A stretch of 64,000 nucleotides of DNA from Pseudomonadota bacterium (GTDB lineage: Bacteria; Pseudomonadota; Gammaproteobacteria; GCA-001735895). Of the stretch, positions 1 to 64,000 are shown piece by piece. The notes beneath the pieces were generated by a model, which ran no database searches, had not been told where the DNA came from, and saw nothing but the letters and a program-made list of their open reading frames with translations. The DNA lies in contig JADFJT010000001.1 in NCBI GenBank assembly GCA_022566015.1, positions 29,143-93,142 on the forward strand. Direction: 5' to 3'. Numbering within the stretch: the stretch's first letter is position 1; each line of letters begins with the position of its first letter. Position numbers and translations under genes: made by a program.

Positions 1-120
1 CTTACCGTCGATCTTCATCGCTGGCGGCGAGCCTGTGGTAATAAACAAGTCCGAACCTTCCTTGCTCACCATCATGCGCAATAAGTCATGCATGAAATTT
101 ATTGCCTTGCTACGATCCAT
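1..120 (-). CDS. pilU: Type IV pilus retraction ATPase PilU, N-terminal 40 codons; the gene runs off the window start
   Basis: Reverse-complement of 1-120 translates to MDRSKAINFMHDLLRMMVSKEGSDLFITTGSPPAMKIDGK, a typical PilU N-terminus, immediately downstream of pilT on the same strand. Confidence 0.7.
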   Translation of the reverse strand, partial: MDRSKAINFMHDLLRMMVSKEGSDLFITTGSPPAMKIDGK

Positions 121-150
121 AACCTGCCCTCAGTATAGGTCCTTACGCCG

Positions 151-1185
151 TTACAACGCATCGGGATTTGAAGCCTTTCGCATCGCCTCGTCTTTCGCTA
201 TCACGCCCTGGGCGAGCAGGGCTTTCAAATTTTGGTCCAGTGTTTGCATACCGACATTCTGACCGGTCTGAATTGCCGAGTACATTTGCGCTATCTTGTC
301 CTCACGAATAAGATTGCGAATCGCCGGGGTGCCAATCATGATTTCGTGCGCGGCCACCCGCCCGCCGCCTATTTTTTTCATTAGGGTTTGCGCAATAACC
401 GCCTTCAACGACTCCGATAACATCGACCTGACCATCGATTTCTCGCCTCCCGGAAACACATCGACGATACGGTCGATTGTTTTGGCTGCCGAACTGGTAT
501 GTAGCGTACCGAATACCAGGTGGCCGGTTTCGGCAGCGGTTAACGCCAGGCGTATAGTTTCCAGGTCACGCATCTCGCCTACCAGTATCGTATCCGGATC
601 TTCGCGTAACGCCGACCGCAGGGCCTCGTTAAAGCCAAGGGTATCGCGATGCACCTCGCGCTGATTTACCAGACATTTTTTACTTTCGTGCACGAATTCG
701 ATTGGATCCTCCACCGTAAGGATATGGCCATATTCGGTATCATTTTTATAATCGACCATGGCTGCCAGGGTCGTCGACTTACCCGACCCTGTTGGTCCGG
801 TGACAAGCACGATCCCTCGAGGGTACTCGGATATCTGCTGGAAAATCTTGGGTGCACCCAGGTCCTCCAGGCTCAGAATTTTCGATGGAATGGTTCTAAA
901 AACCCCACCGGCGCCACGGTTGTGATTGAAAGCATTGACGCGAAATCTGGCGAGCCCTGGTATTTCGAACGAAAAGTCGGTTTCCCAGTATTCCTCATAG
1001 TCCTTACGTTGCTTATCACTCATGATGTCGTAAATCATGTCGTGCACCTGCTTGTGGTCCATTTCGGGCACGTTGATCCTGCGAATATCCCCGTCTACAC
1101 GAATCATTGGCGGCAGGCCGGCTGAGAGATGCAAATCTGACGCACCCTGTTTAACACCGAAGGCTAACAATTGAGATATATCCAT
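151..1185 (-). CDS. pilT: Twitching motility ATPase PilT
   Basis: 344 aa with Walker A GPTGSGKST, the AIRNLIRE motif and a PilT-length full protein. Confidence 0.92.
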   Translation of the reverse strand: MDISQLLAFGVKQGASDLHLSAGLPPMIRVDGDIRRINVPEMDHKQVHDMIYDIMSDKQRKDYEEYWETDFSFEIPGLARFRVNAFNHNRGAGGVFRTIPSKILSLEDLGAPKIFQQISEYPRGIVLVTGPTGSGKSTTLAAMVDYKNDTEYGHILTVEDPIEFVHESKKCLVNQREVHRDTLGFNEALRSALREDPDTILVGEMRDLETIRLALTAAETGHLVFGTLHTSSAAKTIDRIVDVFPGGEKSMVRSMLSESLKAVIAQTLMKKIGGGRVAAHEIMIGTPAIRNLIREDKIAQMYSAIQTGQNVGMQTLDQNLKALLAQGVIAKDEAMRKASNPDAL

Positions 1186-1344
1186 GAAAGATCCTAAAAG
1201 TATTGTTAATTCGTATTGATAAAACTACCACTACCGTCTGTTTAACTGGCTATAACCGACATATAATCGATCCATATTCGGCGTAACCGTAATTAAAATC
1301 AACTGTCTGGCGACACTGACGATAGCCAAACTATAGCAAAACCT

Positions 1345-2028
1345 ATGCAGAACATCGAAAAAAATCTTAATAAGGTCCGCAATAATATAGCTCATTTGGC
1401 CAGACGCTACCGACGTGACCCAAAAGATATATCCTTACTGGCGGTCAGCAAGAAAAAATCCGCACAGGATATCCGTACAGCCTACTCTGCTTTGCAAATT
1501 AATTTCGGCGAAAACTACCTGCAGGAAGCACGGCAAAAAATGCTCGAACTTTCGGACCTAGAAATTACCTGGCATTTCATCGGCGCAATTCAGTCGAATA
1601 AAACAAGGATAATTGCCGAACACTTCGACTGGGCACACTGCATCGATCGCCTCAAGATTGCACAACGATTAAACGAGCAGAGACCTGACTCGATGGCACC
1701 AATCAATGTTTGTATCCAGGTCAACATCGACCTTGAGACCAGCAAATCGGGTGTCGGATTGGAACAGGTCGCATCACTTGCCGAACAAATAAACAATTTA
1801 CCCAGAGTCCGATTACGTGGTTTGATGGCCATTCCAGCACCCCATGAAGAGCTGGAATCTCAACGGAAACCTTTTGCCAGACTCCGTCATGAACTGACGT
1901 TACTGAACCAAAACGGCCTCGACTGCAATACACTCTCGATAGGCATGAGCCACGATATGGAAGCAGCGATTGCAGAAGGTTCAACTCTGGTTAGAATAGG
2001 TACCGCTATTTTCGGGGAAAGACTTTGA
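1345..2028 (+). CDS. yggS: PLP-binding homeostasis protein YggS (alanine-racemase-fold family)
   Basis: 227 aa; has the conserved lysine region LLAVSKKK and sits in the pilT-yggS-proC-yggT synteny. Confidence 0.85.
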   Translation: MQNIEKNLNKVRNNIAHLARRYRRDPKDISLLAVSKKKSAQDIRTAYSALQINFGENYLQEARQKMLELSDLEITWHFIGAIQSNKTRIIAEHFDWAHCIDRLKIAQRLNEQRPDSMAPINVCIQVNIDLETSKSGVGLEQVASLAEQINNLPRVRLRGLMAIPAPHEELESQRKPFARLRHELTLLNQNGLDCNTLSIGMSHDMEAAIAEGSTLVRIGTAIFGERL

Positions 2029-2846
2029 CTCAACATTTGTGTTTTATTGGCGGTGGCAATATGGCTAGCAGCTTAATCGGCGGCCTGGTAGCCAATGACT
2101 ACGACGCCGCGTGTATTACAGCCTGCGATATCGATACAGTTAAACTAGAAATGCTTGCCGACAGATTTGGGATTTCCACTTCTGCCGATAGTCACGCAGC
2201 AGCGCGCGAAGCGAATGTCGTGATACTGGCGGTAAAACCACAGGTCATGCAGCAAGTATGTGAACACCTGGCTGGAGTCGATAACGGATTTGACTGCCTC
2301 TACATCAGCATTGCCGCTGGAATTCGCGAGCAGGAAATTAATCGCTGGCTGGGGGGCAATCGAGCAGTGGTTCGTTGTATGCCCAATACGCCTGCCTTGA
2401 TTCGGCTTGGTGCCACCGGCATGTTCGCCAATTCGCGAGTAAGTAACGAGCAAAAACAATTAGCCGAGGACATACTAACCGCAGTCGGCATTGCCCTGTG
2501 GGTCGATCAGGAAAGTGAACTCGATGCGGTGACAGCAATTTCAGGCAGTGGTCCAGCGTATTTTTTTTATTTTATAGAGTTACTACAGCAGGCTGGCACG
2601 AAACTGGGACTGAAGAAAAATACTGCACGGCTACTGGCACTGCAAACTGCTTTGGGCGCTGCATCGATGGCACAAAATGGCGATGTAGTAGAACTTCGCA
2701 AGCAGGTCACTTCAAAAAAAGGTACCACCGAACAGGCTATATCGTCGTTTCAACACAGCGATTTAGCATCGGTGATTAACAGGGCAACTAAGGCCGCAAA
2801 TGATCGCTCAAAGGAATTAGGCGAAGAATTTAGCCAACAAATATAA
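2025..2846 (+). CDS. proC: Pyrroline-5-carboxylate reductase
   Basis: 273 aa; N-terminal Rossmann motif IGGGNMASSLIGGL and overall ProC-like sequence; 4-nt overlap with yggS. Confidence 0.88.
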   Translation: MTQHLCFIGGGNMASSLIGGLVANDYDAACITACDIDTVKLEMLADRFGISTSADSHAAAREANVVILAVKPQVMQQVCEHLAGVDNGFDCLYISIAAGIREQEINRWLGGNRAVVRCMPNTPALIRLGATGMFANSRVSNEQKQLAEDILTAVGIALWVDQESELDAVTAISGSGPAYFFYFIELLQQAGTKLGLKKNTARLLALQTALGAASMAQNGDVVELRKQVTSKKGTTEQAISSFQHSDLASVINRATKAANDRSKELGEEFSQQI

Positions 2847-2864
2847 ATTAGAGACGAGTCTAAT

Positions 2865-3476
2865 ATGGGTTCAAATTACTTAGTATCTCCAGTAACGCTT
2901 ATCATCAATACCCTTTTTGATATGTATATCCTGCTGGTATTTTTGAGGTTTCTGCTACAGATTCTGCGAGCCGACTTTTACAATCCGGTATCGCAGTTCA
3001 TCGTCAAATTAACCTCAGCACCGCTTACAATGCTACGCCGTTTTATCCCCAGCATATCGGGCCAGGATACTTCGCCAATTGTGTTGTGCCTTGGCCTGAT
3101 TTATCTCAAATTTATTCTGTTACGGCTGCTGGATATTCCAGCCATATCGATTGGTAGCGCGGTCGCCCCAATTGGTAGTGTGGGTTATATCGGCCTTTTC
3201 ATTTATTGCATTGCCGACCTGGTATCACTGACCCTGACTATATTTTTAATCGCGATTATCATACAGGTGATTATGAGCTGGATAAGCCCCGGCCGGTACA
3301 ACCCGATCATCGGCCTGGTGAATACACTAGCAGCACCTGCGCTGCGGCCCGTTCGAAAAATCATTCCTGCTATCGGTGGACTCGATTTATCACCTATTTT
3401 TGCCATCCTATTGATCATGGTCGCCAAGCTCCTCGTCATACCGCCCATTATTTATTTAGGGAGCCTGTTATATTAG
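2865..3476 (+). CDS. yggT: YggT-family integral membrane protein
   Basis: 203 aa hydrophobic protein with duplicated YGGT-like halves, conserved downstream of proC. Confidence 0.75.
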   Translation: MGSNYLVSPVTLIINTLFDMYILLVFLRFLLQILRADFYNPVSQFIVKLTSAPLTMLRRFIPSISGQDTSPIVLCLGLIYLKFILLRLLDIPAISIGSAVAPIGSVGYIGLFIYCIADLVSLTLTIFLIAIIIQVIMSWISPGRYNPIIGLVNTLAAPALRPVRKIIPAIGGLDLSPIFAILLIMVAKLLVIPPIIYLGSLLY

Positions 3477-3657
3477 GGAACCTCTGAACAATTCGTCCTG
3501 AATTCCCAGAAGGCGTAAAATGAAAAATGTGATTTTCATTTTCCTTTCAAAATCAATACCTTGTAGTTATCGATTTTGGTGGCACATCCATGTACCACGA
3601 AAGTTCTGAATTAATCAGAGTTTCCTCAGGGTGCCTCAAAAGTTCCCTGTGCCATGA

Positions 3658-4110
3658 TTAGATGGCCATTTCCTCGGCCTTGTGCCGTGCCTGGATAAAT
3701 GATTTATGCGAGACATACAGGAGATCGGCAATCTGGCGAATTAAATGTTCTTCGTAATGGTCCTTAACCCCATCCGCGTACACCACTTGCCACATCATTT
3801 CTATCACGCGTATTTTCATCTCTTCGTCAAAATGCTCATTCAGCAAACGCGTAACATGTTGTAGCGACACCAAATCGTCCGCGTTTTTTCGCGCCTGTTG
3901 CATTAATTCATCCAGTTCGTTCTCACTCAGGTTAAAATGCTGAGATAGCAACAGCCTCATGTGTGTGATTTCGGAGTCCAGTTCCTGAAAATCCGCACGA
4001 CTCACTTCAATTAATAAAGTGGCCGTCGATAGACGCAATACATGCTCTCGGTCAAACTGCGGTGGTTGCACAGAATCAGACTGGAATAATTTTTTTAGTA
4101 CAGATATCAA
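3658..4110 (-). CDS. TerB-family (tellurite-resistance-like) protein
   Basis: 150 aa acidic helical protein resembling TerB / DjlA-N-terminal-like domains. Confidence 0.45.
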   Translation of the reverse strand: MISVLKKLFQSDSVQPPQFDREHVLRLSTATLLIEVSRADFQELDSEITHMRLLLSQHFNLSENELDELMQQARKNADDLVSLQHVTRLLNEHFDEEMKIRVIEMMWQVVYADGVKDHYEEHLIRQIADLLYVSHKSFIQARHKAEEMAI

Positions 4111-4222
4111 GGCTTAAATCCCCCCGCTAATTTCATAGTTACAAGCGATTATAACTTAAACTTTAATTGAAATACTTGTCATATTGTGCAGAATCGGCAC
4201 GACATTTCTAAACCCCGCTGTT

Positions 4223-5143
4223 ATGACCTTAACCGAATTACGCTATATCGTAGCCGTATCAAAAAAAAATCACTTCGGCAAAGCGGCGCAGGCCTGTTTC
4301 GTTAGTCAACCAACGCTCAGTATAGCAATCAAAAAACTAGAGGAGGGACTCGGCGTACGCCTATTTGAACGCAGTTCGAAGAACGAAATACAAATCACCG
4401 AAATTGGCCTGCAAGTGATCGAACAGGCTTTAATTGTACTCCAGCAAGTACAAATACTGAACGAGATCGCACAACAGGGAAAAGACCCGCTTTCCGGTCA
4501 ATTCAGGCTCGGTGTTATCTATACTATCGGACCCTACCTGCTGCCCGCATTGATACCGGGTCTTACCAGGAGCGCGCCAAATCTGCGGCTCATCATCGAA
4601 GAAAATTTTACTGCCAATCTATTTCAATCACTAAAGCAGGGAGCGCTCGACGCAATTATTATCGCCTATCCGTTCGAAGAACCCGGTATCGAGACCGCAG
4701 CCTTATACCGGGAGCCTTTTATTGTCGCATTACCAAAAAATCACGAGTGGAAAGATCGAGAATTTATACCTCCCGAAGATCTCGCCTCGCAAGATCTGAT
4801 GCTATTGGGTGCGGGTCACTGTTTCAGAGATCAGGTTATCGAGGCCTGCCCCAACTGCATGTCGGGCAGTAGCGAATTAACGCGAACCTTTGAAGGGGGT
4901 TCGCTGGAAACTATCCGGCACATGGTCGCAGCTGGCACCGGCATAACGGTATTACCTCGTACTAGCGTCCTAAATGATTCGCTAAATTCTGGGCTGATTC
5001 AAATTAAACCGTTTGAGCCGCCCTCTCCAGCGCGAACCGTTGCGATAGCCTGGCGGAAGCATTTCCCGCGTGCAAAGGCAGTACAAACCATTAAAGACAC
5101 TATACAAAGCTGCTCCCTGGATGGGGTGGAAATAATTCAGTAG
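4223..5143 (+). CDS. oxyR: LysR-family transcriptional regulator, OxyR-like
   Basis: HTH FGKAAQACFVSQPTLSIAIKKLE; the redox Cys pair context GAGHCFRDQVIEACPNCM...SLETIRHMVAAGTGITVLP closely parallels OxyR C199/C208. The ORF opens at 4184 but the likely ATG is 4223. Confidence 0.65.
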   Translation: MTLTELRYIVAVSKKNHFGKAAQACFVSQPTLSIAIKKLEEGLGVRLFERSSKNEIQITEIGLQVIEQALIVLQQVQILNEIAQQGKDPLSGQFRLGVIYTIGPYLLPALIPGLTRSAPNLRLIIEENFTANLFQSLKQGALDAIIIAYPFEEPGIETAALYREPFIVALPKNHEWKDREFIPPEDLASQDLMLLGAGHCFRDQVIEACPNCMSGSSELTRTFEGGSLETIRHMVAAGTGITVLPRTSVLNDSLNSGLIQIKPFEPPSPARTVAIAWRKHFPRAKAVQTIKDTIQSCSLDGVEIIQ

Positions 5144-5240
5144 GATAAGGATATAATATCGATAATGAAGATATTGAACCAGAGCAACTGCTATTTTACC
5201 TACTATACTATTGCCATCAAATTAAGTTTTATGGTTCGAC

Positions 5241-5712
5241 GTGGCAAGTTCCGGGCACCCGCAAAAAATAGACCGATTTATTATTAACCAGGTTCTTGGA
5301 CGAGGCGCACAAGGTGTAGTCTACCTGGCAACAGATCCTGATCTAAATCGGAAGGTTGCTATTAAGGCATTGCATTTAAGCAATGAACTAAAGCGACAGG
5401 ATAATCAGGAATTTCTCCATCCCCCTCGCCTACCAGGCGGATGTATTTCATATCTCATTCAAAAATAATGTCGATATTCAAATTAAAGATTCGCAGGACG
5501 AGAATATCAGGGGAAAAATTCCACAGTGGTACCATGAGGAAATTGGGGCCAAGGGATTTACCATATTTCCTATCATCATCAAGCACTCTCCAATAGCGAT
5601 GATCTACATAGATGGTGCCGACGGTGCCACCATATCGCTAACCGATAATCAGCTTGGTTTAATCAAAACATTACGTAACCAGGCGATCCTGGCCATCAAA
5701 AACCTGCAATAA
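5241..5712 (+). pseudogene. Remnant of a Ser/Thr protein kinase with GAF domain
   Basis: The 75-aa ORF holds only Hanks subdomains I-II (GRGAQGVVY...VAIKAL) and then stops. A different frame (5404-5712) holds a GAF-domain C-terminal fragment (...GFTIFPIIIKHSPIAMIYIDGADGATISLTDNQLGLIKTLRNQAILAIKNLQ). Confidence 0.5.
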
Positions 5713-5815
5713 ATCACCCGTGTCGCATACTGAATGAAGTAAAAAACCTACTGCTTCTGGATAAGGATGAATATTTTGTTGTAGAATTGTACACCATCAT
5801 TTAAATGACCAATTT

Positions 5816-6091
5816 ATGACCAGAGTAATCGTATATAGCACGGGCACATGCCCAATTTGTGACAAGACGAAAAGCTTACTCGGCAAATGGAATATTGATT
5901 ACGCCGAACGGCGAATCGACACCGACGAGGCAATACGTGAAGAATTTAACCAGGCCACTCAAGGTGCCCGGATGGTACCCCAGATACTCATCGATGGTAA
6001 GCTAATTGGTGGATTCTCGGAGTTAACCGAATTACATATGGACGGCGATCTAGATCATCTGATGGCGGAATTCCAGGGAACTTCTGATTAA
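5816..6091 (+). CDS. grxC: Glutaredoxin (CPIC active site)
   Basis: 91 aa: VVYSTGTCPICDKTKSLL...GGFSEL, matching the Grx3-like fold and motifs. Confidence 0.8.
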   Translation: MTRVIVYSTGTCPICDKTKSLLGKWNIDYAERRIDTDEAIREEFNQATQGARMVPQILIDGKLIGGFSELTELHMDGDLDHLMAEFQGTSD

Positions 6092-6095
6092 CAGT

Positions 6096-6431
6096 ATGGC
6101 TAAAAAGAAATCCACATTTCGCATTCAGTTCCATAATAATAATCGAATATATGAACTCTATGCTCACGAAGTCAGCCAGTCAGAAATGGCGGGGTTTATC
6201 GAGGTGGGAGGGATAATATTTGGCGAACATTCCAAACTATTGATCGACCCAGCCGAAGAAAAGCTCAAGAATGAGTTTGGCGATGTAAAGCATACCTATA
6301 TTCCGCATCATTCGATTATCCGAATCGATGAAGTTGATCGAAGCGGCAAGAACCGTATTCTCGAAACCGACGGATCGACTGTAACCAGTTTCCCTGGGCC
6401 CGCTATCATTCCTCAAAAAAAAGATCGCTGA
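6096..6431 (+). CDS. Small conserved hypothetical protein (DUF1820-like)
   Basis: 111-aa ORF starting 4 nt after grx; lysine-rich N-terminus; no catalytic motifs recognised. Confidence 0.4.
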   Translation: MAKKKSTFRIQFHNNNRIYELYAHEVSQSEMAGFIEVGGIIFGEHSKLLIDPAEEKLKNEFGDVKHTYIPHHSIIRIDEVDRSGKNRILETDGSTVTSFPGPAIIPQKKDR

Positions 6432-6441
6432 CCAAAAATCG

Positions 6442-7296
6442 ATGAAAATTTCGGTTATCATCCCTAGCTATAACCGAATACACACGCTCATCCGGGCGAT
6501 TGATTCGGTATTAGGCCAGGACAGTCCGGTTGACGAAATTATTGTTGTCGACGATGGTTCGAATGACGGTACTGCGGGGCAGATTTCTCAACTCTACCCA
6601 ACCCTCAGGTTGATTCAGCAGCCCAATCGAGGCGTCAGCGCCGCGAGGAATGCCGGAATTAATCAAGCTTGTCATGCGTGGATAGCATTACTCGATTCGG
6701 ACGATAGCTGGATGCCTGGTAAAATAGCCCAAATTCGTCAGGCCCAGAATCGGCATCCTGAAATCCGCCTGTTTCATTCCGACGAAATCTGGATCAGAAA
6801 TGGTGTAAGAGTCAACGCGATGAAAAAACACCTCAAGACCGGTGGCTGGATATTCGAGCGCTGCCTTCCCCGGTGTGTCATCTCTCCATCGTCTGTAGTT
6901 TTACATCGATCACTGTTACAGTCGGTCGGTCTGTTCGATGAGTCACTGCCTGCCTGTGAGGATTACGACCTGTGGTTAAGAGTCTGCCATCAGTACCCGG
7001 TACACTATATTGACCGCCCGCTTATTACCAAATATGGTGGCCACAAGGACCAGCTTTCAAAACAATATTGGGGAATCGATCGATTTCGTATCCATTCGAT
7101 ACACCGCCTGCTACAACAGGGTGAACTAAGCGAATCTGACTACGCCGTTGCGATGTCCACGTTGATCGGCAAACTCGAAATACTGTTAAAAGGCGCTAAG
7201 AAACACCGCAATGAGAAAATCATTGCCGAATTCATGCCCATGCTGGAAACCAGCCTACAGTCGACCCGCAAGCAAACGGTTCCTGTTCTGTGTTAG
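6442..7296 (+). CDS. Family 2 glycosyltransferase
   Basis: VIIPSYNR...VVDDGSNDGT...LDSDD motifs typical of the GT-A fold GT2. Confidence 0.85.
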   Translation: MKISVIIPSYNRIHTLIRAIDSVLGQDSPVDEIIVVDDGSNDGTAGQISQLYPTLRLIQQPNRGVSAARNAGINQACHAWIALLDSDDSWMPGKIAQIRQAQNRHPEIRLFHSDEIWIRNGVRVNAMKKHLKTGGWIFERCLPRCVISPSSVVLHRSLLQSVGLFDESLPACEDYDLWLRVCHQYPVHYIDRPLITKYGGHKDQLSKQYWGIDRFRIHSIHRLLQQGELSESDYAVAMSTLIGKLEILLKGAKKHRNEKIIAEFMPMLETSLQSTRKQTVPVLC

Positions 7297-8099
7297 TTTG
7301 GGTAGCGGCCATGCATTGCGAGGCAAAACCGGTAATCGATTATTACCGACTGAAAAAATCTCAGGTCGAACATGGTTTTGACCTGTACCATAGCGATCAC
7401 ATGTTATGCATTATCAGCGGCATCGGAAAAACCGCTGTCGCAGCCGCGTGCGCCTGGGTAGCGGCGCTCTATCGAGAGCAAACTTCACTCGCCTGGTTTA
7501 ACATCGGAATAGCGGGTGCGGCGGACGCTCCTATCGGTACTGCTTTCTGGGTAAACAAGATTACCGACTATGAGTCGAAGCGTAGTTATTATCCTGTTCC
7601 TTTAATCGAAACATCTTTGAAGCCAGTCCACTGCATGACACTCAATCAGGCCAGTAGTGAGTATCTACCGCAGCTTCTGTTCGACATGGAAGCAAGTGCC
7701 TTTTTTGTGACTGCAACCCGATTCAGCAGTGCCGAACTAGTACAGTGCGTCAAGATCGTAAGCGACAATCTTACGCAGCAAACTGGCCTTGATAAATCCC
7801 GCATCAGCCAGCTAATCGCTCAAAATATTGAGTCTTTGGCCGAAATATCCGAATCGCTGCAAGCACTCGACAAACTGGTCTCAGCCAATAAAATCGACGA
7901 TTCAGACTGGCAAAAATTCGTCCAACGGGCTCATTTCAGCCAAACTCAAAAGAGCCAGCTCAGGAAATCAATACAGTTTTTAATGAGTCAGGACTACGAC
8001 ACCGAAAAATTAACCAGAGAAATTTCCGGGTGTTTGTCCAGTAAAGCGATCATTGCTCACCTAAAGCAATTATGCCTGCAGGCCAGCCAGAACCTTTGA
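7290..8099 (+). CDS. Purine-nucleoside-phosphorylase / MTA-SAH-nucleosidase-family domain protein with a ~110-aa C-terminal extension
   Basis: ISGIGKTAVAAACAWVAAL, NIGIAGAA, DMEASAF and VKIVSDN align with the Pfs/MTAN motifs SGIGKVAAA, NTGSAGG, EMEATA and RAISD. The C-terminal ~110 aa has no recognisable domain. It overlaps the GT2 stop. Confidence 0.6.
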   Translation: MLVWVAAMHCEAKPVIDYYRLKKSQVEHGFDLYHSDHMLCIISGIGKTAVAAACAWVAALYREQTSLAWFNIGIAGAADAPIGTAFWVNKITDYESKRSYYPVPLIETSLKPVHCMTLNQASSEYLPQLLFDMEASAFFVTATRFSSAELVQCVKIVSDNLTQQTGLDKSRISQLIAQNIESLAEISESLQALDKLVSANKIDDSDWQKFVQRAHFSQTQKSQLRKSIQFLMSQDYDTEKLTREISGCLSSKAIIAHLKQLCLQASQNL

Positions 8100-8101
8100 G
8101 C

Positions 8102-9100
8102 ATGGTCAGCTGCGTTTATATCGAAACCGGCGTCTGCCATCACCAGCGCACACGCGATATCAGCAAGCGCATGAAAAACACCCCCGTTGTCGAGATTGGC
8201 CATTATGGAGAGGTTTTCAATCCGCGCGCGCAGAATTTTCGCCTGCAAAAACTCAACTCGGCGCTAATCATTGCGGGCAAACAGAATCGTCGAGTGCTGC
8301 CGGTGCCCGTAGGTTACGGGCTCGGTGGACGACACAATTATTACTTTTCACACATGCTCAACTGTATGTACGATTGCCGATATTGTTTTTTGCAGGGAAT
8401 GTATTCATCCGCACACCAGGTAATCTTCGTCAACTACGAAGATTTTGCGGCTGACATTTCAAATATCGCCGCGCATCACGGTACCGATCCAGTGTGGTTT
8501 TTTTCTGGCTACGACTGCGATAGTCTAGCCTACGAACCCGTCACCCATTTTGCTCAATTTTTTGTTCCAATTTTTGCTCAAATTGACAACGCCTGGTTAG
8601 AACTGCGCACCAAGAGTACGCAGGTTCGGCAATTACTGCGGTTGAAACCCTGCGAACGCGTAATCACCGCGTTTAGCTTTACAGACCAACATAGCCACAA
8701 TAAACTGGAAAAAGGTGTGCCCTCTATCGGCAAACGAATTACTGCGATGCAATCCCTGATCGATTCAGGCTGGCCAGTTGGATTAAGATTTGACCCGATT
8801 ATTTATCACGATAACTATCGCCAGGAATTTGCCCACTTACTCGAAACGATATTCGCCACAATCGACGCCGAAAAACTGCATTCGGTGAGTCTCGGTGCAT
8901 TTCGATTGCCGAAGAGTCACTTTAAGCAAATCAGCAAGCTTTATCCCGACGAGCCCCTGTTTTCACAAAACCTGGTATTAAGCAAGGGTATCGTCAGCTA
9001 TCCACTCGACCAGGAACAGGAATTAATCGATTACTGCCATCAGCAATTATTGCAATTTATTTCACCCGAAATTTATCATCCTTGCATTAGTACCTTTTAA
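8102..9100 (+). CDS. Radical SAM enzyme of the SPL (spore-photoproduct-lyase-like, COG1533) family
   Basis: CxxxCxxC motif CMYDCRYC about 75 aa from the N-terminus and a ~330-aa length. The ORF opens at 8072 but the ATG at 8102 directly follows the upstream stop. Confidence 0.6.
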   Translation: MVSCVYIETGVCHHQRTRDISKRMKNTPVVEIGHYGEVFNPRAQNFRLQKLNSALIIAGKQNRRVLPVPVGYGLGGRHNYYFSHMLNCMYDCRYCFLQGMYSSAHQVIFVNYEDFAADISNIAAHHGTDPVWFFSGYDCDSLAYEPVTHFAQFFVPIFAQIDNAWLELRTKSTQVRQLLRLKPCERVITAFSFTDQHSHNKLEKGVPSIGKRITAMQSLIDSGWPVGLRFDPIIYHDNYRQEFAHLLETIFATIDAEKLHSVSLGAFRLPKSHFKQISKLYPDEPLFSQNLVLSKGIVSYPLDQEQELIDYCHQQLLQFISPEIYHPCISTF

Positions 9101-9156
9101 ATAAAATTATTTCGGATTCAGAGTCGCCGCAGCGAATCAGTGCCAGGCGCTGCTAA

Positions 9157-9303
9157 ATTTGGCCTTTGTGAATAAGTGCCAGGAATGTGCTAGTAACGGT
9201 GTCAATGTCAGCCTGATCGATCCTGGTATGGTGCGCAGCCCGTTTTTCGATATTTTTTCTTTTCGGTCTGGCAGGAATCCTGAAAACGCAATCGACTCAA
9301 CAT
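9157..9303 (+). pseudogene. C-terminal fragment of a short-chain dehydrogenase/reductase (gene remnant)
   Basis: Translation ...NGVNVSLIDPGMVRSPFFD... matches the SDR C-terminal signature (VN.V.PG.V.TP). It has no N-terminus and is under 60 aa. Confidence 0.4.
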
Positions 9304-9334
9304 AATCGGGGATAGCTAATTGAACAGCATCGCC

Positions 9335-12043
9335 TTAATGCGAAACTATCGCCTCAATATTTACCGGCTCACCGATGGAATATCCCTGTATATAGTCAAT
9401 GTTTGCCTCGCGCAACTTTTCAAACAAGGTGTCTGATTCGACATACTCGGCAATTACTTTCATGCCCAGGCTATGTCCGACTTCGGCCATGGATCGGACA
9501 AACACGAAGTTGGTATCATCTTCGTTAATCTCACGTACGATACCACCGTCAATTTTAAGATAGTCAACCGGGTATTGTTTTAAATCAATGAATGAAGACT
9601 GTCCGGTGCCAAAATCGTCGATAGAAAATTTGGCGCCAAGCTGCCTGATTGATTTAATAAAGTCGACTGCCTCCTGCACATTACCCGATACCGCAGTCTC
9701 AGTTATTTCAAAACACAGGGTCGTCTTATCAATTTCGGTTTCCTCGAGACTCTTTTGCAAAAATTTGTGGAATTTCTGCGAGCCCATACTGCGTCCCGAC
9801 AGATTTATCGAAAACATCGATTTGCCAGTTTTCTGCTGATTTTCCTGAAGCCAATCCAGGGTATGCGATACGACCCAGGAATCAATTCTCTCAATCAGGT
9901 TATAGCGCTCGGCCGGTGGCAGAAATTCGTCGGGCGAAATAATGGTGCCATCCGGGCTCCGATAACGTACCAGTACTTCGTAATCGATTTTTTTATCTTT
10001 CGGGTCCATCGACCGGATGGGTTGTACATAAAGGCAAAATCTATCCTCGTTAAACCCTTTCATAATGCTAGCGACCCAATCCATTGATTCCTGTTGGGCA
10101 GTTACTGTTTCATCATTTTCACCAATAAATTGATATTGATTTCCCCCGTTTGATTTCGCCAGGAAACAGGCGGTGGTCACTTTGGAGTAATAATCGGGAT
10201 AATTATCTTTTTCCTGCCCAAAAGACGTCACCCCGATACTGACCGTCACATAGTATTCCTTGTCTTCCCATTCAAAGCTAGAATGTTGAATATCGATAAT
10301 TATCTTCTGCATTACCTGTAATGCGCGATCCATATCTAAATAAGGCATGATGATTCCAAACTCGTCCCCACTTAAGCGGGCCAGTACGTCAGATTTTCGA
10401 ACATGTAATTTAATCACCGCGCTAATCTGATTCAATAACAAATCGCCACCGGCATTACCACAGGTTTCGTTCACTACCTTAAACTCATCGATGTCCAGAA
10501 AGGCCAACACATGTTGCGCGTTTAAACTGTGATCTTCGGCAACGAGCCGGCCGAACTTGTGTTCGAAAGCGACACGGTTAAGAAAACCGGTCAAATTATC
10601 GTGACTGCCTTCGTAACTCAGCTTGCGTCGCAACTGACGATACTCGGACACATCTTTCAAAATCACCACAAACCCAACATCCTCGGCTTCCATATCGATC
10701 ATCGGCGAAGCTGAAAACTCGAGTTCGATAAGTTCTTTGTTGGCATCGTAAAAAAACAGGGAATCCAGCGTTTGCGTTTGCTTCAGCAATTGACCAATAT
10801 CTACAATGCGCGTGGTTTCCCGATTGGAATACATGATCAAAAGTTCGTGAATCGAGGTATTGACCAATAGCTTTTCCTTTTCACCAAACAACTTTTCACC
10901 GCTGGGGTTAACCAGCTTAATTTTATCCTTCGAGTCGATCACGATTACCGGATTAGTAATCGAGTTTAGCGTGGTAGCGATAAAATCTTTTTCAGAACGC
11001 AACCTTTCCTCGACCTGCCGGCGCGAAATAGTTTCCAGTTCGAGCCCTTCAATCATTTCGTTATAGGCCTGAACCACGTCGCGTAATTCGCTGGGTAATT
11101 TTTCCTCACTGATAGTCGCATATTTTCCAGTCAGCAGAGCACCAACAGAGTTTCTCAACCTGTTCATTGGCGCAAAGGCCCGGTACAATAAAAATGCCAC
11201 CGATATAAGCCCGGCGAGGGTCGCGATAGCGGTCAGCACCAGAAAGTTATATTCAGTAGTATCGAGGCGGTTTATAAACGGCTGCTGATCGAATGCGCCA
11301 GTAATACTGGCGCCAAGAAATGAGTCGTCCCCATACAGGCGATATTCAAGGCGTAGATGATTTTTCTGAATTTTTTTAGGCCAGTCCACAGACCGAAACA
11401 GCTCGGATCCATCGCCTGCGGTAATTCGCAATGGCATTTCAATATCCTGTTCGAGCTTTTTTAATCCTTCGGCTGCATACACAATAACATGCAAATAACC
11501 CTTGGGATCGAGCGCTCCAATTGGCACCAGCACCTCGCTATATAAATTACCTTCAAACGAACAAAGCACATATCTGGGTTTCACTTGTATGGGTTCGGAT
11601 AGACTGATACCACCTAGCAATACCGGGCAGCCACTATAAGATTGCAGGCTATCGTCGTTGGCCGCAGCGAATACGTCACCATTAAGGTTTCGAACAACGA
11701 TGGATTTTAACTGGAATTGGCCAGATGCAACAAAATAACGTTCAAAGCTTTTTTCAAGCCAGGACAACATGGCTATTGAGTCCTGATTTTGCAGCGCCGT
11801 GATAAAAGGTGTTTCGTTTTGCAATTTGAAGGCAAACCGTTTCTGGGTTTCGTAAAGATCTTCTATGATATCCTGGCTTTTCACCGCCAGGATGGTCTGC
11901 AATGAATCGCGTTGGTTTTCAATCGCCAGATCGCGATAAATCTGGGTACTATAATACGCCAGTCCAAAAGTCAGCAGGCTGAGCCACAGCAAGGCCAGAA
12001 TAATAATGAGTTTGAAACTGTAGAGACGGGAGAGCATTGGCAC
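9335..12043 (-). CDS. Membrane sensor with periplasmic domain, PAS, GGDEF (SGDEF variant) and EAL (EVL) domains
   Basis: 902 aa with N-terminal TM helices, GGDEF-family motif LSGDEFGIIM, and EAL-domain motifs EVLVR, DDFGTG and QGY. Confidence 0.85.
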   Translation of the reverse strand: MPMLSRLYSFKLIIILALLWLSLLTFGLAYYSTQIYRDLAIENQRDSLQTILAVKSQDIIEDLYETQKRFAFKLQNETPFITALQNQDSIAMLSWLEKSFERYFVASGQFQLKSIVVRNLNGDVFAAANDDSLQSYSGCPVLLGGISLSEPIQVKPRYVLCSFEGNLYSEVLVPIGALDPKGYLHVIVYAAEGLKKLEQDIEMPLRITAGDGSELFRSVDWPKKIQKNHLRLEYRLYGDDSFLGASITGAFDQQPFINRLDTTEYNFLVLTAIATLAGLISVAFLLYRAFAPMNRLRNSVGALLTGKYATISEEKLPSELRDVVQAYNEMIEGLELETISRRQVEERLRSEKDFIATTLNSITNPVIVIDSKDKIKLVNPSGEKLFGEKEKLLVNTSIHELLIMYSNRETTRIVDIGQLLKQTQTLDSLFFYDANKELIELEFSASPMIDMEAEDVGFVVILKDVSEYRQLRRKLSYEGSHDNLTGFLNRVAFEHKFGRLVAEDHSLNAQHVLAFLDIDEFKVVNETCGNAGGDLLLNQISAVIKLHVRKSDVLARLSGDEFGIIMPYLDMDRALQVMQKIIIDIQHSSFEWEDKEYYVTVSIGVTSFGQEKDNYPDYYSKVTTACFLAKSNGGNQYQFIGENDETVTAQQESMDWVASIMKGFNEDRFCLYVQPIRSMDPKDKKIDYEVLVRYRSPDGTIISPDEFLPPAERYNLIERIDSWVVSHTLDWLQENQQKTGKSMFSINLSGRSMGSQKFHKFLQKSLEETEIDKTTLCFEITETAVSGNVQEAVDFIKSIRQLGAKFSIDDFGTGQSSFIDLKQYPVDYLKIDGGIVREINEDDTNFVFVRSMAEVGHSLGMKVIAEYVESDTLFEKLREANIDYIQGYSIGEPVNIEAIVSH

Positions 12044-12501
12044 TATTCGATCACAAAAGGATAGTCCTTATCCTCCCATTCGGTAAAGCCCCCACTAAAC
12101 CAGAATAATCGATTGTAACCACACAAGACTGCGATTTTGGTCGCGATCATACTGTCATGGGAAATTTTACCATTATCGTAAAATACCACTGGTCGATCTT
12201 TGTCACCCACTAATTGCGCCAGTGCGGCGCAATCGGTTTCAGACGCAGGCAGATTGTGCGACATTTCGATATAACCGTGCACACGATCTTCGCTCAGGCG
12301 CGAATCGATCAATGCTATATCCTGCGTCGACCGATATAACTCGACCAGGTTTTCGGCATCGATAGTTATTGCACCATCGACAAAATTGGAAATATCGGTA
12401 TTTAATTTGTTAGCCATGGCAATATTTGCAGGCGTTTCTAGTACTAAATATAAAAATACAGCAGTCGAAAACAACCCCAAGGGTCGACTAATTTTTATCA
12501 T
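12043..12501 (-). CDS. Rhodanese-like domain protein with signal peptide
   Basis: 152 aa; hydrophobic N-terminus; rhodanese-fold sequence with Cys in VLCGYN. Confidence 0.6.
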   Translation of the reverse strand: MIKISRPLGLFSTAVFLYLVLETPANIAMANKLNTDISNFVDGAITIDAENLVELYRSTQDIALIDSRLSEDRVHGYIEMSHNLPASETDCAALAQLVGDKDRPVVFYDNGKISHDSMIATKIAVLCGYNRLFWFSGGFTEWEDKDYPFVIE

Positions 12502-12600
12502 TTCTCTTTAATCTTCGGTTAAAATTATTGTTTATTAGGCAATAATAAAACTCCTATTTTTTTATATTATTCACCTACTTAGACGACTTTTCTAGAAAAG

Positions 12601-13227
12601 CTATGAACAAGATACTCCTGTACCAGCTAATCCACAATAGCCGGAGGGATTTTTTTCCAGATACTGTTGATGATATTCCTCAGCATAGTAAAACTCTCTC
12701 GCGGTTTTGATTTCGGTAGTAATAGTTGAACGACCAGCCTCGTTTAACCGTACTTGATAGATTGCCAGGCTAGATTGTGCCTGTTCGAGTTGTTCGTCGG
12801 TGGTATAGTAGATTCCCGAGCGATATTGCGTACCCCGATCATTTCCCTGCTGCATACCTTGCGTAGGATCATGGGATTCCCAGAAAACCTTTAATAAGGA
12901 TTGAAAGCTAACCAGGGCTGGATCATACAGCACCAGCACGACTTCGTTATGCCCTGTCATTCCGGTACAGACTTCCTGATAAGTAGGGTTTTGCGTATGC
13001 CCGGCGGTATAGCCTACTGCGGTGGTGTATACACCTTCGATTTCCCAAAATTTACGCTCTGCCCCCCAAAAACACCCGAAACCCAATATCACTCGTTCCA
13101 TTTGTGGCGGAAACGGTTCGACCATGCTTCTCCCATGCACCCTGTGTACTGAGTCAAATAGCATTTTTTCGGCTCTGCCAGGCAAAGCCTGATTCGCATC
13201 GGGGATTATCATCGGTTTACCAAACAT
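12601..13227 (-). CDS. msrA: Peptide methionine sulfoxide reductase MsrA
   Basis: GCFWGAE active-site motif; collinear with E. coli MsrA including the ALPGR N-terminus. Confidence 0.9.
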
Positions 13228-13296
13228 TTGAACACCTCATTACTTTACCCATTCGATTTAAAGTATCTCGTTTAACTCGCTCTATCACTTCTCACT

Positions 13297-14112
13297 TCAT
13301 TCAAATTGAATTTCCAACCAGACGGGCGCATGATCCGAAGGCTTTTCCATTCCTCGAATATCATAATCGACACCCGCATCCACCACTGTGGGTCGTAACT
13401 TTTCTGACACCAGTAGATGGTCAATCCGTAAACCCCGCCTGGGTTCGCGATCGTAACCTTTACTCCGATAATCGAACCAGCTAAATACATTATCTTCCTC
13501 GGCATAGCAAAGCCGGTATCCATCGTAGAACCCGAGTCCGGTAAGTGCTTCAAACCATTCCCTTTCCTCAGGTAAAAAACTGGTTTTACCCGTCCTGAGC
13601 CAACGCTTCGCGTTATCCTCACCTATACCAATATCGATATCCTGTGGCGCAATATTATAGTCACCCATAATGACCAGGGAAGTCTGTTTCAGATCGTAGT
13701 GTTTCAAAAAAAGATTCAGATCCTGATAGAACCGAGCCTTCGCTGGAAACTTGACTGGATGGTTACGGCTCTCCCCCTGTGGGAAATAGCCGTTAAATAC
13801 GGTCATGGCTCTACCATCGACTTCAAACTCGCCACCGATGAATCGCTTTTGCGCGGCTTCGGTATCGCCTGGAAATCCATAATAGCTTTTACCACAGGTA
13901 GTTTTTGACAATAAGGCGACACCGTAATGGGTCTTTTGCCCGGCGTATAATGCCTGGTATCCAAGCTTTTCGATATCTGCAAGGGGAAATTCGTGATCCT
14001 GCACCTTGGTTTCCTGCAAACCGATAAATTCAGGCGTATGTTTATCGATTACACAGGCCAGTTGGTGTAGTCGCTGGCGAATACTATTGACATTAAATGA
14101 AACTATCTTCAT
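13297..14112 (-). CDS. xthA: Exodeoxyribonuclease III
   Basis: MKIVSFNVNSI...GLQETK...NGYFPQGESR...SDHAPV, near-collinear with E. coli XthA. The ORF opens at 14139 but the conserved start is 14112. Confidence 0.9.
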   Translation of the reverse strand: MKIVSFNVNSIRQRLHQLACVIDKHTPEFIGLQETKVQDHEFPLADIEKLGYQALYAGQKTHYGVALLSKTTCGKSYYGFPGDTEAAQKRFIGGEFEVDGRAMTVFNGYFPQGESRNHPVKFPAKARFYQDLNLFLKHYDLKQTSLVIMGDYNIAPQDIDIGIGEDNAKRWLRTGKTSFLPEEREWFEALTGLGFYDGYRLCYAEEDNVFSWFDYRSKGYDREPRRGLRIDHLLVSEKLRPTVVDAGVDYDIRGMEKPSDHAPVWLEIQFE

Positions 14113-14294
14113 CCCGCTATTCCCGATTTTCGTTGTCAAGATTGTGGTTATTATAGTGCGACAGATATTCTGGCCAGTGTATGCTCCCCCAGAGATAAAT
14201 CTTACGCGAGTTCAATGTGGATCACTGTCGTTGTACGACCAGGCATAGCGGGTGATCCGCTGCCTGAAAGTTGCCAACTTCGCATTTAGCCCTC

Positions 14295-14840
14295 TCATCC
14301 CTTAAATCCCTGTTTAGAATTCAGATATTCAACTTCGGAATCGGTACTCTTGCGACCCAAAATTTCATTGCGATGTGGAAAGCGGCCGAAGCGTTCCACG
14401 ATGCCATAATGATGTCTGGAAAAGCGCAAGTTTTTTTCCAGACCGGGTTGATCGAATAGCTTGAGCGCCAAAGCCTGATCATCCAGATCTTCGCTGTGCA
14501 TGAATGGCATGTAGAGAAACGATTTTTGACTGGCTGTTAAATCCTGATCGAATCCCTGGTCGATTGCAGCACGGGCTGTTTCGCGCGACCTGGCCTCGGT
14601 CGAAAAGCTTTTGGCGCTACCTCGAAACATATTGAGGGGAAATTGATCGAGAAGGATAACCATAGCGAGGCTGCCTACCGCGATATCACACCAGCTATCT
14701 AGTTCACCCTGTCGCGCCAATTGCCAGGTTTCACCGTAGCGCGCAAGTAGTTGCCGATCAAACTCTGGGGTGGAATTAAACCAGCGTGCACTCACTTCGT
14801 CTGAAAACCAGTATTCAATTAATGCCGCATACATAGTCAC
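14295..14840 (-). CDS. DUF924-family protein
   Basis: 181-aa conserved hypothetical; 4-nt overlap with tmcA. Confidence 0.55.
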   Translation of the reverse strand: MTMYAALIEYWFSDEVSARWFNSTPEFDRQLLARYGETWQLARQGELDSWCDIAVGSLAMVILLDQFPLNMFRGSAKSFSTEARSRETARAAIDQGFDQDLTASQKSFLYMPFMHSEDLDDQALALKLFDQPGLEKNLRFSRHHYGIVERFGRFPHRNEILGRKSTDSEVEYLNSKQGFKG

Positions 14841-16918
14841 CCCCTGCGATGTGATAACTCAGCAATTAATTCGCGCAATTTTTGTTGTATCTGTTTACGA
14901 CCGTCCAGGCTAGCCCTCTCACTCAGTTGGCCCCAGCCCTTGTTCTGCACCGCTTTTTCGATAAGCCATGGGTGTATCGGGGCATCTTCGGGCGTGCACG
15001 CAATTGCCTGCATGACAAAACGCTGCAAGCTGGCAAAACATAGTTCGAACCCTTTGTGCCCTTTAGTAAAGGCTTCTAATTCATCTCGCTCAAATTGGTT
15101 CAACGGGCACTGATATTCACTATAGCGTAATAACGCCGCGACGCTCGTGTTATCCATCACTTGCAGGAACTGGCACAGCCAGACCGGTAAGTGCATTTGA
15201 ATCCTGGACTGCAATTCCTTCACTTGATTGTCGAGCGCAGTATTCAGACTTTTTAAAACCACCACGGACTGATTACCGCTCGACTTACCCTGCCCAAACC
15301 CAATGTGCGTTAGCGCGAACTGACAGTTTCTCCAGAATGCGGATGTTTCCGCCTCAAATGCGAAGCTCGCACCGACATAATCGAACCCCTGATCGATGGC
15401 GTGTTTGATCGCTACTTCGACCATTCGTCGACCGATGCCCTGTCGACGAATAGTTGAGTCAACCGTGATTCGCTGTATTCGCAGACCCCGATGGCTGGCA
15501 AAGCGCCTGGCACCTGCCTGCGCAGTAATCATTTGTGCCAGCAAATGTCCCTTCGGACGCCGCTTACCCAGGAATACTTCTTCGCACAGCGGCGGATCGA
15601 ACCCACCTTCTCGATTCAGTAAAGCCACGCCTGCTATTTTGTCGTCGACCTCGGCGAGAACAATGGTTAAATCCGGGTTTTCCATCAACATTCGCAGATC
15701 CGATGGGCGAGTCCGGTAATGTGCAGACACCATCAAACTATAAATTTCGGTTAGTAACCCAGCCTCCTTACTGCATTCTCTGGCGTTAAGGACTCGATAC
15801 TGACAGGACTTTCCTGGTAAATTATCTAACCGCGTCTTCACAGCAGCGGTTTTGAGTAGCAAGTTAGTGTTAAGCCAGGCCTCCAGGCAATCATTGGCAG
15901 CCCATCGAACCGAAGCTGACAGGTTCAATCGCAGTATCTGTTGCGGGGGCAACCTGGCGATAAATCGTAGTAAGAAACCTTGCCCGGTGCCCTCGTACCC
16001 TCCGGTAGTAGTTGCCATAAGCACTCTGGGATAAAGTTTGCAAAGCTTTTGCAACATGGGGTAAGGCAACATCGCTGCTTCATCGATGACGAGCACATCG
16101 GCTGGTGGCGTACACTCAATTAGCCGATCCGGCGCGATAAATTCTACTTCGCCCGCCTGTGCGAGCAGTATCGAAGCCGATTGCCGGGAATGCGCGGTAA
16201 CCAGTACTGACATATGCCGCCCTACGAGCTGCTCTTTTACGATAAATCCGAGGCAGGTGCTTTTACCGCGACCACGATCTGCGGTAATCAATACTATCGA
16301 TTGATGCTGTTCTTTTAACCACAAAGCAATTCGCTGCTGGATTTCAATTTGCTCAATCGTCTTACCGGAAACCATCGTTATCGACTGCGCGATCGGTAAA
16401 TCCGGGAGTGTCGGCAATTTTTCACCTTGCCTGACGATAACCGCACCAACCGGTTTCTGCGTCAGCTGGTTAAAAAAATACTCCACAAATAAAGGGTCCT
16501 GAGGCACCAGGCCATCCTGCCAGACACCATAACTATCCTCAATTGACGACCACTGGCGTGGTGGTACAGACAGGAGCATGAGCAAACCACCCCATTTCAC
16601 CAGGCCACTGGCTATACAGACCACATCGGGATTCAAACCCTGAAACAAATCGACGATTACCAGCGAGGCTTCCTGCCCCAGCAAGGATTCTGCTTTGATA
16701 AAGGGTACCGAGGCCGGATCTAAGATTCGATCGGATAATACCAGCTTGTCCCGATACTGAGAATTGCCTGCCGATGCCATCTGGTCGCACCAGAGCTGAT
16801 CTCCCTGAACCGACAGAATCAAACGTTGCCGATGGAGTCTCAGATGTCTGGACAGGGCATCGAACCAGTCTGACGTCTCTGCTTCCTGGGCAGATAATAG
16901 AGATACATTTTGAGACAT
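14837..16918 (-). CDS. tmcA: tRNA(Met) cytidine acetyltransferase TmcA
   Basis: 693 aa; helicase-like Walker A GRGKSTCLG plus C-terminal GNAT motif RRQGIGRRMV. Confidence 0.8.
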   Translation of the reverse strand: MSQNVSLLSAQEAETSDWFDALSRHLRLHRQRLILSVQGDQLWCDQMASAGNSQYRDKLVLSDRILDPASVPFIKAESLLGQEASLVIVDLFQGLNPDVVCIASGLVKWGGLLMLLSVPPRQWSSIEDSYGVWQDGLVPQDPLFVEYFFNQLTQKPVGAVIVRQGEKLPTLPDLPIAQSITMVSGKTIEQIEIQQRIALWLKEQHQSIVLITADRGRGKSTCLGFIVKEQLVGRHMSVLVTAHSRQSASILLAQAGEVEFIAPDRLIECTPPADVLVIDEAAMLPYPMLQKLCKLYPRVLMATTTGGYEGTGQGFLLRFIARLPPQQILRLNLSASVRWAANDCLEAWLNTNLLLKTAAVKTRLDNLPGKSCQYRVLNARECSKEAGLLTEIYSLMVSAHYRTRPSDLRMLMENPDLTIVLAEVDDKIAGVALLNREGGFDPPLCEEVFLGKRRPKGHLLAQMITAQAGARRFASHRGLRIQRITVDSTIRRQGIGRRMVEVAIKHAIDQGFDYVGASFAFEAETSAFWRNCQFALTHIGFGQGKSSGNQSVVVLKSLNTALDNQVKELQSRIQMHLPVWLCQFLQVMDNTSVAALLRYSEYQCPLNQFERDELEAFTKGHKGFELCFASLQRFVMQAIACTPEDAPIHPWLIEKAVQNKGWGQLSERASLDGRKQIQQKLRELIAELSHRRG

Positions 16919-16984
16919 TTCTTAACTGGACTGGTAGAGTATTCTCTGCTTAAATTTCGATCTCATTATAAGGAATACCAACGG

Positions 16985-17299
16985 ATGACAAAAGCACAGC
17001 AAACTCAAATCGAAGCAGCCGCTTTTCGCGGGCTGGTACAGCACTTGCAGCAACGCACCGGTGTTCAGAATATCGATCTGATGAACCTCGCTGGATTTTG
17101 CCGCAACTGCCTGGCGAAATGGTACTCAGCAGAGGCGAAAAACCTCGGGCTCGAATTCGATTATTCCGATGCTCAACAGGTGGTTTACGGCATGACGTAC
17201 GATGACTGGAAAACCAACCATCAAACAAAAGCCACCGACGAGCAAATGAAACGCTACGAAGAAACGAGCGAGTTACACGCCAAAATTAGTGGCTACTAG
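16985..17299 (+). CDS. DUF1244-family protein
   Basis: About 105 aa with the CRNCLAKWY motif; the ORF opens at 16910. Confidence 0.55.
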   Translation: MTKAQQTQIEAAAFRGLVQHLQQRTGVQNIDLMNLAGFCRNCLAKWYSAEAKNLGLEFDYSDAQQVVYGMTYDDWKTNHQTKATDEQMKRYEETSELHAKISGY

Positions 17300-17557
17300 A
17301 TGTTATTTCCAGGGTGAAAATGATGGGTCTGAAACCCTCCAAAGGCGGCAGGGTTCTGGTAAATGCAGCGTTTTGAGTCGCCTTTTATTGAAGCCGCATT
17401 CCTATTTTTATGAAGAATTCGGATCAGCTCAATATTGTTTAGTGAATTAAATAAAAAAAATGAAGTCTCTTAATTATTGATGCCTCGAAACAAGAAAATC
17501 AAGCCGACGCAAGTAACACGTGCCCTTTTTTACCGGTAGGTACCCTGGTTTAACGCG

Positions 17558-17926
17558 ATGAAGAGAACGATACGACTAGGTGGAAAATTCACTGGCATAG
17601 TATCTGGCGCTGGGGCGTGTGCAGCCTGGACAATTGCAATGTGGACACCCACTCCCCCGCTTCCATTGTATGGCGTGGCTTTTTTCGTAGCGCTGCTCAT
17701 GGCGATACTCGCGATCTTAGCCGTAATCGCCTCTGTCCATGGGCATGGCATTACGCTCATTGTGTTGTTCTTTACTTCCTTCTTTCCTATTGGCTATTTC
17801 TTGCTTGGTGTGCCCGGATGGATGTGGGTGATTGGCATACTTAACCTGGGCTACCTAATCGCCGGTCTGGTAGCATGGCGGTTGCCAAACCCGATTGCAA
17901 ATATTGAATCACCAGCCCCTGACTAG
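17558..17926 (+). CDS. Hypothetical small integral membrane protein
   Basis: 122 aa, 3-4 predicted TM helices. Confidence 0.4.
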   Translation: MKRTIRLGGKFTGIVSGAGACAAWTIAMWTPTPPLPLYGVAFFVALLMAILAILAVIASVHGHGITLIVLFFTSFFPIGYFLLGVPGWMWVIGILNLGYLIAGLVAWRLPNPIANIESPAPD

Positions 17927-17952
17927 GTTACGCCACTGTTGGCTGCGTATAT

Positions 17953-18360
17953 TTAACTGTTATCCTTGCCGGCTTTAGTCACTCGATTAAATGATAATAC
18001 CGTTGCGGTTTTTACTGGAATTTGATCCTGCACAGTATTTCGAGAATCTTTGCCCACCAGTCGTTTTAACTGGACCTTTAATTCGCCGAGCGTATCCATC
18101 ATCATGGCGGCCAGGCGCATATTATAGGCCTCCAGTGATTTAGATCGTTGTGACTCTGCTTCCATTTGAAATATCAGGCCTTTGAGCCTGCCTTTTGTTC
18201 TTTCGGGTGCAGATTCGACCAGATCATTGATTAGTTTTAGGCGACATTTTTCGAAATGCTCAGGTTTGGCATCATAAAGATTCTTCCACTCGTCAAAACT
18301 TAAATCCTTGAATCTTCGTGGACAACTTTCTGTATCCTCTGGCCGATTATCACTTCGCAT
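17953..18360 (-). CDS. Hypothetical protein
   Basis: 135-aa charged helical ORF upstream of fadD; no motifs recognised. Confidence 0.35.
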   Translation of the reverse strand: MRSDNRPEDTESCPRRFKDLSFDEWKNLYDAKPEHFEKCRLKLINDLVESAPERTKGRLKGLIFQMEAESQRSKSLEAYNMRLAAMMMDTLGELKVQLKRLVGKDSRNTVQDQIPVKTATVLSFNRVTKAGKDNS

Positions 18361-18371
18361 CGCTAATCACC

Positions 18372-20054
18372 CTAATCTCTTAATTCACGTCGCAATATCT
18401 TCCCTACATTAGTCTTTGGCAATTCCGTCCTAAATTCAACAATCCTGGGTACCTTGTAACCTGCCAGGCTCTTTCGACAATGCGCGATTACTTCTTCTTC
18501 TTTCAGCGATTGATCTTTTTTGACAATCACCGCTTTGACTATTTCCCCAGCCGCCTCATCAGGTACGCCAATCACCCCGACTTCGAGCACGCCTTCATGC
18601 TCGACGATAACTGTTTCTACCTCGTTCGGGAAGACATTAAATCCAGACACCAATATCATGTCCTTTAACCTGTCGACGACTTTAAAAAATCCTTTTGAAT
18701 CCATTATGGCCGCATCGCCAGTTTTTAACCACCCATCCGAATTGATCACTTTTCGGGTCTCGTCTTCCTGGTTCCAGTAGCCTTTCATCACTTGCGGCCC
18801 TCGAACACAGAGTTCCCCAGTTTCACCCTGAGGTAATATTTTGCCATTTTCATCCTGGATCGAAACTTCGGTTGAAGGTATCGGTAAGCCAATACTGCCA
18901 TTAAATTCCTTCAGATTTAGTGGATTAATGCAAACTGCTGGACAGGTTTCGGTCAAGCCATAGGCTTCGATAACGGGTACACCAGTTACTTTATTCCAAC
19001 GTTCCGCGACCGGTTGCTGAACTGCCATGCCGCCACCCAGAGTCAGCTTCAGGCGAGAAAAATCAACCTGGTCAAAACCCGGCGTATTCAATAATCCGTT
19101 AAACAGCGTATTAACACCGGTAATTGCGGTAAACGATACATTCTGTAGTTCCTTGACAAAATTTGGCATGTCGCGCGGGTTCGTAATCAAATAATTCTGC
19201 GCGCCCACTTTCATGAAAGTCAGGCAATTCGCAGTCAGAGAAAAAATATGATACAGCGGTAAAGCCGTGATAACGGTTTCCTTATTCTCTTCAACCGAGT
19301 CTTTAATCCATGCCGAAGCCTGTTGCATGTTGGCGATCATATTACGATTTGTTAACATCGCTCCCTTGGCTACACCGGTGGTACCCCCGGTGTACTGCAG
19401 AAAAGCAATATCCTCATGGTCGATATCTACAGGCTCGTGTGGCTTTCGGGCACCCTGATTCAGGGCTGTTTTAAAATTTACCGAGTTGGAAACTGAAAAT
19501 GGTGGCACCATTTTCTTCACGTATTTGATCACTAAATTGACAATCAAAGACTTGGGAAATTTTAATAAATCTCCCAATTGTGTGGTAATGACATGTTGAA
19601 TTGCCGTTTCATCGATAACTTCCGTCAGCGTGTGGCAAAAATTTTCCATCACGATAATGACCTTGGTGCCCGAATCGCTGAGCTGGTGTTTAAGTTCACG
19701 GGGAGTGTAAAGCGGATTGGTATTGACTACCGTAAAGCCGGCGCGCAATATTCCAAATATCGCGACTGGATTTTGTAATACATTGGGCATCATCACTGCC
19801 ACTCGATCACCTTTTCGCATATTGGGTAATTGTTGCAGATAACTCGCCATTTGTGAGGTGAGGCGATCCATATCAGCATAACTAAGCGTCGTACCTAAAT
19901 TAGTAAATGCAGGACTATCGCTATATTTTTTGGCCGCCTGTTCAAACACCTCTGACACCGACCGATAGGCGTCAACATCGATTGTTTCCGGCATACCCGG
20001 GGGGTAACTTTTTAACCAAATTTTATCCATCAGGGTTCCTCCGACAGCGCTCAT
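18372..20054 (-). CDS. fadD: Long-chain fatty acid-CoA ligase
   Basis: AMP-binding motifs LQYTGGTTGVAKGA, the linker/FACS motif, and FadD-typical length and termini. Confidence 0.88.
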   Translation of the reverse strand: MSAVGGTLMDKIWLKSYPPGMPETIDVDAYRSVSEVFEQAAKKYSDSPAFTNLGTTLSYADMDRLTSQMASYLQQLPNMRKGDRVAVMMPNVLQNPVAIFGILRAGFTVVNTNPLYTPRELKHQLSDSGTKVIIVMENFCHTLTEVIDETAIQHVITTQLGDLLKFPKSLIVNLVIKYVKKMVPPFSVSNSVNFKTALNQGARKPHEPVDIDHEDIAFLQYTGGTTGVAKGAMLTNRNMIANMQQASAWIKDSVEENKETVITALPLYHIFSLTANCLTFMKVGAQNYLITNPRDMPNFVKELQNVSFTAITGVNTLFNGLLNTPGFDQVDFSRLKLTLGGGMAVQQPVAERWNKVTGVPVIEAYGLTETCPAVCINPLNLKEFNGSIGLPIPSTEVSIQDENGKILPQGETGELCVRGPQVMKGYWNQEDETRKVINSDGWLKTGDAAIMDSKGFFKVVDRLKDMILVSGFNVFPNEVETVIVEHEGVLEVGVIGVPDEAAGEIVKAVIVKKDQSLKEEEVIAHCRKSLAGYKVPRIVEFRTELPKTNVGKILRRELRD

Positions 20055-20085
20055 TAAAATTTATAAAAACCTTTACTTTATTCCG

Positions 20086-22581
20086 CTATGTTACTGATGC
20101 GACCTTAGGTTTTTTCTTAGGTAATTTCTTCTTTTTTGGCGAATTTTTTGCCCGCTTTATTCCTAGCTCCTGCGGTGAAAAATCATCGACCATAATAACC
20201 TTCCTGGTGGCAACCTGGGCTGACAGCAATATTTTAGCATCGGTACTAGAAATGAGATCCTTTGTTACCAATTCATCAATCCATTGCTGATAGCTTTGCA
20301 AATCGGACTTGACCTGGTGATTAGCACGAAGCCTTCGCTCTATGGGCTCGGCCAGAATGACCTTTTTCAACGCATCTTCAAGGCAACCCGTAATATCATC
20401 AGGATCGTCGCTAATATATATGCCCTGCGTCAGCCTATCTCTCGCCTTGCCTGGCTTGATCAGCAATGCCGCAACTCTGTGGCCCAGAAAGTCATTGGGT
20501 TGGCGTAAACTCAGACCGAGCGGGAAAATAATGGTCCTGACGATCAGGCCTAACCATTTGATCGGAAAATTACGTAGAATTTCGTCCAACGCCATTTGTA
20601 TCTGGTACAGGCAATGCTTGGCTGACCATTCGAGCAACGGCACATCAGCTTTGGGACGGCCATCGTCTTCGAACTTTTTCAACACAGCAGAAGCATAAAA
20701 CATATACCCCAGCACATCTGCGAAACGCCCGGATAGCTTCTCCTTGCGCTTGAAAGCGCCCCCCAGAACTATCAATGCCAGGTCGGCAGTAACCGCAAAA
20801 GCCGCACTCATCTGGCTCAGACGCTGATAATAGGTGGCGATTCGACCCGGGGTCGGTGAATCGGCCAGGTGACTCCCACTGATACCATAAATAAATGCCC
20901 GACAGACATTTGAGAGCAAATAGATGATATGGCCTGTCATAGCCTGGTCGAACGCTCTTTCACTGGCAGCCTGATCGACCATGACGGCGGCTTCCATTTC
21001 ACTGACCAGGTACGGATGGCAACGAATCGCCCCCTGCCCAAAAATAATCATACTACGGGTAAGAATATTTGCCCCTTCGACTGTTATGCCGACAGGCAAT
21101 ATCTGATACGACCGCGCAATATAATTACTCGGTCCCATGCAAATTCCCCGACCTCCATGGATATCCATAGAATCGTTGATCATCTGGCGCATAAATTCGG
21201 TATTGTAGTATTTCAGAATAGCAGTGACGACCGAAGGTTTCTCTCCGCTATCTAGCGCCGACAAGGTTAAGAGCCGTCCTGCATCGGTCATGTATGCCAG
21301 GCCTCCGATTCGCGCCAATGCCTCTTCTACACCTTCGAACTTTCCTATCGAAGTTTTGAATTGCTTGCGAACGCGCGCGTAGGCTCCAGTAGTACGCGCC
21401 ACACTCTTGCCTGCGGCAGCACCCAATGCAGGTAAAGAAATGCCCCGACCCGCCGCCAGAGACTCCACCAGCATTCGCCAACCAACGCCAATATTTTTCT
21501 GACCGCCAATTATATAATCTATCGGGACAAAAACATCCTTTCCACTGTTCGGACCATTTTGAAATGCGGCGTTCATCGGAAAATGTCGATTCCCAATAGT
21601 GATTCCAGGTATATCGGCTGGAATCAATGCGCAAGTAATACCCAGATCGGCATCACCGCCGAGCAAACCATCGGGATCGTACACTTTGAACGCAAGACCA
21701 AGAACAGTGGCTACTGGGCCAAGTGTAATATAACGTTTTTCCCAGTTTAACCTGAGGCCCAGTACCTGCTTTCCTTTGAATTTTCCCTTGCATACCACGC
21801 CGGTATCTGGAATAGAGCCTGCGTCTGATCCTGCATCGGGGCCAGTCAGCGCAAAGCAGGGTATTTCTCGTCCATCGGCGAGCCGTGGCAGGTAAAATTC
21901 CTTCTGGGCGTCGGTACCGTAATGCAATAATAATTCTGCAGGGCCGAGTGAATTGGGCACCATTATGGTAACGCCGACTGATATGCTACGACTAGAGACT
22001 TTCATCACTACACTGGAGTGCCCATAGGCCGAAAATTCAAGGCCTCCATATTTTTTGGGGATAATCATCCCGAAGAAACCTTGCTGTTTAAGAAATGTCC
22101 ACATTTCTTCCGGCAAATCCATTCGATTGTGGGTAATATCCCAATCATCAATCATTTCGCACAGTTCATTGACCGGTCCATCCAAAAACGTCTGTTCTTC
22201 ATCGCTGAGCTCGGGTTTTTTATACCGCAATAACTTCTTCCAGTCGGGAGCCCCACGAAATAATTCAGACTCCCACCATACCGTTCCAGCTTCGATCGCA
22301 TCGCGCTCTGTTTCGGACATCGGTGGCAATACTGATTTGATACGCTTTAACATGGGTCTGGTCAGAATTTTCCGGCGTAATTCGGATGGTCCCAAAATAA
22401 CCGTAGGTATGCCTAAAAAGGCCCAGACCAGGACTCCCCAAAACAGGCTGAATCCATCGAAAGCCGTGAAGATCAGCAAAAAAGCAACTGCTGCGAGGCC
22501 GATAGTCTTAAAAGAGGAAGGGTATCGCGCAAGCGTATAAATCAGCGCGAATAGACCACATAAAAAAACCAGAATATTCAA
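20086..22581 (-). CDS. fadE: Acyl-CoA dehydrogenase FadE
   Basis: 831 aa; N-terminal TM segments and ACAD domains in the E. coli FadE architecture. Confidence 0.88.
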   Translation of the reverse strand: MNILVFLCGLFALIYTLARYPSSFKTIGLAAVAFLLIFTAFDGFSLFWGVLVWAFLGIPTVILGPSELRRKILTRPMLKRIKSVLPPMSETERDAIEAGTVWWESELFRGAPDWKKLLRYKKPELSDEEQTFLDGPVNELCEMIDDWDITHNRMDLPEEMWTFLKQQGFFGMIIPKKYGGLEFSAYGHSSVVMKVSSRSISVGVTIMVPNSLGPAELLLHYGTDAQKEFYLPRLADGREIPCFALTGPDAGSDAGSIPDTGVVCKGKFKGKQVLGLRLNWEKRYITLGPVATVLGLAFKVYDPDGLLGGDADLGITCALIPADIPGITIGNRHFPMNAAFQNGPNSGKDVFVPIDYIIGGQKNIGVGWRMLVESLAAGRGISLPALGAAAGKSVARTTGAYARVRKQFKTSIGKFEGVEEALARIGGLAYMTDAGRLLTLSALDSGEKPSVVTAILKYYNTEFMRQMINDSMDIHGGRGICMGPSNYIARSYQILPVGITVEGANILTRSMIIFGQGAIRCHPYLVSEMEAAVMVDQAASERAFDQAMTGHIIYLLSNVCRAFIYGISGSHLADSPTPGRIATYYQRLSQMSAAFAVTADLALIVLGGAFKRKEKLSGRFADVLGYMFYASAVLKKFEDDGRPKADVPLLEWSAKHCLYQIQMALDEILRNFPIKWLGLIVRTIIFPLGLSLRQPNDFLGHRVAALLIKPGKARDRLTQGIYISDDPDDITGCLEDALKKVILAEPIERRLRANHQVKSDLQSYQQWIDELVTKDLISSTDAKILLSAQVATRKVIMVDDFSPQELGIKRAKNSPKKKKLPKKKPKVASVT

Positions 22582-22782
22582 GAGGATTCCATGTAAACCA
22601 GAGTAAATTTGGGCTTTACCCTAAACCATATAATATATTGACCCAGTCAGCAATACAGAGTTTCATTTTGAAACTGATTGGAACTAATGAGAATCCTCTG
22701 AATCGATTCTGAATAAATTTTCACTCGACCATAAACGAAAGGTACTTTTTTGCATGTCCGACAATTCGGACCCTGCCCCCAC

Positions 22783-23907
22783 TCAGTTCCCGGGTTTAAG
22801 CTGATCGCGCAAGTTTTTGTTCAACTTTCGCAAGCTCAATTCGAGCACCTGGTCTGCATATTCGAGCAATGGCAAGATATCGAGCACCAATGCTCGGGCA
22901 TGGTCAACAAGACCGTCAGTATTATTGTTAGCAATTAATTGCAGTGCCTTATCTACGGTCATCGGCTTTTTTTCACTCACTTCAGGAATGCCGACCATAC
23001 AGTTTCCACCTTTTTTTATCGCTTCCGCGAGCCACTTATCCAGTTTTAAATTGACACTCTCATAACTGGTAGATTCGTTCGCAACGCAACTAAACAGGGC
23101 GCTGCTAAAGGTAACCGGTACCTGTTTTCCGGCTATGCTAATCCGCTTCTTCTTGATACTTTCTCTGATACGATTTATCCCGGCTACTGCACCAATGGCA
23201 TTAGTCACCGGAAACAGGATGCAAAACTCAGCCTTTTCGAGGTAACACAGAATATCTTCACTTCGAAGGGATTGCTGCATTATCCTGGCTACTGCCTGCA
23301 CGATGAATACTGCTGCACTTTTATCGAAGCTCGCCACAATAGCCTTCAAATTATCTACTTTAAGCTTGCAGATGCTGACATGGCTTTTATGCCGTAAAGA
23401 AAAGGATAATTCCTGTTTCAGCCGAGATTTAAAAAAGTTTAACTGACTCAATTGCTGCAATAAATTAACTGCGGCAACTTGCGTCATCTCAACAGTATGA
23501 TCTTCCGAATACTGGATGTATAACTGCGCGTGTAATCGCACTCGAGTAGTGAGTTCGGTACTCGAAAACGGCATGTTGATAAAATCGGTGGCACCGAGAC
23601 GAAATGCGGATTCGCGATCTTTTTCCCGGTCACTTTCCCCCACTAATAACAAAACTGGTCTTGCGGCCAGGTGCTTATCGCCAGCATTTCGGACTCTCTC
23701 AAGCAGCCCAAACTGACCTATAGCCATAGACAGCTCGCAAATTAATACCGAGATATTCGATACTTCGAGCATTTTCTCCCAGGCCATCTCAGCAGTTTCA
23801 GCATGGAGGACGGTAAAATACTCGCGTAATAATTTACTGATTGATCGCGTACTTTGCGGTGATTTCGATACTAGTAGTACAACCGATTTTTCACTGGTGT
23901 CATTCAT
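22783..23907 (-). CDS. Atypical pseudo-receiver plus degenerate GGDEF-like protein
   Basis: REC-like N-terminus lacks the acidic pair and has Glu at the phosphoacceptor position (VLICELSM). The C-terminal region resembles GGDEF but lacks the GG(D/E)EF motif. Confidence 0.45.
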   Translation of the reverse strand: MNDTSEKSVVLLVSKSPQSTRSISKLLREYFTVLHAETAEMAWEKMLEVSNISVLICELSMAIGQFGLLERVRNAGDKHLAARPVLLLVGESDREKDRESAFRLGATDFINMPFSSTELTTRVRLHAQLYIQYSEDHTVEMTQVAAVNLLQQLSQLNFFKSRLKQELSFSLRHKSHVSICKLKVDNLKAIVASFDKSAAVFIVQAVARIMQQSLRSEDILCYLEKAEFCILFPVTNAIGAVAGINRIRESIKKKRISIAGKQVPVTFSSALFSCVANESTSYESVNLKLDKWLAEAIKKGGNCMVGIPEVSEKKPMTVDKALQLIANNNTDGLVDHARALVLDILPLLEYADQVLELSLRKLNKNLRDQLKPGN

Positions 23908-24070
23908 GCCTGAGATTTATAAATAGATTGCGCCTGACTATAATCTATTATCACCCATAAATGACCTGCTATTTACTATTTAGGAAAATCAGGGGCAGAT
24001 GAGTTTTGCTGAAACTACCCCAAATAGTAATTCCTGAGGTCCATCATTAAATTGACATTTACTTATTTTA

Positions 24071-24104
24071 ATTCGATAATTCTAATATTATGGAATTATC
24101 GAAT
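24071..24104. promoter_or_regulatory. Perfect 12-10-12 inverted repeat ATTCGATAATTC-N10-GAATTATCGAAT overlapping the arsR start codon
   Basis: Read directly; ArsR/SmtB operators are typically 12-2-12-like inverted repeats overlapping their own promoter. Confidence 0.5.
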
Positions 24105-24383
24105 TATGTAATCCAGCTTTCATCCCTGGCACACGAATCCAGGTTGACTATTTTTCGACTGCTGGTGAGTGCTGGCCCTGCCGGTATAACGCCTGGAAAT
24201 ATATCTGCATCTATTTCCCTGCCTGCGGCAACCCTTTCGTTTCACCTGAAGGATTTAAGAAATGCCGGGTTAATTCACCAGAAGAAGCAGGGGCGTTCGA
24301 TTAAATATTCTGCTAATTACCAATCGATGGATAGCCTGATTCAGTTTCTATATAAAAATTGTTGCAGCGCATCTTCCTGTTAA
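24090..24383 (+). CDS. arsR: ArsR/SmtB-family metalloregulator
   Basis: 97 aa; HTH ...SRLTIFRLL...GNISASISLPAATLSFHLKDLRNAGLI plus C-terminal Cys cluster CCSASSC. Confidence 0.8.
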   Translation: MELSNYVIQLSSLAHESRLTIFRLLVSAGPAGITPGNISASISLPAATLSFHLKDLRNAGLIHQKKQGRSIKYSANYQSMDSLIQFLYKNCCSASSC

Positions 24384-24392
24384 ACGGAGAAA

Positions 24393-24842
24393 ATGATGAA
24401 AAAAATGCACATTCATATCAGCGTACCAGACCTGGCCGATAGTATCCTTTTCTATACGGGTTTGTTTGATAGCGGCCCGACTAAATTAAAATCTGACTAT
24501 GCGAAGTGGGATCTTGAAGAGCCGCCCGTGAACTTTGCCATTTCTACTGGTAGCCGAAATATCGGGCTCGATCATCTGGGTATACAGGTCGACAGTGAAG
24601 CCGAAGTCGAAAAGATCAAATGCAACCTTGAACAGGCATCGCAATCTGCCGGAGAAATTAAATCGGGCGTATGCTGTTATGCTGAATCGTCCAGATCCTG
24701 GAGTATCGACAAGGCCGGCATCCACTGGGAAAGTTTTGTTACGATGAAAGACGCTGAGATGTACGGCGAAGATTCCCTGACGAACCATAATAGCGGCTGT
24801 CATACCGAGGGGCCAGGTGACCAACAACATGATTGTTGTTAG
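24393..24842 (+). CDS. VOC/glyoxalase-family protein, ArsI (C-As lyase) / CadI-like
   Basis: N-terminus HIHISVPDLADSILFYTGLFDSGPTKLKSDYAKWDLEEPPVNFAI resembles ArsI. It has a vicinal Cys pair (VCCY) and a Cys-rich tail, and is adjacent to arsR. Confidence 0.55.
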   Translation: MMKKMHIHISVPDLADSILFYTGLFDSGPTKLKSDYAKWDLEEPPVNFAISTGSRNIGLDHLGIQVDSEAEVEKIKCNLEQASQSAGEIKSGVCCYAESSRSWSIDKAGIHWESFVTMKDAEMYGEDSLTNHNSGCHTEGPGDQQHDCC

Positions 24843-24850
24843 GTAAGAAA

Positions 24851-25567
24851 TTAAAGTCTGATAAAAAACGTCGCAATCCAGTCTGCCAGTACCTGCGTAT
24901 CGGCCTTACGGCCGGTAGCCTGCATATCGGCCAAAGCCTTTGTAGCCACTTCCTCAGGTACTATATTGCCACTGTACATTTCAAGCAGTGCGGTTTCATA
25001 CTCTTCTCCAAACTCGGGGTGCGCCTGTATGGTAATGATCGAGTCACCGTAGCTAAGGCCGGCGTAGGGACAAAATTCAGAACTGAAAAACGGCCTTGCA
25101 GCGGGTGGTTTCTCGACTACCTGATCCTGGTGAAAAGCATAGATACCGACCTGCTCCGGATCACCGTCCATCCACTTTTGCACCGCATCGATTTTATAGC
25201 TATGTAACCCAACCGCCCATCCCCTGTCCGATTTCACCACTTCCCCACCGAGCGCCTGAGCAATTATCTGATGCCCGAAACATATACCGACAAGAGGTAC
25301 CGAAGCATGATTAAGCGCTCGAATAAAATCCTGTAAAACAACCATCCAGCTAAGATTTTCATATACTCCAAAGCGCGACCCAGTGATAAGCCAGCCTTCG
25401 CAATCATGGACTGAGGCTGGCATTTCGCCTTGTATAACACTGAACGTCTGATACTGAAGATCCCGTTTAGCCCGGTTCAGTAATGAAGCGAACATGACTG
25501 GATAGGGATCGTACTTACCGACCAGCCTTTCGTTTAATAGCCCAGTTTCGAGTATACCTATTTTCAT
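24851..25567 (-). CDS. Class I glutamine amidotransferase-like protein (PuuD-like gamma-glutamyl hydrolase candidate)
   Basis: GATase1 motifs GICFGHQ and catalytic HPE. Confidence 0.6.
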   Translation of the reverse strand: MKIGILETGLLNERLVGKYDPYPVMFASLLNRAKRDLQYQTFSVIQGEMPASVHDCEGWLITGSRFGVYENLSWMVVLQDFIRALNHASVPLVGICFGHQIIAQALGGEVVKSDRGWAVGLHSYKIDAVQKWMDGDPEQVGIYAFHQDQVVEKPPAARPFFSSEFCPYAGLSYGDSIITIQAHPEFGEEYETALLEMYSGNIVPEEVATKALADMQATGRKADTQVLADWIATFFIRL

Positions 25568-25942
25568 TATTTAGATGCCTGGTATGTCCAGTGCAATATA
25601 TCATCCTGATTCTGTTATCGACAAAATTACGCGAAGCAGGCACCCGCCAGCTATGTGCATAGAATGGTAACTCATTGAAGTGTCTAAAACGTTCAGAGTG
25701 ACTATCAGCTACCTCGTAAATCGATTCCCCAACCAGATACATGGACCAGGGCATACCACTAAAGCCGCCGTCGAATACGCAAACTTGGGCTTCGAAACAG
25801 GCTTGAAACCAGTCGCGCCCAGCCGACGGGTTTGCCGAGGCCGCATAATGCAATACCTATGTGGGTCGGTGCCTGCTTCGATGGTGTCGACTTATTCATC
25901 CCTTCTGGCCCATTAACAGGGTAATTCCAATTCGAATTTAAT

Positions 25943-25952
25943 GTGATCACAA
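25943..25952. promoter_or_regulatory. TGTGATCACA palindrome (copy 1 of 6)
   Basis: TAATGTGATCACAAAC in the GATase1/gntR intergenic region. Confidence 0.5.
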
Positions 25953-26049
25953 ACTTTCAATTTGGTCAAGAACGATTTATTATCATTTATAGTTTCCCGT
26001 CTAATTTTGTGATTAAATATTAATTAATCTCCCTGAAACCACTAATAAT

Positions 26050-26760
26050 ATGCAAGCATCTAAATCTACTAATCTTGAATTATTGATGCTGGAAAGGGCC
26101 GCGTCGCAGAACACCAATCAATGGGTTTACCAGTTACTACGCACTAATTTGCTGTGCGGAAAAGTTCAGCCAGGTCTTCCGCTGACGATTAGAGGAGTTG
26201 CTGAAGCGCTGGGTGTGAGCCCGATGCCGGTACGAGAAGCCTTTCATCGGCTAGCTTGTGAAGGCGCGGTCGAGGTAAAAAATAATCGTCGCGTGATCGT
26301 GCCAATAATGACCGCAGAAAAATTCAGCGAGTTATGCGACCTGAGGATATTACTCGAAACTCACGCCGCACAAAGCGCTTTACCTTATATTAGAGATCCG
26401 GATATAGTTAGCCTGGAGCTTATTGATGGCAAGATTGACGAAGCGGTCCAGGAAGGCAATGTTGAAAACATGAGCCTGCTCAATCAGGATTTTCATCGTA
26501 CCCTGTATAGCGCCAATCCCTTCCAGATTGTCGTACCCTTGATTGAAAGCCTGTGGCTTCAGCTTGGGCCCTTTTCCAGGATAGCTATCAGTAAACTAGA
26601 GAAAATATACATCGTCGATCGGCACGTCGAGGCAATAGCCGCCCTCAAACAGCAAAATTCGTTTGCTTTGCGGCGCGCTATCGAAGCCGATATCCGCGAC
26701 GGCATTGCTTCCATTAATTCTGTTGAGGGCATCCACAATTATTTCGAGGGTGTCGCCTGA
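26050..26760 (+). CDS. GntR-family (FCD-domain) transcriptional regulator
   Basis: wHTH RGVAEALGVSPMPVREAFHRLACEGAV plus C-terminal FCD-like helical domain. Confidence 0.8.
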   Translation: MQASKSTNLELLMLERAASQNTNQWVYQLLRTNLLCGKVQPGLPLTIRGVAEALGVSPMPVREAFHRLACEGAVEVKNNRRVIVPIMTAEKFSELCDLRILLETHAAQSALPYIRDPDIVSLELIDGKIDEAVQEGNVENMSLLNQDFHRTLYSANPFQIVVPLIESLWLQLGPFSRIAISKLEKIYIVDRHVEAIAALKQQNSFALRRAIEADIRDGIASINSVEGIHNYFEGVA

Positions 26761-26787
26761 TTCGAGCCTGGCAAAGCGCAGTATTTC

Positions 26788-26795
26788 GTGATCAC
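26788..26795. promoter_or_regulatory. GTGATCAC palindrome (copy 2)
   Basis: ATTTCGTGATCACTTTAA upstream of the GS-like gene. Confidence 0.5.
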
Positions 26796-26842
26796 TTTAA
26801 ACACAAAAATCAGAACTCAATCGGAGACTGGAATAGTTATTT

Positions 26843-26852
26843 GTGATCACAT
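26843..26852. promoter_or_regulatory. TGTGATCACA palindrome (copy 3)
   Basis: TTATTTGTGATCACATAG, 33 nt upstream of the GS-like start. Confidence 0.5.
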
Positions 26853-26884
26853 AGTAAGAAGAACTATTCACCGAAGGCATATAT

Positions 26885-28246
26885 ATGAAGCAACTTTCGA
26901 GCAGCCAGTTAAATAGAGAAATAATAGATTTAATTCAAAATCACCCCGAAATTGACGAATTTGAAGTGCTTGCGATTGACTTAAGTGGTCATTTTTACGG
27001 TAAACGCTATCCGATTGCCAGTTTGAAATCTTTTGCTAGCGAAGGACTCGCATTTCCAAGGAGCGCTATCGTTATGAACGCACTGGGGGAACCGCTAGAA
27101 GGTATTTACTATGGAGAAGGTGATGGCGACCCCGATGCGCAGTTTTCTCTGATTCCAGGCACTTTGTCGGTCAACGACTGGGGTAACAAGCCCCGCGCCC
27201 AGATAATGGCCACTGCTTCTAGCGGCAAGGAAGCCACGTTTTTTGAACCCCGTAACCTGCTAAAGAAAGTCCTGCAAGCCTACCAGACCAAAGGCTGGCA
27301 TCCGACCGTTGCCTTCGAACTCGAATTTTTCCTGTTCTCCCGCAAACGCGATGACCAGGGTTTGATCCAGATCGTACGAAACCCCAAGACAGGCCGCCCT
27401 GACTCGCCGACTCTGTTGTCCAACACCCGTATTTCCGATTTTGAACGGGTAATAGACAACATCATCGAAGCCTGTAACCAACAAAACATCGAGACAGGAG
27501 CCGTTTCGGCTGAAATGGGTGCTGGACAGTTCGAAATTAATTTTAACCACCATAGTGATGTGATGCGCGCGGCCGATGAAACCTGCCTGTTTAAACGTAC
27601 CGTGATCGAGACCGCCAAAAAACACGGCATGATGGCAACCTTCATGGCCAAACCCTTGCTCGATCAGCCGGGGAATGGAATGCACATGCATATCAGCGTA
27701 CTCGATGACAAAGGAGAAAATATTTTTAATGCGGGCAACAAGCCACAGCAGCGATTGCTGCATGCGATAGGCGGGCTACTCGATACGATGCCCGCGGCTA
27801 TGTCTTTTTGGGCACCGAATATTAATTCTTATCGCCGCTATTCAGGTGGTAACAGTTGCTCTCCGGTAAGCCTGAGTTGGGGCCATGAAAATCGCACCGT
27901 CGCGTTTCGTATTCCACTGGCAAAGGATGGCGCCTGGCGTGTGGAAAACCGGGTCCCTGGCGCCGATGCTAACCCTTACCTGGCTATGGCGGTTTCGCTC
28001 GCTGGCATGCTGCATGGCATGAATCATAAGCTAGATCCCGGTAAACCTTGCGACGGATCGGTGGAAAACGGGGACGAGTATCTACCGCTTAGCCTGAGTT
28101 CGGCGCTTGCTATCTCTATTGGTAGCGAAGTACTGATCGATATTCTCGGCCGCGATTTCATCGAACTATACTGCCAACACCGCAAAGCCGATAAAGCGGC
28201 TTTCGAGCAATTTATCAACGCACGGGAATACGACTGGTATCTTTAA
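26885..28246 (+). CDS. Glutamine-synthetase-family protein (gamma-glutamyl-polyamine synthetase, PuuA-like)
   Basis: 453 aa with GS catalytic-domain motifs (MHMHISV, NxYRR-like NSYRRY). Confidence 0.75.
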   Translation: MKQLSSSQLNREIIDLIQNHPEIDEFEVLAIDLSGHFYGKRYPIASLKSFASEGLAFPRSAIVMNALGEPLEGIYYGEGDGDPDAQFSLIPGTLSVNDWGNKPRAQIMATASSGKEATFFEPRNLLKKVLQAYQTKGWHPTVAFELEFFLFSRKRDDQGLIQIVRNPKTGRPDSPTLLSNTRISDFERVIDNIIEACNQQNIETGAVSAEMGAGQFEINFNHHSDVMRAADETCLFKRTVIETAKKHGMMATFMAKPLLDQPGNGMHMHISVLDDKGENIFNAGNKPQQRLLHAIGGLLDTMPAAMSFWAPNINSYRRYSGGNSCSPVSLSWGHENRTVAFRIPLAKDGAWRVENRVPGADANPYLAMAVSLAGMLHGMNHKLDPGKPCDGSVENGDEYLPLSLSSALAISIGSEVLIDILGRDFIELYCQHRKADKAAFEQFINAREYDWYL

Positions 28247-28287
28247 CCAGTAGATACCAGGCCAAAAAATCTCAGTGGTAAAGAATC

Positions 28288-29214
28288 ATGAATAACGACG
28301 AATTCACTAATAGTGTTTCAATGCACTCTAACCTGTTTGGATATATGGGTGCATCCTTAAGCCGAAATACAGACGATGCTGATGTGTTCGTGGTTGGCTT
28401 GCCCTACGACCTTGCGACTACTGGACGCGCCGGAACACGTAGCGGCCCAACGGCTATTCGCCAGGCTAGCGGCAATCTGCGCTGGGAAGCAAAGCGCTGG
28501 CCCTGGAATTTTTGCGTATTCGATCGTCTGCGAATCGCCGACTATGGCGATCTGGAATTTCCGGCAGGTAACCACAAGAGCCTGTTCGAACAGATCGAGC
28601 AACATTATGGCACATTGCTCGCAGCCGGAAAAACTACTCTAAGTTTTGGCGGCGACCACTTTGTGACCCTGCCGTTATTGCGTGCGCATCATAAGGCGTA
28701 CGGCAAGCTCGCGCTGATTCATTTCGACGCACATACCGATACCTACTCAGAATCAGGTTCGACCTACAACCATGGCAGCATGTTTTTCCATGCACCGAAA
28801 GAAGGAATCATCGACCCAGCCAAAAGCATTCAGGTAGGCATACGCACCGAATATGACGAAGCCACGCACGAATTCCAGGTCATCAGCGCTTCCCGTGCCA
28901 ACGATCTAACGGCCGAGCAAATAATCGAGCAGATCAGCGCACGCGTCGGTGATTCGCCCTGTTACCTGACTTTCGATATCGACTGCCTGGATCCAGCCTA
29001 CGCGCCCGGAACCGGCACCCCGGTAATCGGTGGTCTGACGACCGACCGCGCACTAAAAATCCTGCACGGCCTGCAAGGTCTGAATCTGGTCGGTATGGAT
29101 ATAGTCGAAGTCGCACCTTCGTACGATCACGCGGAAATCACCGCGCTGGCGGCTGCGACCCTGGGCTTGGAGATGCTGTATGTGTTCGCGGCTAAAGGGA
29201 ATAGCAAATTTTAA
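28288..29214 (+). CDS. Ureohydrolase of the arginase/agmatinase family (agmatinase / guanidinobutyrase-like)
   Basis: Mn-binding motifs GGDH, DAHTD and DIDCLDP. Confidence 0.8.
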   Translation: MNNDEFTNSVSMHSNLFGYMGASLSRNTDDADVFVVGLPYDLATTGRAGTRSGPTAIRQASGNLRWEAKRWPWNFCVFDRLRIADYGDLEFPAGNHKSLFEQIEQHYGTLLAAGKTTLSFGGDHFVTLPLLRAHHKAYGKLALIHFDAHTDTYSESGSTYNHGSMFFHAPKEGIIDPAKSIQVGIRTEYDEATHEFQVISASRANDLTAEQIIEQISARVGDSPCYLTFDIDCLDPAYAPGTGTPVIGGLTTDRALKILHGLQGLNLVGMDIVEVAPSYDHAEITALAAATLGLEMLYVFAAKGNSKF

Positions 29215-29419
29215 CACCCTATTTTCACTATTCCAGCCAGTCAAGAAAGGAGATGCGCGAAACTGGTTTAGTACTCTATACAAATAAAAATTTGTCCAGC
29301 TTTGCCAGGTAGAATTTTACTGCCTGTCGGGCGGGTTACTCACCGATTTTTTGGCTACCTGTAAAGGCTTAATCATATTTGTATAACAGGGCACAGACCC
29401 TGATGTTTGATTAAAATAG

Positions 29420-29806
29420 TCAAAAACCCCAGCCCAGGCTTAAGCCAACAAAATCACCACCGACTTCGATATTGTTGAAGCCAAACAATTCGGAGCTGGA
29501 ATCTAATTCAAACCGGCGCGCGTGAATACCAATTCGCTGTTCGCCAAATTTGTAAATCAATCTTAATCCATACTGTAGCGATATATCGGTGTCCCGATCC
29601 TGCTGGAAAGTGACGGGAATGCTGAATAAAGTGCCGTGCAATTCATAACTGATTAGATTATAACCAGCTCCAATCAGCCCATAGAACTGAAGATTCTCTT
29701 CTACCGGATAAGGCGCCACGAGGCTGGCGCTAAAGTTGGATTCATCGACGTCAACTTTATCGCTGACCGAGCAAAGAAAGCATCGGATTTTCGTATTGAG
29801 CTGTCA
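29420..29806 (-). pseudogene. C-terminal remnant of an outer-membrane beta-barrel protein
   Basis: Alternating-hydrophobic beta strands ending ...GLSLGWGF with a C-terminal Phe. Only about 128 codons stop-to-stop, no signal peptide, GTG/none start. Confidence 0.45.
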
Positions 29807-29847
29807 GGTCAACCGTGGCTAAGTTCACAGAATGACAGGGGCCGCGC

Positions 29848-31344
29848 TTAGGAATTCGCCACCTCAGGTAACACGGACGCAAGCACATCGATACCGTTTC
29901 TAAGTATTTCAGGCGGAACACTCGCAAAACCCAGCACCAAGCCACCGCGCTTTGGCGGGTGTTGGTAGCAGCTGGACAAAGGCATGATGTCGATTCCCCG
30001 GGAAGCCGCGGACTCAGACACGGCCACATCATCTATGCCCTCTGGCAACCAGCCTATCAGGTGAAATCCCGCATTGGTTGGTGAGACATCAAGCAAACCA
30101 TCGAGTTTCGAGTGCGCCGCTTCAAGCAAGGCATCCTGGCGTTCTTTATAAATCTTACGCATGCGGCGAATATGTCGTGCAAAATGCCCCTCCGTGATGA
30201 AATTCGCCACCGCCGCCTGCAAGTGTGTTGGCGGACCTTTCGAAATAATACCAATGGCGGAAGTAAAAGCTTCCGACAGACTCGGCGGAATTACCAGATA
30301 GCCAAGACGCAATGAGGGGAAAAGAACCTTGCTGAAAGTTCCGATATAGATCGTACACTCATGCTGATCGAGCCCCTGCATCGCTGGCAATAGCTGGTCG
30401 ATATAGCGAAATTCACTATCGTAATCATCTTCTATCAACCAAGCATCCCTCTGGCGTGCCCATTCGAGAATTTCCAGACGACGCGAGAACGGCATGACCA
30501 TGCCGAGTGGAAGCTGGTGTGAGGGCGTTAGGTAAGCGAGCCGGGCATTTGGTTCCAGCGCGCAACCTGCTGTAACGTCGAGACCGTGTTTATCGACTGG
30601 CACTGGTATCAAATTTAAGCCCGCAGCTACAAATGCGCCTCGAGCCCCAACGTATCCGGGCTCTTCAACCCACACCGAATCACCAGGATCGAGAAGCATA
30701 TTGGCGACCAACCCAAAGGCCTGTTGCGCTCCTGCTACGATAATAACCTGTTCCCAACGACAGGTTATACCACGAGCGCTCGCGAGATAGGATGCGATCG
30801 CTTTTCGTAAGGGTCGGTATCCAGCCAGTTCTCCATAGCCCATTTTCCCATCATCAAGCCTGTGCCACTGGCGTGCAAGAACCTTTGCCCAGATTTTGAA
30901 GGGGAATTGTTCCAGTCCAGGAACGCTGTGAACAAAGGAGCGTGCATGAGAATAGCCTGAATTATCCTGAGCGTCGGCGATCTTGAGCCCGCACCTGGAA
31001 AGGGATGCAGCAGAAAGAGGTTTTTCTACCCCTGATAATTTCTTGGTGGCTGCTGGTTGCAATAGCTCATCGATGATTTGCGACGCAACGTAGGTTCCAG
31101 AGCCTCAGCGGCTGGACAAATAACCTTCGGCTATTAACTGATCGAACGCATGTCTGACCGTTGTTCTTGATACTTTGAGGTCGTACATCAATTCGCGTGT
31201 CGAAGGAATCCGTGTCCCCGAAGCAAGTTCTCCGGAAATAATTAAGCTGCGTAAAGTATCGTAAATCTGATGGTAAAGCTGCACGGTGGAATTTCGGCTC
31301 AGATTTATTGCATCTAAAAATGCGCCATCGGGGGATTTGGACAT
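29848..31344 (-). pseudogene. MocR/GabR-family regulator (GntR HTH + class-I aminotransferase-like domain) interrupted by an in-frame TGA at 31105-31107
   Basis: HTH ORF 31105-31344 and aminotransferase-domain ORF 29848-31062 are in the same frame. The junction reads ...AEGYLSSR-TGA-GSGTYVAS..., the conserved MocR linker. Confidence 0.7.
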
Positions 31345-31492
31345 GATCTTCTTATGTTAAAGCATGCAAATTGGGCTTCCCATTTTGTTCTATAGTGGGT
31401 CTTGACACAAGCCCGCTTTAACAACAAGCTACATCATAATAAGCACCAGGCGGGTAAACACTATTATCGGGGACTCCCCCGAGGAAAACACT

Positions 31493-32986
31493 ATGATCAA
31501 GCTAAAAACATTTATCGTCACGGCTGTGCTGGCCGTGTTGCCGATATCACTGGCACAGGCGGCGGGCGGGACTTTCCTTACGGCTCACGATCTTGGCTTC
31601 GGCGGTTCAGAAAATGCCGATCCGATCCACCCGAATCGCTTCTGGCAGGTCACCGAAAAGACAATGAACCGTCTAGTCCGGCCATCCGCGGCGGGAGAAC
31701 CTACCCCGGATCTGGCTGTGTCCTGGTCGGCAAATGATGCTGCGACCGAATGGACGTTTAAGCTCCGCGCAGGCGTCAAGTTCCACGATGGGACTGATTT
31801 TGATGCAGCCGATGTAGTCGATTTGCTGAATCGAATTAAAGATCCTGAACTCGACTCACCCGTCGCTTCCGTCCTTGCGGTGATGGAGAAAGTCGAGGCC
31901 ATCGATCCTTTGACCGTGAAAATATCCTTGTCTGCGGCTCATGCGGATTTTCCCATGCTGATCATGGATTATCGTATTCGGATGACCCCCTCAGGTTCAG
32001 GCGATACGATTGGGAAGACAGGCATCGGCACCGGCCCGTTTATTCTGGAAACTCTCGACCCTGAGGGTACGACAGTGCTGAAGGCCAATCCCGACTATTG
32101 GGAAGGGGCACCGGCTGTTGAAACAATTAAGATCATCGCCATTCCAGACGCACAGGCTCGTGTCCAGGCGTTGCTTAGCGGCCAGATAGATATGCTTCGT
32201 CATATTTCGGCACAGGAGAAGGTGCTCTTCGAAAACAATCCGAAATTTAAAATTCAACAGGTCAACACGGGTGACTGGCTGGCGGCTATCGTTTTTAGAA
32301 CCGACATCGAACCTTTCACCGATGTTCGCGTCCGTAAGGCGGTGCGTATAGCTGCCGATCGCGAGGCTATGATTAATCTGGTGCTAGGCCCCGGTGGCGG
32401 TGTTGTCACATGTGACCACCCGGTATGGACAGGCGATCAATACCGCGCACAGATCGAATGCCCACAACAAATTGATGAGGCTAAACGGTTGCTTGCTGAA
32501 GCGGGCTATCCCGATGGTATCGAAATTGATGTAGTCACCAGTGACCTCAGAGCCCTCTGGGTCGATATGGTCCAGGTTTACCAACAGCAGGTTGCGGCGG
32601 CGGGGATCAAGATTAATCTGGTGAAGGCCCCGGCGGACGGATATTGGTCGGACGTGTGGATGAAAAAACCAGTTGTGACCACGAGTTGGGGACAGCGTCC
32701 TGCTGATCAGGTGTTCAATGAAGCTTATCGCAGTACCGCTTCCTGGAATGAGAGCTATTGGAAAAATCCCGAATTTGATCGAAAGTTGGATCAGGCTCGC
32801 CAGGAACTCGATCGCGCGAAACGCACGGCTCTTTACCAGGACCTCCAAAAAATGCTTTTTGAAGAGGGCGGAACTTTCACCCCGTTCCATGTGAATCAGG
32901 TGGTCGTGACGAGCGCTCGGGTAACGGGACTTCCGGTAATGTTCGACGATGGCGTTCAATACCACAATGTAAGTGTTGGCGAGTAA
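31493..32986 (+). CDS. ABC transporter substrate-binding protein, family 5 (Dpp/Opp/Nik-like)
   Basis: 497 aa with signal peptide and SBP_bac_5-like sequence. Confidence 0.8.
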   Translation: MIKLKTFIVTAVLAVLPISLAQAAGGTFLTAHDLGFGGSENADPIHPNRFWQVTEKTMNRLVRPSAAGEPTPDLAVSWSANDAATEWTFKLRAGVKFHDGTDFDAADVVDLLNRIKDPELDSPVASVLAVMEKVEAIDPLTVKISLSAAHADFPMLIMDYRIRMTPSGSGDTIGKTGIGTGPFILETLDPEGTTVLKANPDYWEGAPAVETIKIIAIPDAQARVQALLSGQIDMLRHISAQEKVLFENNPKFKIQQVNTGDWLAAIVFRTDIEPFTDVRVRKAVRIAADREAMINLVLGPGGGVVTCDHPVWTGDQYRAQIECPQQIDEAKRLLAEAGYPDGIEIDVVTSDLRALWVDMVQVYQQQVAAAGIKINLVKAPADGYWSDVWMKKPVVTTSWGQRPADQVFNEAYRSTASWNESYWKNPEFDRKLDQARQELDRAKRTALYQDLQKMLFEEGGTFTPFHVNQVVVTSARVTGLPVMFDDGVQYHNVSVGE

Positions 32987-33105
32987 ACACTGTTCGCTGT
33001 TGGTTAATTCGGGCACAACGTAAAAACAGGAGCGCAAGGAGTTTCCCTGGTCGGTAACCCCTTGCGCATCCCTCCCAGTTTCAGCCAGTCGTTGGGAAAA
33101 TAAAT

Positions 33106-34029
33106 TTGAAACTCGTTAGCTATAATATCCGTTTTGGTCTCGGCCTCGATCAGAAAGTTGATCTAGAACGCATTGCTGATACCGTAAAAGACGCCGACAT
33201 CATCGCTCTGCAGGAAGTCGAACGTTTTTGGAAGCGAAGTGGCATGACGGATCAGCCGGAAATAATTTCAAGTTATCTGAAACAATACTATTGGCTTTAC
33301 TTCCCGGCCTTTGATGTAGATGCAAGCGAGGTCAATGGCGACGGGTCCATTTTAAATCGACGCCGCCAATTTGGTCCCATGGTACTTTCTCGATGGCCCA
33401 TTCGCATGGCGCGTTACATCGTGTTCCCGAAATTGGGCACGATAGACAGTTTGGCTATGGATACGGGGGCTATAGAGTGCGTCGTCGATACGCCTTCGGG
33501 ATCTTTAATGGTTTATTCCCTTCATCTATCTGCGGTTTCAAGCCGCGACCGCCTGATGCAGGTTGATCGTTTATTGGAATTCTACCGCAACGCCCCGGTG
33601 AGCGGCGGTTCCTGGACGGGGGGTGGTGAGTGGGTTACCGACCCAGTCGAGAGCAAACATATGGCTGAGCTGAACTGGAGTAATGATGAGTCTATTCCAC
33701 TGATACCCAAAGAAGCTGTAGTGATGGGTGACTTTAACATGATACCCGATAGCGAAGAATACAACCGGATGGTTAGCGCGCCGGACCATAGCTTTGGTCG
33801 GGTTGGGCATACGGACAGTTTTCTCGATAGCTGGACTGTGGCCAGGGAACGTTCAGATGAACGTGTCAGTTGGTTCCCCGATCCCTCCGAGCGTAAACCT
33901 GGCTATCCTATATGCCTGGATTACTGCTTCATATCGCCTTACCTGTCACAAAAGGTCCAGCGCGCCTGGATCGAGCAGGATTCGATTGGCTCGGATCATA
34001 AACCTTATTGTGTTGAACTGGACTTCTGA
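33106..34029 (+). CDS. Endonuclease/exonuclease/phosphatase (EEP)-family protein
   Basis: N-terminal VSYNIRFG...DADIIALQEV and C-terminal GSDHKP motifs of the EEP fold; no signal peptide; TTG start. Confidence 0.7.
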   Translation: MKLVSYNIRFGLGLDQKVDLERIADTVKDADIIALQEVERFWKRSGMTDQPEIISSYLKQYYWLYFPAFDVDASEVNGDGSILNRRRQFGPMVLSRWPIRMARYIVFPKLGTIDSLAMDTGAIECVVDTPSGSLMVYSLHLSAVSSRDRLMQVDRLLEFYRNAPVSGGSWTGGGEWVTDPVESKHMAELNWSNDESIPLIPKEAVVMGDFNMIPDSEEYNRMVSAPDHSFGRVGHTDSFLDSWTVARERSDERVSWFPDPSERKPGYPICLDYCFISPYLSQKVQRAWIEQDSIGSDHKPYCVELDF

Positions 34030-34124
34030 ATTCATGCGTAATGCCCCACCTCCTTGCTATCTGATGACGTGATAGCGACACTAGTAAATCGCTTGATCGC
34101 TGCAGGCAAGCGAACGGGGGCATT

Positions 34125-35075
34125 ATGATCAAGCTTTTCCTGCAAAGAATTGTGCTCGGATTACTCACGCTGGTGTTTGTCTCCGGCATTGTGTTCGTTG
34201 CGGTAGAAGCCCTCCCCGGTGATGCCTGTACGGCCTATCTGGGGAGGATGGCCAAGGGAACACGTCTGGAAAACTGCCGCAGGGATTTCGGGATCGAGCG
34301 TCCCGCCCTGACACGGTACGCCGAATGGACGCTGGGGACGCTGCAGGGCGATTTCGGTATGTCCTTGAGCCGCGATAAGCCGATCTCCGACATCATCGGC
34401 ACACGTCTTCGAAATACACTGATTCTTGGTTTGAGCGCAACTCTTATCGGCGTGCCACTAGCAATTTTTCTGGGAATTATTGCGGGTCTCTGGCGAGATC
34501 GACCGCTGGATCTGTGGATTTCCACCATCGCGATCTTCGCTATGACAATTCCCGAGTTCGTGAGCTCAACACTGTTGATTTTGGTATTTAGCGTGTGGCT
34601 TGGCTGGCTTCCAGGCATCGTAACAACGCCGCCCAACGCGCCGCTAACCGAGTTCCTGTCAGATATTATCCTTCCTATCATCGCGCTCGCGCTGGTTATG
34701 ACGGCTCACATCCTGCGCATGGTTCGTACCAGCGTGATCGACGTCATGGGTAGTGATTACGTCCAGATGGCGCGGCTTAAGGGTGTTCCTTACTGGCGCA
34801 TGGTGTTTCGGCATGTGTTGCCAAACGCCCTGTTGCCAACGATCAATCTTGTCGCTTTGACGATTGCATGGTTATTGGGAGGCGTCGTCGTCATCGAGGT
34901 GGTGTTTAATTATCCCGGCCTCGGTCGCCTGACGATTGATGCTATTTCGGATCGCGATCTCGCACTGGTTCAAGCCATTGCTCTCGTATTAGCGGCTGTC
35001 TACATTGGTCTTAACCTGTTTGCGGATTTGTTGACATTGATTGTTAATCCGAGGCTCAGGACGATGCGGCATTAA
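34125..35075 (+). CDS. ABC transporter permease (DppB-like)
   Basis: 316-aa multi-TM protein with an EAA-like loop. Confidence 0.8.
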   Translation: MIKLFLQRIVLGLLTLVFVSGIVFVAVEALPGDACTAYLGRMAKGTRLENCRRDFGIERPALTRYAEWTLGTLQGDFGMSLSRDKPISDIIGTRLRNTLILGLSATLIGVPLAIFLGIIAGLWRDRPLDLWISTIAIFAMTIPEFVSSTLLILVFSVWLGWLPGIVTTPPNAPLTEFLSDIILPIIALALVMTAHILRMVRTSVIDVMGSDYVQMARLKGVPYWRMVFRHVLPNALLPTINLVALTIAWLLGGVVVIEVVFNYPGLGRLTIDAISDRDLALVQAIALVLAAVYIGLNLFADLLTLIVNPRLRTMRH

Positions 35076-35077
35076 TC

Positions 35078-35965
35078 ATGAGTGACACAACAACCCTGAT
35101 ACGAGAAAATGCATTCGTTAAACTGTTGAATATTTTAGCAGATATGGTTTCGCGGCCTTCCGGCCTCGTGGGGCTCTCTCTGGTCGGTTTCCACATTGTT
35201 CTGGCTATCGTATCACCGGCCATCGTGCCTTACGATTACAGGGTTATGGATTCTCTGGCGATCCTCAGCGGACCTTCGGCCGAACATTGGTTGGGCACTG
35301 ATAACCTTGGGCGTGATATTCTGACGCGAACAATGCTAGGTGGCCAACAGGCACTCCTGGTGACCAGTATTGGAACTGTGATCGCCATAGCGTGGGGCGG
35401 TATGTTAGGGGTCATGTTAGGGCTCATCGGTGGGTGGCTCGAGAATCTCGTGATGCGTCTGGTCGATGCTTTTCTTGCGATTCCATGGATATTGTTCCTG
35501 CTGTTGATCGTTTCTGTGGTTGGCCTCGGTAACGCTGTGCTGATCCCTACGCTGGCTTTTTTCTACGGTATCCCTGTTGTACGAATGTCCCGAGCGGCAA
35601 CCCATGATGTGGTGGCGCTCGATTATATTACGGCTGCCAGGGCGCGAGGTGAATCGAGAATAACAATAGTAATAAAAGAACTGCTGCCCAACGTGCTGGA
35701 TGTTTTGCTGGTTGAAGCGGCCATGCGCTGGTCATGGATGCTTCTGGCGTTTAGCTCGCTGTCATTTCTCGGGTTTGGCGTTACGCCTCCTACGGCGGAC
35801 TGGGGCTTGATGATTGCTGGTGCGCGGAGCTTCATGTCGTTTGCGCCCTGGGCCGTGCTGGCGCCTGTGGTCGCGCTCAGCTCTTTGATTATCGGAATCA
35901 ACTTGAGTGCCGATGCATTAGCCAAGGCTTTGGGTATAGACCGCGCCCAAAAGGCACCGCTATAG
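35078..35965 (+). CDS. ABC transporter permease (DppC-like)
   Basis: 295-aa multi-TM protein; 3-nt spacing from the upstream gene. Confidence 0.8.
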   Translation: MSDTTTLIRENAFVKLLNILADMVSRPSGLVGLSLVGFHIVLAIVSPAIVPYDYRVMDSLAILSGPSAEHWLGTDNLGRDILTRTMLGGQQALLVTSIGTVIAIAWGGMLGVMLGLIGGWLENLVMRLVDAFLAIPWILFLLLIVSVVGLGNAVLIPTLAFFYGIPVVRMSRAATHDVVALDYITAARARGESRITIVIKELLPNVLDVLLVEAAMRWSWMLLAFSSLSFLGFGVTPPTADWGLMIAGARSFMSFAPWAVLAPVVALSSLIIGINLSADALAKALGIDRAQKAPL

Positions 35966-35967
35966 AA

Positions 35968-38055
35968 ATGATGATGAACGATCCACTGATTCAGGTAAAA
36001 GATCTCAGCGTCGGTTTTACCAATCGTGCAGGTGACACGCTGCCAATCCTGCGCAACATTGATCTGTCGCTCCACAAGGGCGATACGATTGGGCTGGTTG
36101 GTGAATCGGGATGTGGCAAGAGCACCCTGGCTCTCGCCATGATGGGCTACCTGAAAACCGGTCTGCGTGTATTGGACGGGGAAAGCGATTTTAAAGGGCA
36201 CGATGTGTTCGGTCTCGACCATCATGCTCTGGAAGATATTCGCGGCGGCGAATTGGCGCTGATCCCGCAAAATGCTGGCCAGTCATTGACACCGACAATG
36301 CGGATTGGGCAGCAGATCAACGAAGCATTGATGCTGCACACCAGCCTCTCGAAATCTCAGTGGCGTGAGCGCTCCATTGAAGTCCTGACACAGGTTCGTC
36401 TGCCAGAACCGGAAGTCCTGTTTGATCGCTACCCGCACGAACTTTCTGGTGGTCAGCAGCAGCGTGTTGCCATCGCCATGGCGCTGGCCGGTGAGCCAGA
36501 CGTATTACTGCTCGATGAACCTACGACGGGACTCGATGTAACCACGCAAGCTCATGTGCTGGAGTTGTTGAGTGGGCTGGCGGCAGAGACTGGAATGGCT
36601 ATGGTTTATGTCAGCCACGACCTGGGAGCTATTGCGCGAATCTGTGATACGGTGGTGGTGATGTACGCTGGGGAAATAGTCCTCAGTGGTACAGCACGCC
36701 AGGTACTGAAGCACCCTGATCACCCCTATGCTCGTGGGCTCCTCTCATCGATTCCGCGATTAAAGGAAGCCGTTGTGCCGGCGTCAATGCCTGGACAGCC
36801 TCCAGCCCCTGGAGGAGCAGGTAATGGGTGCGGATTTGTGGACCGCTGCCCCCTGGCTGAACAACTATGCCACGATGAGAGGCCGCTACTGGAACCCGGG
36901 GCAGGCAGTGAAATGGTACGTTGCCATTTTCATGAAAGCCTTGAACAACTCCCACCTCCTGAGCCGCCAAAACGACCCGAGCGAGCGAATCTGGAGGGAG
37001 CGGACAGCATTTTGCAGCTCGAAGATGTGGCGATCAGCTATCACGAACCCGGTTTTTTTGAAAATATTCTGGGACTTGAATCGATGGTTCCCCCCACAGT
37101 CGATAGAGTCAATTTGACTATCCGCAAAGGCGAAACTATTGGATTAGTGGGTGAATCCGGAAGTGGTAAGTCGACCATTCTTCGGGCGATTGCTGGCTTG
37201 AAAGCGCCATTGAAAGGTTCAATTAAGTTTGAATCGACTGAAAACTTAAATGTTTCTGTCGATCATCGCGCAAAAGACACCTTGAGAAGAATACAGCTCA
37301 TTTTCCAAAATCCGGACTCATCTTTGAATCCGCGCCAGACAGTAGGCGAGATCTTGACTCAACCCCTGAAACTTTACTTTGGCCTTCAAGGGGAGGAATT
37401 GCGTGAGCGTATTGAAGCCCTACTGAATCGCGTTCGCCTACGTGTGGATTATATCGGTCGCTTGCCCAGTCAGCTATCCGGCGGTGAAAAGCAACGGGTC
37501 GCAGTGGCACGCGCATTCGCGGCTGAACCGGATCTGGTTTTGTGTGATGAGGTGACCTCCGCCCTTGATGTCTCGGTTCAGGCGGCTGTTCTCGAGTTGC
37601 TGACCGAGCTTCAGGCGGAGCAGGACACGACTTATATTTACGTTTCGCATGACCTGTCGGTCGTCCGCGCCGTGTCCGATCGGGTGGCCGTGCTTTACCA
37701 GGGCAGGCTATGTGAAATAGGGCCTGCGGAAAAAGTTTATAGCTTGCCTTCTCATCCCTACACGGAAGCGCTGCTTGGTGCGGTACTGGAACCTGATCCT
37801 GACATTAAGCCCAACCTGGTAACCGAAGATATCGTTGAACTCTCACCACCACCATCTGGATGCCCGTTTCAACGGCGCTGTTCGAGGCGCATAGGCGAGG
37901 TATGTGACAGGGAAACTCCTCCGTGGCAATCTACCGGGCAGGGCCATGTGATCGCCTGCCATATCCCCCTCGATGAACTACAGGTTATGCAGAAACAGAC
38001 AGACATGAGCCCTGCAACCCTGGTCGGAGATAAAACGGGCTTACTGATCACATAG
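35968..38055 (+). CDS. Fused double ABC ATPase (DppD/DppF-like, GsiA-like architecture)
   Basis: Two Walker A sites (GESGCGKST, GESGSGKST), two LSGGQ/LSGGEKQR signatures and two oligopeptide-type C-terminal Cys motifs. Confidence 0.85.
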   Translation: MMMNDPLIQVKDLSVGFTNRAGDTLPILRNIDLSLHKGDTIGLVGESGCGKSTLALAMMGYLKTGLRVLDGESDFKGHDVFGLDHHALEDIRGGELALIPQNAGQSLTPTMRIGQQINEALMLHTSLSKSQWRERSIEVLTQVRLPEPEVLFDRYPHELSGGQQQRVAIAMALAGEPDVLLLDEPTTGLDVTTQAHVLELLSGLAAETGMAMVYVSHDLGAIARICDTVVVMYAGEIVLSGTARQVLKHPDHPYARGLLSSIPRLKEAVVPASMPGQPPAPGGAGNGCGFVDRCPLAEQLCHDERPLLEPGAGSEMVRCHFHESLEQLPPPEPPKRPERANLEGADSILQLEDVAISYHEPGFFENILGLESMVPPTVDRVNLTIRKGETIGLVGESGSGKSTILRAIAGLKAPLKGSIKFESTENLNVSVDHRAKDTLRRIQLIFQNPDSSLNPRQTVGEILTQPLKLYFGLQGEELRERIEALLNRVRLRVDYIGRLPSQLSGGEKQRVAVARAFAAEPDLVLCDEVTSALDVSVQAAVLELLTELQAEQDTTYIYVSHDLSVVRAVSDRVAVLYQGRLCEIGPAEKVYSLPSHPYTEALLGAVLEPDPDIKPNLVTEDIVELSPPPSGCPFQRRCSRRIGEVCDRETPPWQSTGQGHVIACHIPLDELQVMQKQTDMSPATLVGDKTGLLIT

Positions 38056-38511
38056 AGGTCGTTGTCAACCACTAGTATCTGGTCCCGGAGAAATTACTGT
38101 AAGTCCTGACGCTCGCGTAGTTGGGCGCAAGCGAAGTCGGTCCGCCTTATTTATTCAAGGCCGCCATCGATCACACGATATAGTGGCATGCGCTTTTTTC
38201 TCCTTGTTCTGGCCAGCACCGACCTTGAAAGTTTCTGTTACCACACACCTAGAATCCACTCTTCGAGCATCACTGTCTGTCGCTCCGGGATACTGAGCGG
38301 CGGTGAAAAGTATGATTCCAGCGCTCCGCGACGATCCATCTCCTGGATCCAGGCCGCAACAGAAAAAGAACTCTCGATGTGACCGGCCATTATTCTCGAC
38401 CCGATATTTTCCAGTTACACATCGACACCCAGGCACAATCTCCATTATGTATTTAATAATCGGGACAATGTATAGTCTTCGTTCCAGAAATAATAATACT
38501 AGGAGAAGGAT

Positions 38512-38967
38512 ATGAACGAAAATGTACAGCATGAAGTCAGCTGTTTTTGCGGTGCCGTAAGTATTACCGTAACTGGCGAGCCTGAGGTCATGGGCTATTG
38601 TCATTGCGACTCCTGTCGTAATTGGTCTGCCGGCCTTACGCATGCATTTACATTATACAAGTCCACAAATTTTAACCTCACCAAGGGGTCCGATAATATT
38701 ACGGGGTTCGATAAAAATCCGGTCAGCGGAGACACAACCGTCGTCAGCAATCGTGTCTGGTGTAAAACTTGTGGCGGACATCTCTACATTGACCACCCAA
38801 CAATGGGATTAATCGACGTACCGGCCGCCCTTATAAAAGACCTGGACTTTAAACCTGCCTTTCATGTCCATTATCAAGAGACTGTACACAAGATGAAAGA
38901 CGGCTTACCTAAGTTCAAAGACATGCCGAAAGAAGTGGGTGGCTCTGGTGAAGAATTACCCGAATAG
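38512..38967 (+). CDS. GFA-family (CENP-V/glutathione-dependent formaldehyde-activating-like) zinc protein
   Basis: CFCGAV...CHCDSCR...CKTCGG cysteine pattern. Confidence 0.7.
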   Translation: MNENVQHEVSCFCGAVSITVTGEPEVMGYCHCDSCRNWSAGLTHAFTLYKSTNFNLTKGSDNITGFDKNPVSGDTTVVSNRVWCKTCGGHLYIDHPTMGLIDVPAALIKDLDFKPAFHVHYQETVHKMKDGLPKFKDMPKEVGGSGEELPE

Positions 38968-39255
38968 TACAAAAATCCTATTCGTTCTCTTTACCTCCAA
39001 CTAATCGAGACAGTATAAATATTGGACTAGGTCGCTACTGAAACAAACCTACCTCGGGTGAAATCACTCAAATAACGCTGCGCCGATGCGTCGGACCGAC
39101 CTTTCCCAGGGCGCTCTCGTTTCAGCCCTGTGAAACGAAGTTACTGTGCAATTCACCCCGAGCCAGCGTCACCCTCTTAGATACCTTCGCGAATCTACCC
39201 AGGCTAATTGGGCGCGGGAACGCTATTAGTAAATTAGGGTGCAACTGCACAATGG

Positions 39256-41310
39256 TTATCCCAAATCCGGCATTTCTCGCCGAAACAGCGGTTCATAAAA
39301 ATCGACCTCCGATTCGAGATTTCGCGCGGCCAGATGCCCATCGTAAACTGCGGCCGCTATTGTTCCCGGTGCATTGCAGTCACCGATGGCCAGCAAGGTT
39401 TTAAATCGGTTTTGGTGGGGCAACAAAGCCTGGTATAGATCATCGGCGGGTAGCCTGGAAGTGACTAGTATGATGGTGTCGAAGGGTATCTCCTGCTGAT
39501 GTTCATTTAGGTAAACATTCGCGATTTGTGCACTGCCTTCACTGACACGAAGCAGTTCGTGCGATGTCGTCAGGGAAACACCCAGCGACAGTAGCCTTGA
39601 TTGAATCTTTTCCTGCTCGAGGGTATTTTCGGTCCAGCTCGAAACCTTTGAATCGGGTGTAACCAGATGCACATCCAGTCCATCCTGCCGGCATTGTTCG
39701 GCAATTACGCCACCCAGGTAGTAATGGTCATCGTCGTAAATTAGCACCCGCCCCTGTGGTTTAGTACCGGAGAAAATGTCGTCAGGGGTTAGCACCGACA
39801 CCGACTCAACACCCTCAATTGAGAAAGCATGTCGACGCCCGATGCCATCACGTCGCCAGTCTGAGCCAGTGGCGATGAGTATATGGCGTATTTCGAGTTC
39901 GAGAATATCCTCTGCTGAAAGCCGATTATCAAGATATAATTGTACGTTGGGCAGACGCGCTATCTGGGATTCACGATAATCGCGCACGCGCGCGTAACTT
40001 GCCAGACCCGGTAATTGACTTTCGAGTGCTACCCGACCACCGAGTGTTTTAGTTGCTTCGGCAAGAGTCACCGCATAGCCACGTTTGCCGAGTTGCATCG
40101 CGCATTCCATTCCGGCGGGTCCACCACCGACTACTAGCACCCCATCGTCACTGGCGGCTTTCTGAATGTTTTCCGGGTGCCAGTTACGCTTCCATTCCTC
40201 GCCCTGGGTCGGGTTTTGCGTGCAGCGTATCGGAGCGACAATCATGTCTTGCGCAACGCATATATTGCAGCCTATACATTCGCGGATATCTTCGAGACGC
40301 CCTTCCTCGATCTTTCGTGGTAAGAACGGGTCGGCAATCGAAGGCCGCGCCGCGCCGATTAAATCCATAACGCCGCGTTTGATCTGCGACACCATCGCAT
40401 CCGCCGAAGTAAATCGACCGACTCCAACCACCGGCTTACTGGTCAGGGTTTTAACAAATGCCGTATATTTTTCCTGGAAACCCTCCATCGGCTCAAAGCG
40501 CGCAGTGGCGGAATCGTTATCCCAGCCGCTAACATTCACATCCCAAAGGTCTGGTAGTTCGGCGAGCATACCGATAATATCGCGCCCTTCGCATTCGGCC
40601 CGCAATCCATCCTCGCCTCGCAGCTCGTCGACAGCGAGCCGCATGGCAACGGCGCATTGGTCTCCGACTGCTTCCTTGACTGCAGTGAGTATTTCTCTGG
40701 TCAGACGAACACGGTTTTCCAGGCTACCACCATACTGATCCGATCGTCGGTTATAGTGAGGTTTGAGGAAGTGCTGAAGTATACTCATGTCGTGCCCGGC
40801 GTAGACGTAGACGATATCGTAACCCGCCTTTCTCGCCAGTTTTGCTGCATTGACATGCCATTCACGTATATCATGAATATCACGCAGGGTCATCGCGCGT
40901 GCCTGTATCGGGTAATTACCATGGATTACTGTGGCACTAGGGGACATCGGCGCGATGCGGCTATAATTATTCGGTGCGTGGAGCGCACCATAGACTAACT
41001 CAATACCGGCGAGTGACCCGAATTCGTGTACCGCATCAGTCATCAGGCGATGCGGAGGTATATCTTTTTCATCCCACAGTCTTCCTTCAAAACTCGGTGT
41101 TATTTCAGCACTGGGATGAATTTCTACTTCCTGTGTACAAACCACACCCCAGCCACCCTCGGCCTTGATGCGCCGATTTTCAACCTCTGCTAGCGGGCGA
41201 CCGTGTCCCAGCGAATTGCAATGCGGTACCTGGTAAAACCGATTTTTAGTCGTGACCGGGCCAATTTGCAAGGGTTCAAATAAAATATCGTATTTTGGAT
41301 CTCGACTCAT
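39256..41310 (-). CDS. Trimethylamine-dehydrogenase-family amine oxidoreductase / N-methyl-amino-acid demethylase
   Basis: 684 aa with an OYE-like TIM barrel plus NAD/FAD-binding domain. N-terminal FYQVPHCNS has the Cys at the TMADH covalent-FMN position; 4Fe-4S motif CIGCNICV...C; Rossmann GGGPAG. Confidence 0.75.
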   Translation of the reverse strand: MSRDPKYDILFEPLQIGPVTTKNRFYQVPHCNSLGHGRPLAEVENRRIKAEGGWGVVCTQEVEIHPSAEITPSFEGRLWDEKDIPPHRLMTDAVHEFGSLAGIELVYGALHAPNNYSRIAPMSPSATVIHGNYPIQARAMTLRDIHDIREWHVNAAKLARKAGYDIVYVYAGHDMSILQHFLKPHYNRRSDQYGGSLENRVRLTREILTAVKEAVGDQCAVAMRLAVDELRGEDGLRAECEGRDIIGMLAELPDLWDVNVSGWDNDSATARFEPMEGFQEKYTAFVKTLTSKPVVGVGRFTSADAMVSQIKRGVMDLIGAARPSIADPFLPRKIEEGRLEDIRECIGCNICVAQDMIVAPIRCTQNPTQGEEWKRNWHPENIQKAASDDGVLVVGGGPAGMECAMQLGKRGYAVTLAEATKTLGGRVALESQLPGLASYARVRDYRESQIARLPNVQLYLDNRLSAEDILELEIRHILIATGSDWRRDGIGRRHAFSIEGVESVSVLTPDDIFSGTKPQGRVLIYDDDHYYLGGVIAEQCRQDGLDVHLVTPDSKVSSWTENTLEQEKIQSRLLSLGVSLTTSHELLRVSEGSAQIANVYLNEHQQEIPFDTIILVTSRLPADDLYQALLPHQNRFKTLLAIGDCNAPGTIAAAVYDGHLAARNLESEVDFYEPLFRREMPDLG

Positions 41311-41311
41311 T

Positions 41312-41817
41312 TTAGCTACTCATATTAACAACAACACGATCACGCGGCAGACCTTCTGCCGCCTGATACCAGATTTCTAATTCGCAAATATCAGCTGGAG
41401 ACATAGCCTGGGACTGTACCGGCATGCCGACCAATGCAGTATTGGGCAGGCTACTGGGTCCAAACGACGCCTTGCGGCCATACAGATTAGCGGTTGAACG
41501 TCCTCCATACCAAATCTCGACGCCGGCCAAAGACTCGTGCACCGCATCAGTTATCAAACGCAAATTTTTTATATCTCCTTCGTCCCATAGGCTCTCGTGC
41601 GGGAAGGGATGGTCATCGGAGCTGGGATGGACAGAGCAATACTCGGTGCACACCACACCCCAGCCGCCTTCGGCCTTGACACCGTGCATGGCGGCCTCAT
41701 CTGCGGCCTCTGATATCCCATGCCGCTAAAATGCGGTTCCTGGTAAAAACGATTGGGTGCGATCACCGGCCCGATTTTGACAGGATCAAATAGTGGATCG
41801 TAACGTGGGTCGCGCAT
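41312..41817 (-). pseudogene. Frameshifted, truncated duplicate of the first ~165 codons of the adjacent flavoprotein gene
   Basis: Two short ORFs (MRDPRYDPLFDPVKIGPV...; ...KAEGGWGVVCTEYCSVHPS...LWDEGDIKNLRLITDAVHE) mirror residues 1-165 of the downstream gene. Nucleotide similarity is visible (AATGCGGTaCCTGGTAAAAcCGATT vs AATGCGGTtCCTGGTAAAAaCGATT). Confidence 0.65.
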
Positions 41818-43041
41818 CTAGGCTATTTCGGCCGTTTTACGGCGTAACAATAATTGCTGGTTTACCTGTTTTAAACTTCCTCGCTCTGGCGCCTGATCTA
41901 ATGCCATTACCGGGATTAATTCACGCAACTGATTCTGAAAGGCACAAATTCCAATCTCTAAATCGGAGAGCAAAACTTCGTCAAATGCGCTGGATTCCAT
42001 GCCTTGCGCCGCCCATTTCACAAGTCTAATATCTTCCTCTCCAGTATTATTGTTAATTGCGCTGCTCAGTGCCCGTGCTTTTTGCATCTCGGGTCGTTGA
42101 TCAGGCAGGGCATAACAGGCACCCGCCATCACGCTTTTTTGAAACCCAGCAGGGTAAATTTGATATACCTCGACCGTATCCGGGGATAATGAAATCACCA
42201 CACCAGGAAACATACCCCAATAAATCCATAAATGCTGATGCGATTCCGGTAGATGATTCGATACGGGCAAGGTTGCAATATAGTCCTGAACCAGCGGTGT
42301 CTTTGCCCTGCGATTTTTGAAACTGCCCTGAGATCGGCTCAAACCACATTCCAACACCTCATCGCGGTAGCTAGAACCGGTTAAATCAAAAAGCTCGGGA
42401 TGCCCCATCGCCACGTGATAACCCTCTTTGTCGATATCTGTTATTGTTTTCCAGTCGAGATCAAAATCAAAATGCCAGGGCTGGCCACAGCTCTCCATAT
42501 CGGCTATTTTATACAACCCTATTTCCTGGTCGGCTTCTGTTAATATCTGCGCAACTGATGGGCCAAAACCACTAAAACGCACGAAAATCAATCCATGCCA
42601 AACTTCGCAATCTAATGGCTTTAAGCCGTATTTGGATTTGTCGAGCGTTGGGAACTCTTTAGGTCTGGATATATTTTTGAGCTCACCATTGAATTGATAC
42701 GACCATCCGTGGAACGGGCATACGATTGCATTATTGCAATGTCCCTTGTCTTCAGCTACTACCCGCGACCCCCGGTGCCGACATAAATTATGAAAAGCCC
42801 TCACCTGTCCGTCATTATCACGAATTACGACGGCACGTTCGTTAGCAATATTCAGACACTGGAAATCACCCGCTTCCGGAATATCCGAGACATGTGCTAT
42901 CCAGTTCCAGTTTTTTAGAAACACCTCTTCTATTTCAAGCTGTGTCAGTTCTGAATTTTTGTAACACCATGCTGGCAACCCATTGCGCTTTCCACCTGCT
43001 TTTTGGTATAGCGCTTCTGCCGTAGTAAATTTCATAATCAA
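41818..43041 (-). CDS. Rieske [2Fe-2S] non-heme-iron oxygenase alpha subunit (GbcA / Stc2 / CntA-like quaternary-amine demethylase candidate)
   Basis: Rieske motif CRHRG...CPFHGW; a ~400-aa single-subunit architecture typical of the betaine/carnitine oxygenases. Confidence 0.7.
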   Translation of the reverse strand: MIMKFTTAEALYQKAGGKRNGLPAWCYKNSELTQLEIEEVFLKNWNWIAHVSDIPEAGDFQCLNIANERAVVIRDNDGQVRAFHNLCRHRGSRVVAEDKGHCNNAIVCPFHGWSYQFNGELKNISRPKEFPTLDKSKYGLKPLDCEVWHGLIFVRFSGFGPSVAQILTEADQEIGLYKIADMESCGQPWHFDFDLDWKTITDIDKEGYHVAMGHPELFDLTGSSYRDEVLECGLSRSQGSFKNRRAKTPLVQDYIATLPVSNHLPESHQHLWIYWGMFPGVVISLSPDTVEVYQIYPAGFQKSVMAGACYALPDQRPEMQKARALSSAINNNTGEEDIRLVKWAAQGMESSAFDEVLLSDLEIGICAFQNQLRELIPVMALDQAPERGSLKQVNQQLLLRRKTAEIA

Positions 43042-43135
43042 TAACCTCCGAAATGAAATTCAATTTTTTACATCGAATTCAACTTTTAAATACGAAGCCC
43101 ATGTTCGTCGATCCGCATGATCACTGTAAGGAATT

Positions 43136-44563
43136 TCAGCCACCCCAGGCTTGATGCTGATCACCCGGTTTATCTCGATCTAATTCGTCGTAGAAGTCAC
43201 GCATCGCCAACTCGATTCCTTTACGCAAAATACCGACCATTTCGTCTATTTGTTCACGCGTAATCGTTAATGGTGGCGACATGACACACATGTTAACCAG
43301 GGGGCGGACAATCAATCCGAGCGCCTGGCAGTGCCGATCGATTCGATTACCAATTTCATAATCCATCGCCAGATTGGTATCACCCTGATTTAATTCGCAT
43401 TCGACACAAGCCATCAACCCGATACCACGCACATCGCTGACGATTGGAATATCTCGCAAGGTCTGTAACTGTTCCTGCATATAAGGGCCGACTTCCTGCA
43501 CATGCTCGAATAATTTTTCACGTTTCATGATTTCCAGATTTTTGAGACCAGCAGCAGCGGCCACCGGGTGACCGGAATAGGTAAAGCCATTTGAAAATAC
43601 CGCGCTATCGCCACCGAATGCTTTGACCTCGTCTAACAGACGATCCGATACTAGAAATGCACCCATGGGTATATAAGCCGAGGTCATTCCTTTCGCAGTG
43701 GTAATAATATCTGGCTGAATGCCAAAAACTGCTTCCGAAGCAAAGCAATGACCGAGCCGACCGAATGAAGTAACTACTTCATCCGATAAATACAGCATGT
43801 CGTATTTGCGGCATATCTCCAGGCAACGTTGGTGATAACCTTTTGGCGGCACAATGACACCACCTGACGCTAAAATCGGCTCGGCGACAAATACAGCACA
43901 TCGGTCCGCACCAACCGCGAGAATGCAATCCTCCAGGTTGGCAACACATTGGTCTAGAAATTCGCTATCCTTCTGCCCCTCAGCTTTCCATAAGGAATGC
44001 GGGGCCGATATGTGATGTATCAGCCCTTCGACAAAATCAAGTGAGTTCCTGTCGCGCTCTTTACCCGACACACTGGCACTTAAATAGGTACTGCCGTGAT
44101 ACCCCTTCTTATGCGAGATAATGTGCTTTTTCTCAGGTTTGCCGCGAACATTGTTGTAAAATTGTACAAACCGCAAAGCTGAATCAACGGCGGTCGATCC
44201 TCCGGTAGTGAAGAATACATGATTTAAGTCCCCCGGTGCCTCGGCGGCGATGGCTTGACTAAATTTCACCGCGGGACCAGTCGTTAAAGACCAGGGCGAG
44301 GTGTAAGACAAGCGCATTATCTGGTCGTATATAGCACGCGCCATCTCTTCGCGACCATGTCCGATATTCACACACCACATGCCGCCTGGGCCATCGAGCA
44401 ATCGATTACCGTCACTATCGTATACGTAAACGCCATCGCCCCTTTCAATGACTGTACGTTTATTTTTACCCAGCTTGACAATATCGTCCCAGGGGTGAAT
44501 GAACTGATTATCGGCCTTCACTAAATCTGCAGTTACTCTTGACACGGCCCATTTTCCTCGCAA
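43136..44563 (-). CDS. Class III (omega) aminotransferase
   Basis: 475 aa; PLP-fold motifs with Schiff-base Lys in TTAKG and DEV...GFGR. Confidence 0.8.
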   Translation of the reverse strand: MRGKWAVSRVTADLVKADNQFIHPWDDIVKLGKNKRTVIERGDGVYVYDSDGNRLLDGPGGMWCVNIGHGREEMARAIYDQIMRLSYTSPWSLTTGPAVKFSQAIAAEAPGDLNHVFFTTGGSTAVDSALRFVQFYNNVRGKPEKKHIISHKKGYHGSTYLSASVSGKERDRNSLDFVEGLIHHISAPHSLWKAEGQKDSEFLDQCVANLEDCILAVGADRCAVFVAEPILASGGVIVPPKGYHQRCLEICRKYDMLYLSDEVVTSFGRLGHCFASEAVFGIQPDIITTAKGMTSAYIPMGAFLVSDRLLDEVKAFGGDSAVFSNGFTYSGHPVAAAAGLKNLEIMKREKLFEHVQEVGPYMQEQLQTLRDIPIVSDVRGIGLMACVECELNQGDTNLAMDYEIGNRIDRHCQALGLIVRPLVNMCVMSPPLTITREQIDEMVGILRKGIELAMRDFYDELDRDKPGDQHQAWGG

Positions 44564-44609
44564 ATTAAAGTTAGATCAGTGGAATCAAATTCTATATGTA
44601 TATTAATAA

Positions 44610-44649
44610 TAGTCAACTATTTCAACTATATACGATTTTTAGTTGACTA
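44610..44649. promoter_or_regulatory. Inverted repeat TAGTCAACTA-N20-TAGTTGACTA in the divergent aminotransferase/tetR promoter region
   Basis: Read directly; candidate TetR operator. Confidence 0.4.
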
Positions 44650-44708
44650 AACACTCAAAAATATTTACAGTGCTAGCATAAATAAGAAAACTAACAGGCG
44701 AACTATTA

Positions 44709-45362
44709 ATGCCAGTTACCGTGACAGAAAAAAATCTCTCCAGCCGCAGTCGATCGGTTCAATCTGAATTTCGAAAACGTCAGTTGATCAACGCTACTAT
44801 CGACTGCATCGATACACTCGGCCTCTCACAAACCACGATCGCGCGCATAGCCGATCGAGCCGGCGTATCGCAAGGTATTGTCGTATTTCACTTTCAGCGC
44901 AAGGAAAATTTACTCGAAGAAGCTTTGCGAGAATTGAGTCGGGAATACGTCGAGTGTTGGAAAAATGCGCTCGACGGCGCCCGGGCAGACCCCGTATCCC
45001 AACTTTGCGCTCTGGTAGAGGCGAGCTTTGCTCCCGCCATATGCAACCGTAAAAAAATTAGTGTGTGGTATGCCTTCTGGGGGGAGTCTCGTTCTCGCCC
45101 CATATATAACAAGATTTGTGGCAATAACGATTTAGATTATTCAACGACACTATTATCGCTCTGCGAAGCAATCGAGGCGTACAGCGCAGCTGCTTTAAAA
45201 GCTCAGACCGCAGCGTTGAGTATCGAAGGCATGATTGACGGTCTGTGGCAAAAATTTTTAGTTGGCCCTAGTGGATTCAAACGTCAGCAAGCTATCGCTT
45301 CGGTCCTCGAATTGATTAAAATCATATACCCGGGAGAGCGACAAAATATTTACAGTAATTAA
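44709..45362 (+). CDS. TetR-family transcriptional regulator
   Basis: N-terminal HTH LSQTTIARIADRAGVSQGIVVFHF. Confidence 0.8.
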   Translation: MPVTVTEKNLSSRSRSVQSEFRKRQLINATIDCIDTLGLSQTTIARIADRAGVSQGIVVFHFQRKENLLEEALRELSREYVECWKNALDGARADPVSQLCALVEASFAPAICNRKKISVWYAFWGESRSRPIYNKICGNNDLDYSTTLLSLCEAIEAYSAAALKAQTAALSIEGMIDGLWQKFLVGPSGFKRQQAIASVLELIKIIYPGERQNIYSN

Positions 45363-45472
45363 AACCAACAAGTTAATTTGATCACTATATTAAAATAAAA
45401 TTTAGCACGCTAAAAAATATTTGACTCTATTAAGATTTTTAGTAGTTACAATAAATGGCATTGTTAATTTTC

Positions 45473-45482
45473 GTGATCACAA
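45473..45482. promoter_or_regulatory. GTGATCACAA palindrome (copy 4)
   Basis: TTTTCGTGATCACAATAA upstream of the potF-like gene. Confidence 0.5.
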
Positions 45483-45657
45483 TAATAAAAAGAATATTGC
45501 GATCCTATGGGTTCATTAAAATAACCAGCGGATCGCCAATATGTTAATGTCAAATATCATTGGCATGAGGAGTGCAGCAGCATTACTGTTTAAACGTCAG
45601 TAAAGCTAACGTTAAATGATTTGAGCACAGTGATGTTCAAAATACTAATCCAACTGT

Positions 45658-46785
45658 ATGGAGAAAAAAATGAAAAGATCTAGAATTCCATTTAAAGACA
45701 CAATTGTCGGCGCCGCTACAATCGCGCTGATTGTCGGGTCGAGCGTGGCCAGTGCGGCGGGTGAATTAAACGTAACCAACTGGGCGGAGTATATTGCCGA
45801 AGATACTATCGAAAATTTCGCCAAGGAATTTGATGTGAAGGTAGTCTATGACACCTATGATTCTGCCGAGGCCATCGACGCCAAGCTGTTGGCAGGTAGT
45901 TCCGGCTACGACGTCGTCAGCCACTCCAGTTCCGATGTTGGTCGCCTGATTCCAGCCGGAATACTTCAGAAACTAGATAAATCCAAGATACCCAACCTCA
46001 AGCACATGAGCTCTGAAGTCATGGGTAAGTTGAGCGACAACTGGGACCCCGGCAACAAATACATAGTTCCTTTTATGTGGGGTACGCATGGCGTAACCTA
46101 TAATGCGGCACTGGTCAAGAAAACCTATCCGGGTGCGCCTATCGGCTCCCTCGATTTGATATTCTTACCCGAGCATATGAAGAAACTGGCTAAATGCGGT
46201 GTGTCATTCCTCGATTCGCCTGGCGACATCATCCCGATGGCCCTGGCCTATTTGGGTTTAGACCCCTCTTCCACCGTAAAAACCGATTACAAAGAAGTCG
46301 CAATTCTGCTGAAAAAGATACGTCCTTACATCAAGACGTTTGATAATTACGCCTATCAGAGAATGCCGCAGCGCGAATTCTGTGTAGCTGTGACCTGGGG
46401 GCCCGATGGATTGCTGGCCATGTCAGGCGCCGAGGAAGCCAATACAGGTGTGGTACTGGACTTCTTCCTGCCACCCGGACAGGGAGCAGCACAATTATGG
46501 GTCGATGGCTGGGTCATTCCGGCGGATGCCAAAAATATCGAAAATGCTCACCTGTTCCTGAACTACTTGAGCCGTCCGCAAGTAGGCGCCAATGACAGTA
46601 ATTACACCTGGTATGCGACTGCCAATAAGGACGCCCTGAGCTTGATCGACGAAGAAGTCACTAGCAGTCCGGCAGCATTTCCACCGCCAGATCAGGTCGC
46701 TATGATGTATACCGTGGTAAATTTACCTCCGAAAATTGAACGGTTACAGACCAGAACCTGGACTAATTTTAAAGCCGGTAATTAA
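45658..46785 (+). CDS. potF: Putrescine/spermidine ABC transporter periplasmic binding protein
   Basis: 375 aa with signal peptide, PotD/PotF-family sequence, and the SBP-ATPase-permease-permease order of potFGHI. Confidence 0.8.
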   Translation: MEKKMKRSRIPFKDTIVGAATIALIVGSSVASAAGELNVTNWAEYIAEDTIENFAKEFDVKVVYDTYDSAEAIDAKLLAGSSGYDVVSHSSSDVGRLIPAGILQKLDKSKIPNLKHMSSEVMGKLSDNWDPGNKYIVPFMWGTHGVTYNAALVKKTYPGAPIGSLDLIFLPEHMKKLAKCGVSFLDSPGDIIPMALAYLGLDPSSTVKTDYKEVAILLKKIRPYIKTFDNYAYQRMPQREFCVAVTWGPDGLLAMSGAEEANTGVVLDFFLPPGQGAAQLWVDGWVIPADAKNIENAHLFLNYLSRPQVGANDSNYTWYATANKDALSLIDEEVTSSPAAFPPPDQVAMMYTVVNLPPKIERLQTRTWTNFKAGN

Positions 46786-46868
46786 AATCAGCTGGAATAA
46801 GCCGGAGTGATTAGTAATAATCACTCCGGTTTTTTTATTTTTATTGTTAATTCCGGAACTATTGTTGA

Positions 46869-48014
46869 GTGTCTGACCAAATAAAATTCACTGGCCGCCC
46901 ATGGATGGACCCCGATCAACAGCCCTTTATCAAGATTCAAAGCCTGAGTAAACACTTTGGCTCCTTTACCGCAGTCGATAGCGTAGACCTCGAAATATAT
47001 AAGGGCGAATTATTCTCCCTGCTCGGTGCTTCGGGTTGTGGCAAGACTACGCTGTTACGCATGCTCGCCGGATTCGAAACTCCAAGCTCGGGTACTATAC
47101 ATATCGACGGCGTCGATATGACCGACGTACCTCCTTACGAAAGGCCGGTGAACATGATGTTTCAGTCCTATGCGCTGTTCCCGCACATGAGCGTAGAACA
47201 GAATGTCGCCTATGGGCTGCATCGTGACGGCATCGATAAGCAGGCGATCAAAACACGGGTGGAAGATATGCTTGCAATGGTCGAGCTTACCGATTTTCGC
47301 AAGCGCAAACCCCACCAGTTATCTGGTGGCCAAAAACAGCGCGTAGCGCTCGCTCGTTCGCTGGTTAAACAGCCCAAGGTTTTATTACTCGACGAGCCGC
47401 TCGCCGCGCTGGACAAGCGCCTGCGCGAGAATACCCAGTTCGAACTGATGAAAATACAAGACCAACTCGGTGTCACATTTATCGTCGTCACTCATGACCA
47501 GGAAGAGGCCATGACGCTGTCAACCCGCATTGCGATGATGGATGCAGGCCGATTCATACAAATCGGCACGCCGATTGAAATCTATGAGTTTCCAGAATCA
47601 CGTCTGGTCGCTAATTTTATTGGTAATACCAACATGTTCGAAGGTCGCGTCACGGAAAACGGGGTCGATCACATCGTCGTGCAAAGCAAACAGCCCGCCT
47701 GTGAGTTTTTTATCGATCACGGGATTTCCATTCAGGAAGGCACCAGAGTATGGGTAGCGATACGCCCAGAGAAATTTAGAATATCGAAATCGGCTCCTGA
47801 ATCAGGCCAGACCAATCAGATGAAAGGCGTTATCGACGACATCGGATATCTAGGAAAACTATCCATCTACCGGGTGAGGATCGGTGACGATAAAATCATC
47901 CAAATTACCTCGCCCAATCTGTCAAGGCCCAAGCACGGGGAGTCGCTGCTCGACTGGAGTGATGAAATTTATCTCAGTTGGGATGCGTCCAGTGTGGTGG
48001 TATTAACTAAATGA
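46869..48014 (+). CDS. potG: Polyamine ABC transporter ATPase
   Basis: Walker A GASGCGKTT, LSGGQKQR, and a C-terminal TOBE-like domain. Confidence 0.85.
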   Translation: MSDQIKFTGRPWMDPDQQPFIKIQSLSKHFGSFTAVDSVDLEIYKGELFSLLGASGCGKTTLLRMLAGFETPSSGTIHIDGVDMTDVPPYERPVNMMFQSYALFPHMSVEQNVAYGLHRDGIDKQAIKTRVEDMLAMVELTDFRKRKPHQLSGGQKQRVALARSLVKQPKVLLLDEPLAALDKRLRENTQFELMKIQDQLGVTFIVVTHDQEEAMTLSTRIAMMDAGRFIQIGTPIEIYEFPESRLVANFIGNTNMFEGRVTENGVDHIVVQSKQPACEFFIDHGISIQEGTRVWVAIRPEKFRISKSAPESGQTNQMKGVIDDIGYLGKLSIYRVRIGDDKIIQITSPNLSRPKHGESLLDWSDEIYLSWDASSVVVLTK

Positions 48015-48970
48015 TTAATACCAATCAGGTCGGTAACTCTGAGCTAGTCGCTGCAGGACCGGCCATAATAAAACGCCTGTCTCGCTCGCTGCAACATCGC
48101 TGGAAATCGATCGTTATCTTCATTCCCTATTTCTGGTTATTTCTGTTTTTCCTCACGCCATTTTTTATCGTATTTAAAATCAGCCTGGCAGAGCCCGCTA
48201 TCGCCAGTCCACCTTTTTTACCAATGATCGAATGGGCCGACGAAGGCATATTGCGGATAAAACTGGTATTCGAAAATTTCGTCTACCTGTGGGAGGACGA
48301 CCTATACTTCAAAACCTATTTGAATTCACTGAAAATATCTTCGATATCAACCCTGCTGTGCTTACTCCTCGGTTACCCGATGGCCTATGCAATCGTGCGC
48401 GCCAGGCATCCCTACAAACATATTTTATTAATGTTTATAATTCTGCCTTTCTGGATCCCATTTCTGCTACGTGTATACTCCTTGATGGGATTGCTAGCTG
48501 ACCGTGGAACGATCAATAACCTGCTGATTTACCTGGGTTTTATAGACGAACCCATTCGGTTACTGTACGCACCCTTCGCGGTATACGTGGGCATCGTTTA
48601 TACCTACCTGCCATTTATGATCTTGCCGCTTTACGCCAATATGGAAAAGCTGGATGCGAGCTTGCGCGAGGCGGCGGCAGACCTGGGTGCCAGACCTGTG
48701 GCGACATTTATTACCGTAACACTGCCGTTGACAACGCCAGGCATAATTGCAGGCTCATTACTGGTTTTCATTCCCGCTACGGGAGAATTTATCATCCCGG
48801 ACCTGCTCGGCGGCGGCAATGTACTGATGATTGGCCGTTTACTCTGGGACGAATTTACCGCCAACCATGACTGGCCGGTGGCTTCCGCGGTAGCAATAAT
48901 ATTGTGTATAGTCCTGGTTTTGCCCATGATGCTTTACCAGCGGACGCAAGGAAAGCAGGTGGAAGATTAA
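48011..48970 (+). CDS. potH: Polyamine ABC transporter permease
   Basis: 319-aa 6-TM permease; 4-nt overlap with the upstream gene. Confidence 0.8.
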   Translation: MINTNQVGNSELVAAGPAIIKRLSRSLQHRWKSIVIFIPYFWLFLFFLTPFFIVFKISLAEPAIASPPFLPMIEWADEGILRIKLVFENFVYLWEDDLYFKTYLNSLKISSISTLLCLLLGYPMAYAIVRARHPYKHILLMFIILPFWIPFLLRVYSLMGLLADRGTINNLLIYLGFIDEPIRLLYAPFAVYVGIVYTYLPFMILPLYANMEKLDASLREAAADLGARPVATFITVTLPLTTPGIIAGSLLVFIPATGEFIIPDLLGGGNVLMIGRLLWDEFTANHDWPVASAVAIILCIVLVLPMMLYQRTQGKQVED

Positions 48971-48973
48971 GAC

Positions 48974-49819
48974 ATGCACAATACTGGACAACGTTCAAGA
49001 TTCTTAATTACTGTCACCTGTTTTGGCCTGGCGTTCCTTTATATACCCATGGCTCTGCTGGTATTTTATTCGTTTAATTACTCCAAAATAGTCCCGGTGT
49101 GGGGCGGGTTTTCGACGCGCTGGTATACTAAGCTGTTCGAAAGCGAAGAGGTCTGGTCAGCGGTCATATTAAGCTTCAAAATTGCTACTGTCACCGCCTG
49201 CTTCGCGACCCTAATGGGAACCCTGGCTGGGCTGGCACTGGTACGTTTTGGACAATTTAAAGGTCGCACATTATTTACCGGCATGATTACAGCCCCGCTG
49301 GTAATGCCCGAAGTTATTACCGGATTATCGCTATTACTGCTGTTTATTACGCTCGGTGATTTGATAGGCTGGCCGGAGAGACGCGGGTTCACCACGATTA
49401 CCATCGCCCATATTACCTTTTCGATGGCCTACGTCGCGATTATCATACAGTCGCGTCTGGCAGGCATGGCCCAGGACCTGGAAGAAGCTGCCCAGGATCT
49501 GGGGGCAAAGCCGTTTCGAGTATTGATCGATATTACAGTACCCTTAATCGCGCCCGGTATGGTAGCGGGCTGGTTATTGTCTTTTACCCTGTCGCTCGAT
49601 GACCTGGTTATTGCCAGCTTCGTAACAGGGCCAGGAGCTGTCACGCTACCGATTCTGATTTATTCGCGGGTGCGTTTAGGCTTGCGCCCCGATATCAATG
49701 CATTGGCGACAATTTTTATCATCGTTGTCGCAACAGCTGCGTTTGTGGCCTGGTGGATTATGTTACGTCAACAAAAAAAGAGGGAGCTAGAAATGCAAAT
49801 GTCGAGTGAAGAGGGCTGA
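48974..49819 (+). CDS. potI: Polyamine ABC transporter permease
   Basis: 281-aa 6-TM permease. Confidence 0.8.
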   Translation: MHNTGQRSRFLITVTCFGLAFLYIPMALLVFYSFNYSKIVPVWGGFSTRWYTKLFESEEVWSAVILSFKIATVTACFATLMGTLAGLALVRFGQFKGRTLFTGMITAPLVMPEVITGLSLLLLFITLGDLIGWPERRGFTTITIAHITFSMAYVAIIIQSRLAGMAQDLEEAAQDLGAKPFRVLIDITVPLIAPGMVAGWLLSFTLSLDDLVIASFVTGPGAVTLPILIYSRVRLGLRPDINALATIFIIVVATAAFVAWWIMLRQQKKRELEMQMSSEEG

Positions 49820-50073
49820 CTAGCAATTTTTTTAAATTAACGCCAATGGGTTGTCACTAATATCGATGTGGCCCAACCACTGAAATATTACCGCTATTTC
49901 GGGGATGAATCGAAGCGGCGGCCCGGCGTTCTGAGAAGGTGCATGAAGTTATTAGCAGTGATTTGATCGCTTGCACCCGTAATAGCCTGGCAACAACTCA
50001 GTAGCTTCACTGTAATTCTCTACCGATATAGACTCTACAGGGAGGAAATTTTATCCCCTACGGGCAACGAAAT

Positions 50074-50997
50074 CTAACCTGGATCGCGCCGCAATGCCTG
50101 ACACATGCAATGCACCCCACCACCGCCCGGTGTGATCATCGCCACGTCCGGGTCGAATATCTCCAGGCCGTGCGCACGAGCCTTCTGTTTTAACACTTCG
50201 CTCTTTTCGGGCAACAGGATTCGATCGTTACCGAGAGCGACAACATTACAGCCGAGATCCAGGGTATCCTTGAAAGGCACCGAAATGATTTCGATTTGTT
50301 TCGATTTCAACCATCGCACCACCTCATCGTCGGTCGATTCGAGGCATACTGCCGCAAGCTTCGGTGCCAGCATCACCACCATCAAATCGATGTGGACGTA
50401 GAAAGGATCGAGGTCGATCAACTTTACTTCCCAACCCTCGGCTTCAAACCAGCTTTTTAACTGATTGGCCGATTGCAGCTGACTGCGCCCCTCGTCGCCT
50501 TCCCAGCCGATCAAAACCGTACCAGGTTCGATGACATTGAAATCACCACCTTCGAAGGTACCCGCGGTAACATAATCGTAAATCGGAATTCCGAGTCGCG
50601 CGTAGGTTTCGATAGCGCGGTAATTTTCGCCCCGGCGCCACCAGTTTGCCATGCTGGTAATGATCGCACCAAAAGGTGTCATTACCGACGAATCACGCGC
50701 AAAAATCTGATAAGGCAAAGCCGCGTCGGGTTCATGCTGGTGTACCTTCACGCCCGCAGACTGGTAAGCCGAAACCATTTCGGCATGCTGCTGCTTCGCC
50801 ACCTGTGCATCGAACGGGTAGTCACGGCGGATACTTTTTTTCGATACCGAACTGGTTTCAAGCCATCGGTAATGATCGGCCGGCCCAAGCAGGACATCCC
50901 GCAATACACCGTATTCAGAGTCGACACACCAATCATCCAGAATCGGCGTTCCACCACCTTCATGGCGGGTGCGTAAATTGAAAGCTGCATGCATCAA
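50074..50997 (-). CDS. Amidinotransferase/DDAH-superfamily (guanidino-group-modifying enzyme fold) protein
   Basis: C-terminal catalytic Cys in GGGGVHCMCQ; about 300 aa; the fold is shared with DDAH, arginine deiminase and amidinotransferases. Confidence 0.6.
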   Translation of the reverse strand: MMHAAFNLRTRHEGGGTPILDDWCVDSEYGVLRDVLLGPADHYRWLETSSVSKKSIRRDYPFDAQVAKQQHAEMVSAYQSAGVKVHQHEPDAALPYQIFARDSSVMTPFGAIITSMANWWRRGENYRAIETYARLGIPIYDYVTAGTFEGGDFNVIEPGTVLIGWEGDEGRSQLQSANQLKSWFEAEGWEVKLIDLDPFYVHIDLMVVMLAPKLAAVCLESTDDEVVRWLKSKQIEIISVPFKDTLDLGCNVVALGNDRILLPEKSEVLKQKARAHGLEIFDPDVAMITPGGGGVHCMCQALRRDPG

Positions 50998-51012
50998 TAC
51001 ACCGCATCATAT

Positions 51013-51020
51013 GTGATCAC
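51013..51020. promoter_or_regulatory. TGTGATCAC palindrome (copy 5)
   Basis: CATATGTGATCACTTTCG, 16 nt upstream of the DDAH-like start. Confidence 0.5.
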
Positions 51021-51125
51021 TTTCGAACGGGAAACGCTATCATGCTGACCGTTGACCTGTCAAACACATTGCCAAATATCCCCCAAGCGAAAGGCTTTCA
51101 GCGTCTGTTGACGCCAGAAGTTTTT

Positions 51126-51135
51126 GTGATCACAA
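51126..51135. promoter_or_regulatory. TGTGATCACA palindrome (copy 6)
   Basis: TTTTTGTGATCACAATAC in the divergent region upstream of the aminotransferase. Confidence 0.5.
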
Positions 51136-51442
51136 TACCGCTCAATTCGATCTGTTATAGCTCAACTGAATATCATAGACTTGTGGGTGACTATGCGGAT
51201 ATTACTAACGAGAATCGAGCGTGAAAGACTGGATAAAAAAACCTAAAATAGGTGATTTCGCGTGCATGATTTCCGATCTTGCGGGCGCGGCCCGAGGGAA
51301 AATTATTTCAGCCTCTAAGTTTACCCGCGGCGAAACCCTCAGGCTACCACAGTCAAAGAACTCGAATTTGACCATTTCATGAACACCATCAGCCCCTGGG
51401 AAAGGGAATACCTACTGTTAAAAGTTTAACTGGAAAATTATT

Positions 51443-52834
51443 ATGACTCAGCAATTCACAGCGGTGGCTCATGCCAATACCGAGAAATGGCAACAACTCG
51501 ACGCCGCCCACCACCTGCACCCATTCACCAACCCTAAAGATCTTAAAAATAAAGCCGCGCGTATTATTGAATCAGCGCAGGGCATTTATCTGACCGATTC
51601 GGATGGTAACGAATATCTTGATGCAATGGCAGGTTTGTGGTGCGTAAATATGGGCTATGGCCGCCAGGAAATAATCGATGCCGTATCAGCGCAAATCCAG
51701 CAATTACCTTATTACAATGCCTTCTTTAAGACTTCCCATCCACCCGCCGCCGAGCTCAGTGCCTTGTTAGCTGAAATAACACCCAGCCACATGAATCACA
51801 CCTTTTTCACCAGCTCCGGTTCCGAAGCGATTGACACCGCGATCCGCATGATATGGCGCTACTGGGATATTCTGGAAAAACCCGAAAAACGCATTATTAT
51901 CAGCCGTAAAAACGCTTACCACGGCAGCACAATCGCGGCTTCGAGTCTCGGCGGCATGGAAGACATGCACAAACAGGGCGGGATTATTCCAAATATCGTT
52001 CACGTCGAGCAACCTTACTGGTTTGGCAAGCGCTGTGAAACTGGCGCCGACCTCGACGCGCAGGAATTCGGCCGTGAAGTCGCTCAGTCGATAGCCGATA
52101 AGATCGAAGAGCTCGGAGAAAATTGCGTTGCCGCATTCATCGCCGAACCAATCCAGGGGGCCGGAGGCGTCATCATACCCCCTGACTCTTACTGGACCGA
52201 AGTGAAGAAAATCTGTGCCCAGTACGAAATCCTGTTCGTTGTCGACGAGGTAATCTGCGGCTTCGGGCGCACGGGTCACTGGTTTGGTAGCGATTTATAT
52301 GACCTGAAACCCGACCTGATGCCGATAGCAAAGGGCTTGTCTTCCGGTTATTTGCCGATCGGTGGCGTCATGGTGTCGGACCGGATAGCCGATGTGCTAA
52401 TCAACCAGGGCGGCGAATTCAACCACGGTTATACCTATTCAGGACACCCCGTTTGTGCGGCAGCGGCGATCGCCAACATCAAACTGATGCAAGCCGAAAA
52501 TATTGTCGAAACGGTGCGCGAAACTACCGCACCCTATCTGCAGAAACGTTTACGAGAACTGAGTGACCACGCTTTGGTTGGCGAAGTTCGCGGTCTTGGT
52601 ATGCTGGGTGCAATCGAACTGGTCAAGGATAAGGATAATTATATTAAATTCGACAAAAAACGGGGTGTTGGCGCCATTTGTCGCAACCATTGTTTCGAAA
52701 ACAAACTGGTAATGCGTGCTGTTGGCGATACGATGATTCTGTCTCCGCCGCTGATCATACAAAAATCAGACATCGACACCTTTATCGAACGCGCCCGAAA
52801 AAGCCTCGACATGACGCAACAAACACTGGCCTGA
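51443..52834 (+). CDS. Class III aminotransferase (putrescine/omega-amino acid-pyruvate aminotransferase-like, SpuC-like)
   Basis: 463 aa; DEVICGFGRTG and PLP-lysine region; similar to the aminotransferase at 43136-44563. Confidence 0.8.
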   Translation: MTQQFTAVAHANTEKWQQLDAAHHLHPFTNPKDLKNKAARIIESAQGIYLTDSDGNEYLDAMAGLWCVNMGYGRQEIIDAVSAQIQQLPYYNAFFKTSHPPAAELSALLAEITPSHMNHTFFTSSGSEAIDTAIRMIWRYWDILEKPEKRIIISRKNAYHGSTIAASSLGGMEDMHKQGGIIPNIVHVEQPYWFGKRCETGADLDAQEFGREVAQSIADKIEELGENCVAAFIAEPIQGAGGVIIPPDSYWTEVKKICAQYEILFVVDEVICGFGRTGHWFGSDLYDLKPDLMPIAKGLSSGYLPIGGVMVSDRIADVLINQGGEFNHGYTYSGHPVCAAAAIANIKLMQAENIVETVRETTAPYLQKRLRELSDHALVGEVRGLGMLGAIELVKDKDNYIKFDKKRGVGAICRNHCFENKLVMRAVGDTMILSPPLIIQKSDIDTFIERARKSLDMTQQTLA

Positions 52835-52840
52835 GCTCAA

Positions 52841-54151
52841 ATGGTATTTAGACTCACTCAGGATCGAAGCGATACTAACGATTACCCCAAATCTTATTAC
52901 CACGCGAGCAAGAATCGAGATCTGAAATTATCGCCGCTCGACGGATCCTGTCGTGCCGACGTATGCATCATCGGTGGTGGCTATACCGGCTTGTCCTGTG
53001 CATTGCATTTGGCAAAACGCGGCTATCAGGTGGTTTTACTCGAAGCCCGCAAGATTGGCTGGGGAGCCTCGGGTCGTAACGGGGGACAACTGGGCAGTGG
53101 ACAACGCAAGAATCAATTCGAACTCGAAAAGAAGTTGGGCATGGATGATGCGCAACGTCTGTGGAATCTCGCGCAGGATGCCAAGGCACTGGCTCGAGAA
53201 TTGATCAGGGATTATAAGATCGAGTGTGACCTGAAGTCTGGTGTGGCACACCCCGACCATAAACCGGCCTACGCGAGCAATACCCGGAATTATGTGGGGC
53301 ACCTGCAAAGAATTTACCAATACGAACAGATCGAGTATCTCGAACGCGACCAGATGGCTGCCCTGGTTGGCAGCGATAATTATTACGGGGGCAGCATCGA
53401 CTACGGTGCCGGACACCTGCATCCACTCAACTACGCGTTGGGCATGGCTGCGGCGGCGATACAACAGGGCGCAACGCTGTATGAGGATACTGTCGTAGAA
53501 AGCTACCAGGAGGGCAAGCCCAATCGAGCAGTCACTAACTGTGGCACCGTAGTAGCTGATGCTATCGTAATCGCCTGTAACGGATATCTGGGCCGGCTGG
53601 ATAAACGCCTGCCGGGCAAAATCATGCCGATCAATAATTTTATTATTGCGACCGAGCCGTTAAGCGATGAACGCGTCAACGAAATCAATCCAAAAGACGT
53701 GGCGATTGCCGATTCGCGTTTCGTAGTTAATTATTTCCGCCTGTCCGCCGACAAGCGATTACTCTTTGGCGGGGGTGAAAACTACGGTCGAATATTCCCG
53801 CAGGATATCGAGTCTTTCGTACGCAAGCCGATGCTCGAAATATACCCGCAGCTGGCCGATATCCCGATCGAATACGCCTGGGGTGGCACGCTTGCGGTCA
53901 CGCTCAACCGCATGCCGCATTTCGGGCGCCTGGGAAAATTCAACACCTATTTTGCACAGGGCTATTCTGGCCACGGTGTCGCGCTGGCGACTCTGGGCGG
54001 CAAATTAATTGCCGACGCGATAGCCGGCGAAGCTGAAAACTTCGACCTGTTTGGCAAGATACCCACCCACCCATTTCCCGGAGGCTCGTGGCTACGCTGG
54101 CCCGCGTTGGTGTTGGGGATGAGCTATTACGCCCTACGTGATCGGATGTAG
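52841..54151 (+). CDS. FAD-dependent oxidoreductase (gamma-glutamylputrescine oxidase PuuB-like, DAO family)
   Basis: N-terminal GGGYTGLSCALHLAKRG dinucleotide-binding motif. Confidence 0.75.
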   Translation: MVFRLTQDRSDTNDYPKSYYHASKNRDLKLSPLDGSCRADVCIIGGGYTGLSCALHLAKRGYQVVLLEARKIGWGASGRNGGQLGSGQRKNQFELEKKLGMDDAQRLWNLAQDAKALARELIRDYKIECDLKSGVAHPDHKPAYASNTRNYVGHLQRIYQYEQIEYLERDQMAALVGSDNYYGGSIDYGAGHLHPLNYALGMAAAAIQQGATLYEDTVVESYQEGKPNRAVTNCGTVVADAIVIACNGYLGRLDKRLPGKIMPINNFIIATEPLSDERVNEINPKDVAIADSRFVVNYFRLSADKRLLFGGGENYGRIFPQDIESFVRKPMLEIYPQLADIPIEYAWGGTLAVTLNRMPHFGRLGKFNTYFAQGYSGHGVALATLGGKLIADAIAGEAENFDLFGKIPTHPFPGGSWLRWPALVLGMSYYALRDRM

Positions 54152-54284
54152 CTAGATTTTTCTAACCATTTTTTAAATCAGGGCGAATTGATTTAGATCG
54201 TTACAGACAATCGAGTATAGATCGATGCTTGAGCAACCGAATAACTAGTATAGAATTCACTCTATAATAACTGCGAGGTTAAAC

Positions 54285-54815
54285 ATGAAAACGACGTTAT
54301 TTTTTATCGCTATATTCGCTCCCCTTCTTCTAACCCCTGCTAATGCGGGTCAAGATGCTGATTCAAGTCAACTATTAGAGCGCATACAGGCCATGGAAGA
54401 ACGCATCGCTGTGTTGGAGTCACGTTTTACATTCACCTCTTTTATGCCTGATTTCGCAGAACGTTTTCACGTCATGCATCGAGCTGCCGAATCTAATGAC
54501 TGGGCGGTCGCTTCACACGAATTGCAGGAAATGAAGAATATGATCAATTCATCGACCACTATCGATGAAAGCAAAGGACTTTTATTTCAGGCCATGATGG
54601 GGCCGGTAATGACTAAGATGGAGGGTGCTATCGGCCATGGAGACAAGGATAAGATGCACGCACTGCTTCGCGAAGCAGTACAGACTTGCAATAGTTGTCA
54701 TGTCGCGACAGGCAGCCCTTTCATCAAAGTGACATTGGATGCAAGCGAAGCGCTGAGTATGCGTCATCCTCATGAATTCACCGCGCAGAAAACAGATAAA
54801 ATGCATAAGCACTGA
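54285..54815 (+). CDS. Secreted putative mono-heme c-type cytochrome (CxxCH near C-terminus)
   Basis: Signal peptide, helical region, single CNSCH motif about 40 aa from the C-terminus. Confidence 0.45.
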   Translation: MKTTLFFIAIFAPLLLTPANAGQDADSSQLLERIQAMEERIAVLESRFTFTSFMPDFAERFHVMHRAAESNDWAVASHELQEMKNMINSSTTIDESKGLLFQAMMGPVMTKMEGAIGHGDKDKMHALLREAVQTCNSCHVATGSPFIKVTLDASEALSMRHPHEFTAQKTDKMHKH

Positions 54816-54832
54816 AAATGAAAGGACGATTT

Positions 54833-55102
54833 TCAGTTAACGCTTTTCATCGTCAACATTTGTTCGATCAGCAGATCATCCTGTAATTGCAGGTGATAGC
54901 CTTGCGCTTTGAGGTTGGATAGCACTTCCTTTGTATTTTCCTTGGCGAGTTTTTTATTGGCTCGCAGGTCGAAGCTAAAACTGAATTCCGGCTCACCAAA
55001 GATACCCATCAACGCGTCCGGAACTTCGGAAAAATCATCCTTGTTGACCAGGTACAAAAAGGTATCGGGCTTTCGGTTGCTACGATAAATATGACAGAAC
55101 AT
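54833..55102 (-). CDS. ycgL: YcgL-domain protein
   Basis: 89 aa; MFCHIYRS...LYLV N-terminus typical of the YcgL family. Confidence 0.65.
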   Translation of the reverse strand: MFCHIYRSNRKPDTFLYLVNKDDFSEVPDALMGIFGEPEFSFSFDLRANKKLAKENTKEVLSNLKAQGYHLQLQDDLLIEQMLTMKSVN

Positions 55103-55191
55103 ATCGCTAGTCCAGTATGAAAAAAGAGAGGCCTTCGCAGGCCCCCCCTGATCATATCAAATCGTTTCGCCGGTGGAAACGAGCAGACATG

Positions 55192-56460
55192 CTACTTACT
55201 GGTAAACTCCGGATAAGCCTCGACACCGCATTCCGAGATATCCACTCCGGCATATTCTTCTTCTTCGCTGACCCGGATGCCCATAACGAGTTTGATTACA
55301 AACCACACCAGCAGGCTCGCACCAAACACCCAGGCGAATATAGTCAAAGCTCCGACAAACTGGCCCAGAAAGGTGGTCCCCTCATTGGTCAAAGGCACCG
55401 CGAGCAAGCCCCATAAACCAACCACTCCGTGTACAGAAATCGCACCTACCGGGTCGTCGATTTTGAGCTTGTCGAGCATGATAATAGAATAAACTACGAT
55501 CACACCACCGATGGCCCCGATACTAGTCGCAGCCAGCACAGAAGGCGTTAAGGGTTCCGCGGTAATCGCCACCAGACCGGCCAACGCGCCGTTCAGTATC
55601 ATGGTCAGGTCAGCCCTGCCAAACATGATACGCGCAATCAATAATGCCGCGATCACGCCACCTGCCGCTGCCGCATTGGTATTGACAAATACCACCGCCA
55701 CAGCATTGGCGCTTGCGATATCGCCCAGTTTCAACACCGAGCCGCCATTGAATCCGAACCAGCCCATCCACAGGATGAATGTTCCCAGCGTAGCAAGTGG
55801 TAAATTGGCACCCGGGATCGCATTGATCTGACCCTGTTTACCGTATTTTCCCTTGCGTGCGCCGAGCAGTAGTACCCCGGCCAGGGCCGCAGCGGCACCG
55901 GCCATGTGGACAATTCCCGAACCAGCAAAATCGGAGAAACCAAAATCATCGGCCAGGCTATACAGACCAAAAACGCTTTGCCCGCCCCAGGTCCATGCAC
56001 CTTCTACCGGATAGATGACACCCGTCATGACCACCGCAAATAACAGGAATGCCCAAAGTTTCATACGCTCGGCAACCGCCCCCGAGACAATCGACATGGC
56101 GGTGGCAACGAAGACCACCTGGAAAAAGAAATCCGAAGCCGATGAGTAAACTGCGCCGCCTTCGAAACCCTCTTCAGCGGAGAGCGCGAGCGCATCGGCA
56201 ACCAGTGAATCATCGCCAGCGATACCCGCCAGCAGTGCACCACCGTCGTACATAATCTGATAGCCGTAAACCATGTACATAATACAGGCCACTGCATACA
56301 GCAGAATGTTCTTGGTGAGTATTTCAGTAGTGTTTTTAGAGCGCACCAGGCCGGCTTCGAGCATCGAAAAGCCCGCAGCCATCCACATTACCAGCGCACC
56401 ACAAACCAAAAAGTAAAAAGTGTCTATTGCATACTGTAATTGAAAGATTTGATTTTCCAC
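55192..56460 (-). CDS. amtB: Ammonium transporter
   Basis: 422 aa, 11-12 TM helices, Amt signature regions; paired with glnK. Confidence 0.9.
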   Translation of the reverse strand: MENQIFQLQYAIDTFYFLVCGALVMWMAAGFSMLEAGLVRSKNTTEILTKNILLYAVACIMYMVYGYQIMYDGGALLAGIAGDDSLVADALALSAEEGFEGGAVYSSASDFFFQVVFVATAMSIVSGAVAERMKLWAFLLFAVVMTGVIYPVEGAWTWGGQSVFGLYSLADDFGFSDFAGSGIVHMAGAAAALAGVLLLGARKGKYGKQGQINAIPGANLPLATLGTFILWMGWFGFNGGSVLKLGDIASANAVAVVFVNTNAAAAGGVIAALLIARIMFGRADLTMILNGALAGLVAITAEPLTPSVLAATSIGAIGGVIVVYSIIMLDKLKIDDPVGAISVHGVVGLWGLLAVPLTNEGTTFLGQFVGALTIFAWVFGASLLVWFVIKLVMGIRVSEEEEYAGVDISECGVEAYPEFTSK

Positions 56461-56471
56461 GGTAGGTCCTC

Positions 56472-56879
<408 letters not shown>

Positions 56880-57009
56880 TTATTTCAACGACTTATTAAT
56901 GGAGCTAGGCAGACAAACGAAAAATAGCTACACTAGGGCAGAAAATAACGCCGTTTCGCACCATTATGGGGCTAAACGAATGAATTAACGCACCATAATG
57001 AGGCGAACC

Positions 57010-57258
57010 ATGTTCGACAATCAATCGATCAATCGTCTGTCCGAAAAGATCAACCAGTTACTACCGCCTGGTTTACGACAGGTAAAAAGTGATTTTGACG
57101 CTCGCTTAAAGACATTGTTGCAGCAGCAGTTATCCGCACTCGAACTGGTGAGCCGCGAGGAATTCGATATTCAGGCTCGTGTACTGCAGCGAACACGTGC
57201 TAAACTCGAAGACTTGGAACAGAAATTGAAAAATCTGGAAGATAAGCTGGGAAGCTAA
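57010..57258 (+). CDS. ubiK: Ubiquinone biosynthesis accessory factor UbiK (YqiC family)
   Basis: Coiled-coil protein with LVSREEFDIQARVLQRTRAKLEDLEQKL, closely matching E. coli YqiC. Confidence 0.75.
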   Translation: MFDNQSINRLSEKINQLLPPGLRQVKSDFDARLKTLLQQQLSALELVSREEFDIQARVLQRTRAKLEDLEQKLKNLEDKLGS

Positions 57259-57286
57259 CAACCCAACAAGACGAGGAAGGGAATCC

Positions 57287-58804
57287 ATGTCACTCACTCA
57301 ATTAACCACCCGCGCACAAGAGGGCATTCACGCCCCTGAAGTAAAAGTTGAAGTCCATATATCGAATGGTTTACCCGCGTTTACCGTAGTCGGTCTACCC
57401 GAGGCAGCGGTGCGCGAAGCTCGAGACCGGGTGCGTTCCGCGATCATCAATTCGGGTTTTCAATTTCCGATGCGCAGGATTACGGTCAACCTGGCACCGG
57501 CTAACTTACCCAAACAAGGCGGACGTTACGATCTTTCAATTGCGCTCGGCATACTGGCAGCCTCGGATCAAATCGACGCCTCATCGTTGGCCCACTACGA
57601 TTGTTATGGAGAACTTGCACTAAGCGGTGAGTGTCGTGCGGTCGATGGCCTTTTACCCGCGCTGATCGCAAGTAAGCAGGCACAAAAACAGGCTATTATC
57701 CCGCTGAATAACCAGCAGGAGGCAAGACTGGTGAGAGACATGCCAATTTTCACCAGCCGCTCACTGCTAGACGTTTGCATCAGTCTCAACGGCGGTACTG
57801 GCCTACCATTACTCGACTCATCTGCAGACCAAACACGGCTCAATTTTGAACTCGATTTATCCGAAGTATACGGCCAGCACCGGGCCAAACGCGCACTCGA
57901 AATCGCTGCAAGCGGCGGACACCACATGCTGATGACGGGCCCGCCTGGCACCGGAAAATCCATGCTGGCGCAACGTCTTAATACGATCTTACCACCGCTG
58001 TCAGAATCCGAAGCCTTGAGTAGTGCGAGCATTCGTTCGATTGGCCATAAGCCAGTGAATAGCCACAACTGGTTACAGCGGCCTTTCCAGTCGCCGCACC
58101 ATACTGTCTCCGGGATTGCCCTGGTTGGTGGGGGCAGTATTCCAAAGCCAGGAGAGATATCGCTTGCCCACAACGGCGTACTGTTCCTCGATGAGCTAAC
58201 CGAGTTCGACCGTAAATCAATCGAAGTACTGCGTGAACCCCTGGAAACGGGCAAAATTCACATATCACGGGCTTCGCGACAGGCCGAGTTTCCGGCCGAA
58301 TTTCAATTAATAGCTGCGATGAATCCCTGCCCTGGAGGCTGCGAATCGATACAGACCTGCACCTGTAGCCATGAACAGTTAAACCGATACCGTAACAAAC
58401 TGTCGTCGCCATTTCTGGATCGAATTGACATCCAGATCGAATTACCCCGCCTGGAGCATAGCGAATTGCTCGGACACCGCGATACGCCCCAGGAGACCAG
58501 CGATCAGGTCAGAGCACGGGTTATCGCCGCGAGAAGCCGTCAAATGAAGCGACAGAAATGCCTGAACGCACGCCTCAACAATCACCAGATTGAGCAGCAT
58601 TGCCGGCTCGACGAAGCGACTGAAAGTTTGCTGATGACCTCTATGGACAAGCTCAGGCTCACCGCAAGGAGTTATCATAAGCTATTGAAACTGGGGCGCA
58701 CCCTGGCTGATATGGTCGATGAAATTGACATCCAGCATGCGCATATAGCGGAAGCTATAACCTATCGCCAACACGACCGGCGCGTCGGCACGGTATACCA
58801 GTAA
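57287..58804 (+). CDS. comM: YifB/ComM-family Mg-chelatase-like AAA+ ATPase
   Basis: 505 aa; Lon-like N-domain, Walker A GPPGTGKS, Walker B LFLDEL, and a C-terminal Mg-chelatase-subunit domain. Confidence 0.88.
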   Translation: MSLTQLTTRAQEGIHAPEVKVEVHISNGLPAFTVVGLPEAAVREARDRVRSAIINSGFQFPMRRITVNLAPANLPKQGGRYDLSIALGILAASDQIDASSLAHYDCYGELALSGECRAVDGLLPALIASKQAQKQAIIPLNNQQEARLVRDMPIFTSRSLLDVCISLNGGTGLPLLDSSADQTRLNFELDLSEVYGQHRAKRALEIAASGGHHMLMTGPPGTGKSMLAQRLNTILPPLSESEALSSASIRSIGHKPVNSHNWLQRPFQSPHHTVSGIALVGGGSIPKPGEISLAHNGVLFLDELTEFDRKSIEVLREPLETGKIHISRASRQAEFPAEFQLIAAMNPCPGGCESIQTCTCSHEQLNRYRNKLSSPFLDRIDIQIELPRLEHSELLGHRDTPQETSDQVRARVIAARSRQMKRQKCLNARLNNHQIEQHCRLDEATESLLMTSMDKLRLTARSYHKLLKLGRTLADMVDEIDIQHAHIAEAITYRQHDRRVGTVYQ

Positions 58805-59001
58805 AAAGTTACCGGAACTTAAGACCCCCGAGCCGGGATGACTGCAATGGAGGGTGGCAATGCAAAAGGGCTGTCGAGAATAACCCTTGAGCTATAGCAA
58901 TTACTACACCTGTAACCTATTCCCGCTGACGCGCGAACGCCCAGTCTCAGGATAGTACCTTTCGATACAGGCCGCTTTGTCAATTGATGGGACTATCCGG
59001 A

Positions 59002-59478
59002 TTAAAGACTCGATTCACCTAGAATATATTCGATCACACTACGAATTTGATCTTCAGAATAGGTCGATCCGCCATTGGGGGGCATCGCACCCTTACCGTT
59101 TATCGCCGAAGTGACCAGGGAATCAATGCCATTGGCCAGGCGGCTTTGCCACGCAACACTGTCACCAACTATTGGTGCGTCGGCAATTCCAGAAGCATGG
59201 CACGCCTGACAGGCACCCTGGTATAGCTGTTTTGGGGACATCGCGGCCATATCACTCGATCCCGAACCGGCATTAGCCCGAATATGATCGAGTGTCACCA
59301 CCGGCTTAAGGCGCATGGCGATATCTTCCATCGTCCCTGGCCCCTTACTGTCAATGGACATGCCGTCATTTACCTGTCGAGGGAAAACGACCTCACCCAA
59401 TATCAGGGCGATTAGCAGTAACCCACCTAGTAGGGACAGATTCTGCGGTGAAAAAGTATTATGCTGCTCGGAACTCAC
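59002..59478 (-). CDS. Membrane-anchored c-type cytochrome (cytochrome c5-like)
   Basis: N-terminal TM anchor, single CQACH heme motif, and a downstream Met-rich region. Confidence 0.7.
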   Translation of the reverse strand: MSSEQHNTFSPQNLSLLGGLLLIALILGEVVFPRQVNDGMSIDSKGPGTMEDIAMRLKPVVTLDHIRANAGSGSSDMAAMSPKQLYQGACQACHASGIADAPIVGDSVAWQSRLANGIDSLVTSAINGKGAMPPNGGSTYSEDQIRSVIEYILGESSL

Positions 59479-59645
59479 TGATTAATCTCCACAAGCTTTG
59501 CCTGGTCAAAATATAATGGCCAGAAAAAAGTGGTCGAATTATCCTCGAAAACGCACTTTATCGCAAAATAATTATTGCACCGTGTCAATTTAACATCCAA
59601 ATCTAATGTTCTCGCACTGCGGACTTATCTATTCGACCTGGCCGA

Positions 59646-59891
59646 TCAACCACCTGGGCTAAAAGGAGTTTCGATCTCTGGCATGATTTTACCAGAATCC
59701 ACCGCAGAGATATTCGGTAACCACAATGTTACTGTTGTGCCTTTTCCCGGCTCGCTCTCGATCTCTACGCCACCTTCGTGCTGTTCCAGGATCTCCAGTA
59801 GGACTCCATTCAGCAAGCTCGCGGCATAGGTGACGAGTTTTTTATTAATAGATTGTCGGCTACTGCTAGCTGCAAATGCGATTACTTTCAT
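59646..59891 (-). pseudogene. Chimeric gene remnant: flavin-reductase-like N-terminus fused to the last ~45 aa of a histidine-kinase HATPase_c domain
   Basis: MKVIAFAASSSRQSINKKL... then ...GGVEIESEPGKGTTVTLWLP (G2 box and C-terminus of HATPase_c); 81 aa total, no kinase core. Confidence 0.4.
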
Positions 59892-59990
59892 TTAGATTCC
59901 CGCGTTATTTCTAATCGGATTTTACTTTTTTACAATGAATTCGTGTTTTATTTTAGTGCGAAATTGGTAGACTTATATTTATCGTAGGCA

Positions 59991-60019
59991 AAAAAAACCC
60001 ACCTGAAAACAGGTGGGTT
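59991..60019 (-). terminator. Rho-independent terminator oriented for minus-strand transcripts
   Basis: Minus-strand RNA would read AACCCACCUG-UUUU-CAGGUGGGUU followed by UUUUUUUU; the plus strand lacks a U-tract. Confidence 0.55.
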
Positions 60020-60175
60020 AAAAAGTCAAAACCTTGAGGAGGAGGAAGGGGTTTTAACTTAAAGCCATCGAAAGAGCCGCTATTTGACTCTTTAATTACA
60101 GGTTCCAGCCCTGGAACCCATGAAAAATCATCTTTACCTACCGACATGTCAGGCAGGTTGATATAATAATAGGCA

Positions 60176-60194
60176 AACTGTTACAATAACAGTT
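60176..60194. promoter_or_regulatory. 19-bp palindrome AACTGTTA-CAA-TAACAGTT just downstream of a TATAAT box (60162-60167), upstream of the MocR-family gene
   Basis: Read directly; the position fits an autoregulatory operator. Confidence 0.45.
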
Positions 60195-60223
60195 ACAATT
60201 TTTCTAAAATCTATACGATACAG

Positions 60224-61693
60224 TTGAATAAAACCATGGCAGTTTCGGTACTATCTCGCAGCGATTCCTTCAAATACGACCAGGTTTCTCGCTATATCAA
60301 CGATTTGATCGACAAGGGTGACTTAAAACCAGGAGATAAGGCGCCATCGCTACGCAAACTGAGCAAACAACTCGGCGTTAGTATTTCTACCGTTTCCCAG
60401 TCCTATTTGAGTCTCGAGGATCAGGGTATTTTAAGCGCCAAACCACAGTCTGGGTTTTTCATTAACGCACTCGCTAACCAGATCAATAATATTCCCAAAT
60501 CGACCACTACTTTGGGTCAGCCACGTAAGGTTCGATTTGGAGAATTATTCGAAGAAATTTTTCTCAATGCCAATAATCCGCGCATTGTGCCTTTTGGCAC
60601 CTCCCGGCCTTCGATGGAATTCATGCCGATTAAATCTCTGACGCGCACTACGCGCAGTATCATCAGCCGCCATCCTCAAAAATGCATGGACTACTGCTTT
60701 CCGCCCGGGGATCGAAAATTACGTGAGCAAATCGCACAACAATACGAACATACCAGTACCCGTGTGTCTCCGGATGATGTCATCATAACCTCCGGCGCTA
60801 CCGAGGCATTATCACTCAGCCTCCAGGCCGTGGCCAAACGCGGTGACATTATCGCAGTTGAGTCGCCTACCTATTTTGCCGTTTTACGCCTGATCGAAAA
60901 AATGGGCATGCTCGCACTGGAAATAGATACCGACCCACAAACAGGCATGGAACTAGATGCTCTGGGAGACGCATTTGACACGATGGACATCAAGGCAGTG
61001 TTAGCATCACCTAATATCAGTAACCCTCTGGGCAGCTTGATGCCGGAAGACAAAAAACGCCAAATGGTCATAATGCTGGCCGAACGCGATGTTCCACTGA
61101 TCGAAGATGACGTTTATGGCAATGTGTATTTCGGCGATAAACAGCCCCGTGCAGCAAAATCTTATGACCTTAACAACCTGGTGCTAAGCTGTTCTTCATT
61201 TTCCAAGACGCTCGCACCGGGTTATCGTATTGGCTGGGTTCTCGCCGGACGTTACCGCAACAAAGTACTCGAGTTAAAGCAGGCGACCTTTTCCGCCACC
61301 TCGTCGATCAACCAGTTCGCAATGGCCGAATTTTTGAGCAGCGGTCAGTATGATCGACATCTGGTTCGGCTGCGTAAAACTATGCACGATCAGGTAGAAA
61401 AGGGGCGCTATATGATCGCTAAAAGTTTCCCCGAGGGCACCTGTATCTCCAACCCGCAGGGAGGCAACGTAGCCTGGGTGGAGATGCCTCGTGGCTGTAA
61501 CAGCATCGAAATATTTAATCGCGCTTTGCAAAAGAACATCGGTGTTACACCGGGGATATTGTTTTCTGCCACACGTCGATTTAAGAACTACCTGCGAATA
61601 AATTGTGGTTTTCCCTGGGATGAGACGAATCAGCGTGCTATCGCTACACTAGGACAAATCGTTTCAGACCTGCGCGAAGACACTCCCGTATAA
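60224..61693 (+). CDS. MocR/GabR-family transcriptional regulator (GntR HTH + aminotransferase class I/II-like domain), intact
   Basis: [32 protein letters not shown] plus a ~350-aa fold-type-I PLP domain with SFSK lysine; the likely ATG is at 60236. Confidence 0.85.
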
Positions 61694-61730
61694 ATACCAG
61701 TTTCCGAACTCACGGATAGAACTCACGGAA

Positions 61731-63554
61731 ATGACGCCTGCTTCAAGCGATCTCCCTACGTCTGCACGAGCGCTCGATTTATTACACTCAGTCTTTGGAT
61801 ACGATCGTTTTCGCTTTCAGCAGGCAAACATAATACAAACCCTGCTGGATGGGGGCGATGCACTGGTGCTGATGCCAACCGGTGGGGGCAAGTCGGTTTG
61901 TTTTCAAATACCAGCAATGATTCGCGCAGGGGTCGGCATAGTCATATCCCCGCTAATTGCGCTGATGCAGGATCAGGTCGATGCACTCAAAACTGCGGGG
62001 ATCCGGGCCGATTACATGAATTCAACCCAGTCTAGCGCGGTGCGTGCTGGCGTGGAGAAACGGTTACTCAACAATGAGCTCGACCTGTTATATGTTTCGC
62101 CTGAGCGCCTGAATACCTCTGATTTCATCACCCTGCTGCAGCGATCCTGCCTGGCGCTATTCGCCATCGACGAAGCGCACTGTGTGTCGCAATGGGGTCA
62201 TGATTTTCGAAGCGACTATCTACAGTTAAAGCTACTGCATCAACAATTCCCCCAGGTACCGCGAATTGCTTTGACGGCCACTGCCGATAAGCGCACCCGC
62301 GAAGAGATCATCCAGCAACTTGAATTGCAGCAGGCCCGGGTATTCATCCACAGTTTCGACCGAGCGAATATATTCTACCGCATCAGTGAAGGGCAGAATA
62401 ATCGCGACAGGCTATGGCGATTTATTCAGGCCAATCATGCGGGAGACGCAGGTATCGTCTATTGCCTGTCGCGCAAGCGGGTAGAAGCAATCGCCGACTG
62501 GTTACACCTGAAAGGCCGTATAGCACTGCCCTACCACGCGGGTATGGACGCGGATACGCGAGCACAGCACCAGCACCGATTTCTGGCCGAGGAAGGGGTA
62601 ATCATTGTAGCTACGATTGCATTTGGCATGGGGATCGACAAGCCCGACGTACGTTTTGTCGCTCATCTGAACATGCCAAAAACAATTGAAGCCTATTACC
62701 AGGAAACTGGGCGAGCCGGGCGCGATGGCCTGCCTGCCAATGCCTGGCTCGCCTATGGCATGCAGGACGTGATTAGTTTGCGTCAGATAAGTCAGCAAAG
62801 CGAAGCAAGCGAAGAGTTCAAACGAAACCAGCACAGAAAACTCGATTCGATGCTAGGCCTGTGCGAACAGGTCACCTGTCGGCGACAAACTTTGTTGGCA
62901 TATTTTGACGAAACTCTGGATCAAGCTTGCGGACATTGCGATAATTGTACCGAACCACCGACCACCTGGGATGCCACCGAGGCTGCACGCAAAGCTTTGT
63001 CCTGTGTATTTCGCACTGGACAAAGGTTTGGTGTCAACTACTTGATCGATGTATTAATGGGCAAACCGCAGGAACGAATTTCGCGCAACCGACACGATCA
63101 AATCAGCACCTGGGGCATCGGAACCGAGTTATCGATGAACCAGTGGCGTAGCCTTTTTCGTCAACTGCTGGTATATGGCTACCTTGAAAGCGATAGCGAT
63201 CAATACGGCGGCATGCGCCTTACCCAGCGAGCCAAACCATTACTGGGCGGAAACGAAAACCTTATGTTGCGTGAAGTCTCACCTGTAAAACAAAAACTGA
63301 CCTCACGCTCGAGCAGGCCATCACTCGAAGTAACCGATCAAACTCTATTCGACGCGTTGCGCGCGTTACGAAAATCACTTGCTGATGATCTCGGCGTGCC
63401 CCCCTATGTGATTTTCCACGATAAATCCCTGCTTGAAATGATCGATGCGCTGCCGACTAATTTGAGCGAGATGGCCGATATCAGTGGCGTGGGTGCACAA
63501 AAACTGGAACGCTTCGGCCAGGCTTTTCTTACCGTGATCAAACAACATCAATAA
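61731..63554 (+). CDS. recQ: ATP-dependent DNA helicase RecQ
   Basis: 607 aa; helicase motifs GGGKS, DEAH, zinc-binding Cys cluster CRRQ..CGHCDNC, and C-terminal HRDC domain. Confidence 0.92.
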
Positions 63555-64000
63555 AGATGCTCTCTCGTACGGCCTCGATTTCTTCGCTTAGAGAGATCCA
63601 TTCGTCTTCCTGTTTGTTTAAATCCCGCGCGACCTCTGCCTGCTCGAATAGCGTGTCATTTAATAATTCTTTTTGTGCCTGCTGATAAATAGACGCCTCT
63701 GCCAATTGGGATTCTAGTTCACCTTTGCGCTTTGACAGCTTCTCTATCCTGTTTTCAAGTTGTTTGAGCAGTTTCAACTGCGGCTTCAATAAACGCCGCA
63801 CGGCCATCTCATCAACTTTTCGGGTCTGGCGTGAATTAGATTTGTTTCCGTTCGGTTTGCTTCGATCTGCCTGTCCCGCTTTGCGTTTTGCCAACCAGCC
63901 TGGATAGGCGTCGATATCGCCGTCGAAACGCTGCAACTTACCCGCATCGACTAGCCACAGGTCATCGCAGACGCTACGCAGCAAATGTCGATCATGCGAA
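63538..64000 (-). CDS. ABC-F family ATPase (Uup/YheS-like), C-terminal part; the gene continues past the window end
   Basis: [32 protein letters not shown] then charged coiled-coil C-terminal domain; the frame stays open to position 64000. Confidence 0.7.

Follow-up and report, generated by a model that had tools for sequence, protein, structure and literature searches.

A conserved trio of a nucleosidase-fold protein, an SPL-family radical SAM enzyme and a short-chain dehydrogenase, incomplete in a gene cassette of a Pseudomonadota bacterium

Radical SAM enzymes are, to our knowledge, paired with nucleosidases of the PNP family in only two known cases, MqnE with MqnB or MTAN, and HpnH with HpnG. 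Another radical SAM partnership is that of AprD4/AprD3, a radical SAM diol dehydratase and an NADPH reductase known from antibiotic gene clusters. In the hopanoid side-chain pathway, a radical SAM enzyme of the HpnH family, a PNP-superfamily nucleosidase, a reduction and a family-2 glycosyltransferase (GT2) follow one another in that order, while in the futalosine menaquinone pathway the adenosylated product of MqnE is cleaved by MqnB, a hydrolase of the PNP_UDP_1 family (HpnH, HpnG, ribosylhopane, BHT, HpnI and MqnE are reviewed in PMC13459092). Finally, QueK/QueL of C. difficile combine a nucleosidase with a radical SAM lyase in a salvage route of gut bacteria, and their clusters include ECF transporters (PMC11130926, PMC12632869).

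The locus described here lies in a 64-kb stretch of DNA from a Pseudomonadota bacterium (the window), where five plus-strand open reading frames are all present as the initial annotation had described them. These encode a dithiol (CPIC), Grx3-like glutaredoxin of 91 aa (5816-6091), a DUF1820 protein of 111 aa (6096-6431), a soluble family-2 glycosyltransferase of 284 aa (GT2; 6442-7296), a protein of 269 aa with a GTG start and the MTA/SAH-nucleosidase fold, here called PNPl (7290-8099), and an SPL-family radical SAM enzyme (8102-9100). The family assignments of all five proteins hold up: HMM searches (Pfam, NCBIfam) bore out four of them and gave a weak, sub-threshold match for PNPl, whose fold was confirmed by a structure model. 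None of the five matched the PADLOC anti-phage defence models. The junctions, previously given as 4-nt, 10-nt, overlapping and 2-nt, measured 4, 10, -7 and 2 nt, a packing that does resemble an operon. Relatives with no more than 60-75% protein identity show both the 7-nt GT2/PNPl overlap and the 2-nt PNPl/SPL gap, and the conserved overlap points to translational coupling of GT2 to PNPl. While the mechanical ORF of the radical SAM gene begins at 8072, the ATG at 8102 is supported as its start because most of its 5369 homologues (E <= 1e-5) are 332 aa long. Pattern matching alone returned a weak sigma-70-like promoter match (9/12) on the plus strand at 5758-5787, upstream of the glutaredoxin gene, one of 13 such sites in the region against 7.9 expected, and no plus-strand terminator-like sites within 5816-9100.

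The survey of gene neighbourhoods took in 80 species genomes, some 90 metagenome loci and the best 150 representatives obtained by clustering the radical SAM protein at 50% identity. The five genes had been proposed to form one unit, and this proposal did not survive the survey: the five-gene order was found only in clade A, the window's own clade (18 of 21 genomes). The functional unit is instead a trio of PNPl, the SPL-family radical SAM enzyme and a classical short-chain dehydrogenase (SDR), the three core genes being tied together in different phyla by gene fusions, by adjacency and by rearranged gene order. An SDR gene lies directly downstream of SPL in 72 of the 74 assessable genomes among the 80 species genomes. 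Of the 150 best cluster representatives, 24 combine PNPl and the radical SAM enzyme in one protein chain, with the whole PNPl profile N-terminal; these fused proteins are 480-760 aa long, match the PNPl profile with a best E-value of 1e-36, and retain the nucleosidase Glu, DMEA and VSD as well as CxxxCxxC. These fusions, along with the conserved and permuted adjacency across phyla, bear out the functional link that had been suggested between nucleosidase and radical SAM enzyme.

The arrangement of the trio varies considerably. A Tara contig (L092) has the order PNPl-SPL-SDR, one lineage (L093) has the permuted order SDR-PNPl-SPL, and a PNPl-SPL fusion accompanied by an SDR occurs in a Lachnospiraceae locus (L088) and in two further loci (L086 and L089). 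Another locus (L091) encodes SPL-SDR with PNPl 6 kb upstream, and the P0308 gene call has SPL and SDR fused in frame. Among 84 loci, which fall into 27 groups and come mostly from gut metagenomes, the sole conserved neighbour was the SDR directly downstream (24 of 27 groups). Most Methylococcales loci carry SPL-SDR with neither PNPl nor GT2 within 8 kb, and the nucleosidase step is therefore either dispensable there or performed by a housekeeping enzyme. In addition, a homologue with 36% identity was found in a Gracilibacteria MAG, on a contig of just 1277 nt. No transporter or riboswitch accompanied the module in the loci examined.

The other three genes of the cassette are more restricted in their distribution. 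GT2 matches PF00535 well (E 3e-29, 102.5 bits against a threshold of 23.3), has a GT-A domain with a DxD motif and carries DDGS and DSDD, but it reaches no NCBIfam equivalog cut-off, and its PDB relatives are generic GT2s. It adjoins PNPl in every one of the 21 clade-A genomes and in 7 of 50 others, and it is missing beside every Firmicutes module and from the Gemmatimonadota-like loci. Glycosylation is therefore not a built-in part of the module, and GT2 is a Gammaproteobacteria addition, accessory to it. The glutaredoxin (PF00462, E 3e-17, 62.9 bits; TIGR02181, 74.8 bits, cut-off 90) precedes the cassette in 18 of the 21 clade-A genomes but in none of 47 others, is missing from the closest relatives at 73-75% identity (L001, L006-L008), and is probably a lineage-specific neighbour outside the core module. 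It had been suggested to supply reducing equivalents, a speculative role for which its position beside the other genes is the one indication. The DUF1820 protein (PF08850, E 3e-37) occupies its upstream position in all 21 clade-A genomes and in none of 48 others, and it too is a lineage-specific neighbour. Its best 120 homologues share 76-98% identity, a conservation far above that of the cassette enzymes. It had been called small and basic, but a computed pI of 7.0 means that it is not basic overall; it has no relative in the PDB, and its AF2 model (pLDDT 45.6) was unusable. In clade A, housekeeping genes upstream of the cassette (TerB, OxyR) are syntenic as well.

PNPl scores below the curated cut-offs of its superfamily, with 23.9 bits against PF01048 (PNP_UDP_1; gathering score 25.1), 23.6 bits and E 3e-5 against the futalosine hydrolase model TIGR03664 (cut-off 124.7), and 25.1 bits against PRK05634 (cut-off 129). 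It represents a divergent subfamily rather than a Pfs or MqnB orthologue. Its AF2 model (pLDDT 89.9) has an alpha/beta PNP-type fold, and the best Foldseek matches in the PDB, with E-values near 1e-10, are MTAN, Chlamydia CT263 and futalosine hydrolase, the top 50 comprising MTAN, futalosine hydrolase and one uridine phosphorylase. In MTA/SAH nucleosidases, a Glu activates water, a Met-Glu pair binds the ribose and a Ser-Asp pair protonates N7. PNPl likewise has invariant motifs (HCEAKP, SGIGK, NxGxAG, DMEAS and KIVSD), of which SGIGK, GxAG, M-E and S-D are conserved as in the MTA/SAH nucleosidase group, and its N-terminal Glu stands in the same A-M-x-x-E context. All 33 sequences compared share E10, M132-E133 and S157-D158, and the M-E and S-D motifs align with EMEA and VSD of the MTAN structure 3EEI. 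E10 presumably corresponds to Glu12 of the E. coli enzyme, the hhalign alignment spanning residues 15-81 only. PNPl has kept the catalytic residues found in adenine N-ribosyl hydrolases. Unlike Pfs/MtnN, MqnB and CT263, with which it shares just 14-20% identity, it carries an additional C-terminal helical domain of ~100 residues with an invariant HFSQTQ; in other lineages this domain either connects PNPl to the radical SAM domain or is found on the radical SAM domain itself.

How these enzymes might work together can be approached through the hopanoid precedent. Our preferred reading, tentative and less likely than not, is a small-molecule pathway on 5'-substituted adenosine, analogous to that of HpnH, HpnG and HpnI. 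The radical SAM enzyme would attach a 5'-deoxyadenosyl radical to an acceptor at an sp2 carbon, PNPl would strip the adenine to leave a ribosyl adduct, and the SDR would reduce the open-chain ribose carbonyl to give a polyol tail; in Gammaproteobacteria, GT2 could then glycosylate this tail, much as HpnI does with bacteriohopanetetrol. The substrate would accordingly be a small 5'-substituted adenosine or ribose compound rather than DNA. The scheme uses each enzyme once, is modelled on both known radical SAM/nucleosidase pairings (MqnE and HpnH) and was picked for economy and precedent. Several observations sit uneasily with it. Within the SPL family, the one characterised enzyme is a lyase that abstracts hydrogen, and we know of no case in which adenosylation chemistry has been shown there. 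Moreover, the tightest pair is SPL-SDR, as the Methylococcales loci illustrate, and the window's lineage keeps the other genes without the SDR, which fits poorly with SDR reduction as an obligatory intermediate step.

The likeness to the hopanoid pathway is an analogy of logic and not one of membership. The four enzyme types and their order are alike, but the radical SAM families differ (HpnH against SPL), and the module is without squalene-hopene cyclase context. The HpnH, HpnG and HpnI NCBIfam models are unmatched by the cassette proteins, GT2 giving a 24-bit HpnB match. The module also occurs in Lachnospiraceae, which are not known to make hopanoids. The MqnE/MqnB system resembles the proposed scheme in the cleavage of an adenosylated radical SAM product, but it employs a different radical SAM family, and the module has no mqnA, mqnC or mqnD neighbours.

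It is also conceivable, if on the whole unlikely, that PNPl clears a by-product, as the initial annotation had suggested. On this reading it would hydrolyse the 5'-deoxyadenosine released by the radical SAM enzyme, the SDR would detoxify the resulting 5-deoxyribose aldehyde, and GT2 would act on the primary product. The MTAN-type fold and catalytic motifs of PNPl are in keeping with such a role. 5'-Deoxyadenosine inhibits radical SAM enzymes and MTAN relieves the inhibition, and fusion would place the nucleosidase at the source of the inhibitor, while a housekeeping enzyme in Methylococcales would explain the SPL-SDR pairs that are without PNPl. On the other hand, no other radical SAM family among the contexts examined has a private nucleosidase and a private SDR, and Lachnospiraceae normally have a housekeeping Pfs, which would make a dedicated nucleosidase redundant. 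Clearance would also leave the SDR, the module's most constant partner, with a mere clean-up role, and it is silent on the actual substrate and on GT2.

A third reading, which is rather unlikely, is nucleoside salvage or catabolism, whereby PNPl would act first on a 5'-modified adenosine (MTA, SAH or other), followed by a radical elimination or lyase step of the radical SAM enzyme on the freed sugar or base and carbonyl reduction by the SDR. This follows the logic of either AprD4/AprD3 (radical dehydratase and reductase) or QueK/QueL (nucleosidase and radical lyase). The tight SPL-SDR pair is what would be expected of radical elimination followed by keto reduction, a lyase reaction is the only characterised chemistry of the SPL family, and the module is found by itself, without biosynthetic genes nearby, in Firmicutes, on a Gemmatimonadota-like contig and in Methylococcales, a distribution that fits housekeeping salvage. 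The QueK/QueL route offers a direct precedent (PMC11130926, PMC12632869), but QueK is an IUNH-type hydrolase (IPR023186) with a fold unlike that of PNPl, and QueL is listed under IPR006638. AprD4/AprD3 may be a parallel to the near-universal SPL-SDR pair, with a dehydrogenase or reductase as the immediate partner of a radical SAM enzyme, but that system has a different radical SAM subfamily and no nucleosidase. Also counting against salvage are the absence of any accompanying transporter or riboswitch, QueK/QueL clusters having ECF transporters, and the lack of an obvious catabolic role for GT2.

In the window, the cassette is followed by a sixth, decayed gene that was overlooked in the first reading. 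At about 9180-9302, on the plus strand, lies an SDR pseudogene remnant, of which 39 codons (9180-9296) match residues 161-199 of the 237-aa SDR of L004 with 64% identity by tblastn; its translation reads ...ECASNGVNVSLIDPGMVRSPFFD...ENAIDST*. There is no further SDR orthologue in the 64-kb window, and the window's genome has lost the module's most constant partner, as has a relative with an 82% identical SPL (L175), which has no SDR whatsoever. It would take a doubtful further step to conclude that the whole cassette is decaying and its ancestral function gone, a process that would have begun when the SDR and the LysR-family gene downstream were lost. The LysR-family gene that comes after the SDR in relatives is indeed missing, other gene fragments lie just upstream of the cassette (5241-5712), and a scaffold with 99% identity diverges directly past the SPL stop codon. 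However, GT2, PNPl and SPL are untruncated and keep all family-invariant residues, and the three genes are also intact in L175 after the shared SDR loss, which implies continued selection. Under the preferred pathway, the SDR step in the window's genome would either be supplied in trans or be absent, in which case the route would end with the ribosyl adduct or its glycosylated form.

The radical SAM enzyme, although an SPL-family member, is not an orthologue of SplB. The two share a Pfam family (PF20903, E 4e-19; SplB structures 4FHC and 4K9R) and a CxxxCxxC motif in a CxYCFLQ context, and they can be aligned across ~200 residues; SPL is the sole solved relative of the enzyme (profile, E 5e-17). 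All 21 homologues compared have C88, C92 and C95, which align to the SPL CxxxCxxC motif. In contrast, the enzyme is five-fold under the SplB equivalog cut-off (TIGR04070, 78.9 bits against 400) and reaches 52.7 bits against 437 for TIGR03886. It also differs from SplB in its partners (the nucleosidase and SDR), in its frequent fusion to an MTAN-like domain, and in its hosts, which include non-spore-formers and gut anaerobes. Tyr137 of SGYDCDS occupies the position of the residue that we take to be the hydrogen-donor Cys of SPL (Cys140/141 in chain numbering, the Cys of AACTSD in the PDB chain), and Cys139, close by, is strictly conserved throughout the window's clade but replaced by Thr in fused forms (SYDTD). 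Genuine photoproduct or cross-link lyase activity of the enzyme, with incidental neighbours, is very improbable, and the module is probably not for DNA repair: the Pfam match, the single solved relative, source annotations of homologues as 'spore photoproduct lyase' or 'DNA photolyase', an exonuclease III-family gene 4 kb off on the opposite strand and an alkyltransferase-like DNA-binding gene downstream in one gut locus are set against the low equivalog scores, the Tyr and Thr substitutions, obligate partners that have no role in spore photoproduct repair, a family median pI of 6.7, and a module common in strictly anaerobic gut bacteria not exposed to UV. The setting among a nucleosidase and an SDR, and in gut anaerobes, likewise speaks against activity on 5-thyminyl-5,6-dihydrothymine in DNA.

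The initial annotation could assign the cassette to no named pathway, and that statement holds. Neither the literature nor the curated families searched yielded a description of a PNPl/SPL/SDR module. The module ranges from marine bacteria to human-gut Firmicutes, the trio being common in human-gut metagenomes, and it represents an uncharacterised enzyme trio.

The five open reading frames of the block all lie on the plus strand where the initial annotation had placed them, and Pfam and NCBIfam profile searches upheld the family assigned to each protein. The first (5816-6091) is a glutaredoxin with a CPIC motif that matches PF00462 and scores under the Grx3 equivalog cut-off, the second (6096-6431) is a DUF1820 protein (PF08850), and the third (6442-7296) is a GT2 glycosyltransferase (PF00535) that reaches no specific equivalog. 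The fourth (7290-8099) is a nucleosidase-like protein, PNPl, whose phosphorylase-superfamily match is weak and under threshold, and the fifth (8102-9100) is a radical SAM enzyme of the spore photoproduct lyase family, SPL, that matches PF20903; each falls in a known superfamily. The tight packing reported earlier was also recovered, with junctions of 4, 10, -7, and 2 nt. PNPl starts at a GTG at 7290, generating a 7-nt overlap with the GT2 stop codon, and this overlap and the 2-nt PNPl/SPL gap recur in relatives. The mechanical SPL reading frame opens at 8072; the likely start is the ATG at 8102 chosen initially, since nearly all homologues are 332 aa in length. No terminator-like sites were found on the plus strand within the block, a single weak promoter-like site lies at 5758-5787, and no Rfam family or riboswitch matched in the window or upstream of the module in 22 representative loci.

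Conservation of the neighbourhood was assessed with loci around SPL homologues drawn from assemblies, 80 species-representative genomes, and distant lineages, each neighbouring gene being scored with tblastn and a profile search. The window's own clade, defined by an SPL at least 60% identical to the window's, is made up of uncultured marine Gammaproteobacteria, 21 genomes in all, the Olavius Gamma 3 symbiont among them. The order DUF1820-GT2-PNPl-SPL was present in 21/21 of these, a glutaredoxin in 18/21, and a short-chain dehydrogenase (SDR) gene followed SPL in 19/19 assessable genomes. The upstream housekeeping genes TerB and OxyR are syntenic in most of the clade, and pilT, yggS, proC, and yggT likewise lie upstream where genes were listed, so the adjacency of glutaredoxin and DUF1820 tells little about function. 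In the remaining 59 genomes, which belong mostly to Methylococcales with some Thiotrichales, Granulosicoccaceae, and Acidiferrobacterales, an SDR comes after SPL in 53 of 55, while, counting the locus only, PNPl adjoins SPL in 8 of 52 and GT2 is adjacent in 7 of 50. Neither DUF1820 (0 of 48) nor glutaredoxin (0 of 47) was ever found upstream of the cassette in these genomes, and the conserved unit is not the full set of five. In Methylomonas, ribF, LOG, PilZ, and TrkA, all unrelated genes, surround the SPL-SDR pair. A second arrangement occurs in three loci on short contigs that start just upstream of SPL, leaving the GT2/PNPl region outside (L051, L058, and L084), where the glutaredoxin-DUF1820 pair lies downstream of the SDR and not upstream of GT2; at another locus, L030, glutaredoxin alone occupies that position and DUF1820 was not detected. 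The gammaproteobacterial DUF1820-GT2-PNPl-SPL-SDR arrangement also appears in a contig labelled Urechidicola sp. of the Flavobacteriaceae (L007, JBLILW010000011.1), with an SPL 74% identical to the window's, and a protein labelled Planctomycetota (P0067) is 64% identical; both are probably mis-binned contigs of metagenome-assembled genomes (MAGs) rather than transfers.

The DUF1820 protein, described initially as basic, has an overall pI of 7.0. Its AF2 model is unusable (pLDDT 45.6), and no PDB relatives were found. Its best 120 homologues (P0437-P0556) share 76-98% identity with the window's protein, whereas in the same genomes the neighbouring enzymes are less conserved (PNPl at ~50%, GT2 at ~60%, and SPL at 61-75%). 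Such conservation may point to a housekeeping function under strong constraint and separate from the cassette.

When 1.84 billion cluster representatives were searched exhaustively with HMMER, 1924 SPL relatives were recovered at E <= 1e-3, of which 320 reached E <= 1e-30, and 24 of the best 150 were PNPl-SPL fusions of 480-760 aa. The N-terminal part of these fusions matches the PNPl profile (best E 1e-36), in many cases from end to end with the helical extension included, and the SPL domain makes up the C-terminal part; both the nucleosidase motifs and the cluster cysteines are kept. The fusion is accompanied by an SDR in three loci (L086, L088 from a Lachnospiraceae MAG, and L089) and stands alone in L090. 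A metagenome scan seeded with the fusions produced 80 loci, largely from human-gut samples, which together with these four made 84 loci in 27 sequence groups. The SDR lies directly downstream in 24 of the 27 groups and is the only neighbour family common to more than four of them; PNPl and SPL are encoded as a single ORF in 12 loci and as two neighbouring ORFs in 72. Unfused arrangements include PNPl-SPL-SDR in a Tara contig (L092), SDR-PNPl-SPL (L093), and SPL-SDR with PNPl 6 kb upstream on a 3.97-Mb contig whose cluster includes Gemmatimonadota (L091). Moreover, in P0308, a single ORF carries the SPL domain into an SDR N terminus (TGASSGLG). Fusion, adjacency across phyla, and permuted order therefore identify the trio PNPl/SPL/SDR as the functional unit. 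The SDR itself is of a generic, FabG- or HBDH-like subtype. Two further SPL proteins, P0317 and P0371, possess a helical N-terminal segment of ~100 residues that, judged by eye from the sequences, appears to be the counterpart of the PNPl C-terminal extension, as if the domain had moved between partners. In one gut lineage, the fusion-SDR pair of L089 is followed at 11762-12654 by two genes, one of the PF01035 family (methylated-DNA alkyltransferase-like, DNA-binding) and the other for a YgjP-like metallopeptidase.

A structural model of PNPl built from a 33-sequence alignment is confident (pLDDT 89.9), and its best PDB matches by Foldseek are MTA/SAH nucleosidases, Chlamydia CT263, and futalosine hydrolase (E ~1e-10, 14-20% identity). 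Invariant in the 33 sequences are E10 (HCEAKP), SGIGK, NxGxAG, M132-E133 (DMEAS), and S157-D158 (KIVSD). In MTAN enzymology, the EMEA and VSD motifs supply, respectively, the Glu that binds ribose and the Asp that donates a proton to adenine N7; with HMMER, the DMEAS and KIVSD motifs of PNPl align to the EMEA and VSD of MTAN 3EEI. E10 is the putative counterpart of Glu12 in the E. coli enzyme; hhalign of the PNPl profile to an E. coli MtnN sequence aligned just residues 15-81 at 35% probability, and the active site was compared through the HMMER alignment with 3EEI and the Foldseek matches. A family-specific helical domain of ~100 residues, with an invariant HFSQTQ, forms the linker in fusions. 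With its predicted MTAN fold and conserved motifs, PNPl appears to be an active adenine N-ribosyl hydrolase whose substrate is a 5'-substituted adenosine.

We infer that the substrate of the module is a small 5'-substituted adenosine or ribose compound. To our knowledge, a radical SAM enzyme is paired with a nucleosidase of the PNP family in only two cases, MqnE with MqnB or MTAN and HpnH with HpnG, and such pairing has so far marked 5'-deoxyadenosyl addition chemistry. MqnE and HpnH add the 5'-deoxyadenosyl radical to an alkene, after which the nucleosidase takes off adenine; in hopanoid synthesis, reduction of the ribosyl product then gives a tetrol, which the GT2 HpnI glycosylates (PMC13459092). 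The hopanoid pathway and the cassette share exactly the same four enzyme types (radical SAM enzyme, PNP-family nucleosidase, reductase, and GT2), and on this analogy we tentatively favour, at appreciably less than even confidence, a similar scheme. SPL would adenosylate an acceptor, PNPl would deadenylate the adduct, the SDR would reduce the ribosyl product, and, in Gammaproteobacteria only, the GT2 would glycosylate it. A stronger form, which we regard as speculative and somewhat doubtful, is that SPL, alongside MqnE and HpnH, forms a third radical SAM "adenosylase" class, independent of the other two; with its private nucleosidase and SDR, it would append a ribose-derived C5 polyol tail to an acceptor, and the tail would be glycosylated in Gammaproteobacteria. 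The same predicted nucleosidase could conceivably serve in the clearance of 5'-deoxyadenosine and 5-deoxyribose, a rather unlikely role for the module, and it is unlikely that the nucleosidase acts first, in a salvage route completed by a radical lyase and keto reduction by the SDR.

The window's own copy of the module lacks an intact SDR. A remnant of 39 codons at 9180-9296 on the plus strand translates to ECASNGVNVSLIDPGMVRSPFFD...ENAIDS followed by a stop codon, and aligns at 64% identity with residues 161-199 of the SDR (237 aa) of CP070646.1 (L004). It sits in 9101-9334, between the SPL stop and a convergent PAS-GGDEF-EAL gene (9335-12043, minus strand), and this interval is a deletion scar. 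The Rossmann N terminus of the SDR and the LysR-family gene that follows it in relatives are gone; both genes are intact at the corresponding position in L001 and L004, and no second SDR orthologue was found within the 64-kb window. This shows that the cassette is incomplete in the window's genome. Alignment of the window to a 99%-identical scaffold (L174) ends 3 nt past the SPL stop with complete divergence beyond, suggesting either that the population carries a rearrangement where the SDR was deleted or that the assembly is broken there, and a relative with 82% SPL identity (L175) has no SDR at all, its GGDEF/EAL gene lying 43 nt after SPL. SDR loss is thus common to a subclade that keeps GT2 (seen in L174), PNPl, and SPL intact. 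The loss could mean that the cassette is functionally degraded in the window's genome; the retention of intact genes in L175 argues against this, and we consider it quite unlikely.

Decay is also apparent upstream, where the OxyR-glutaredoxin gap (5144-5815) looks like a variable, decayed region. It contains gene fragments, including a 75-aa ORF (5241-5468) that matches merely the first ~40 residues of protein kinase domains and an 81-codon open frame, ending near 5712, with no Pfam match; relatives have DUF2288 and a short HDOD gene there instead. Downstream, the minus strand of 12043-16918 encodes a rhodanese, MsrA (12601-13227, a name based on similarity and on the PMSR gene that relatives have in this place), an exonuclease III-family protein, DUF924, and a 693-aa TmcA-like tRNA cytidine acetyltransferase, in an order repeated in relatives. 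Together with OxyR and TerB upstream, these genes make up a redox-stress-flavoured neighbourhood, which may reflect synteny and nothing more.

In databases, members of this radical SAM subfamily carry the name "spore photoproduct lyase" or "DNA photolyase," and spore photoproduct lyase is the only relative with a solved structure. Identity as a SplB orthologue was rejected, the scores being 78.9 versus 400 and 52.7 versus 437 bits on two spore photoproduct lyase equivalog models. A Tyr occupies the presumed position of the lyase's H-donor Cys, and the nearby Cys139 is not conserved in fused forms; the family's pI is near-neutral. Its companions are the SDR and a predicted adenine nucleosidase with intact catalytic motifs, to which it is often fused. 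The database label is almost certainly wrong, and true DNA repair, whatever these names imply, is very improbable. The label is widespread; a two-short-motif scan of a species-genome collection gave at least 594 matches to the subfamily, which is also abundant in human-gut metagenomes.

The initial view that the genes could not be assigned to a named pathway holds for the module: PNPl/SPL/SDR matched no curated family, no literature was found on the cluster (including PF20903, IPR049539, and TIGR03886), and the cassette proteins matched no defence system. QueL may be SPL-like; in papers it is described only as "radical SAM" (IPR006638). The module belongs to a known kind of system, in which a radical SAM enzyme is paired with a nucleosidase of the PNP family, and differs in its SPL-family scaffold, its fusions, and its SDR. 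As such, it may be a third case of this rare pairing, it corrects a widespread annotation, and it offers a concrete three-protein system for reconstitution, soluble as far as the window's proteins show. Finally, if the adenosylase reading is true, the module would make a widespread, unrecognised class of metabolites, produced by marine bacteria of the sulfur and methane cycles and by Lachnospiraceae of the human gut.

Follow-up and report, generated by a model that had tools for sequence, protein, structure and literature searches.

A conserved palindrome beside polyamine genes and its predicted GntR-type regulator in an uncultured gammaproteobacterium

Does a short palindrome that recurs beside polyamine genes mark the operators of a single regulator and, if so, which protein reads it? 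The question is raised by the 8-mer GTGATCAC, which occurs exactly six times (at 25943, 26788, 26843, 45473, 51013 and 51126) in the 64-kb stretch of DNA analysed here, henceforth termed the window. The initial annotation had proposed that the copies form one regulon spread over two loci under the control of a neighboring FCD-type GntR protein. By scanning the window together with fragments of related genomes, we found that the sites are non-random, conserved, and fixed in their position with respect to conserved promoter boxes. We consider it likely that a local factor, most probably the adjacent GntR/FCD protein, has the consensus wTTGTGATCACAAw as its operator and represses a polyamine regulon. 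The regulated set most likely comprises agmatine/putrescine uptake and breakdown genes of an uncultured marine gammaproteobacterium.

Number, placement and context of the palindrome

Chance had been expected to yield about one copy per 64 kb. Dinucleotide-preserving shuffles gave 0.78 copies on average and 4 at most, with none of 100 reaching six, which upholds the claimed excess. Other 8-mer palindromes are equally frequent in the window (AATCGATT with seven copies, GAGCGCTC and ATAATTAT with six each, among others), but only 0-2 of their 5-7 copies are intergenic. All six copies of GTGATCAC, by contrast, lie between genes on a greedy ORF map, as had been noted, with intergenic DNA accounting for ~13.4% of the window (chance of six out of six, 0.134^6 ~ 6e-6). 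It is therefore intergenic placement rather than copy number that makes GTGATCAC distinctive. Of the 33 intergenic gaps that measure 50 bp or more, four contain the copies, i.e., GATase1/gntR (divergent), gntR/GS-like, TetR/potF, and DDAH-like/aminotransferase (divergent). All four adjoin polyamine/agmatine catabolism genes, whose earlier identification stands at the Pfam level, and this functional coherence of the target set supports the reading as a single regulon.

The cores had been described as T-rich on the 5' and A-rich on the 3' side, a context that recurs over 61 distinct orthologous sites as A/T-rich flanks of the form ~wwTwwtGTGATCACawwAww. The 12-mer TTGTGATCACAA has its sole exact match in the window at 51124 and one-mismatch matches at four other places; at up to two mismatches it is not enriched (5 observed vs 2.8 expected). 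No extended repeat unit surrounds the GTGATCAC cores. Start-to-start spacings between neighboring sites are 55-67, 95 or 110-114 bp, and the gap between GT and AC is 4 nt (GT-GATC-AC) at every site. Each full site is thus centered on a GATC that does not vary among orthologues. The overall GATC count (344 vs 296 +/- 17 expected) indicates mild over-representation and no avoidance, which is uninformative on Dam, and the 64-kb window and related fragments contain no dam gene. Two further candidate sites join the six: a half-site, TTTTGTGATTAAATA (26005-26019), and a one-mismatch copy at 45378.

Conservation of the sites at the two loci

Orthologous loci of related uncultured gammaproteobacteria, more than 25 in number, keep the sites in position, with cores that are 94-100% identical vs 46-50% in other aligned intergenic columns. 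For gntR, nine genome-derived loci (75-88% protein identity) and six metagenomic ones were compared; protein identities of orthologues span 73-89% overall, so that these are not near-identical strains. Sites 4-6 occupy the same positions in loci sharing the DDAH/potF synteny. Other GTGATCAC copies in orthologous loci are read as chance occurrences because they lie inside genes and have G/C-rich flanks. DDAH orthologues (82-84% identity) in other genomic contexts carry no site, which suggests that the motif tracks the gene neighborhood and not the enzyme. These positionally conserved islands in diverged intergenic DNA support one regulon across both loci and argue that the six palindromes are real, evolutionarily conserved operator sites. 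The features of the gntR locus are as follows (palindromic sites are given without strand):

24851..25567, minus strand: class-I glutamine amidotransferase (GATase1), PuuD/PauD-like candidate (PF00117 49 bits, Peptidase_C26 21 bits)
25568..25942, minus strand: remains of a decayed DAO-like FAD oxidoreductase gene (tblastn)
25941..25952: site 1 (ATGTGATCACAA), predicted distal operator in the GATase1/gntR divergent region
25988..25993, plus strand: TATAGT, -10-like box of the putative gntR promoter
26005..26019: half-site TTTTGTGATTAAATA, core GTGATTAA at 26009-26016 (conservation, PWM match)
26050..26760, plus strand: gntR, GntR winged helix-turn-helix (wHTH) plus FCD, 236 aa, candidate repressor (Pfam)
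26786..26797: site 2 (TCGTGATCACTT), predicted distal operator of the GS-like promoter
26841..26852: site 3 (TTGTGATCACAT), predicted proximal operator of the GS-like gene
26885-28246, plus strand: GS-like gene (Gln-synt_C 310 bits)
28288-29214, plus strand: agmatinase-subfamily ureohydrolase (Arginase 302 bits)

Gene order gntR-GS-arginase is the same in all orthologous loci, and GATase1 is divergent from gntR in all those covering that side. The three full copies already known to flank gntR recur in every orthologue together with the conserved half-site. The core of site 1 starts 107 nt before the gntR ATG and is kept at -106/-107 in L001-L008 and L094-L099; its predicted target is the GATase1 gene. 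In relatives, a DAO-like gene lies between site 1 and the GATase gene. It is intact in L008 and L094-L096 and in L094 starts 34 nt from site 1, while tblastn with the intact L094 protein (433 aa) matched only residues 15-68 and 377-418 at 25568..25942. The -10-like box of gntR reads TATAGT, TATGGT or TATTGG in nine orthologous upstream regions. Located 15 nt past this box and at -41 from the gntR ATG, the half-site was absent from the initial list, is nearly invariant in all orthologues, and is probably an autoregulatory operator.

Site 2 lies 27 nt past the gntR stop and is kept in L001-L009 and L097-L098, with ATGATCAC in its place in L094-L096. A -10-like AATAGT (26832-26837) precedes the core of site 3 by ~5 nt. 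This core lies 42 nt upstream of the GS-like ATG and is found at -37 to -43 in all orthologues except L001 (-23) and L094-L096 (-67, counted against a separately called start). Sites 2 and 3 are spaced by 55 or 65-67 bp, resulting in a paired geometry of -107/-41 from the ATG for gntR and -108 (-97 in the window)/-42 for the GS-like gene. The GS-like protein falls under every equivalog cut-off (GGputSyn model NF045547, 184 bits vs 650) and is probably a gamma-glutamyl-polyamine synthetase. Its neighbor, an arginase-family enzyme, scores as agmatinase (NF002564, 443.7 vs cut-off 302), with nothing specific to guanidinobutyrate. Both genes (26885..29214) are predicted regulon targets. The second locus comprises:

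45376..45387: weak site TTTGATCACTAT with one core mismatch (PWM score 16.4, sixth best in the window)
45471..45482: site 4 (TCGTGATCACAA), exact match, conserved
45658..49819, plus strand: potFGHI-like polyamine ABC transporter (Pfam SBP_bac_8/1, ABC_tran with TOBE_2, two BPD_transp_1)
50074..50997, minus strand: DDAH/arginine-deiminase-fold guanidino-group hydrolase (PF19420 67.6 bits, PF02274 58.3 bits)
51011..51022: site 5 (ATGTGATCACTT), predicted proximal operator of the DDAH-like gene
51036..51063, minus strand: putative DDAH promoter, TTGACA (51063-51058), 16 nt, GATAGC (51041-51036) (conservation)
51108..51136, plus strand: putative promoter of the (GS-like2)-aminotransferase-DAO operon, TTGACG, 17 nt, CACAAT (promoter scan)
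51124..51135: site 6 (TTGTGATCACAA), perfect 12-mer overlapping the -10 of the plus-strand operon
51209..51441, plus strand: deletion scar of a second GS-like gene, GS-like2 (remnant codons vs intact relatives)
51443-52834, plus strand: class-III aminotransferase (omega-aminotransferase, SpuC-like; Aminotran_3 295 bits)
52841-54151, plus strand: DAO-family FAD oxidoreductase, PuuB/PauB-like candidate (DAO 247 bits)

Site 4 is located 185 nt upstream of the potF-like ATG, and an exact site occurs 162-186 nt upstream of potF in eight of nine orthologous loci, the exception being L032 with ATGTTCAC. The weak site, 16 nt past the TetR stop, matches the position of an exact site after the TetR stop in L018, L020, L021, L024, L026 and L027. 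The potF-like protein remains under the cut-off of the PotF model NF007962 (326 bits vs 636); the potFGHI-like transporter is a predicted regulon target. In the DDAH-like/aminotransferase region, site 5 lies 15 nt downstream of the -10-like box of the DDAH-like gene and is kept in most of 16 syntenic loci, two of which have TTGATCAC or TCGATCAC. Promoter assignments combine consensus matches with conservation: TTGACA and (G/T)ATAGN recur at fixed spacing across syntenic DDAH loci, and the consensus scanner missed this promoter because position 6 of its second hexamer is not a T. The DDAH-like gene, whose product is under all NCBIfam cut-offs, is likewise a predicted target.

Site 6 follows site 5 at 113 bp in the window and at 110-114 bp across orthologues; ATTGTGATCACAAAA is invariant there in the 15 orthologous loci covering the position, and the -35 of the aminotransferase operon is kept as TTGACT/G in syntenic loci. 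In most relatives this operon begins with GS-like2, with intact copies matched in L017, L020-L027, L041 and L067. What the window retains corresponds to roughly 45 codons at the start and 30 at the end of the intact genes, ~1.1 kb being gone. The aminotransferase/DAO entry (51443..54151) scores 746 against the NF005682 cut-off of 510, all equivalog models for the DAO- and GATase-type proteins are under cut-off, and the aminotransferase and DAO genes are predicted regulon targets. An aldehyde dehydrogenase domain, for a step that the pathway requires (PuuC/PauC), was absent from the scanned window ORFs (all but a few beyond 54 kb); the corresponding gene may reside elsewhere in the genome.

The adjacent GntR protein and known regulators

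The gntR product combines a wHTH domain (PF00392, 51.6 bits vs cut-off 27, residues 25-84) with an FCD domain (PF07729, 52.6 bits vs cut-off 24.3, residues 94-215). No second GntR-family factor is encoded in the window, and no other transcription factor has sites on its flanks in every orthologous locus; the remaining ones in the window, a LysR, a GGDEF-containing response regulator and a BetI-type TetR, are each linked to no more than one site. Because of this consistent co-localisation, from which binding is deduced, the FCD-type GntR keeps its place as the prime candidate regulator. Its recognition helix, VSPMPVREA, is invariant in orthologues (73-89% identity), as is the motif. From a hand alignment to E. 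coli FadR, helix positions 38-39 are presumably Pro-Met, where Arg-Thr or Asn/Thr is usual. The nearest retrieved non-orthologous homologues (36-37% identity) lie beside 2-keto-3-deoxygalactonate kinase genes and are therefore DgoR-like; L010 and L011, homologues retrieved from alphaproteobacteria, are likewise DgoR-like and not AkgR. Among solved structures, the closest homologue is E. coli McbR/YncC (PDB 4p9f, E 4.6e-17), a protein of colanic acid and biofilm biology. The best NCBIfam model, PRK11414, gives 79.9 bits, so far under the equivalog cut-off of 225 that GntR is no McbR/YncC orthologue.

The earlier view of GT-N4-AC as a general GntR/FadR pattern holds for the boxes and not for the gap. 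The operator consensus TTGT-GATC-ACAA over the 61 distinct orthologous sites fits the A/T-rich TKGT/ACMA definition (PMC4494728); FadR-subfamily operators, however, normally have 2-3 nt between GT and AC, 4 nt being typical of the HutC subfamily (PMC4494728). The distance of 3 (or 2) nt from which the present sites depart is a usual FadR/FCD property and no absolute requirement. FadR-subfamily GntRs (DgoR, LldR, PdhR, ExuR/UxuR, FadR) resemble the present protein in their wHTH and all-helical C-terminal domain as well as in their A/T-rich palindromic operators and local catabolic regulons (PMC4494728), but control sugar acid or fatty acid genes instead of amine catabolism.

Two characterized regulators offer closer comparisons. 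Within a single catabolic cluster, Atu1419 of Agrobacterium fabrum, an FCD (VanR-group) GntR repressor, acts at several promoters through short palindromes of identical sequence that overlap -10 boxes. Its own operon is among those regulated, and each palindrome is paired with a second or degenerate one ~109-190 bp away (PMC7797058). The present system shares the FCD-type GntR, the repeated short palindromes at -10 boxes and the paired distant sites; it differs from Atu1419 in palindrome (ATGTATACAT, GT-N2-AC, in Atu1419) and in pathway (hydroxycinnamate in Atu1419). Atu1419 is a demonstrated DNA-looping tetramer with a folate-derivative effector. For AkgR (RSP_0981), a GntR-family protein of Rhodobacter (Cereibacter) sphaeroides, the ChIP-seq recognition sequence is exactly GTGATCAC, and activation of the TCA-cycle operons sucCDAB and sdh occurs from two copies 13 nt apart (PMC4323418). 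The likeness concerns the core and the family, the two features compared. Whereas AkgR is an alphaproteobacterial TCA-cycle activator, the window sites flank polyamine genes as single copies 55-113 bp apart, on or after -10 boxes, and no GTGATCAC-N13-GTGATCAC pair occurs among window and orthologous sites.

Alternative readings and proposed repression

A non-regulatory origin, whether by chance clustering, from a dispersed repeat or the remnant of a mobile element, or as a restriction/methylation-related sequence (TGATCA is a BclI-type site), would agree with the equal copy number of other 8-mer palindromes and the unenriched 12-mer, but is very improbable given the exclusively intergenic placement, the invariant cores at fixed positions in many lineages amid flanks diverged to ~50% identity, the lack of a repeat unit, and protein identities too low for a strain artefact. 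It is unlikely that the operator is genuine yet bound by a factor encoded elsewhere, such as a HutC-subfamily GntR or a global nitrogen or polyamine regulator, with gntR merely a regulated gene. The HutC-like 4-nt gap points in this direction, co-localisation suits a regulator and a co-regulated neighbor alike, and the sequence covered is a small part of the genome. Against it, the central GATC mismatches the HutC consensus GTMTAKAC, full sites and half-site surround gntR in every orthologue, a dedicated site between the gntR -10-like box and ATG is typical of autoregulation, the other local factors are each linked to at most one site, and DDAH orthologues in other contexts lack the site.

Activation as the main role of the adjacent GntR, at least from distal sites at ~-55 (1, 2, possibly 4), would be consistent with AkgR, the one published binder of this core, activating its targets through the same 8-mer, with distal sites ~66 bp upstream of proximal ones, with the distance of the potF site from the start codon, and with the non-consensus -10 boxes. 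We regard it as distinctly unlikely: sites 3, 5, 6 and the gntR half-site lie on or directly after -10 boxes, which are classic repressor positions, the AkgR-type pair is absent, and of the FadR/FCD examples compared, DgoR and Atu1419 repress, while CitO, of the FCD family, activates. Repression by the adjacent GntR is favored because site 6 overlaps a -10, and sites 3, 5 and the gntR half-site follow -10-like boxes; site 5 and the half-site share a spacing of 15 nt after a conserved (T/G)ATAG(T/C) box.

In the model that follows, the binding protein, its repressing action, the effector, and cooperative binding, if any, are inferred. A GntR dimer would place one wHTH on each TTGT/ACAA half. 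Its targets would be four transcription units in one chromosomal neighborhood: the divergent GATase1 gene, which in the ancestor formed an operon with a DAO-like gene (DAO-like-GATase1); gntR with the GS-like and agmatinase genes; potFGHI; and the DDAH-like gene paired divergently with the (GS-like2)-aminotransferase-DAO operon. The four units would encode polyamine uptake, conversion of agmatine to putrescine, and polyamine breakdown of the gamma-glutamylation/transamination type. Without inducer, bound GntR would block RNA polymerase at or just past the core promoter elements, and a pathway-related small molecule in the FCD domain would release it. GntR would repress itself through the weaker half-site, and the second site 55-113 bp away in each promoter region may serve the divergent promoter or cooperative repression. 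As local regulons go, this one is well supported but of an ordinary kind.

Established puu/pau/spu systems comprise a GS-like synthetase, a DAO-type oxidase, a GATase-type hydrolase, an omega-aminotransferase and PotF-type uptake. Their gamma-glutamylation polyamine catabolism is repressed by the HTH-cupin proteins PuuR in E. coli and PauR in Pseudomonas aeruginosa, which have unrelated operators. Judged against this knowledge, the same kind of pathway would be controlled here with a GntR/FCD protein in that role, which appears to be a non-orthologous replacement of a PuuR/PauR-type regulator.

Distribution of the palindrome and gene content of the two loci

Six copies of the 8-mer palindrome GTGATCAC occur in the window, at 25943, 26788, 26843, 45473, 51013 and 51126 (sites 1–6), and no others, in agreement with the initial annotation. 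Dinucleotide-preserving shuffles averaged 0.78 copies without once reaching six, close to the annotation's expectation of about one chance copy. As a count, six is unremarkable among the 256 possible 8-mer palindromes, with seven copies of AATCGATT and six each of GAGCGCTC, ATAATTAT and AAATATTT. Enrichment by count alone was accordingly dropped, and because other palindromes are equally frequent, the argument rests on location and conservation. All six copies fall into the 13.4% of the window that is intergenic in a greedy ORF map (ca. 6e-6 by chance), as had also been claimed, and are spread over 4 of 33 intergenic gaps; in the same map, nearly all copies of the other frequent palindromes are intragenic. 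An exact 12-mer was rejected as the enriched unit, since no enrichment was seen with up to two mismatches, and an additional 12-mer match at 32673 was discarded as intragenic.

Site 1 lies between the GATase gene and gntR, sites 2 and 3 between gntR and the GS-like gene, site 4 between the TetR gene and potF, and sites 5 and 6 in the DDAH/aminotransferase gap.

Genes at locus 1 and locus 2, assigned from Pfam/NCBIfam matches
Locus 1
24851-25567, minus, class-I glutamine amidotransferase (GATase), divergent from the gntR, GS-like and agmatinase genes
26050-26760, GntR+FCD regulator (gntR)
26885-28246, glutamine-synthetase-like (GS-like) protein
28288-29214, agmatinase-subfamily ureohydrolase (NF002564, 444 bits vs a cut-off of 302)
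Locus 2
44709-45362, BetI-type TetR
45658-49819, potFGHI-like ABC transporter
50074-50997, minus, DDAH/arginine-deiminase-fold protein, divergent from the aminotransferase and DAO genes
51443-52834, class-III aminotransferase (NF005682, 746 vs 510)
52841-54151, DAO-family FAD oxidoreductase

The predicted gene set is as expected for conversion of agmatine to putrescine followed by polyamine catabolism through gamma-glutamylation and transamination, minus the aldehyde dehydrogenase expected for the pathway, which was not found among the window ORFs scanned. Curated equivalog cut-offs are missed by the GS-like, GATase, PotF-like, DDAH-like and DAO proteins and by GntR, which leaves their exact substrates as inferences. 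The source is an uncultured marine-type gammaproteobacterium, and some homologues carry the label Candidatus Azotimanducaceae.

Conservation of the sites and linkage of the loci

A scan of one genome per species returned nine orthologous gntR loci (75-88% protein identity), and look-ups of additional homologues added six more. The order GATase, divergent from gntR, GS-like and arginase-family genes, is kept wherever the contig reaches. Site 1 is present in every locus covering its position, starting 106-107 nt 5' of the gntR ATG, and is exact in 12 of 14 (the remaining two, L006 and L007, carry one core mismatch). Site 2 lies 14-32 nt 3' of the gntR stop, with ATGATCAC in its place in one lineage, and, with two exceptions, site 3 lies 37-43 nt 5' of the GS-like ATG (L001, at -23; L094-L096, at -67 relative to a start that was called separately). 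In MAFFT alignments the core columns show 94-100% pairwise identity, against 46-50% for other intergenic columns, a pattern that reads as a clear phylogenetic footprint. The few further GTGATCAC copies in these 10-20 kb loci are intragenic with G/C-rich flanks.

For the second locus, a search of metagenomes with the DDAH-like protein as query returned 80 loci, about 20 of which share the synteny of the window: an aminotransferase-DAO operon, in most relatives headed by a second GS-like gene, in divergent orientation to DDAH, beyond which lie potIHGF and TetR. In the majority of these, the distal site (ATTGTGATCACAAAA) is kept invariant, a proximal site is found at a distance of 110-114 bp, and another site precedes potF by 162-186 nt; no such site accompanies DDAH orthologues of 82-84% identity placed among other genes, or any of the more distant ones.

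The initial annotation proposed one regulon spread over two loci, and overlapping synteny connects these loci. An OYE/Rieske/aminotransferase block borders the potF locus; it is reached from the gntR side in L003 and L097-L099 and from the potF side in L017, L024, L026 and L027, indicating that both loci lie close to each other across the clade. No foreign contig carrying both loci was found from the gntR orthologues, since the 10-kb flank stops short within the OYE/Rieske block, and for this reason the linkage relies on the overlap.

Two further candidate sites are missing from the initial annotation. Upstream of gntR, a conserved -10-like box, TATAGT (25988-25993), is followed 15 nt further on by the near-invariant TTTTGTGATTAAATA (26005-26019), 41 nt 5' of the gntR ATG. 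This element combines one good half-site (TTGTGA) with a degenerate partner and would most plausibly serve as a weaker operator for autoregulation. Including it, gntR has a distal site at about -107 and a proximal one at about -41, and the GS-like gene has sites at -108 and -42 (-97 and -42 in the window, where about one helical turn has been lost between sites 2 and 3), so that both promoter regions of locus 1 share one layout. A one-mismatch copy, TTGATCAC, lies at 45378, 16 nt past the TetR stop, where several relatives have an exact site. The spacings between sites (55, 65-67, 95 and 110-114 bp) show no consistent helical phase; the difference between 55 and ca. 66 bp, one helical turn, is the only such case.

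Promoter geometry and the candidate regulator

For the aminotransferase operon, a promoter scanner predicted TTGACG-17-CACAAT at 51108-51136, in which the CACAAT -10 forms the right arm of site 6; the -35 is kept as TTGACT/G in relatives. This was the only promoter supported by the consensus scan, the others being conserved boxes in alignments. Upstream of the DDAH-like gene, a conserved TTGACA is followed after 16 nt by (G/T)ATAGN and after a further 15 nt by site 5, the same offset as between TATAGT and the gntR half-site. At the GS-like gene, site 3 lies about 5 nt past a weak -10-like AATAGT in the window, which is replaced by TATAAT, GATAGA, TATATT or TAATAT in relatives. All four predicted promoter/site arrangements place the sites where repressors act, and repression is the likely mode of action. 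In the potF leader (45483-45657, ca. 175 nt from site 4 to the potF start), several blocks are conserved across relatives, L017-L027 among them, such as GTGACAGGCTATTCGTCATTATG...TAATGTC, GTTAAGC...GTAAAG and TTCAAAA. The window copy contains an inverted repeat, TTGCGATCC...GGATCGCCAA, at about 45507-45541, which has no Rfam match; tRNA and Rfam scans of the window gave zero matches, and the leader thus holds no known RNA element.

The TetR at 44709 was rejected as the binding protein: it adjoins site 4 only, does not occur in the gntR loci and is BetI-like, paired with a divergent aminotransferase/Rieske/OYE cluster. The GntR/FCD protein, already named the prime candidate in the initial annotation, is the sole factor associated with the sites in all loci; its own gene carries a candidate operator, and the sequence of its recognition helix, VSPMPVREA, does not vary among orthologues sharing 73-89% identity, matching the invariance of the motif. 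This adjacent protein probably binds the sites.

Published work on the family makes this assignment plausible. The GT-N4-AC core, which had been likened to GntR/FadR half-sites, fits the family consensus NyGTNxACNy but departs from the FadR subfamily, whose boxes (TKGT/ACMA; PMC4494728) normally place GT and AC 2-3 nt apart, whereas the sites described here have 4 nt. The ChIP-seq motif of AkgR, a GntR-family factor of Rhodobacter sphaeroides, is GTGATCAC (PMC4323418), i.e., the same recognition core; AkgR is, however, an activator with two copies 13 nt apart, which counts against an easy fit. In the case of the FCD repressor Atu1419, the bound sites are identical 10-mer palindromes that cover -10 boxes and are paired with a second or degenerate one 109-190 bp away, the tetramer looping the DNA (PMC7797058). 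A link to AkgR through two GntR homologues of 36-37% identity with nearby GTGATCAC copies (L010, Alsobacter; L011, Phaeobacter) was rejected because those copies are intragenic with G/C-rich flanks and the regulators, encoded beside DgoK, are DgoR-like. The 4-nt spacing, the different arrangement in AkgR and the DgoR-like character of these alphaproteobacterial homologues keep the identity of the binder at the level of an inferred assignment.

Each site was also said to contain a GATC, and this tetramer indeed sits exactly at the dyad of every site, invariant across all lineages. GATC is mildly over-represented in the window (344 copies vs 296 +/- 17 in shuffles), a figure uninformative on Dam, and no dam gene was found in the window or in the fragments of related genomes examined. 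A highly improbable combined reading, prompted by the invariant GATC and by a 4-nt spacer unusual for an FCD-type GntR, is that repressor occupancy and Dam methylation exclude one another at the sites and that the regulator represents a distinct FCD sub-lineage (helix S-P/Q-M-P-V-R-E) sharing AkgR specificity, with an amine-derived effector in place of a classical organic acid. If true, it would imply methylation-dependent control of polyamine catabolism, possibly heritable or replication-coupled.

Polyamine catabolism in E. coli and Pseudomonas is controlled by PuuR/PauR-type regulators. Literature searches on the 10-mer and on GntR control of putrescine breakdown returned nothing relevant, and no publication describing the regulon was found in the literature searched. 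As predicted here, the regulon would be a local catabolic one of familiar type, with an FCD-type GntR, a short palindromic operator and autoregulation. New are the particular regulator and the way it appears to stand in for PuuR/PauR-type repressors in polyamine/agmatine catabolism, as well as the 4-nt spacer, recorded here for an FCD-associated operator, and the coincidence with the AkgR recognition core, which gives a specificity previously reported for AkgR only a second, unrelated context. For this uncultured marine group, the analysis provides a testable regulon of four transcription units and seven or eight sites, together with its candidate regulator and operator sequence. This is of use in annotation and in studies of marine dissolved organic nitrogen use, while leaving the general understanding of such systems unchanged.

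Gene remnants and neighbouring clusters

Three gene remnants with internal deletions are present in the window lineage, and relatives have each of these genes intact.

25568-25942, minus, DAO-like FAD oxidoreductase remnant (residues 15-68 and 377-418 of 433 aa remain); intact in L094 and L008
41312-41817, minus, second OYE/FMN oxidoreductase remnant (residues 1-39 and 55-156 of 689 aa); intact in L003, L098 and L099
51209-51441, plus, deletion scar of a second GS-like gene (some 45 codons at the start and 30 at the end left, ca. 1.1 kb gone)

Through the DAO-like decay, 375 bp of decayed sequence now separate the site-1 promoter from the GATase gene. The second GS-like gene is intact and first in the aminotransferase-DAO operon in L017, L020-L027, L041 and L067, and has left no trace in L015, L028, L031 and L032; as a result of its decay, ca. 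300 bp now separate the site-6 promoter from the aminotransferase gene. The OYE/FMN remnant being the third such gene within a 30-kb stretch, gene loss seems to be continuing in this lineage. The same cassette also shows decay in a relative (L098, 12289-12516), where the arginase-family gene 3' of the GS-like gene is cut down to a 75-aa fragment.

Two further clusters lie between the regulated loci.

29848-38055, aminotransferase, family-5 solute-binding protein, EEP-family protein and peptide-type ABC transporter
39256-45362, Rieske oxygenase, OYE/FMN + FAD oxidoreductase, class-III aminotransferase and divergent BetI-type TetR

The latter resembles clusters for demethylation of N-methylated amino acids or betaine and, having zero GTGATCAC sites, probably forms a unit of its own under TetR control, placed between the two GntR-linked loci. 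The former is missing between the agmatinase and OYE genes in L003, L005, L009 and L097-L099, with other genes in its place in several of them, which marks the region between the regulated loci as variable.

Follow-up and report, generated by a model that had tools for sequence, protein, structure and literature searches.

A ten-kilobase insertion carrying a putative Dpp/Opp-type importer operon with an embedded EEP-superfamily hydrolase gene and a nonsense-broken MocR-type regulator gene in a marine proteobacterium

Importers of the Dpp/Opp family are routinely mis-annotated as 'peptide' transporters. A described system of other specificity is the acc operon of Agrobacterium, in which AccA-E with AccF/AccG serve the uptake of agrocinopine and agrocin 84. 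In that system a family-5 solute-binding protein and a Dpp-like importer bring in a phosphodiester that is not a peptide; the operon also encodes the cytoplasmic phosphodiesterase that cleaves it, and is horizontally mobile. The present locus shares the logic of an importer joined to a same-operon cytoplasmic phosphoester-cleaving enzyme, a likeness read from the genes and not a claim of orthology, and AccA is a detectable relative of its binding protein (E=5e-16). The acc operon differs in that AccF is of the glycerophosphodiester-phosphodiesterase type and not EEP, its repressor (AccR) does not belong to the MocR group, each ATPase is a separate protein and the genes lie on the Ti plasmid. 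GsiABCD (glutathione) and YejABEF (microcin C) of E. coli are built like the locus, from a family-5 binding protein, a pair of permeases and one ATPase in which two domains are fused, but they have no embedded hydrolase, and the proteins of the window fall far short of the equivalog cut-offs (GsiA 436 against 1077, GsiB 138 against 594). Nucleases are found among the EEP enzymes. ExoIII/APE1, sphingomyelinase C, CCR4/nocturnin, TDP2 and the mannosyl-6-phosphatase Bt3783 all cleave phosphoester bonds with a divalent metal and have the same fold and full catalytic set as the enzyme encoded here, but differ from it by low structural similarity (TM 0.5-0.64, identity at most 18%), a family-specific insertion and a separate clade. 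The regulators of MocR/GabR regulons (GabR, TauR, PdxR, EhuR/EnuR) are likewise divergently transcribed proteins with a wHTH plus aminotransferase fold, while the gene of the window differs from them in being a nonsense mutant which passes the broad PdxR cut-off alone, in a context that is not pdxST. GabR and TauR regulons of some Proteobacteria take in Dpp/Opp-like ABC transporters, according to a survey of MocR regulons (PMC5320631) that describes none with an EEP enzyme.

The window is the whole stretch of 64,000 nucleotides that was analysed. In it, 10,041 bp (29215-39255) lie between two convergent genes, an agmatinase-family gene on the left (28288-29214, plus strand; NCBIfam PRK02190 444 bits, cut-off 302) and a gene for a 684-aa OYE/FMN plus FAD oxidoreductase on the right (39256-41310, minus strand; Oxidored_FMN E=6e-70). 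Both are syntenic in three contigs of related lineages and, judging from this synteny, are native to the host lineage. In these contigs the same pair is only 109-365 bp apart (365 bp at about 80% nucleotide identity to the window, 109 bp in the two contigs at 72-77%), and collinearity in blastn skips from window position 29196 to 39257. No remnant of the insert was found in the intergenic DNA of the three contigs, and the insert is present in all same-species contigs compared. The block is thus supported as an insertion lacking in syntenic relatives, and the island proposed in the original prediction holds because the empty site is stronger evidence than composition. Its edges, earlier set at about 29.8 and 38.1 kb, are wider and also enclose an outer-membrane protein remnant and a GFA-family gene. 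The former is a 99-aa ORF (29420-29719, minus strand; GC 0.447) with the C-terminus ...GWGF, and its match is confined to the C-terminal half of the beta-barrel profile PF13505 OMP_b-brl (95-175 of 175), below the cut-off (E=0.0057). The truncated outer-membrane protein suggested for the left edge is therefore plausible but weak. The GFA-family gene (38512-38967, plus strand; 151 aa; PF04828 E=3.9e-18; GC 0.463) is missing from the empty site of the relatives. The non-coding stretch of about 450 bp reported on the right was recovered as 456 gene-free bp (38056-38511), which showed no homology to any fetched locus; its sole ORF (38155-38643, minus strand) had no Pfam match at E<=1. A truncated second OYE copy was also observed in or around the insert.

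The gene content and order of the core agreed with the prediction, with a divergent MocR-type gene followed by genes for a family-5 binding protein, an EEP enzyme, two permeases and a fused DppD/F ATPase, and domain matches confirmed that the block encodes an importer of the Dpp/Opp type with an EEP enzyme embedded in its gene set. The periplasmic binding protein (31493-32986, plus strand; 497 aa; SBP_bac_5 PF00496 E=1e-78) possesses a signal peptide (...SLAQA/AGG). The EEP-superfamily hydrolase (33106-34029, plus strand; 307 aa; Exo_endo_phos PF03372 E=1.2e-19) starts with TTG. It is followed on the same strand by a DppB/OppB-type permease (34125-35075; 316 aa; BPD_transp_1 E=6.7e-40 plus BPD_transp_1_N), a DppC/OppC-type permease (35078-35965; 295 aa; BPD_transp_1 E=2.6e-26, with a weak OppC_N match) and the fused DppD-DppF ATPase (35968-38055; 695 aa), which contains two ABC_tran and two oligo_HPY stretches and matches the GsiA (E=1e-130) and YejF (E=1e-120) models, both below cut-off. 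A secreted SBP_bac_5 protein, OppB- and OppC-type BPD_transp_1 permeases and an oligo_HPY ATPase together place the set among the PepT (Dpp/Opp/Nik) importers. The genes are close-packed on one strand and no convincing terminator was found within the cassette; they presumably form one operon.

We put at roughly 60% the probability that about 10 kb were inserted between convergent genes native to an uncultured marine proteobacterium, that the core is a self-contained module for uptake and the first catabolic step, and that mocR has been inactivated. The binding protein would capture a small solute in the periplasm, the DppB/C-like permeases and the fused DppD/F ATPase would import it, and the EEP hydrolase, a cytoplasmic and Mg-dependent enzyme whose gene lies between those of the binding protein and the permeases, would cleave a phosphoester bond in it. 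In the ancestral module the operon would have been controlled by the divergently transcribed MocR-type regulator. Since a fixed nonsense codon has put mocR out of action in this lineage, the operon would now be either deregulated or uninducible.

The mocR gene (29848-31344, minus strand; 498 codons) was reconstructed across its stop and aligned to intact orthologues. It encodes a GntR wHTH plus an aminotransferase-like domain (Aminotran_1_2 E=2.7e-21). In NCBIfam it scored 442 bits with rhizopine_MocR (cut-off 650), 259 with GabR (cut-off 600) and 346 with PdxR, which is over the cut-off of 320 but under its MocR-model score, and its neighbours are not pdxST. An in-frame TGA at codon 80 (31105-31107, minus strand; ...EGYLSSR*GSGTYV) is situated directly ahead of the wHTH wing. 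The two domains share one frame but are split by this codon, and are not part of a single polypeptide. The same TGA was found in three other samples of the species, making four independent assemblies. TGA is the terminator of 11 of the 40 long genes in the window, the EEP gene among them, and the closest mocR orthologue (L001) has Arg at the position of the stop. This genome therefore most likely lacks a working regulator, and the description of the importer as MocR-regulated fits the ancestral state and not the present genome. The frame is still open for 418 codons past the stop, which points to a recent lesion. The L001 copy is also broken, as only an N-terminal 217-aa part with the GntR domain adjoins the cassette, with IS elements alongside. 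The window's mocR sequence keeps a candidate PLP-lysine motif (...GTFSKVLFPSLRLG), the lysine of which we take, from knowledge of the aminotransferase fold, to be the PLP-binding residue. This position is N or M in the orthologues of L008, L011, L012 and L092, which makes an amine less compelling as the effector. Promoter and operator presumably lie in the intergenic DNA (31345-31492) from which mocR and the binding-protein gene diverge. Near the mocR start this region is conserved in part with L001 and L002; it has the repeats TGGGCTT/TGGGTCTT, and contains a palindrome, CGGGGACTCCCCG, overlapping the RBS of the binding-protein gene.

The fixed TGA would also suit a decaying silent relic, in which, if MocR was the operon's activator, its loss has silenced the cassette and left the structural genes to turn into pseudogenes. 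GabR, TauR and PdxR are activators of their targets, and the OMP remnant, the truncated second OYE copy and the 456-bp gene-free stretch could be taken as further decay in and around the insert. We consider such a relic unlikely, as all five structural genes are full length against their homologues, the DppB/OppB-type permease gene permB shows 8 synonymous and 0 non-synonymous SNPs within the species, and the mocR lesion is itself recent. Moreover, an adjacent mocR is absent from many cassette copies (for example L003, L084 and L164-L167), so the operon can be expressed without it.

The nearest solved relatives of the binding protein are 5u4o, HbpA, AgaA and YliB (E=1e-38 to 1e-35). Against the NCBIfam specificity models it remained far below every cut-off (NikA 126 against 393 and DppA 80 against 1005, besides the GsiB score given above), the equivalog models for DppA, OppA, GsiB, NikA and CntA all included. 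On these scores the known specificity classes (dipeptide, oligopeptide, glutathione, nickel, opine-metal) were rejected, and the substrate is predicted not to be a standard peptide, nickel or glutathione ligand. No signal peptide was found in the translation of the EEP hydrolase, and it is predicted to be cytoplasmic. Its catalytic set (N7, E37, H140, D209, N211, D272, D297, H298) is invariant in 78 homologues. The AF2 model (pLDDT 87) has the four-layer alpha/beta sandwich fold, and Foldseek matched it to EEP structures with probability 1.0, at the low TM and identity values mentioned above. The best structural matches (4ruw, 3teb, 3g6s, 3mpr) are uncharacterised, and characterised enzymes matched at TM 0.5-0.6 with 12-18% identity. 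Since in addition the NCBIfam xth score was only 36 bits against a cut-off of 99, placement in a functionally characterised subfamily was rejected. The family-specific insertion is at about residues 160-200, and the clade is small and separate, with 164 representatives at E<=1e-30 among 1.84 billion.

The EEP gene and the family-5 binding-protein gene are neighbours in at least four gene orders, over a range of EEP identity from 100% to 47%, and often have IS elements beside them. The complete five-gene cassette recurs with unrelated flanks at the loci L001-L007, L030, L084, L086 and L164-L167, in Alphaproteobacteria (Paracoccaceae) and Gammaproteobacteria (Arenicellales), with identities of at least 52% for the EEP enzyme, 64-93% for the binding protein and 74-92% for the permeases, the DppB/OppB-type permease included. 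Two loci (L009 and L091) have the order binding protein-permease-permease-ATPase-EEP, L008, L011, L012 and L092 have a MocR-binding protein-EEP trio, and four loci have the EEP-binding protein pair alone. A link of MocR to the pair, seen in 8 contexts, is a weak hint to the substrate class. Named sponge-associated lineages are among those with the pair, and a Candidatus Spongiihabitans protein is 85% identical to the EEP enzyme (a protein match alone). The flanking genes differ in almost every genome carrying the pair, so gene context gives no consistent pathway.

This adjacency bears on a second alternative, an ordinary peptide, glutathione or nickel importer of the PepT family with an unrelated nuclease or DNA-repair gene fallen by chance into its operon. 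In NCBIfam the transporter parts do match nickel, oligopeptide and glutathione systems best, the sole sequence-level PDB matches of the EEP enzyme are exonuclease III proteins (about E=1e-10, C-terminal third only), and its substrate may be a nucleic acid. However, no transporter component attains the equivalog cut-off for its cognate subunit, and the structural neighbours of the EEP enzyme are mixed (uncharacterised bacterial EEPs, a sugar-phosphate phosphatase, sphingomyelinases and nocturnin) and not specifically ExoIII. With the pair kept together to about 47% EEP identity through different gene orders and in pair-alone loci, a chance association appears distinctly improbable.

Base composition was in partial agreement with the original prediction. 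GC is 52.2% in 29420-38055 and 47.9% in the remainder of the window, so the shift of 4-5 points is real but much smaller than the claimed island of 55-60% in a background of 45%. The whole insert has a GC of 0.514 and its flanks 0.472 and 0.482. Inside the block, 1-kb windows span 0.489 to 0.566, and the GC maximum of the window at the scale of the block falls in it (0.525 at 29801; mean 0.485, sd 0.021). The six block genes are GC-richer than the 48 others (Mann-Whitney p=0.0003; GC3 p=0.024), and six genes outside are equally GC-rich, including the flanking agmatinase (0.533). The flanking OYE gene has a GC of 0.524. The 28-45% given for flanking genes was incorrect. The 60-mer at 37561-37620, quoted at about 60% GC, does reach 61.7%, but only 38% of the 60-nt windows within the block attain 55% (20% outside). 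Synonymous codon usage of the island genes was not outlying; the compositional signal therefore stands at the level of gene GC and not of codon usage, and is weak evidence alone.

The native-like codon usage would also fit a block ancestral at this site and deleted in the relatives, with no horizontal acquisition. The insert has no mobility genes, tRNA or target-site duplication, and the tree of the three lineages is unrooted, both of which are compatible with deletion. It is nevertheless very improbable, because the relatives at 80% and at 72-77% both have a short clean spacer with no remnant, and the cassette is patchy over two proteobacterial classes at similar identity and beside IS elements (IS or other mobile elements were found in the loci L001, L164, L165 and L167). 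L084 and L086, which hold the cassette copies nearest to this one (about 85% nucleotide identity), have other flanks and no mocR, and the cassette GC of 0.529 is like theirs (0.514 and 0.523), unlike the host flanks (0.47-0.48). No integrase, IS element, tRNA or flanking repeat was found for the insertion itself; IS elements do flank the cassette in other genomes. Least credible is Pho-controlled phosphorus scavenging solely to free phosphate from dissolved organic phosphorus, which the EEP chemistry and the phn genes near some loci would fit, since no Pho-box-like site was found upstream of the operon (5 hits in the window against 4.7 expected by chance, none near the operon), the linked regulator is MocR and not PhoB, and the EEP enzyme is predicted to be cytoplasmic, unlike classic scavenging phosphatases, which are periplasmic or secreted.

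For the uptake and catabolic module, the gene set suggests a small organophosphate as the most likely substrate, possibly with an amine or phosphonate group. If the module does import and cleave a specific organophosphate, it would give a function to a small, wholly uncharacterised EEP clade and to a family-5 binding-protein clade recurring in sponge-associated and other marine Proteobacteria, and would add a substrate class to the Dpp/Opp family. The inactivated regulator and the IS-disrupted copies elsewhere illustrate the gain and later deregulation of modules in such lineages. The island is a well-delimited and testable lead of moderate to modest weight rather than a surprise.

Weak hints of an amine- or phosphonate-bearing substrate come from other genomes. 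In L003, phnW-phnA-phnY (all above NCBIfam cut-offs) and an Fe-ADH gene are directly upstream of the cassette, and in L091 a PhnW-like transaminase gene follows the EEP gene; a phosphonate link was seen in only 2 of about 20 informative contexts. These contexts mildly favour a phospho-amino substrate, as a conjecture. A more speculative and rather improbable idea is that the EEP and family-5 binding-protein pair marks a so far undescribed way of taking up phosphate or phosphonate esters that bear an amine. Candidate substrates would be water-soluble head-group esters of phosphono- and phospholipids (glycero-2-aminoethylphosphonate, glycerophosphoethanolamine) and related invertebrate metabolites. 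The EEP enzyme would then act like a cytoplasmic 'phospholipase-C-type' esterase releasing 2-aminoethylphosphonate or phosphoethanolamine, which PhnW-type enzymes would transaminate and MocR would sense. If true, host-associated bacteria would have a new point of entry into the marine cycle of phosphonates and organophosphorus. Distant homologues were also found in ABC operons beside a phosphodiesterase (Nitratireductor) or phnF-phnGHIJKL (Sinorhizobium chiapasense).

The block at 29420-38055 possesses, on domain matches, the full gene set named in the original prediction. A MocR/GabR-type regulator gene (mocR) lies on the minus strand (29848-31344, first codon ATG at 31344), divergent from a five-gene cassette on the plus strand. 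The cassette starts with a family-5 solute-binding protein (SBP; 31493-32986, PF00496, E=1e-78) which carries a signal peptide, followed by an Exo_endo_phos protein (EEP; 33106-34029, PF03372, E=1.2e-19) which has none, two BPD_transp_1 permeases (34125-35075 and 35078-35965) and a 695-aa ATPase (35968-38055) with two ABC_tran and two oligo_HPY domains. The non-coding stretch predicted at about 450 bp was also found, and no gene can be recognised in the 456 bp 3' of the ATPase gene. The proposed outer-membrane-protein (OMP) remnant corresponds to a 99-aa ORF (29420-29719) which matches the C-terminal half of the OMP beta-barrel model only and falls short of the cut-off (E=0.0057), a weak fit to such a remnant. 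No homology was detected between the block and E. coli genomes.

To analyze synteny, the agmatinase protein of the window and its homologues were looked up in public assemblies. The arrangement is unchanged in six contigs of the same species from several samples (L168-L173; 99.5-99.9% nucleotide identity). In a related metagenome-assembled genome (MAG) of about 80% nucleotide identity (L174, GCA_022563685.1), the flanking gene order is kept, with AMP-ligase, FadE, GGDEF, GATase, GntR/FCD, glutamine-synthetase-like and agmatinase genes on the left and a convergent OYE-type oxidoreductase gene on the right. Two contigs of a further lineage (L175 and L176; 72-77% identity) have the identical order, which runs on through a second OYE copy, a class-III aminotransferase, TetR and a PotD-like ABC system. 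The gap between agmatinase and OYE genes is 365 bp in L174 and 109 bp in L175 and L176, and no remnant of the block was found in these spacers. The island is therefore real, and the synteny shows the segment to be an insertion, as had been suggested. Its edges differ from those first proposed (about 29.4 or 29.8 to 38.1 kb). Collinearity with the relatives in blastn breaks at 29196 and resumes at 39257, and the insert extends from 29215 to 39255 (10,041 bp), additionally taking in the OMP remnant, the gene-free stretch and a GFA-family gene (38512-38967). No integrase, IS element or flanking repeat was found in the insert, and tRNA and Rfam scans of the window gave no match. With the junctions aligned to the relatives' empty sites, and in a repeat search, neither a target duplication nor a breakpoint motif was seen. 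Junction DNA matched only the same species among all 180 fetched loci.

Base composition gave a smaller signal than the 55-60% GC against a 45% background originally described. The measured GC content is 52.2% in the block and 47.9% in the remaining window, with 1-kb windows of the block ranging from 0.489 to 0.566. The shift itself is real: at block scale the block is the GC peak of the window (0.525 at 29801; mean 0.485, sd 0.021), and its six genes are richer in GC than the 48 others (Mann-Whitney p=0.0003; GC3 p=0.024). However, in their choice of synonymous codons the island genes lie within the native spread. Six genes outside the block are equally GC-rich, including the flanking agmatinase gene. 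The insert is a mosaic in GC, from 0.442 at the left junction through 0.514 in mocR, 0.529 in the cassette and 0.485 in the gene-free stretch to 0.463 in the GFA gene. The island would not be established from composition alone.

Regulation by MocR, as originally proposed, does not hold for the present genome. In frame, mocR has 498 codons for a GntR winged helix-turn-helix (HTH) and an aminotransferase-like domain. At codon 80 the frame meets a TGA stop (31105-31107, between EGYLSSR and GSGTYV), just ahead of the HTH wing. The same TGA is found in three further assemblies of the species from other samples (L168, L172 and L173), so sequencing error does not account for it. As a terminator, TGA is used by 11 of 40 long genes in the window, the EEP gene among them, which shows that the genetic code is standard. 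The closest orthologue, in L001 (65% identity), has arginine at this position, consistent with a CGA-to-TGA change, and the frame stays open for 418 codons past the stop, hence the lesion is recent. In L001 the regulator is also broken; an N-terminal 217-aa part with the GntR domain alone adjoins the cassette, with IS elements alongside. The term MocR-regulated thus describes the ancestral module. Characterised MocR proteins can be activators (GabR, TauR, PdxR) or repressors (EnuR), so the loss of mocR could mean constitutive expression or silence. All the structural genes of the cassette are full length and the within-species SNPs of the permease gene comprise eight synonymous and no non-synonymous changes, which would argue mildly against silence followed by decay. 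For mocR, the number of SNPs within the species was insufficient to test for selection. The PLP-binding lysine (TFSK in the window and in L091) is replaced by asparagine or methionine in the MocR partners of L008, L011, L012 and L092, and these regulators may not bind PLP covalently. These replacements weaken the argument from MocR to an amine effector. The divergent region 31345-31492 contains TGGGCTT ... TGGGTCTT repeats, partly conserved in L001 and L002, and a palindrome, CGGGGACTCCCCG, which overlaps the ribosome-binding site of the SBP gene; such elements may serve as operators or in translational control.

Homologues of the EEP protein come nearly all from marine metagenomes and MAGs. 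At EEP identity of at least 52%, the same five genes in the same order were found in L001-L007, L030, L084, L086 and L164-L167, whose carriers include Paracoccaceae and other Alphaproteobacteria, and Arenicellales and other Gammaproteobacteria. The EEP is also 85% identical to a protein of Candidatus Spongiihabitans, known at protein level alone. Whatever the class, SBP identity is 64-93% and permease identity 74-92%. The flanks of the cassette are different almost every time, and IS elements are common there. The closest copies (L084 and L086; about 85% nucleotide identity) lack mocR and have 51-52% GC, resembling the cassette and not the host flanks. Judged from sequence, the insert is a putative mobile PepT-type importer with an embedded hydrolase of an uncharacterised EEP clade. 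At lower identity the EEP also stands beside a family-5 SBP in other arrangements: SBP-permease-permease-ATPase-EEP (L009 and L091), a MocR-SBP-EEP trio without permeases (L008 from Amylibacter, L011, L012 from Ruegeria atlantica, and L092) and a bare EEP-SBP pair (L180-L183). This adjacency marks EEP and SBP as the conserved unit, which speaks against a nuclease gene hitch-hiking by chance. MocR is a recurrent partner (eight contexts). One contig, L165 (ERZ25072670, 7479-20924), carries two EEP gene copies amid IS elements. In one the SBP gene is split by an IS, with IS110, IS66, DDE_Tnp_1 and a group II intron reverse transcriptase around it, and the other is a complete cassette.

The EEP catalytic residues N7, E37, H140, D209, N211, D272, D297 and H298 show no variation across 78 sequences, and the predicted fold is confidently that of an EEP (pLDDT 87). 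The best structural matches are uncharacterised bacterial EEPs, followed by the mannosyl-6-phosphatase Bt3783, neutral and bacterial sphingomyelinases, CNOT6L, nocturnin and TDP2, with TM of 0.5-0.64 and identity of at most 18%. By sequence, the EEP matched ExoIII proteins in the PDB over the C-terminal third only. The clade is small, with 164 representatives at E<=1e-30 among 1.84 billion. Among solved structures the SBP reaches 1e-38 at best; its nearest relatives are an unnamed protein, HbpA, YliB and AgaA, with DppA and OppA behind. No NCBIfam specificity model came near its cut-off for the SBP or permeases, and the ATPase passed those of ABC ATPase-type models only. PDB sequence and fold searches with the EEP and SBP returned only generic or distant matches, from which no ligand could be deduced.

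The gene neighbourhoods gave weak hints on the substrate. Phosphonate use is suggested by L003, where the cassette follows directly on phnW, phnA and phnY, each scoring above its NCBIfam cut-off, and on an Fe-ADH gene, and by L091, where a MocR-SBP-permease-permease-ATPase-EEP operon is followed by a PhnW-like class-V transaminase. On a rough estimate, not a formal test, phosphonate-transaminase neighbours in 2 of about 20 informative contexts exceed chance, though this is a long way from indicating a pathway. No Pho-box-like site was found upstream of the operon, matches in the window being at chance level. Other cassettes are flanked by HAD, cystathionine-gamma-lyase-like and amidohydrolase genes (L006, L007 and L166), by TauD/PhyH/Rieske genes (L164) or by PLP-decarboxylase, RidA and PNPOx genes (L167). 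Distant plasmid-borne EEP homologues occur at the end of a sugar-type ABC operon also encoding a phosphodiesterase (Nitratireductor), in a Dpp-like operon adjoining phnF-phnGHIJKL (Sinorhizobium chiapasense) and within a sugar ABC/beta-galactosidase operon (Microbulbifer). Distant rhizobial homologues (36-45% identity) were set aside as clues, their contexts being unrelated (obg/proB; Fe-ADH/ALDH/polyamine-type ABC). Vitamin-B6 salvage, raised by mocR passing the PdxR model and by the PNPOx-family gene in L167, was rejected, as there is no pdx context and importing PLP only to dephosphorylate it would be futile.

In Mesorhizobium and relatives (L019-L049), EEP homologues of 41-43% identity stand beside a Na+/H+ exchanger, a PhnS/PhnT-like or polyamine-type ABC system and an Fe-ADH gene 57-61% identical to that upstream of the L003 cassette. 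This locus possibly serves an amino-alcohol or aminophosphonate.

The most likely mechanism is that the periplasmic SBP would capture a small organophosphate, the ABC system would import it and the cytoplasmic EEP would then begin its catabolism by cleaving a phosphoester bond. In function, the nearest parallel is the acc system of Agrobacterium, in which the phosphodiester agrocinopine is taken up via a family-5 binding protein and then split in the cytoplasm, although the enzymes and regulator of acc are not homologous to the EEP and mocR of the insert. Dpp/Opp-like transporters within MocR-family regulons were noted previously (PMC5320631). A literature search for an EEP enzyme in an ABC operon or MocR regulon found neither a characterised case nor a description.

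The native flanks, kept in L174-L176, look like an amine/guanidino-compound catabolic neighbourhood, with GATase, GntR/FCD, glutamine-synthetase-like and agmatinase genes on the left (24851-29214) and OYE-type flavoenzymes, Rieske oxygenase, class-III aminotransferase, TetR and PotD-like ABC system on the right (39256-48970). Relatives possess two full tandem 684-aa OYE/FMN oxidoreductase genes (L175 13079-15377, compared with window 41312-43041, minus strand). The second copy in the window is a 125-aa N-terminal fragment only (41312-41689), after which comes an intact Rieske/Ring_hydroxyl_A oxygenase (41818-43041). L175 has a 70-aa ORF to which the 3' end of this oxygenase aligns, and decay appears to have been reciprocal between the two lineages. 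Between the GGDEF and GATase genes, the window has another small insertion that L174 and L175 lack (23948-24862). It contains an ArsR-type HTH_20 gene (97 aa by the L168 gene call) and a 149-aa ORF whose similarity to VOC/glyoxalase proteins is no more than weak.
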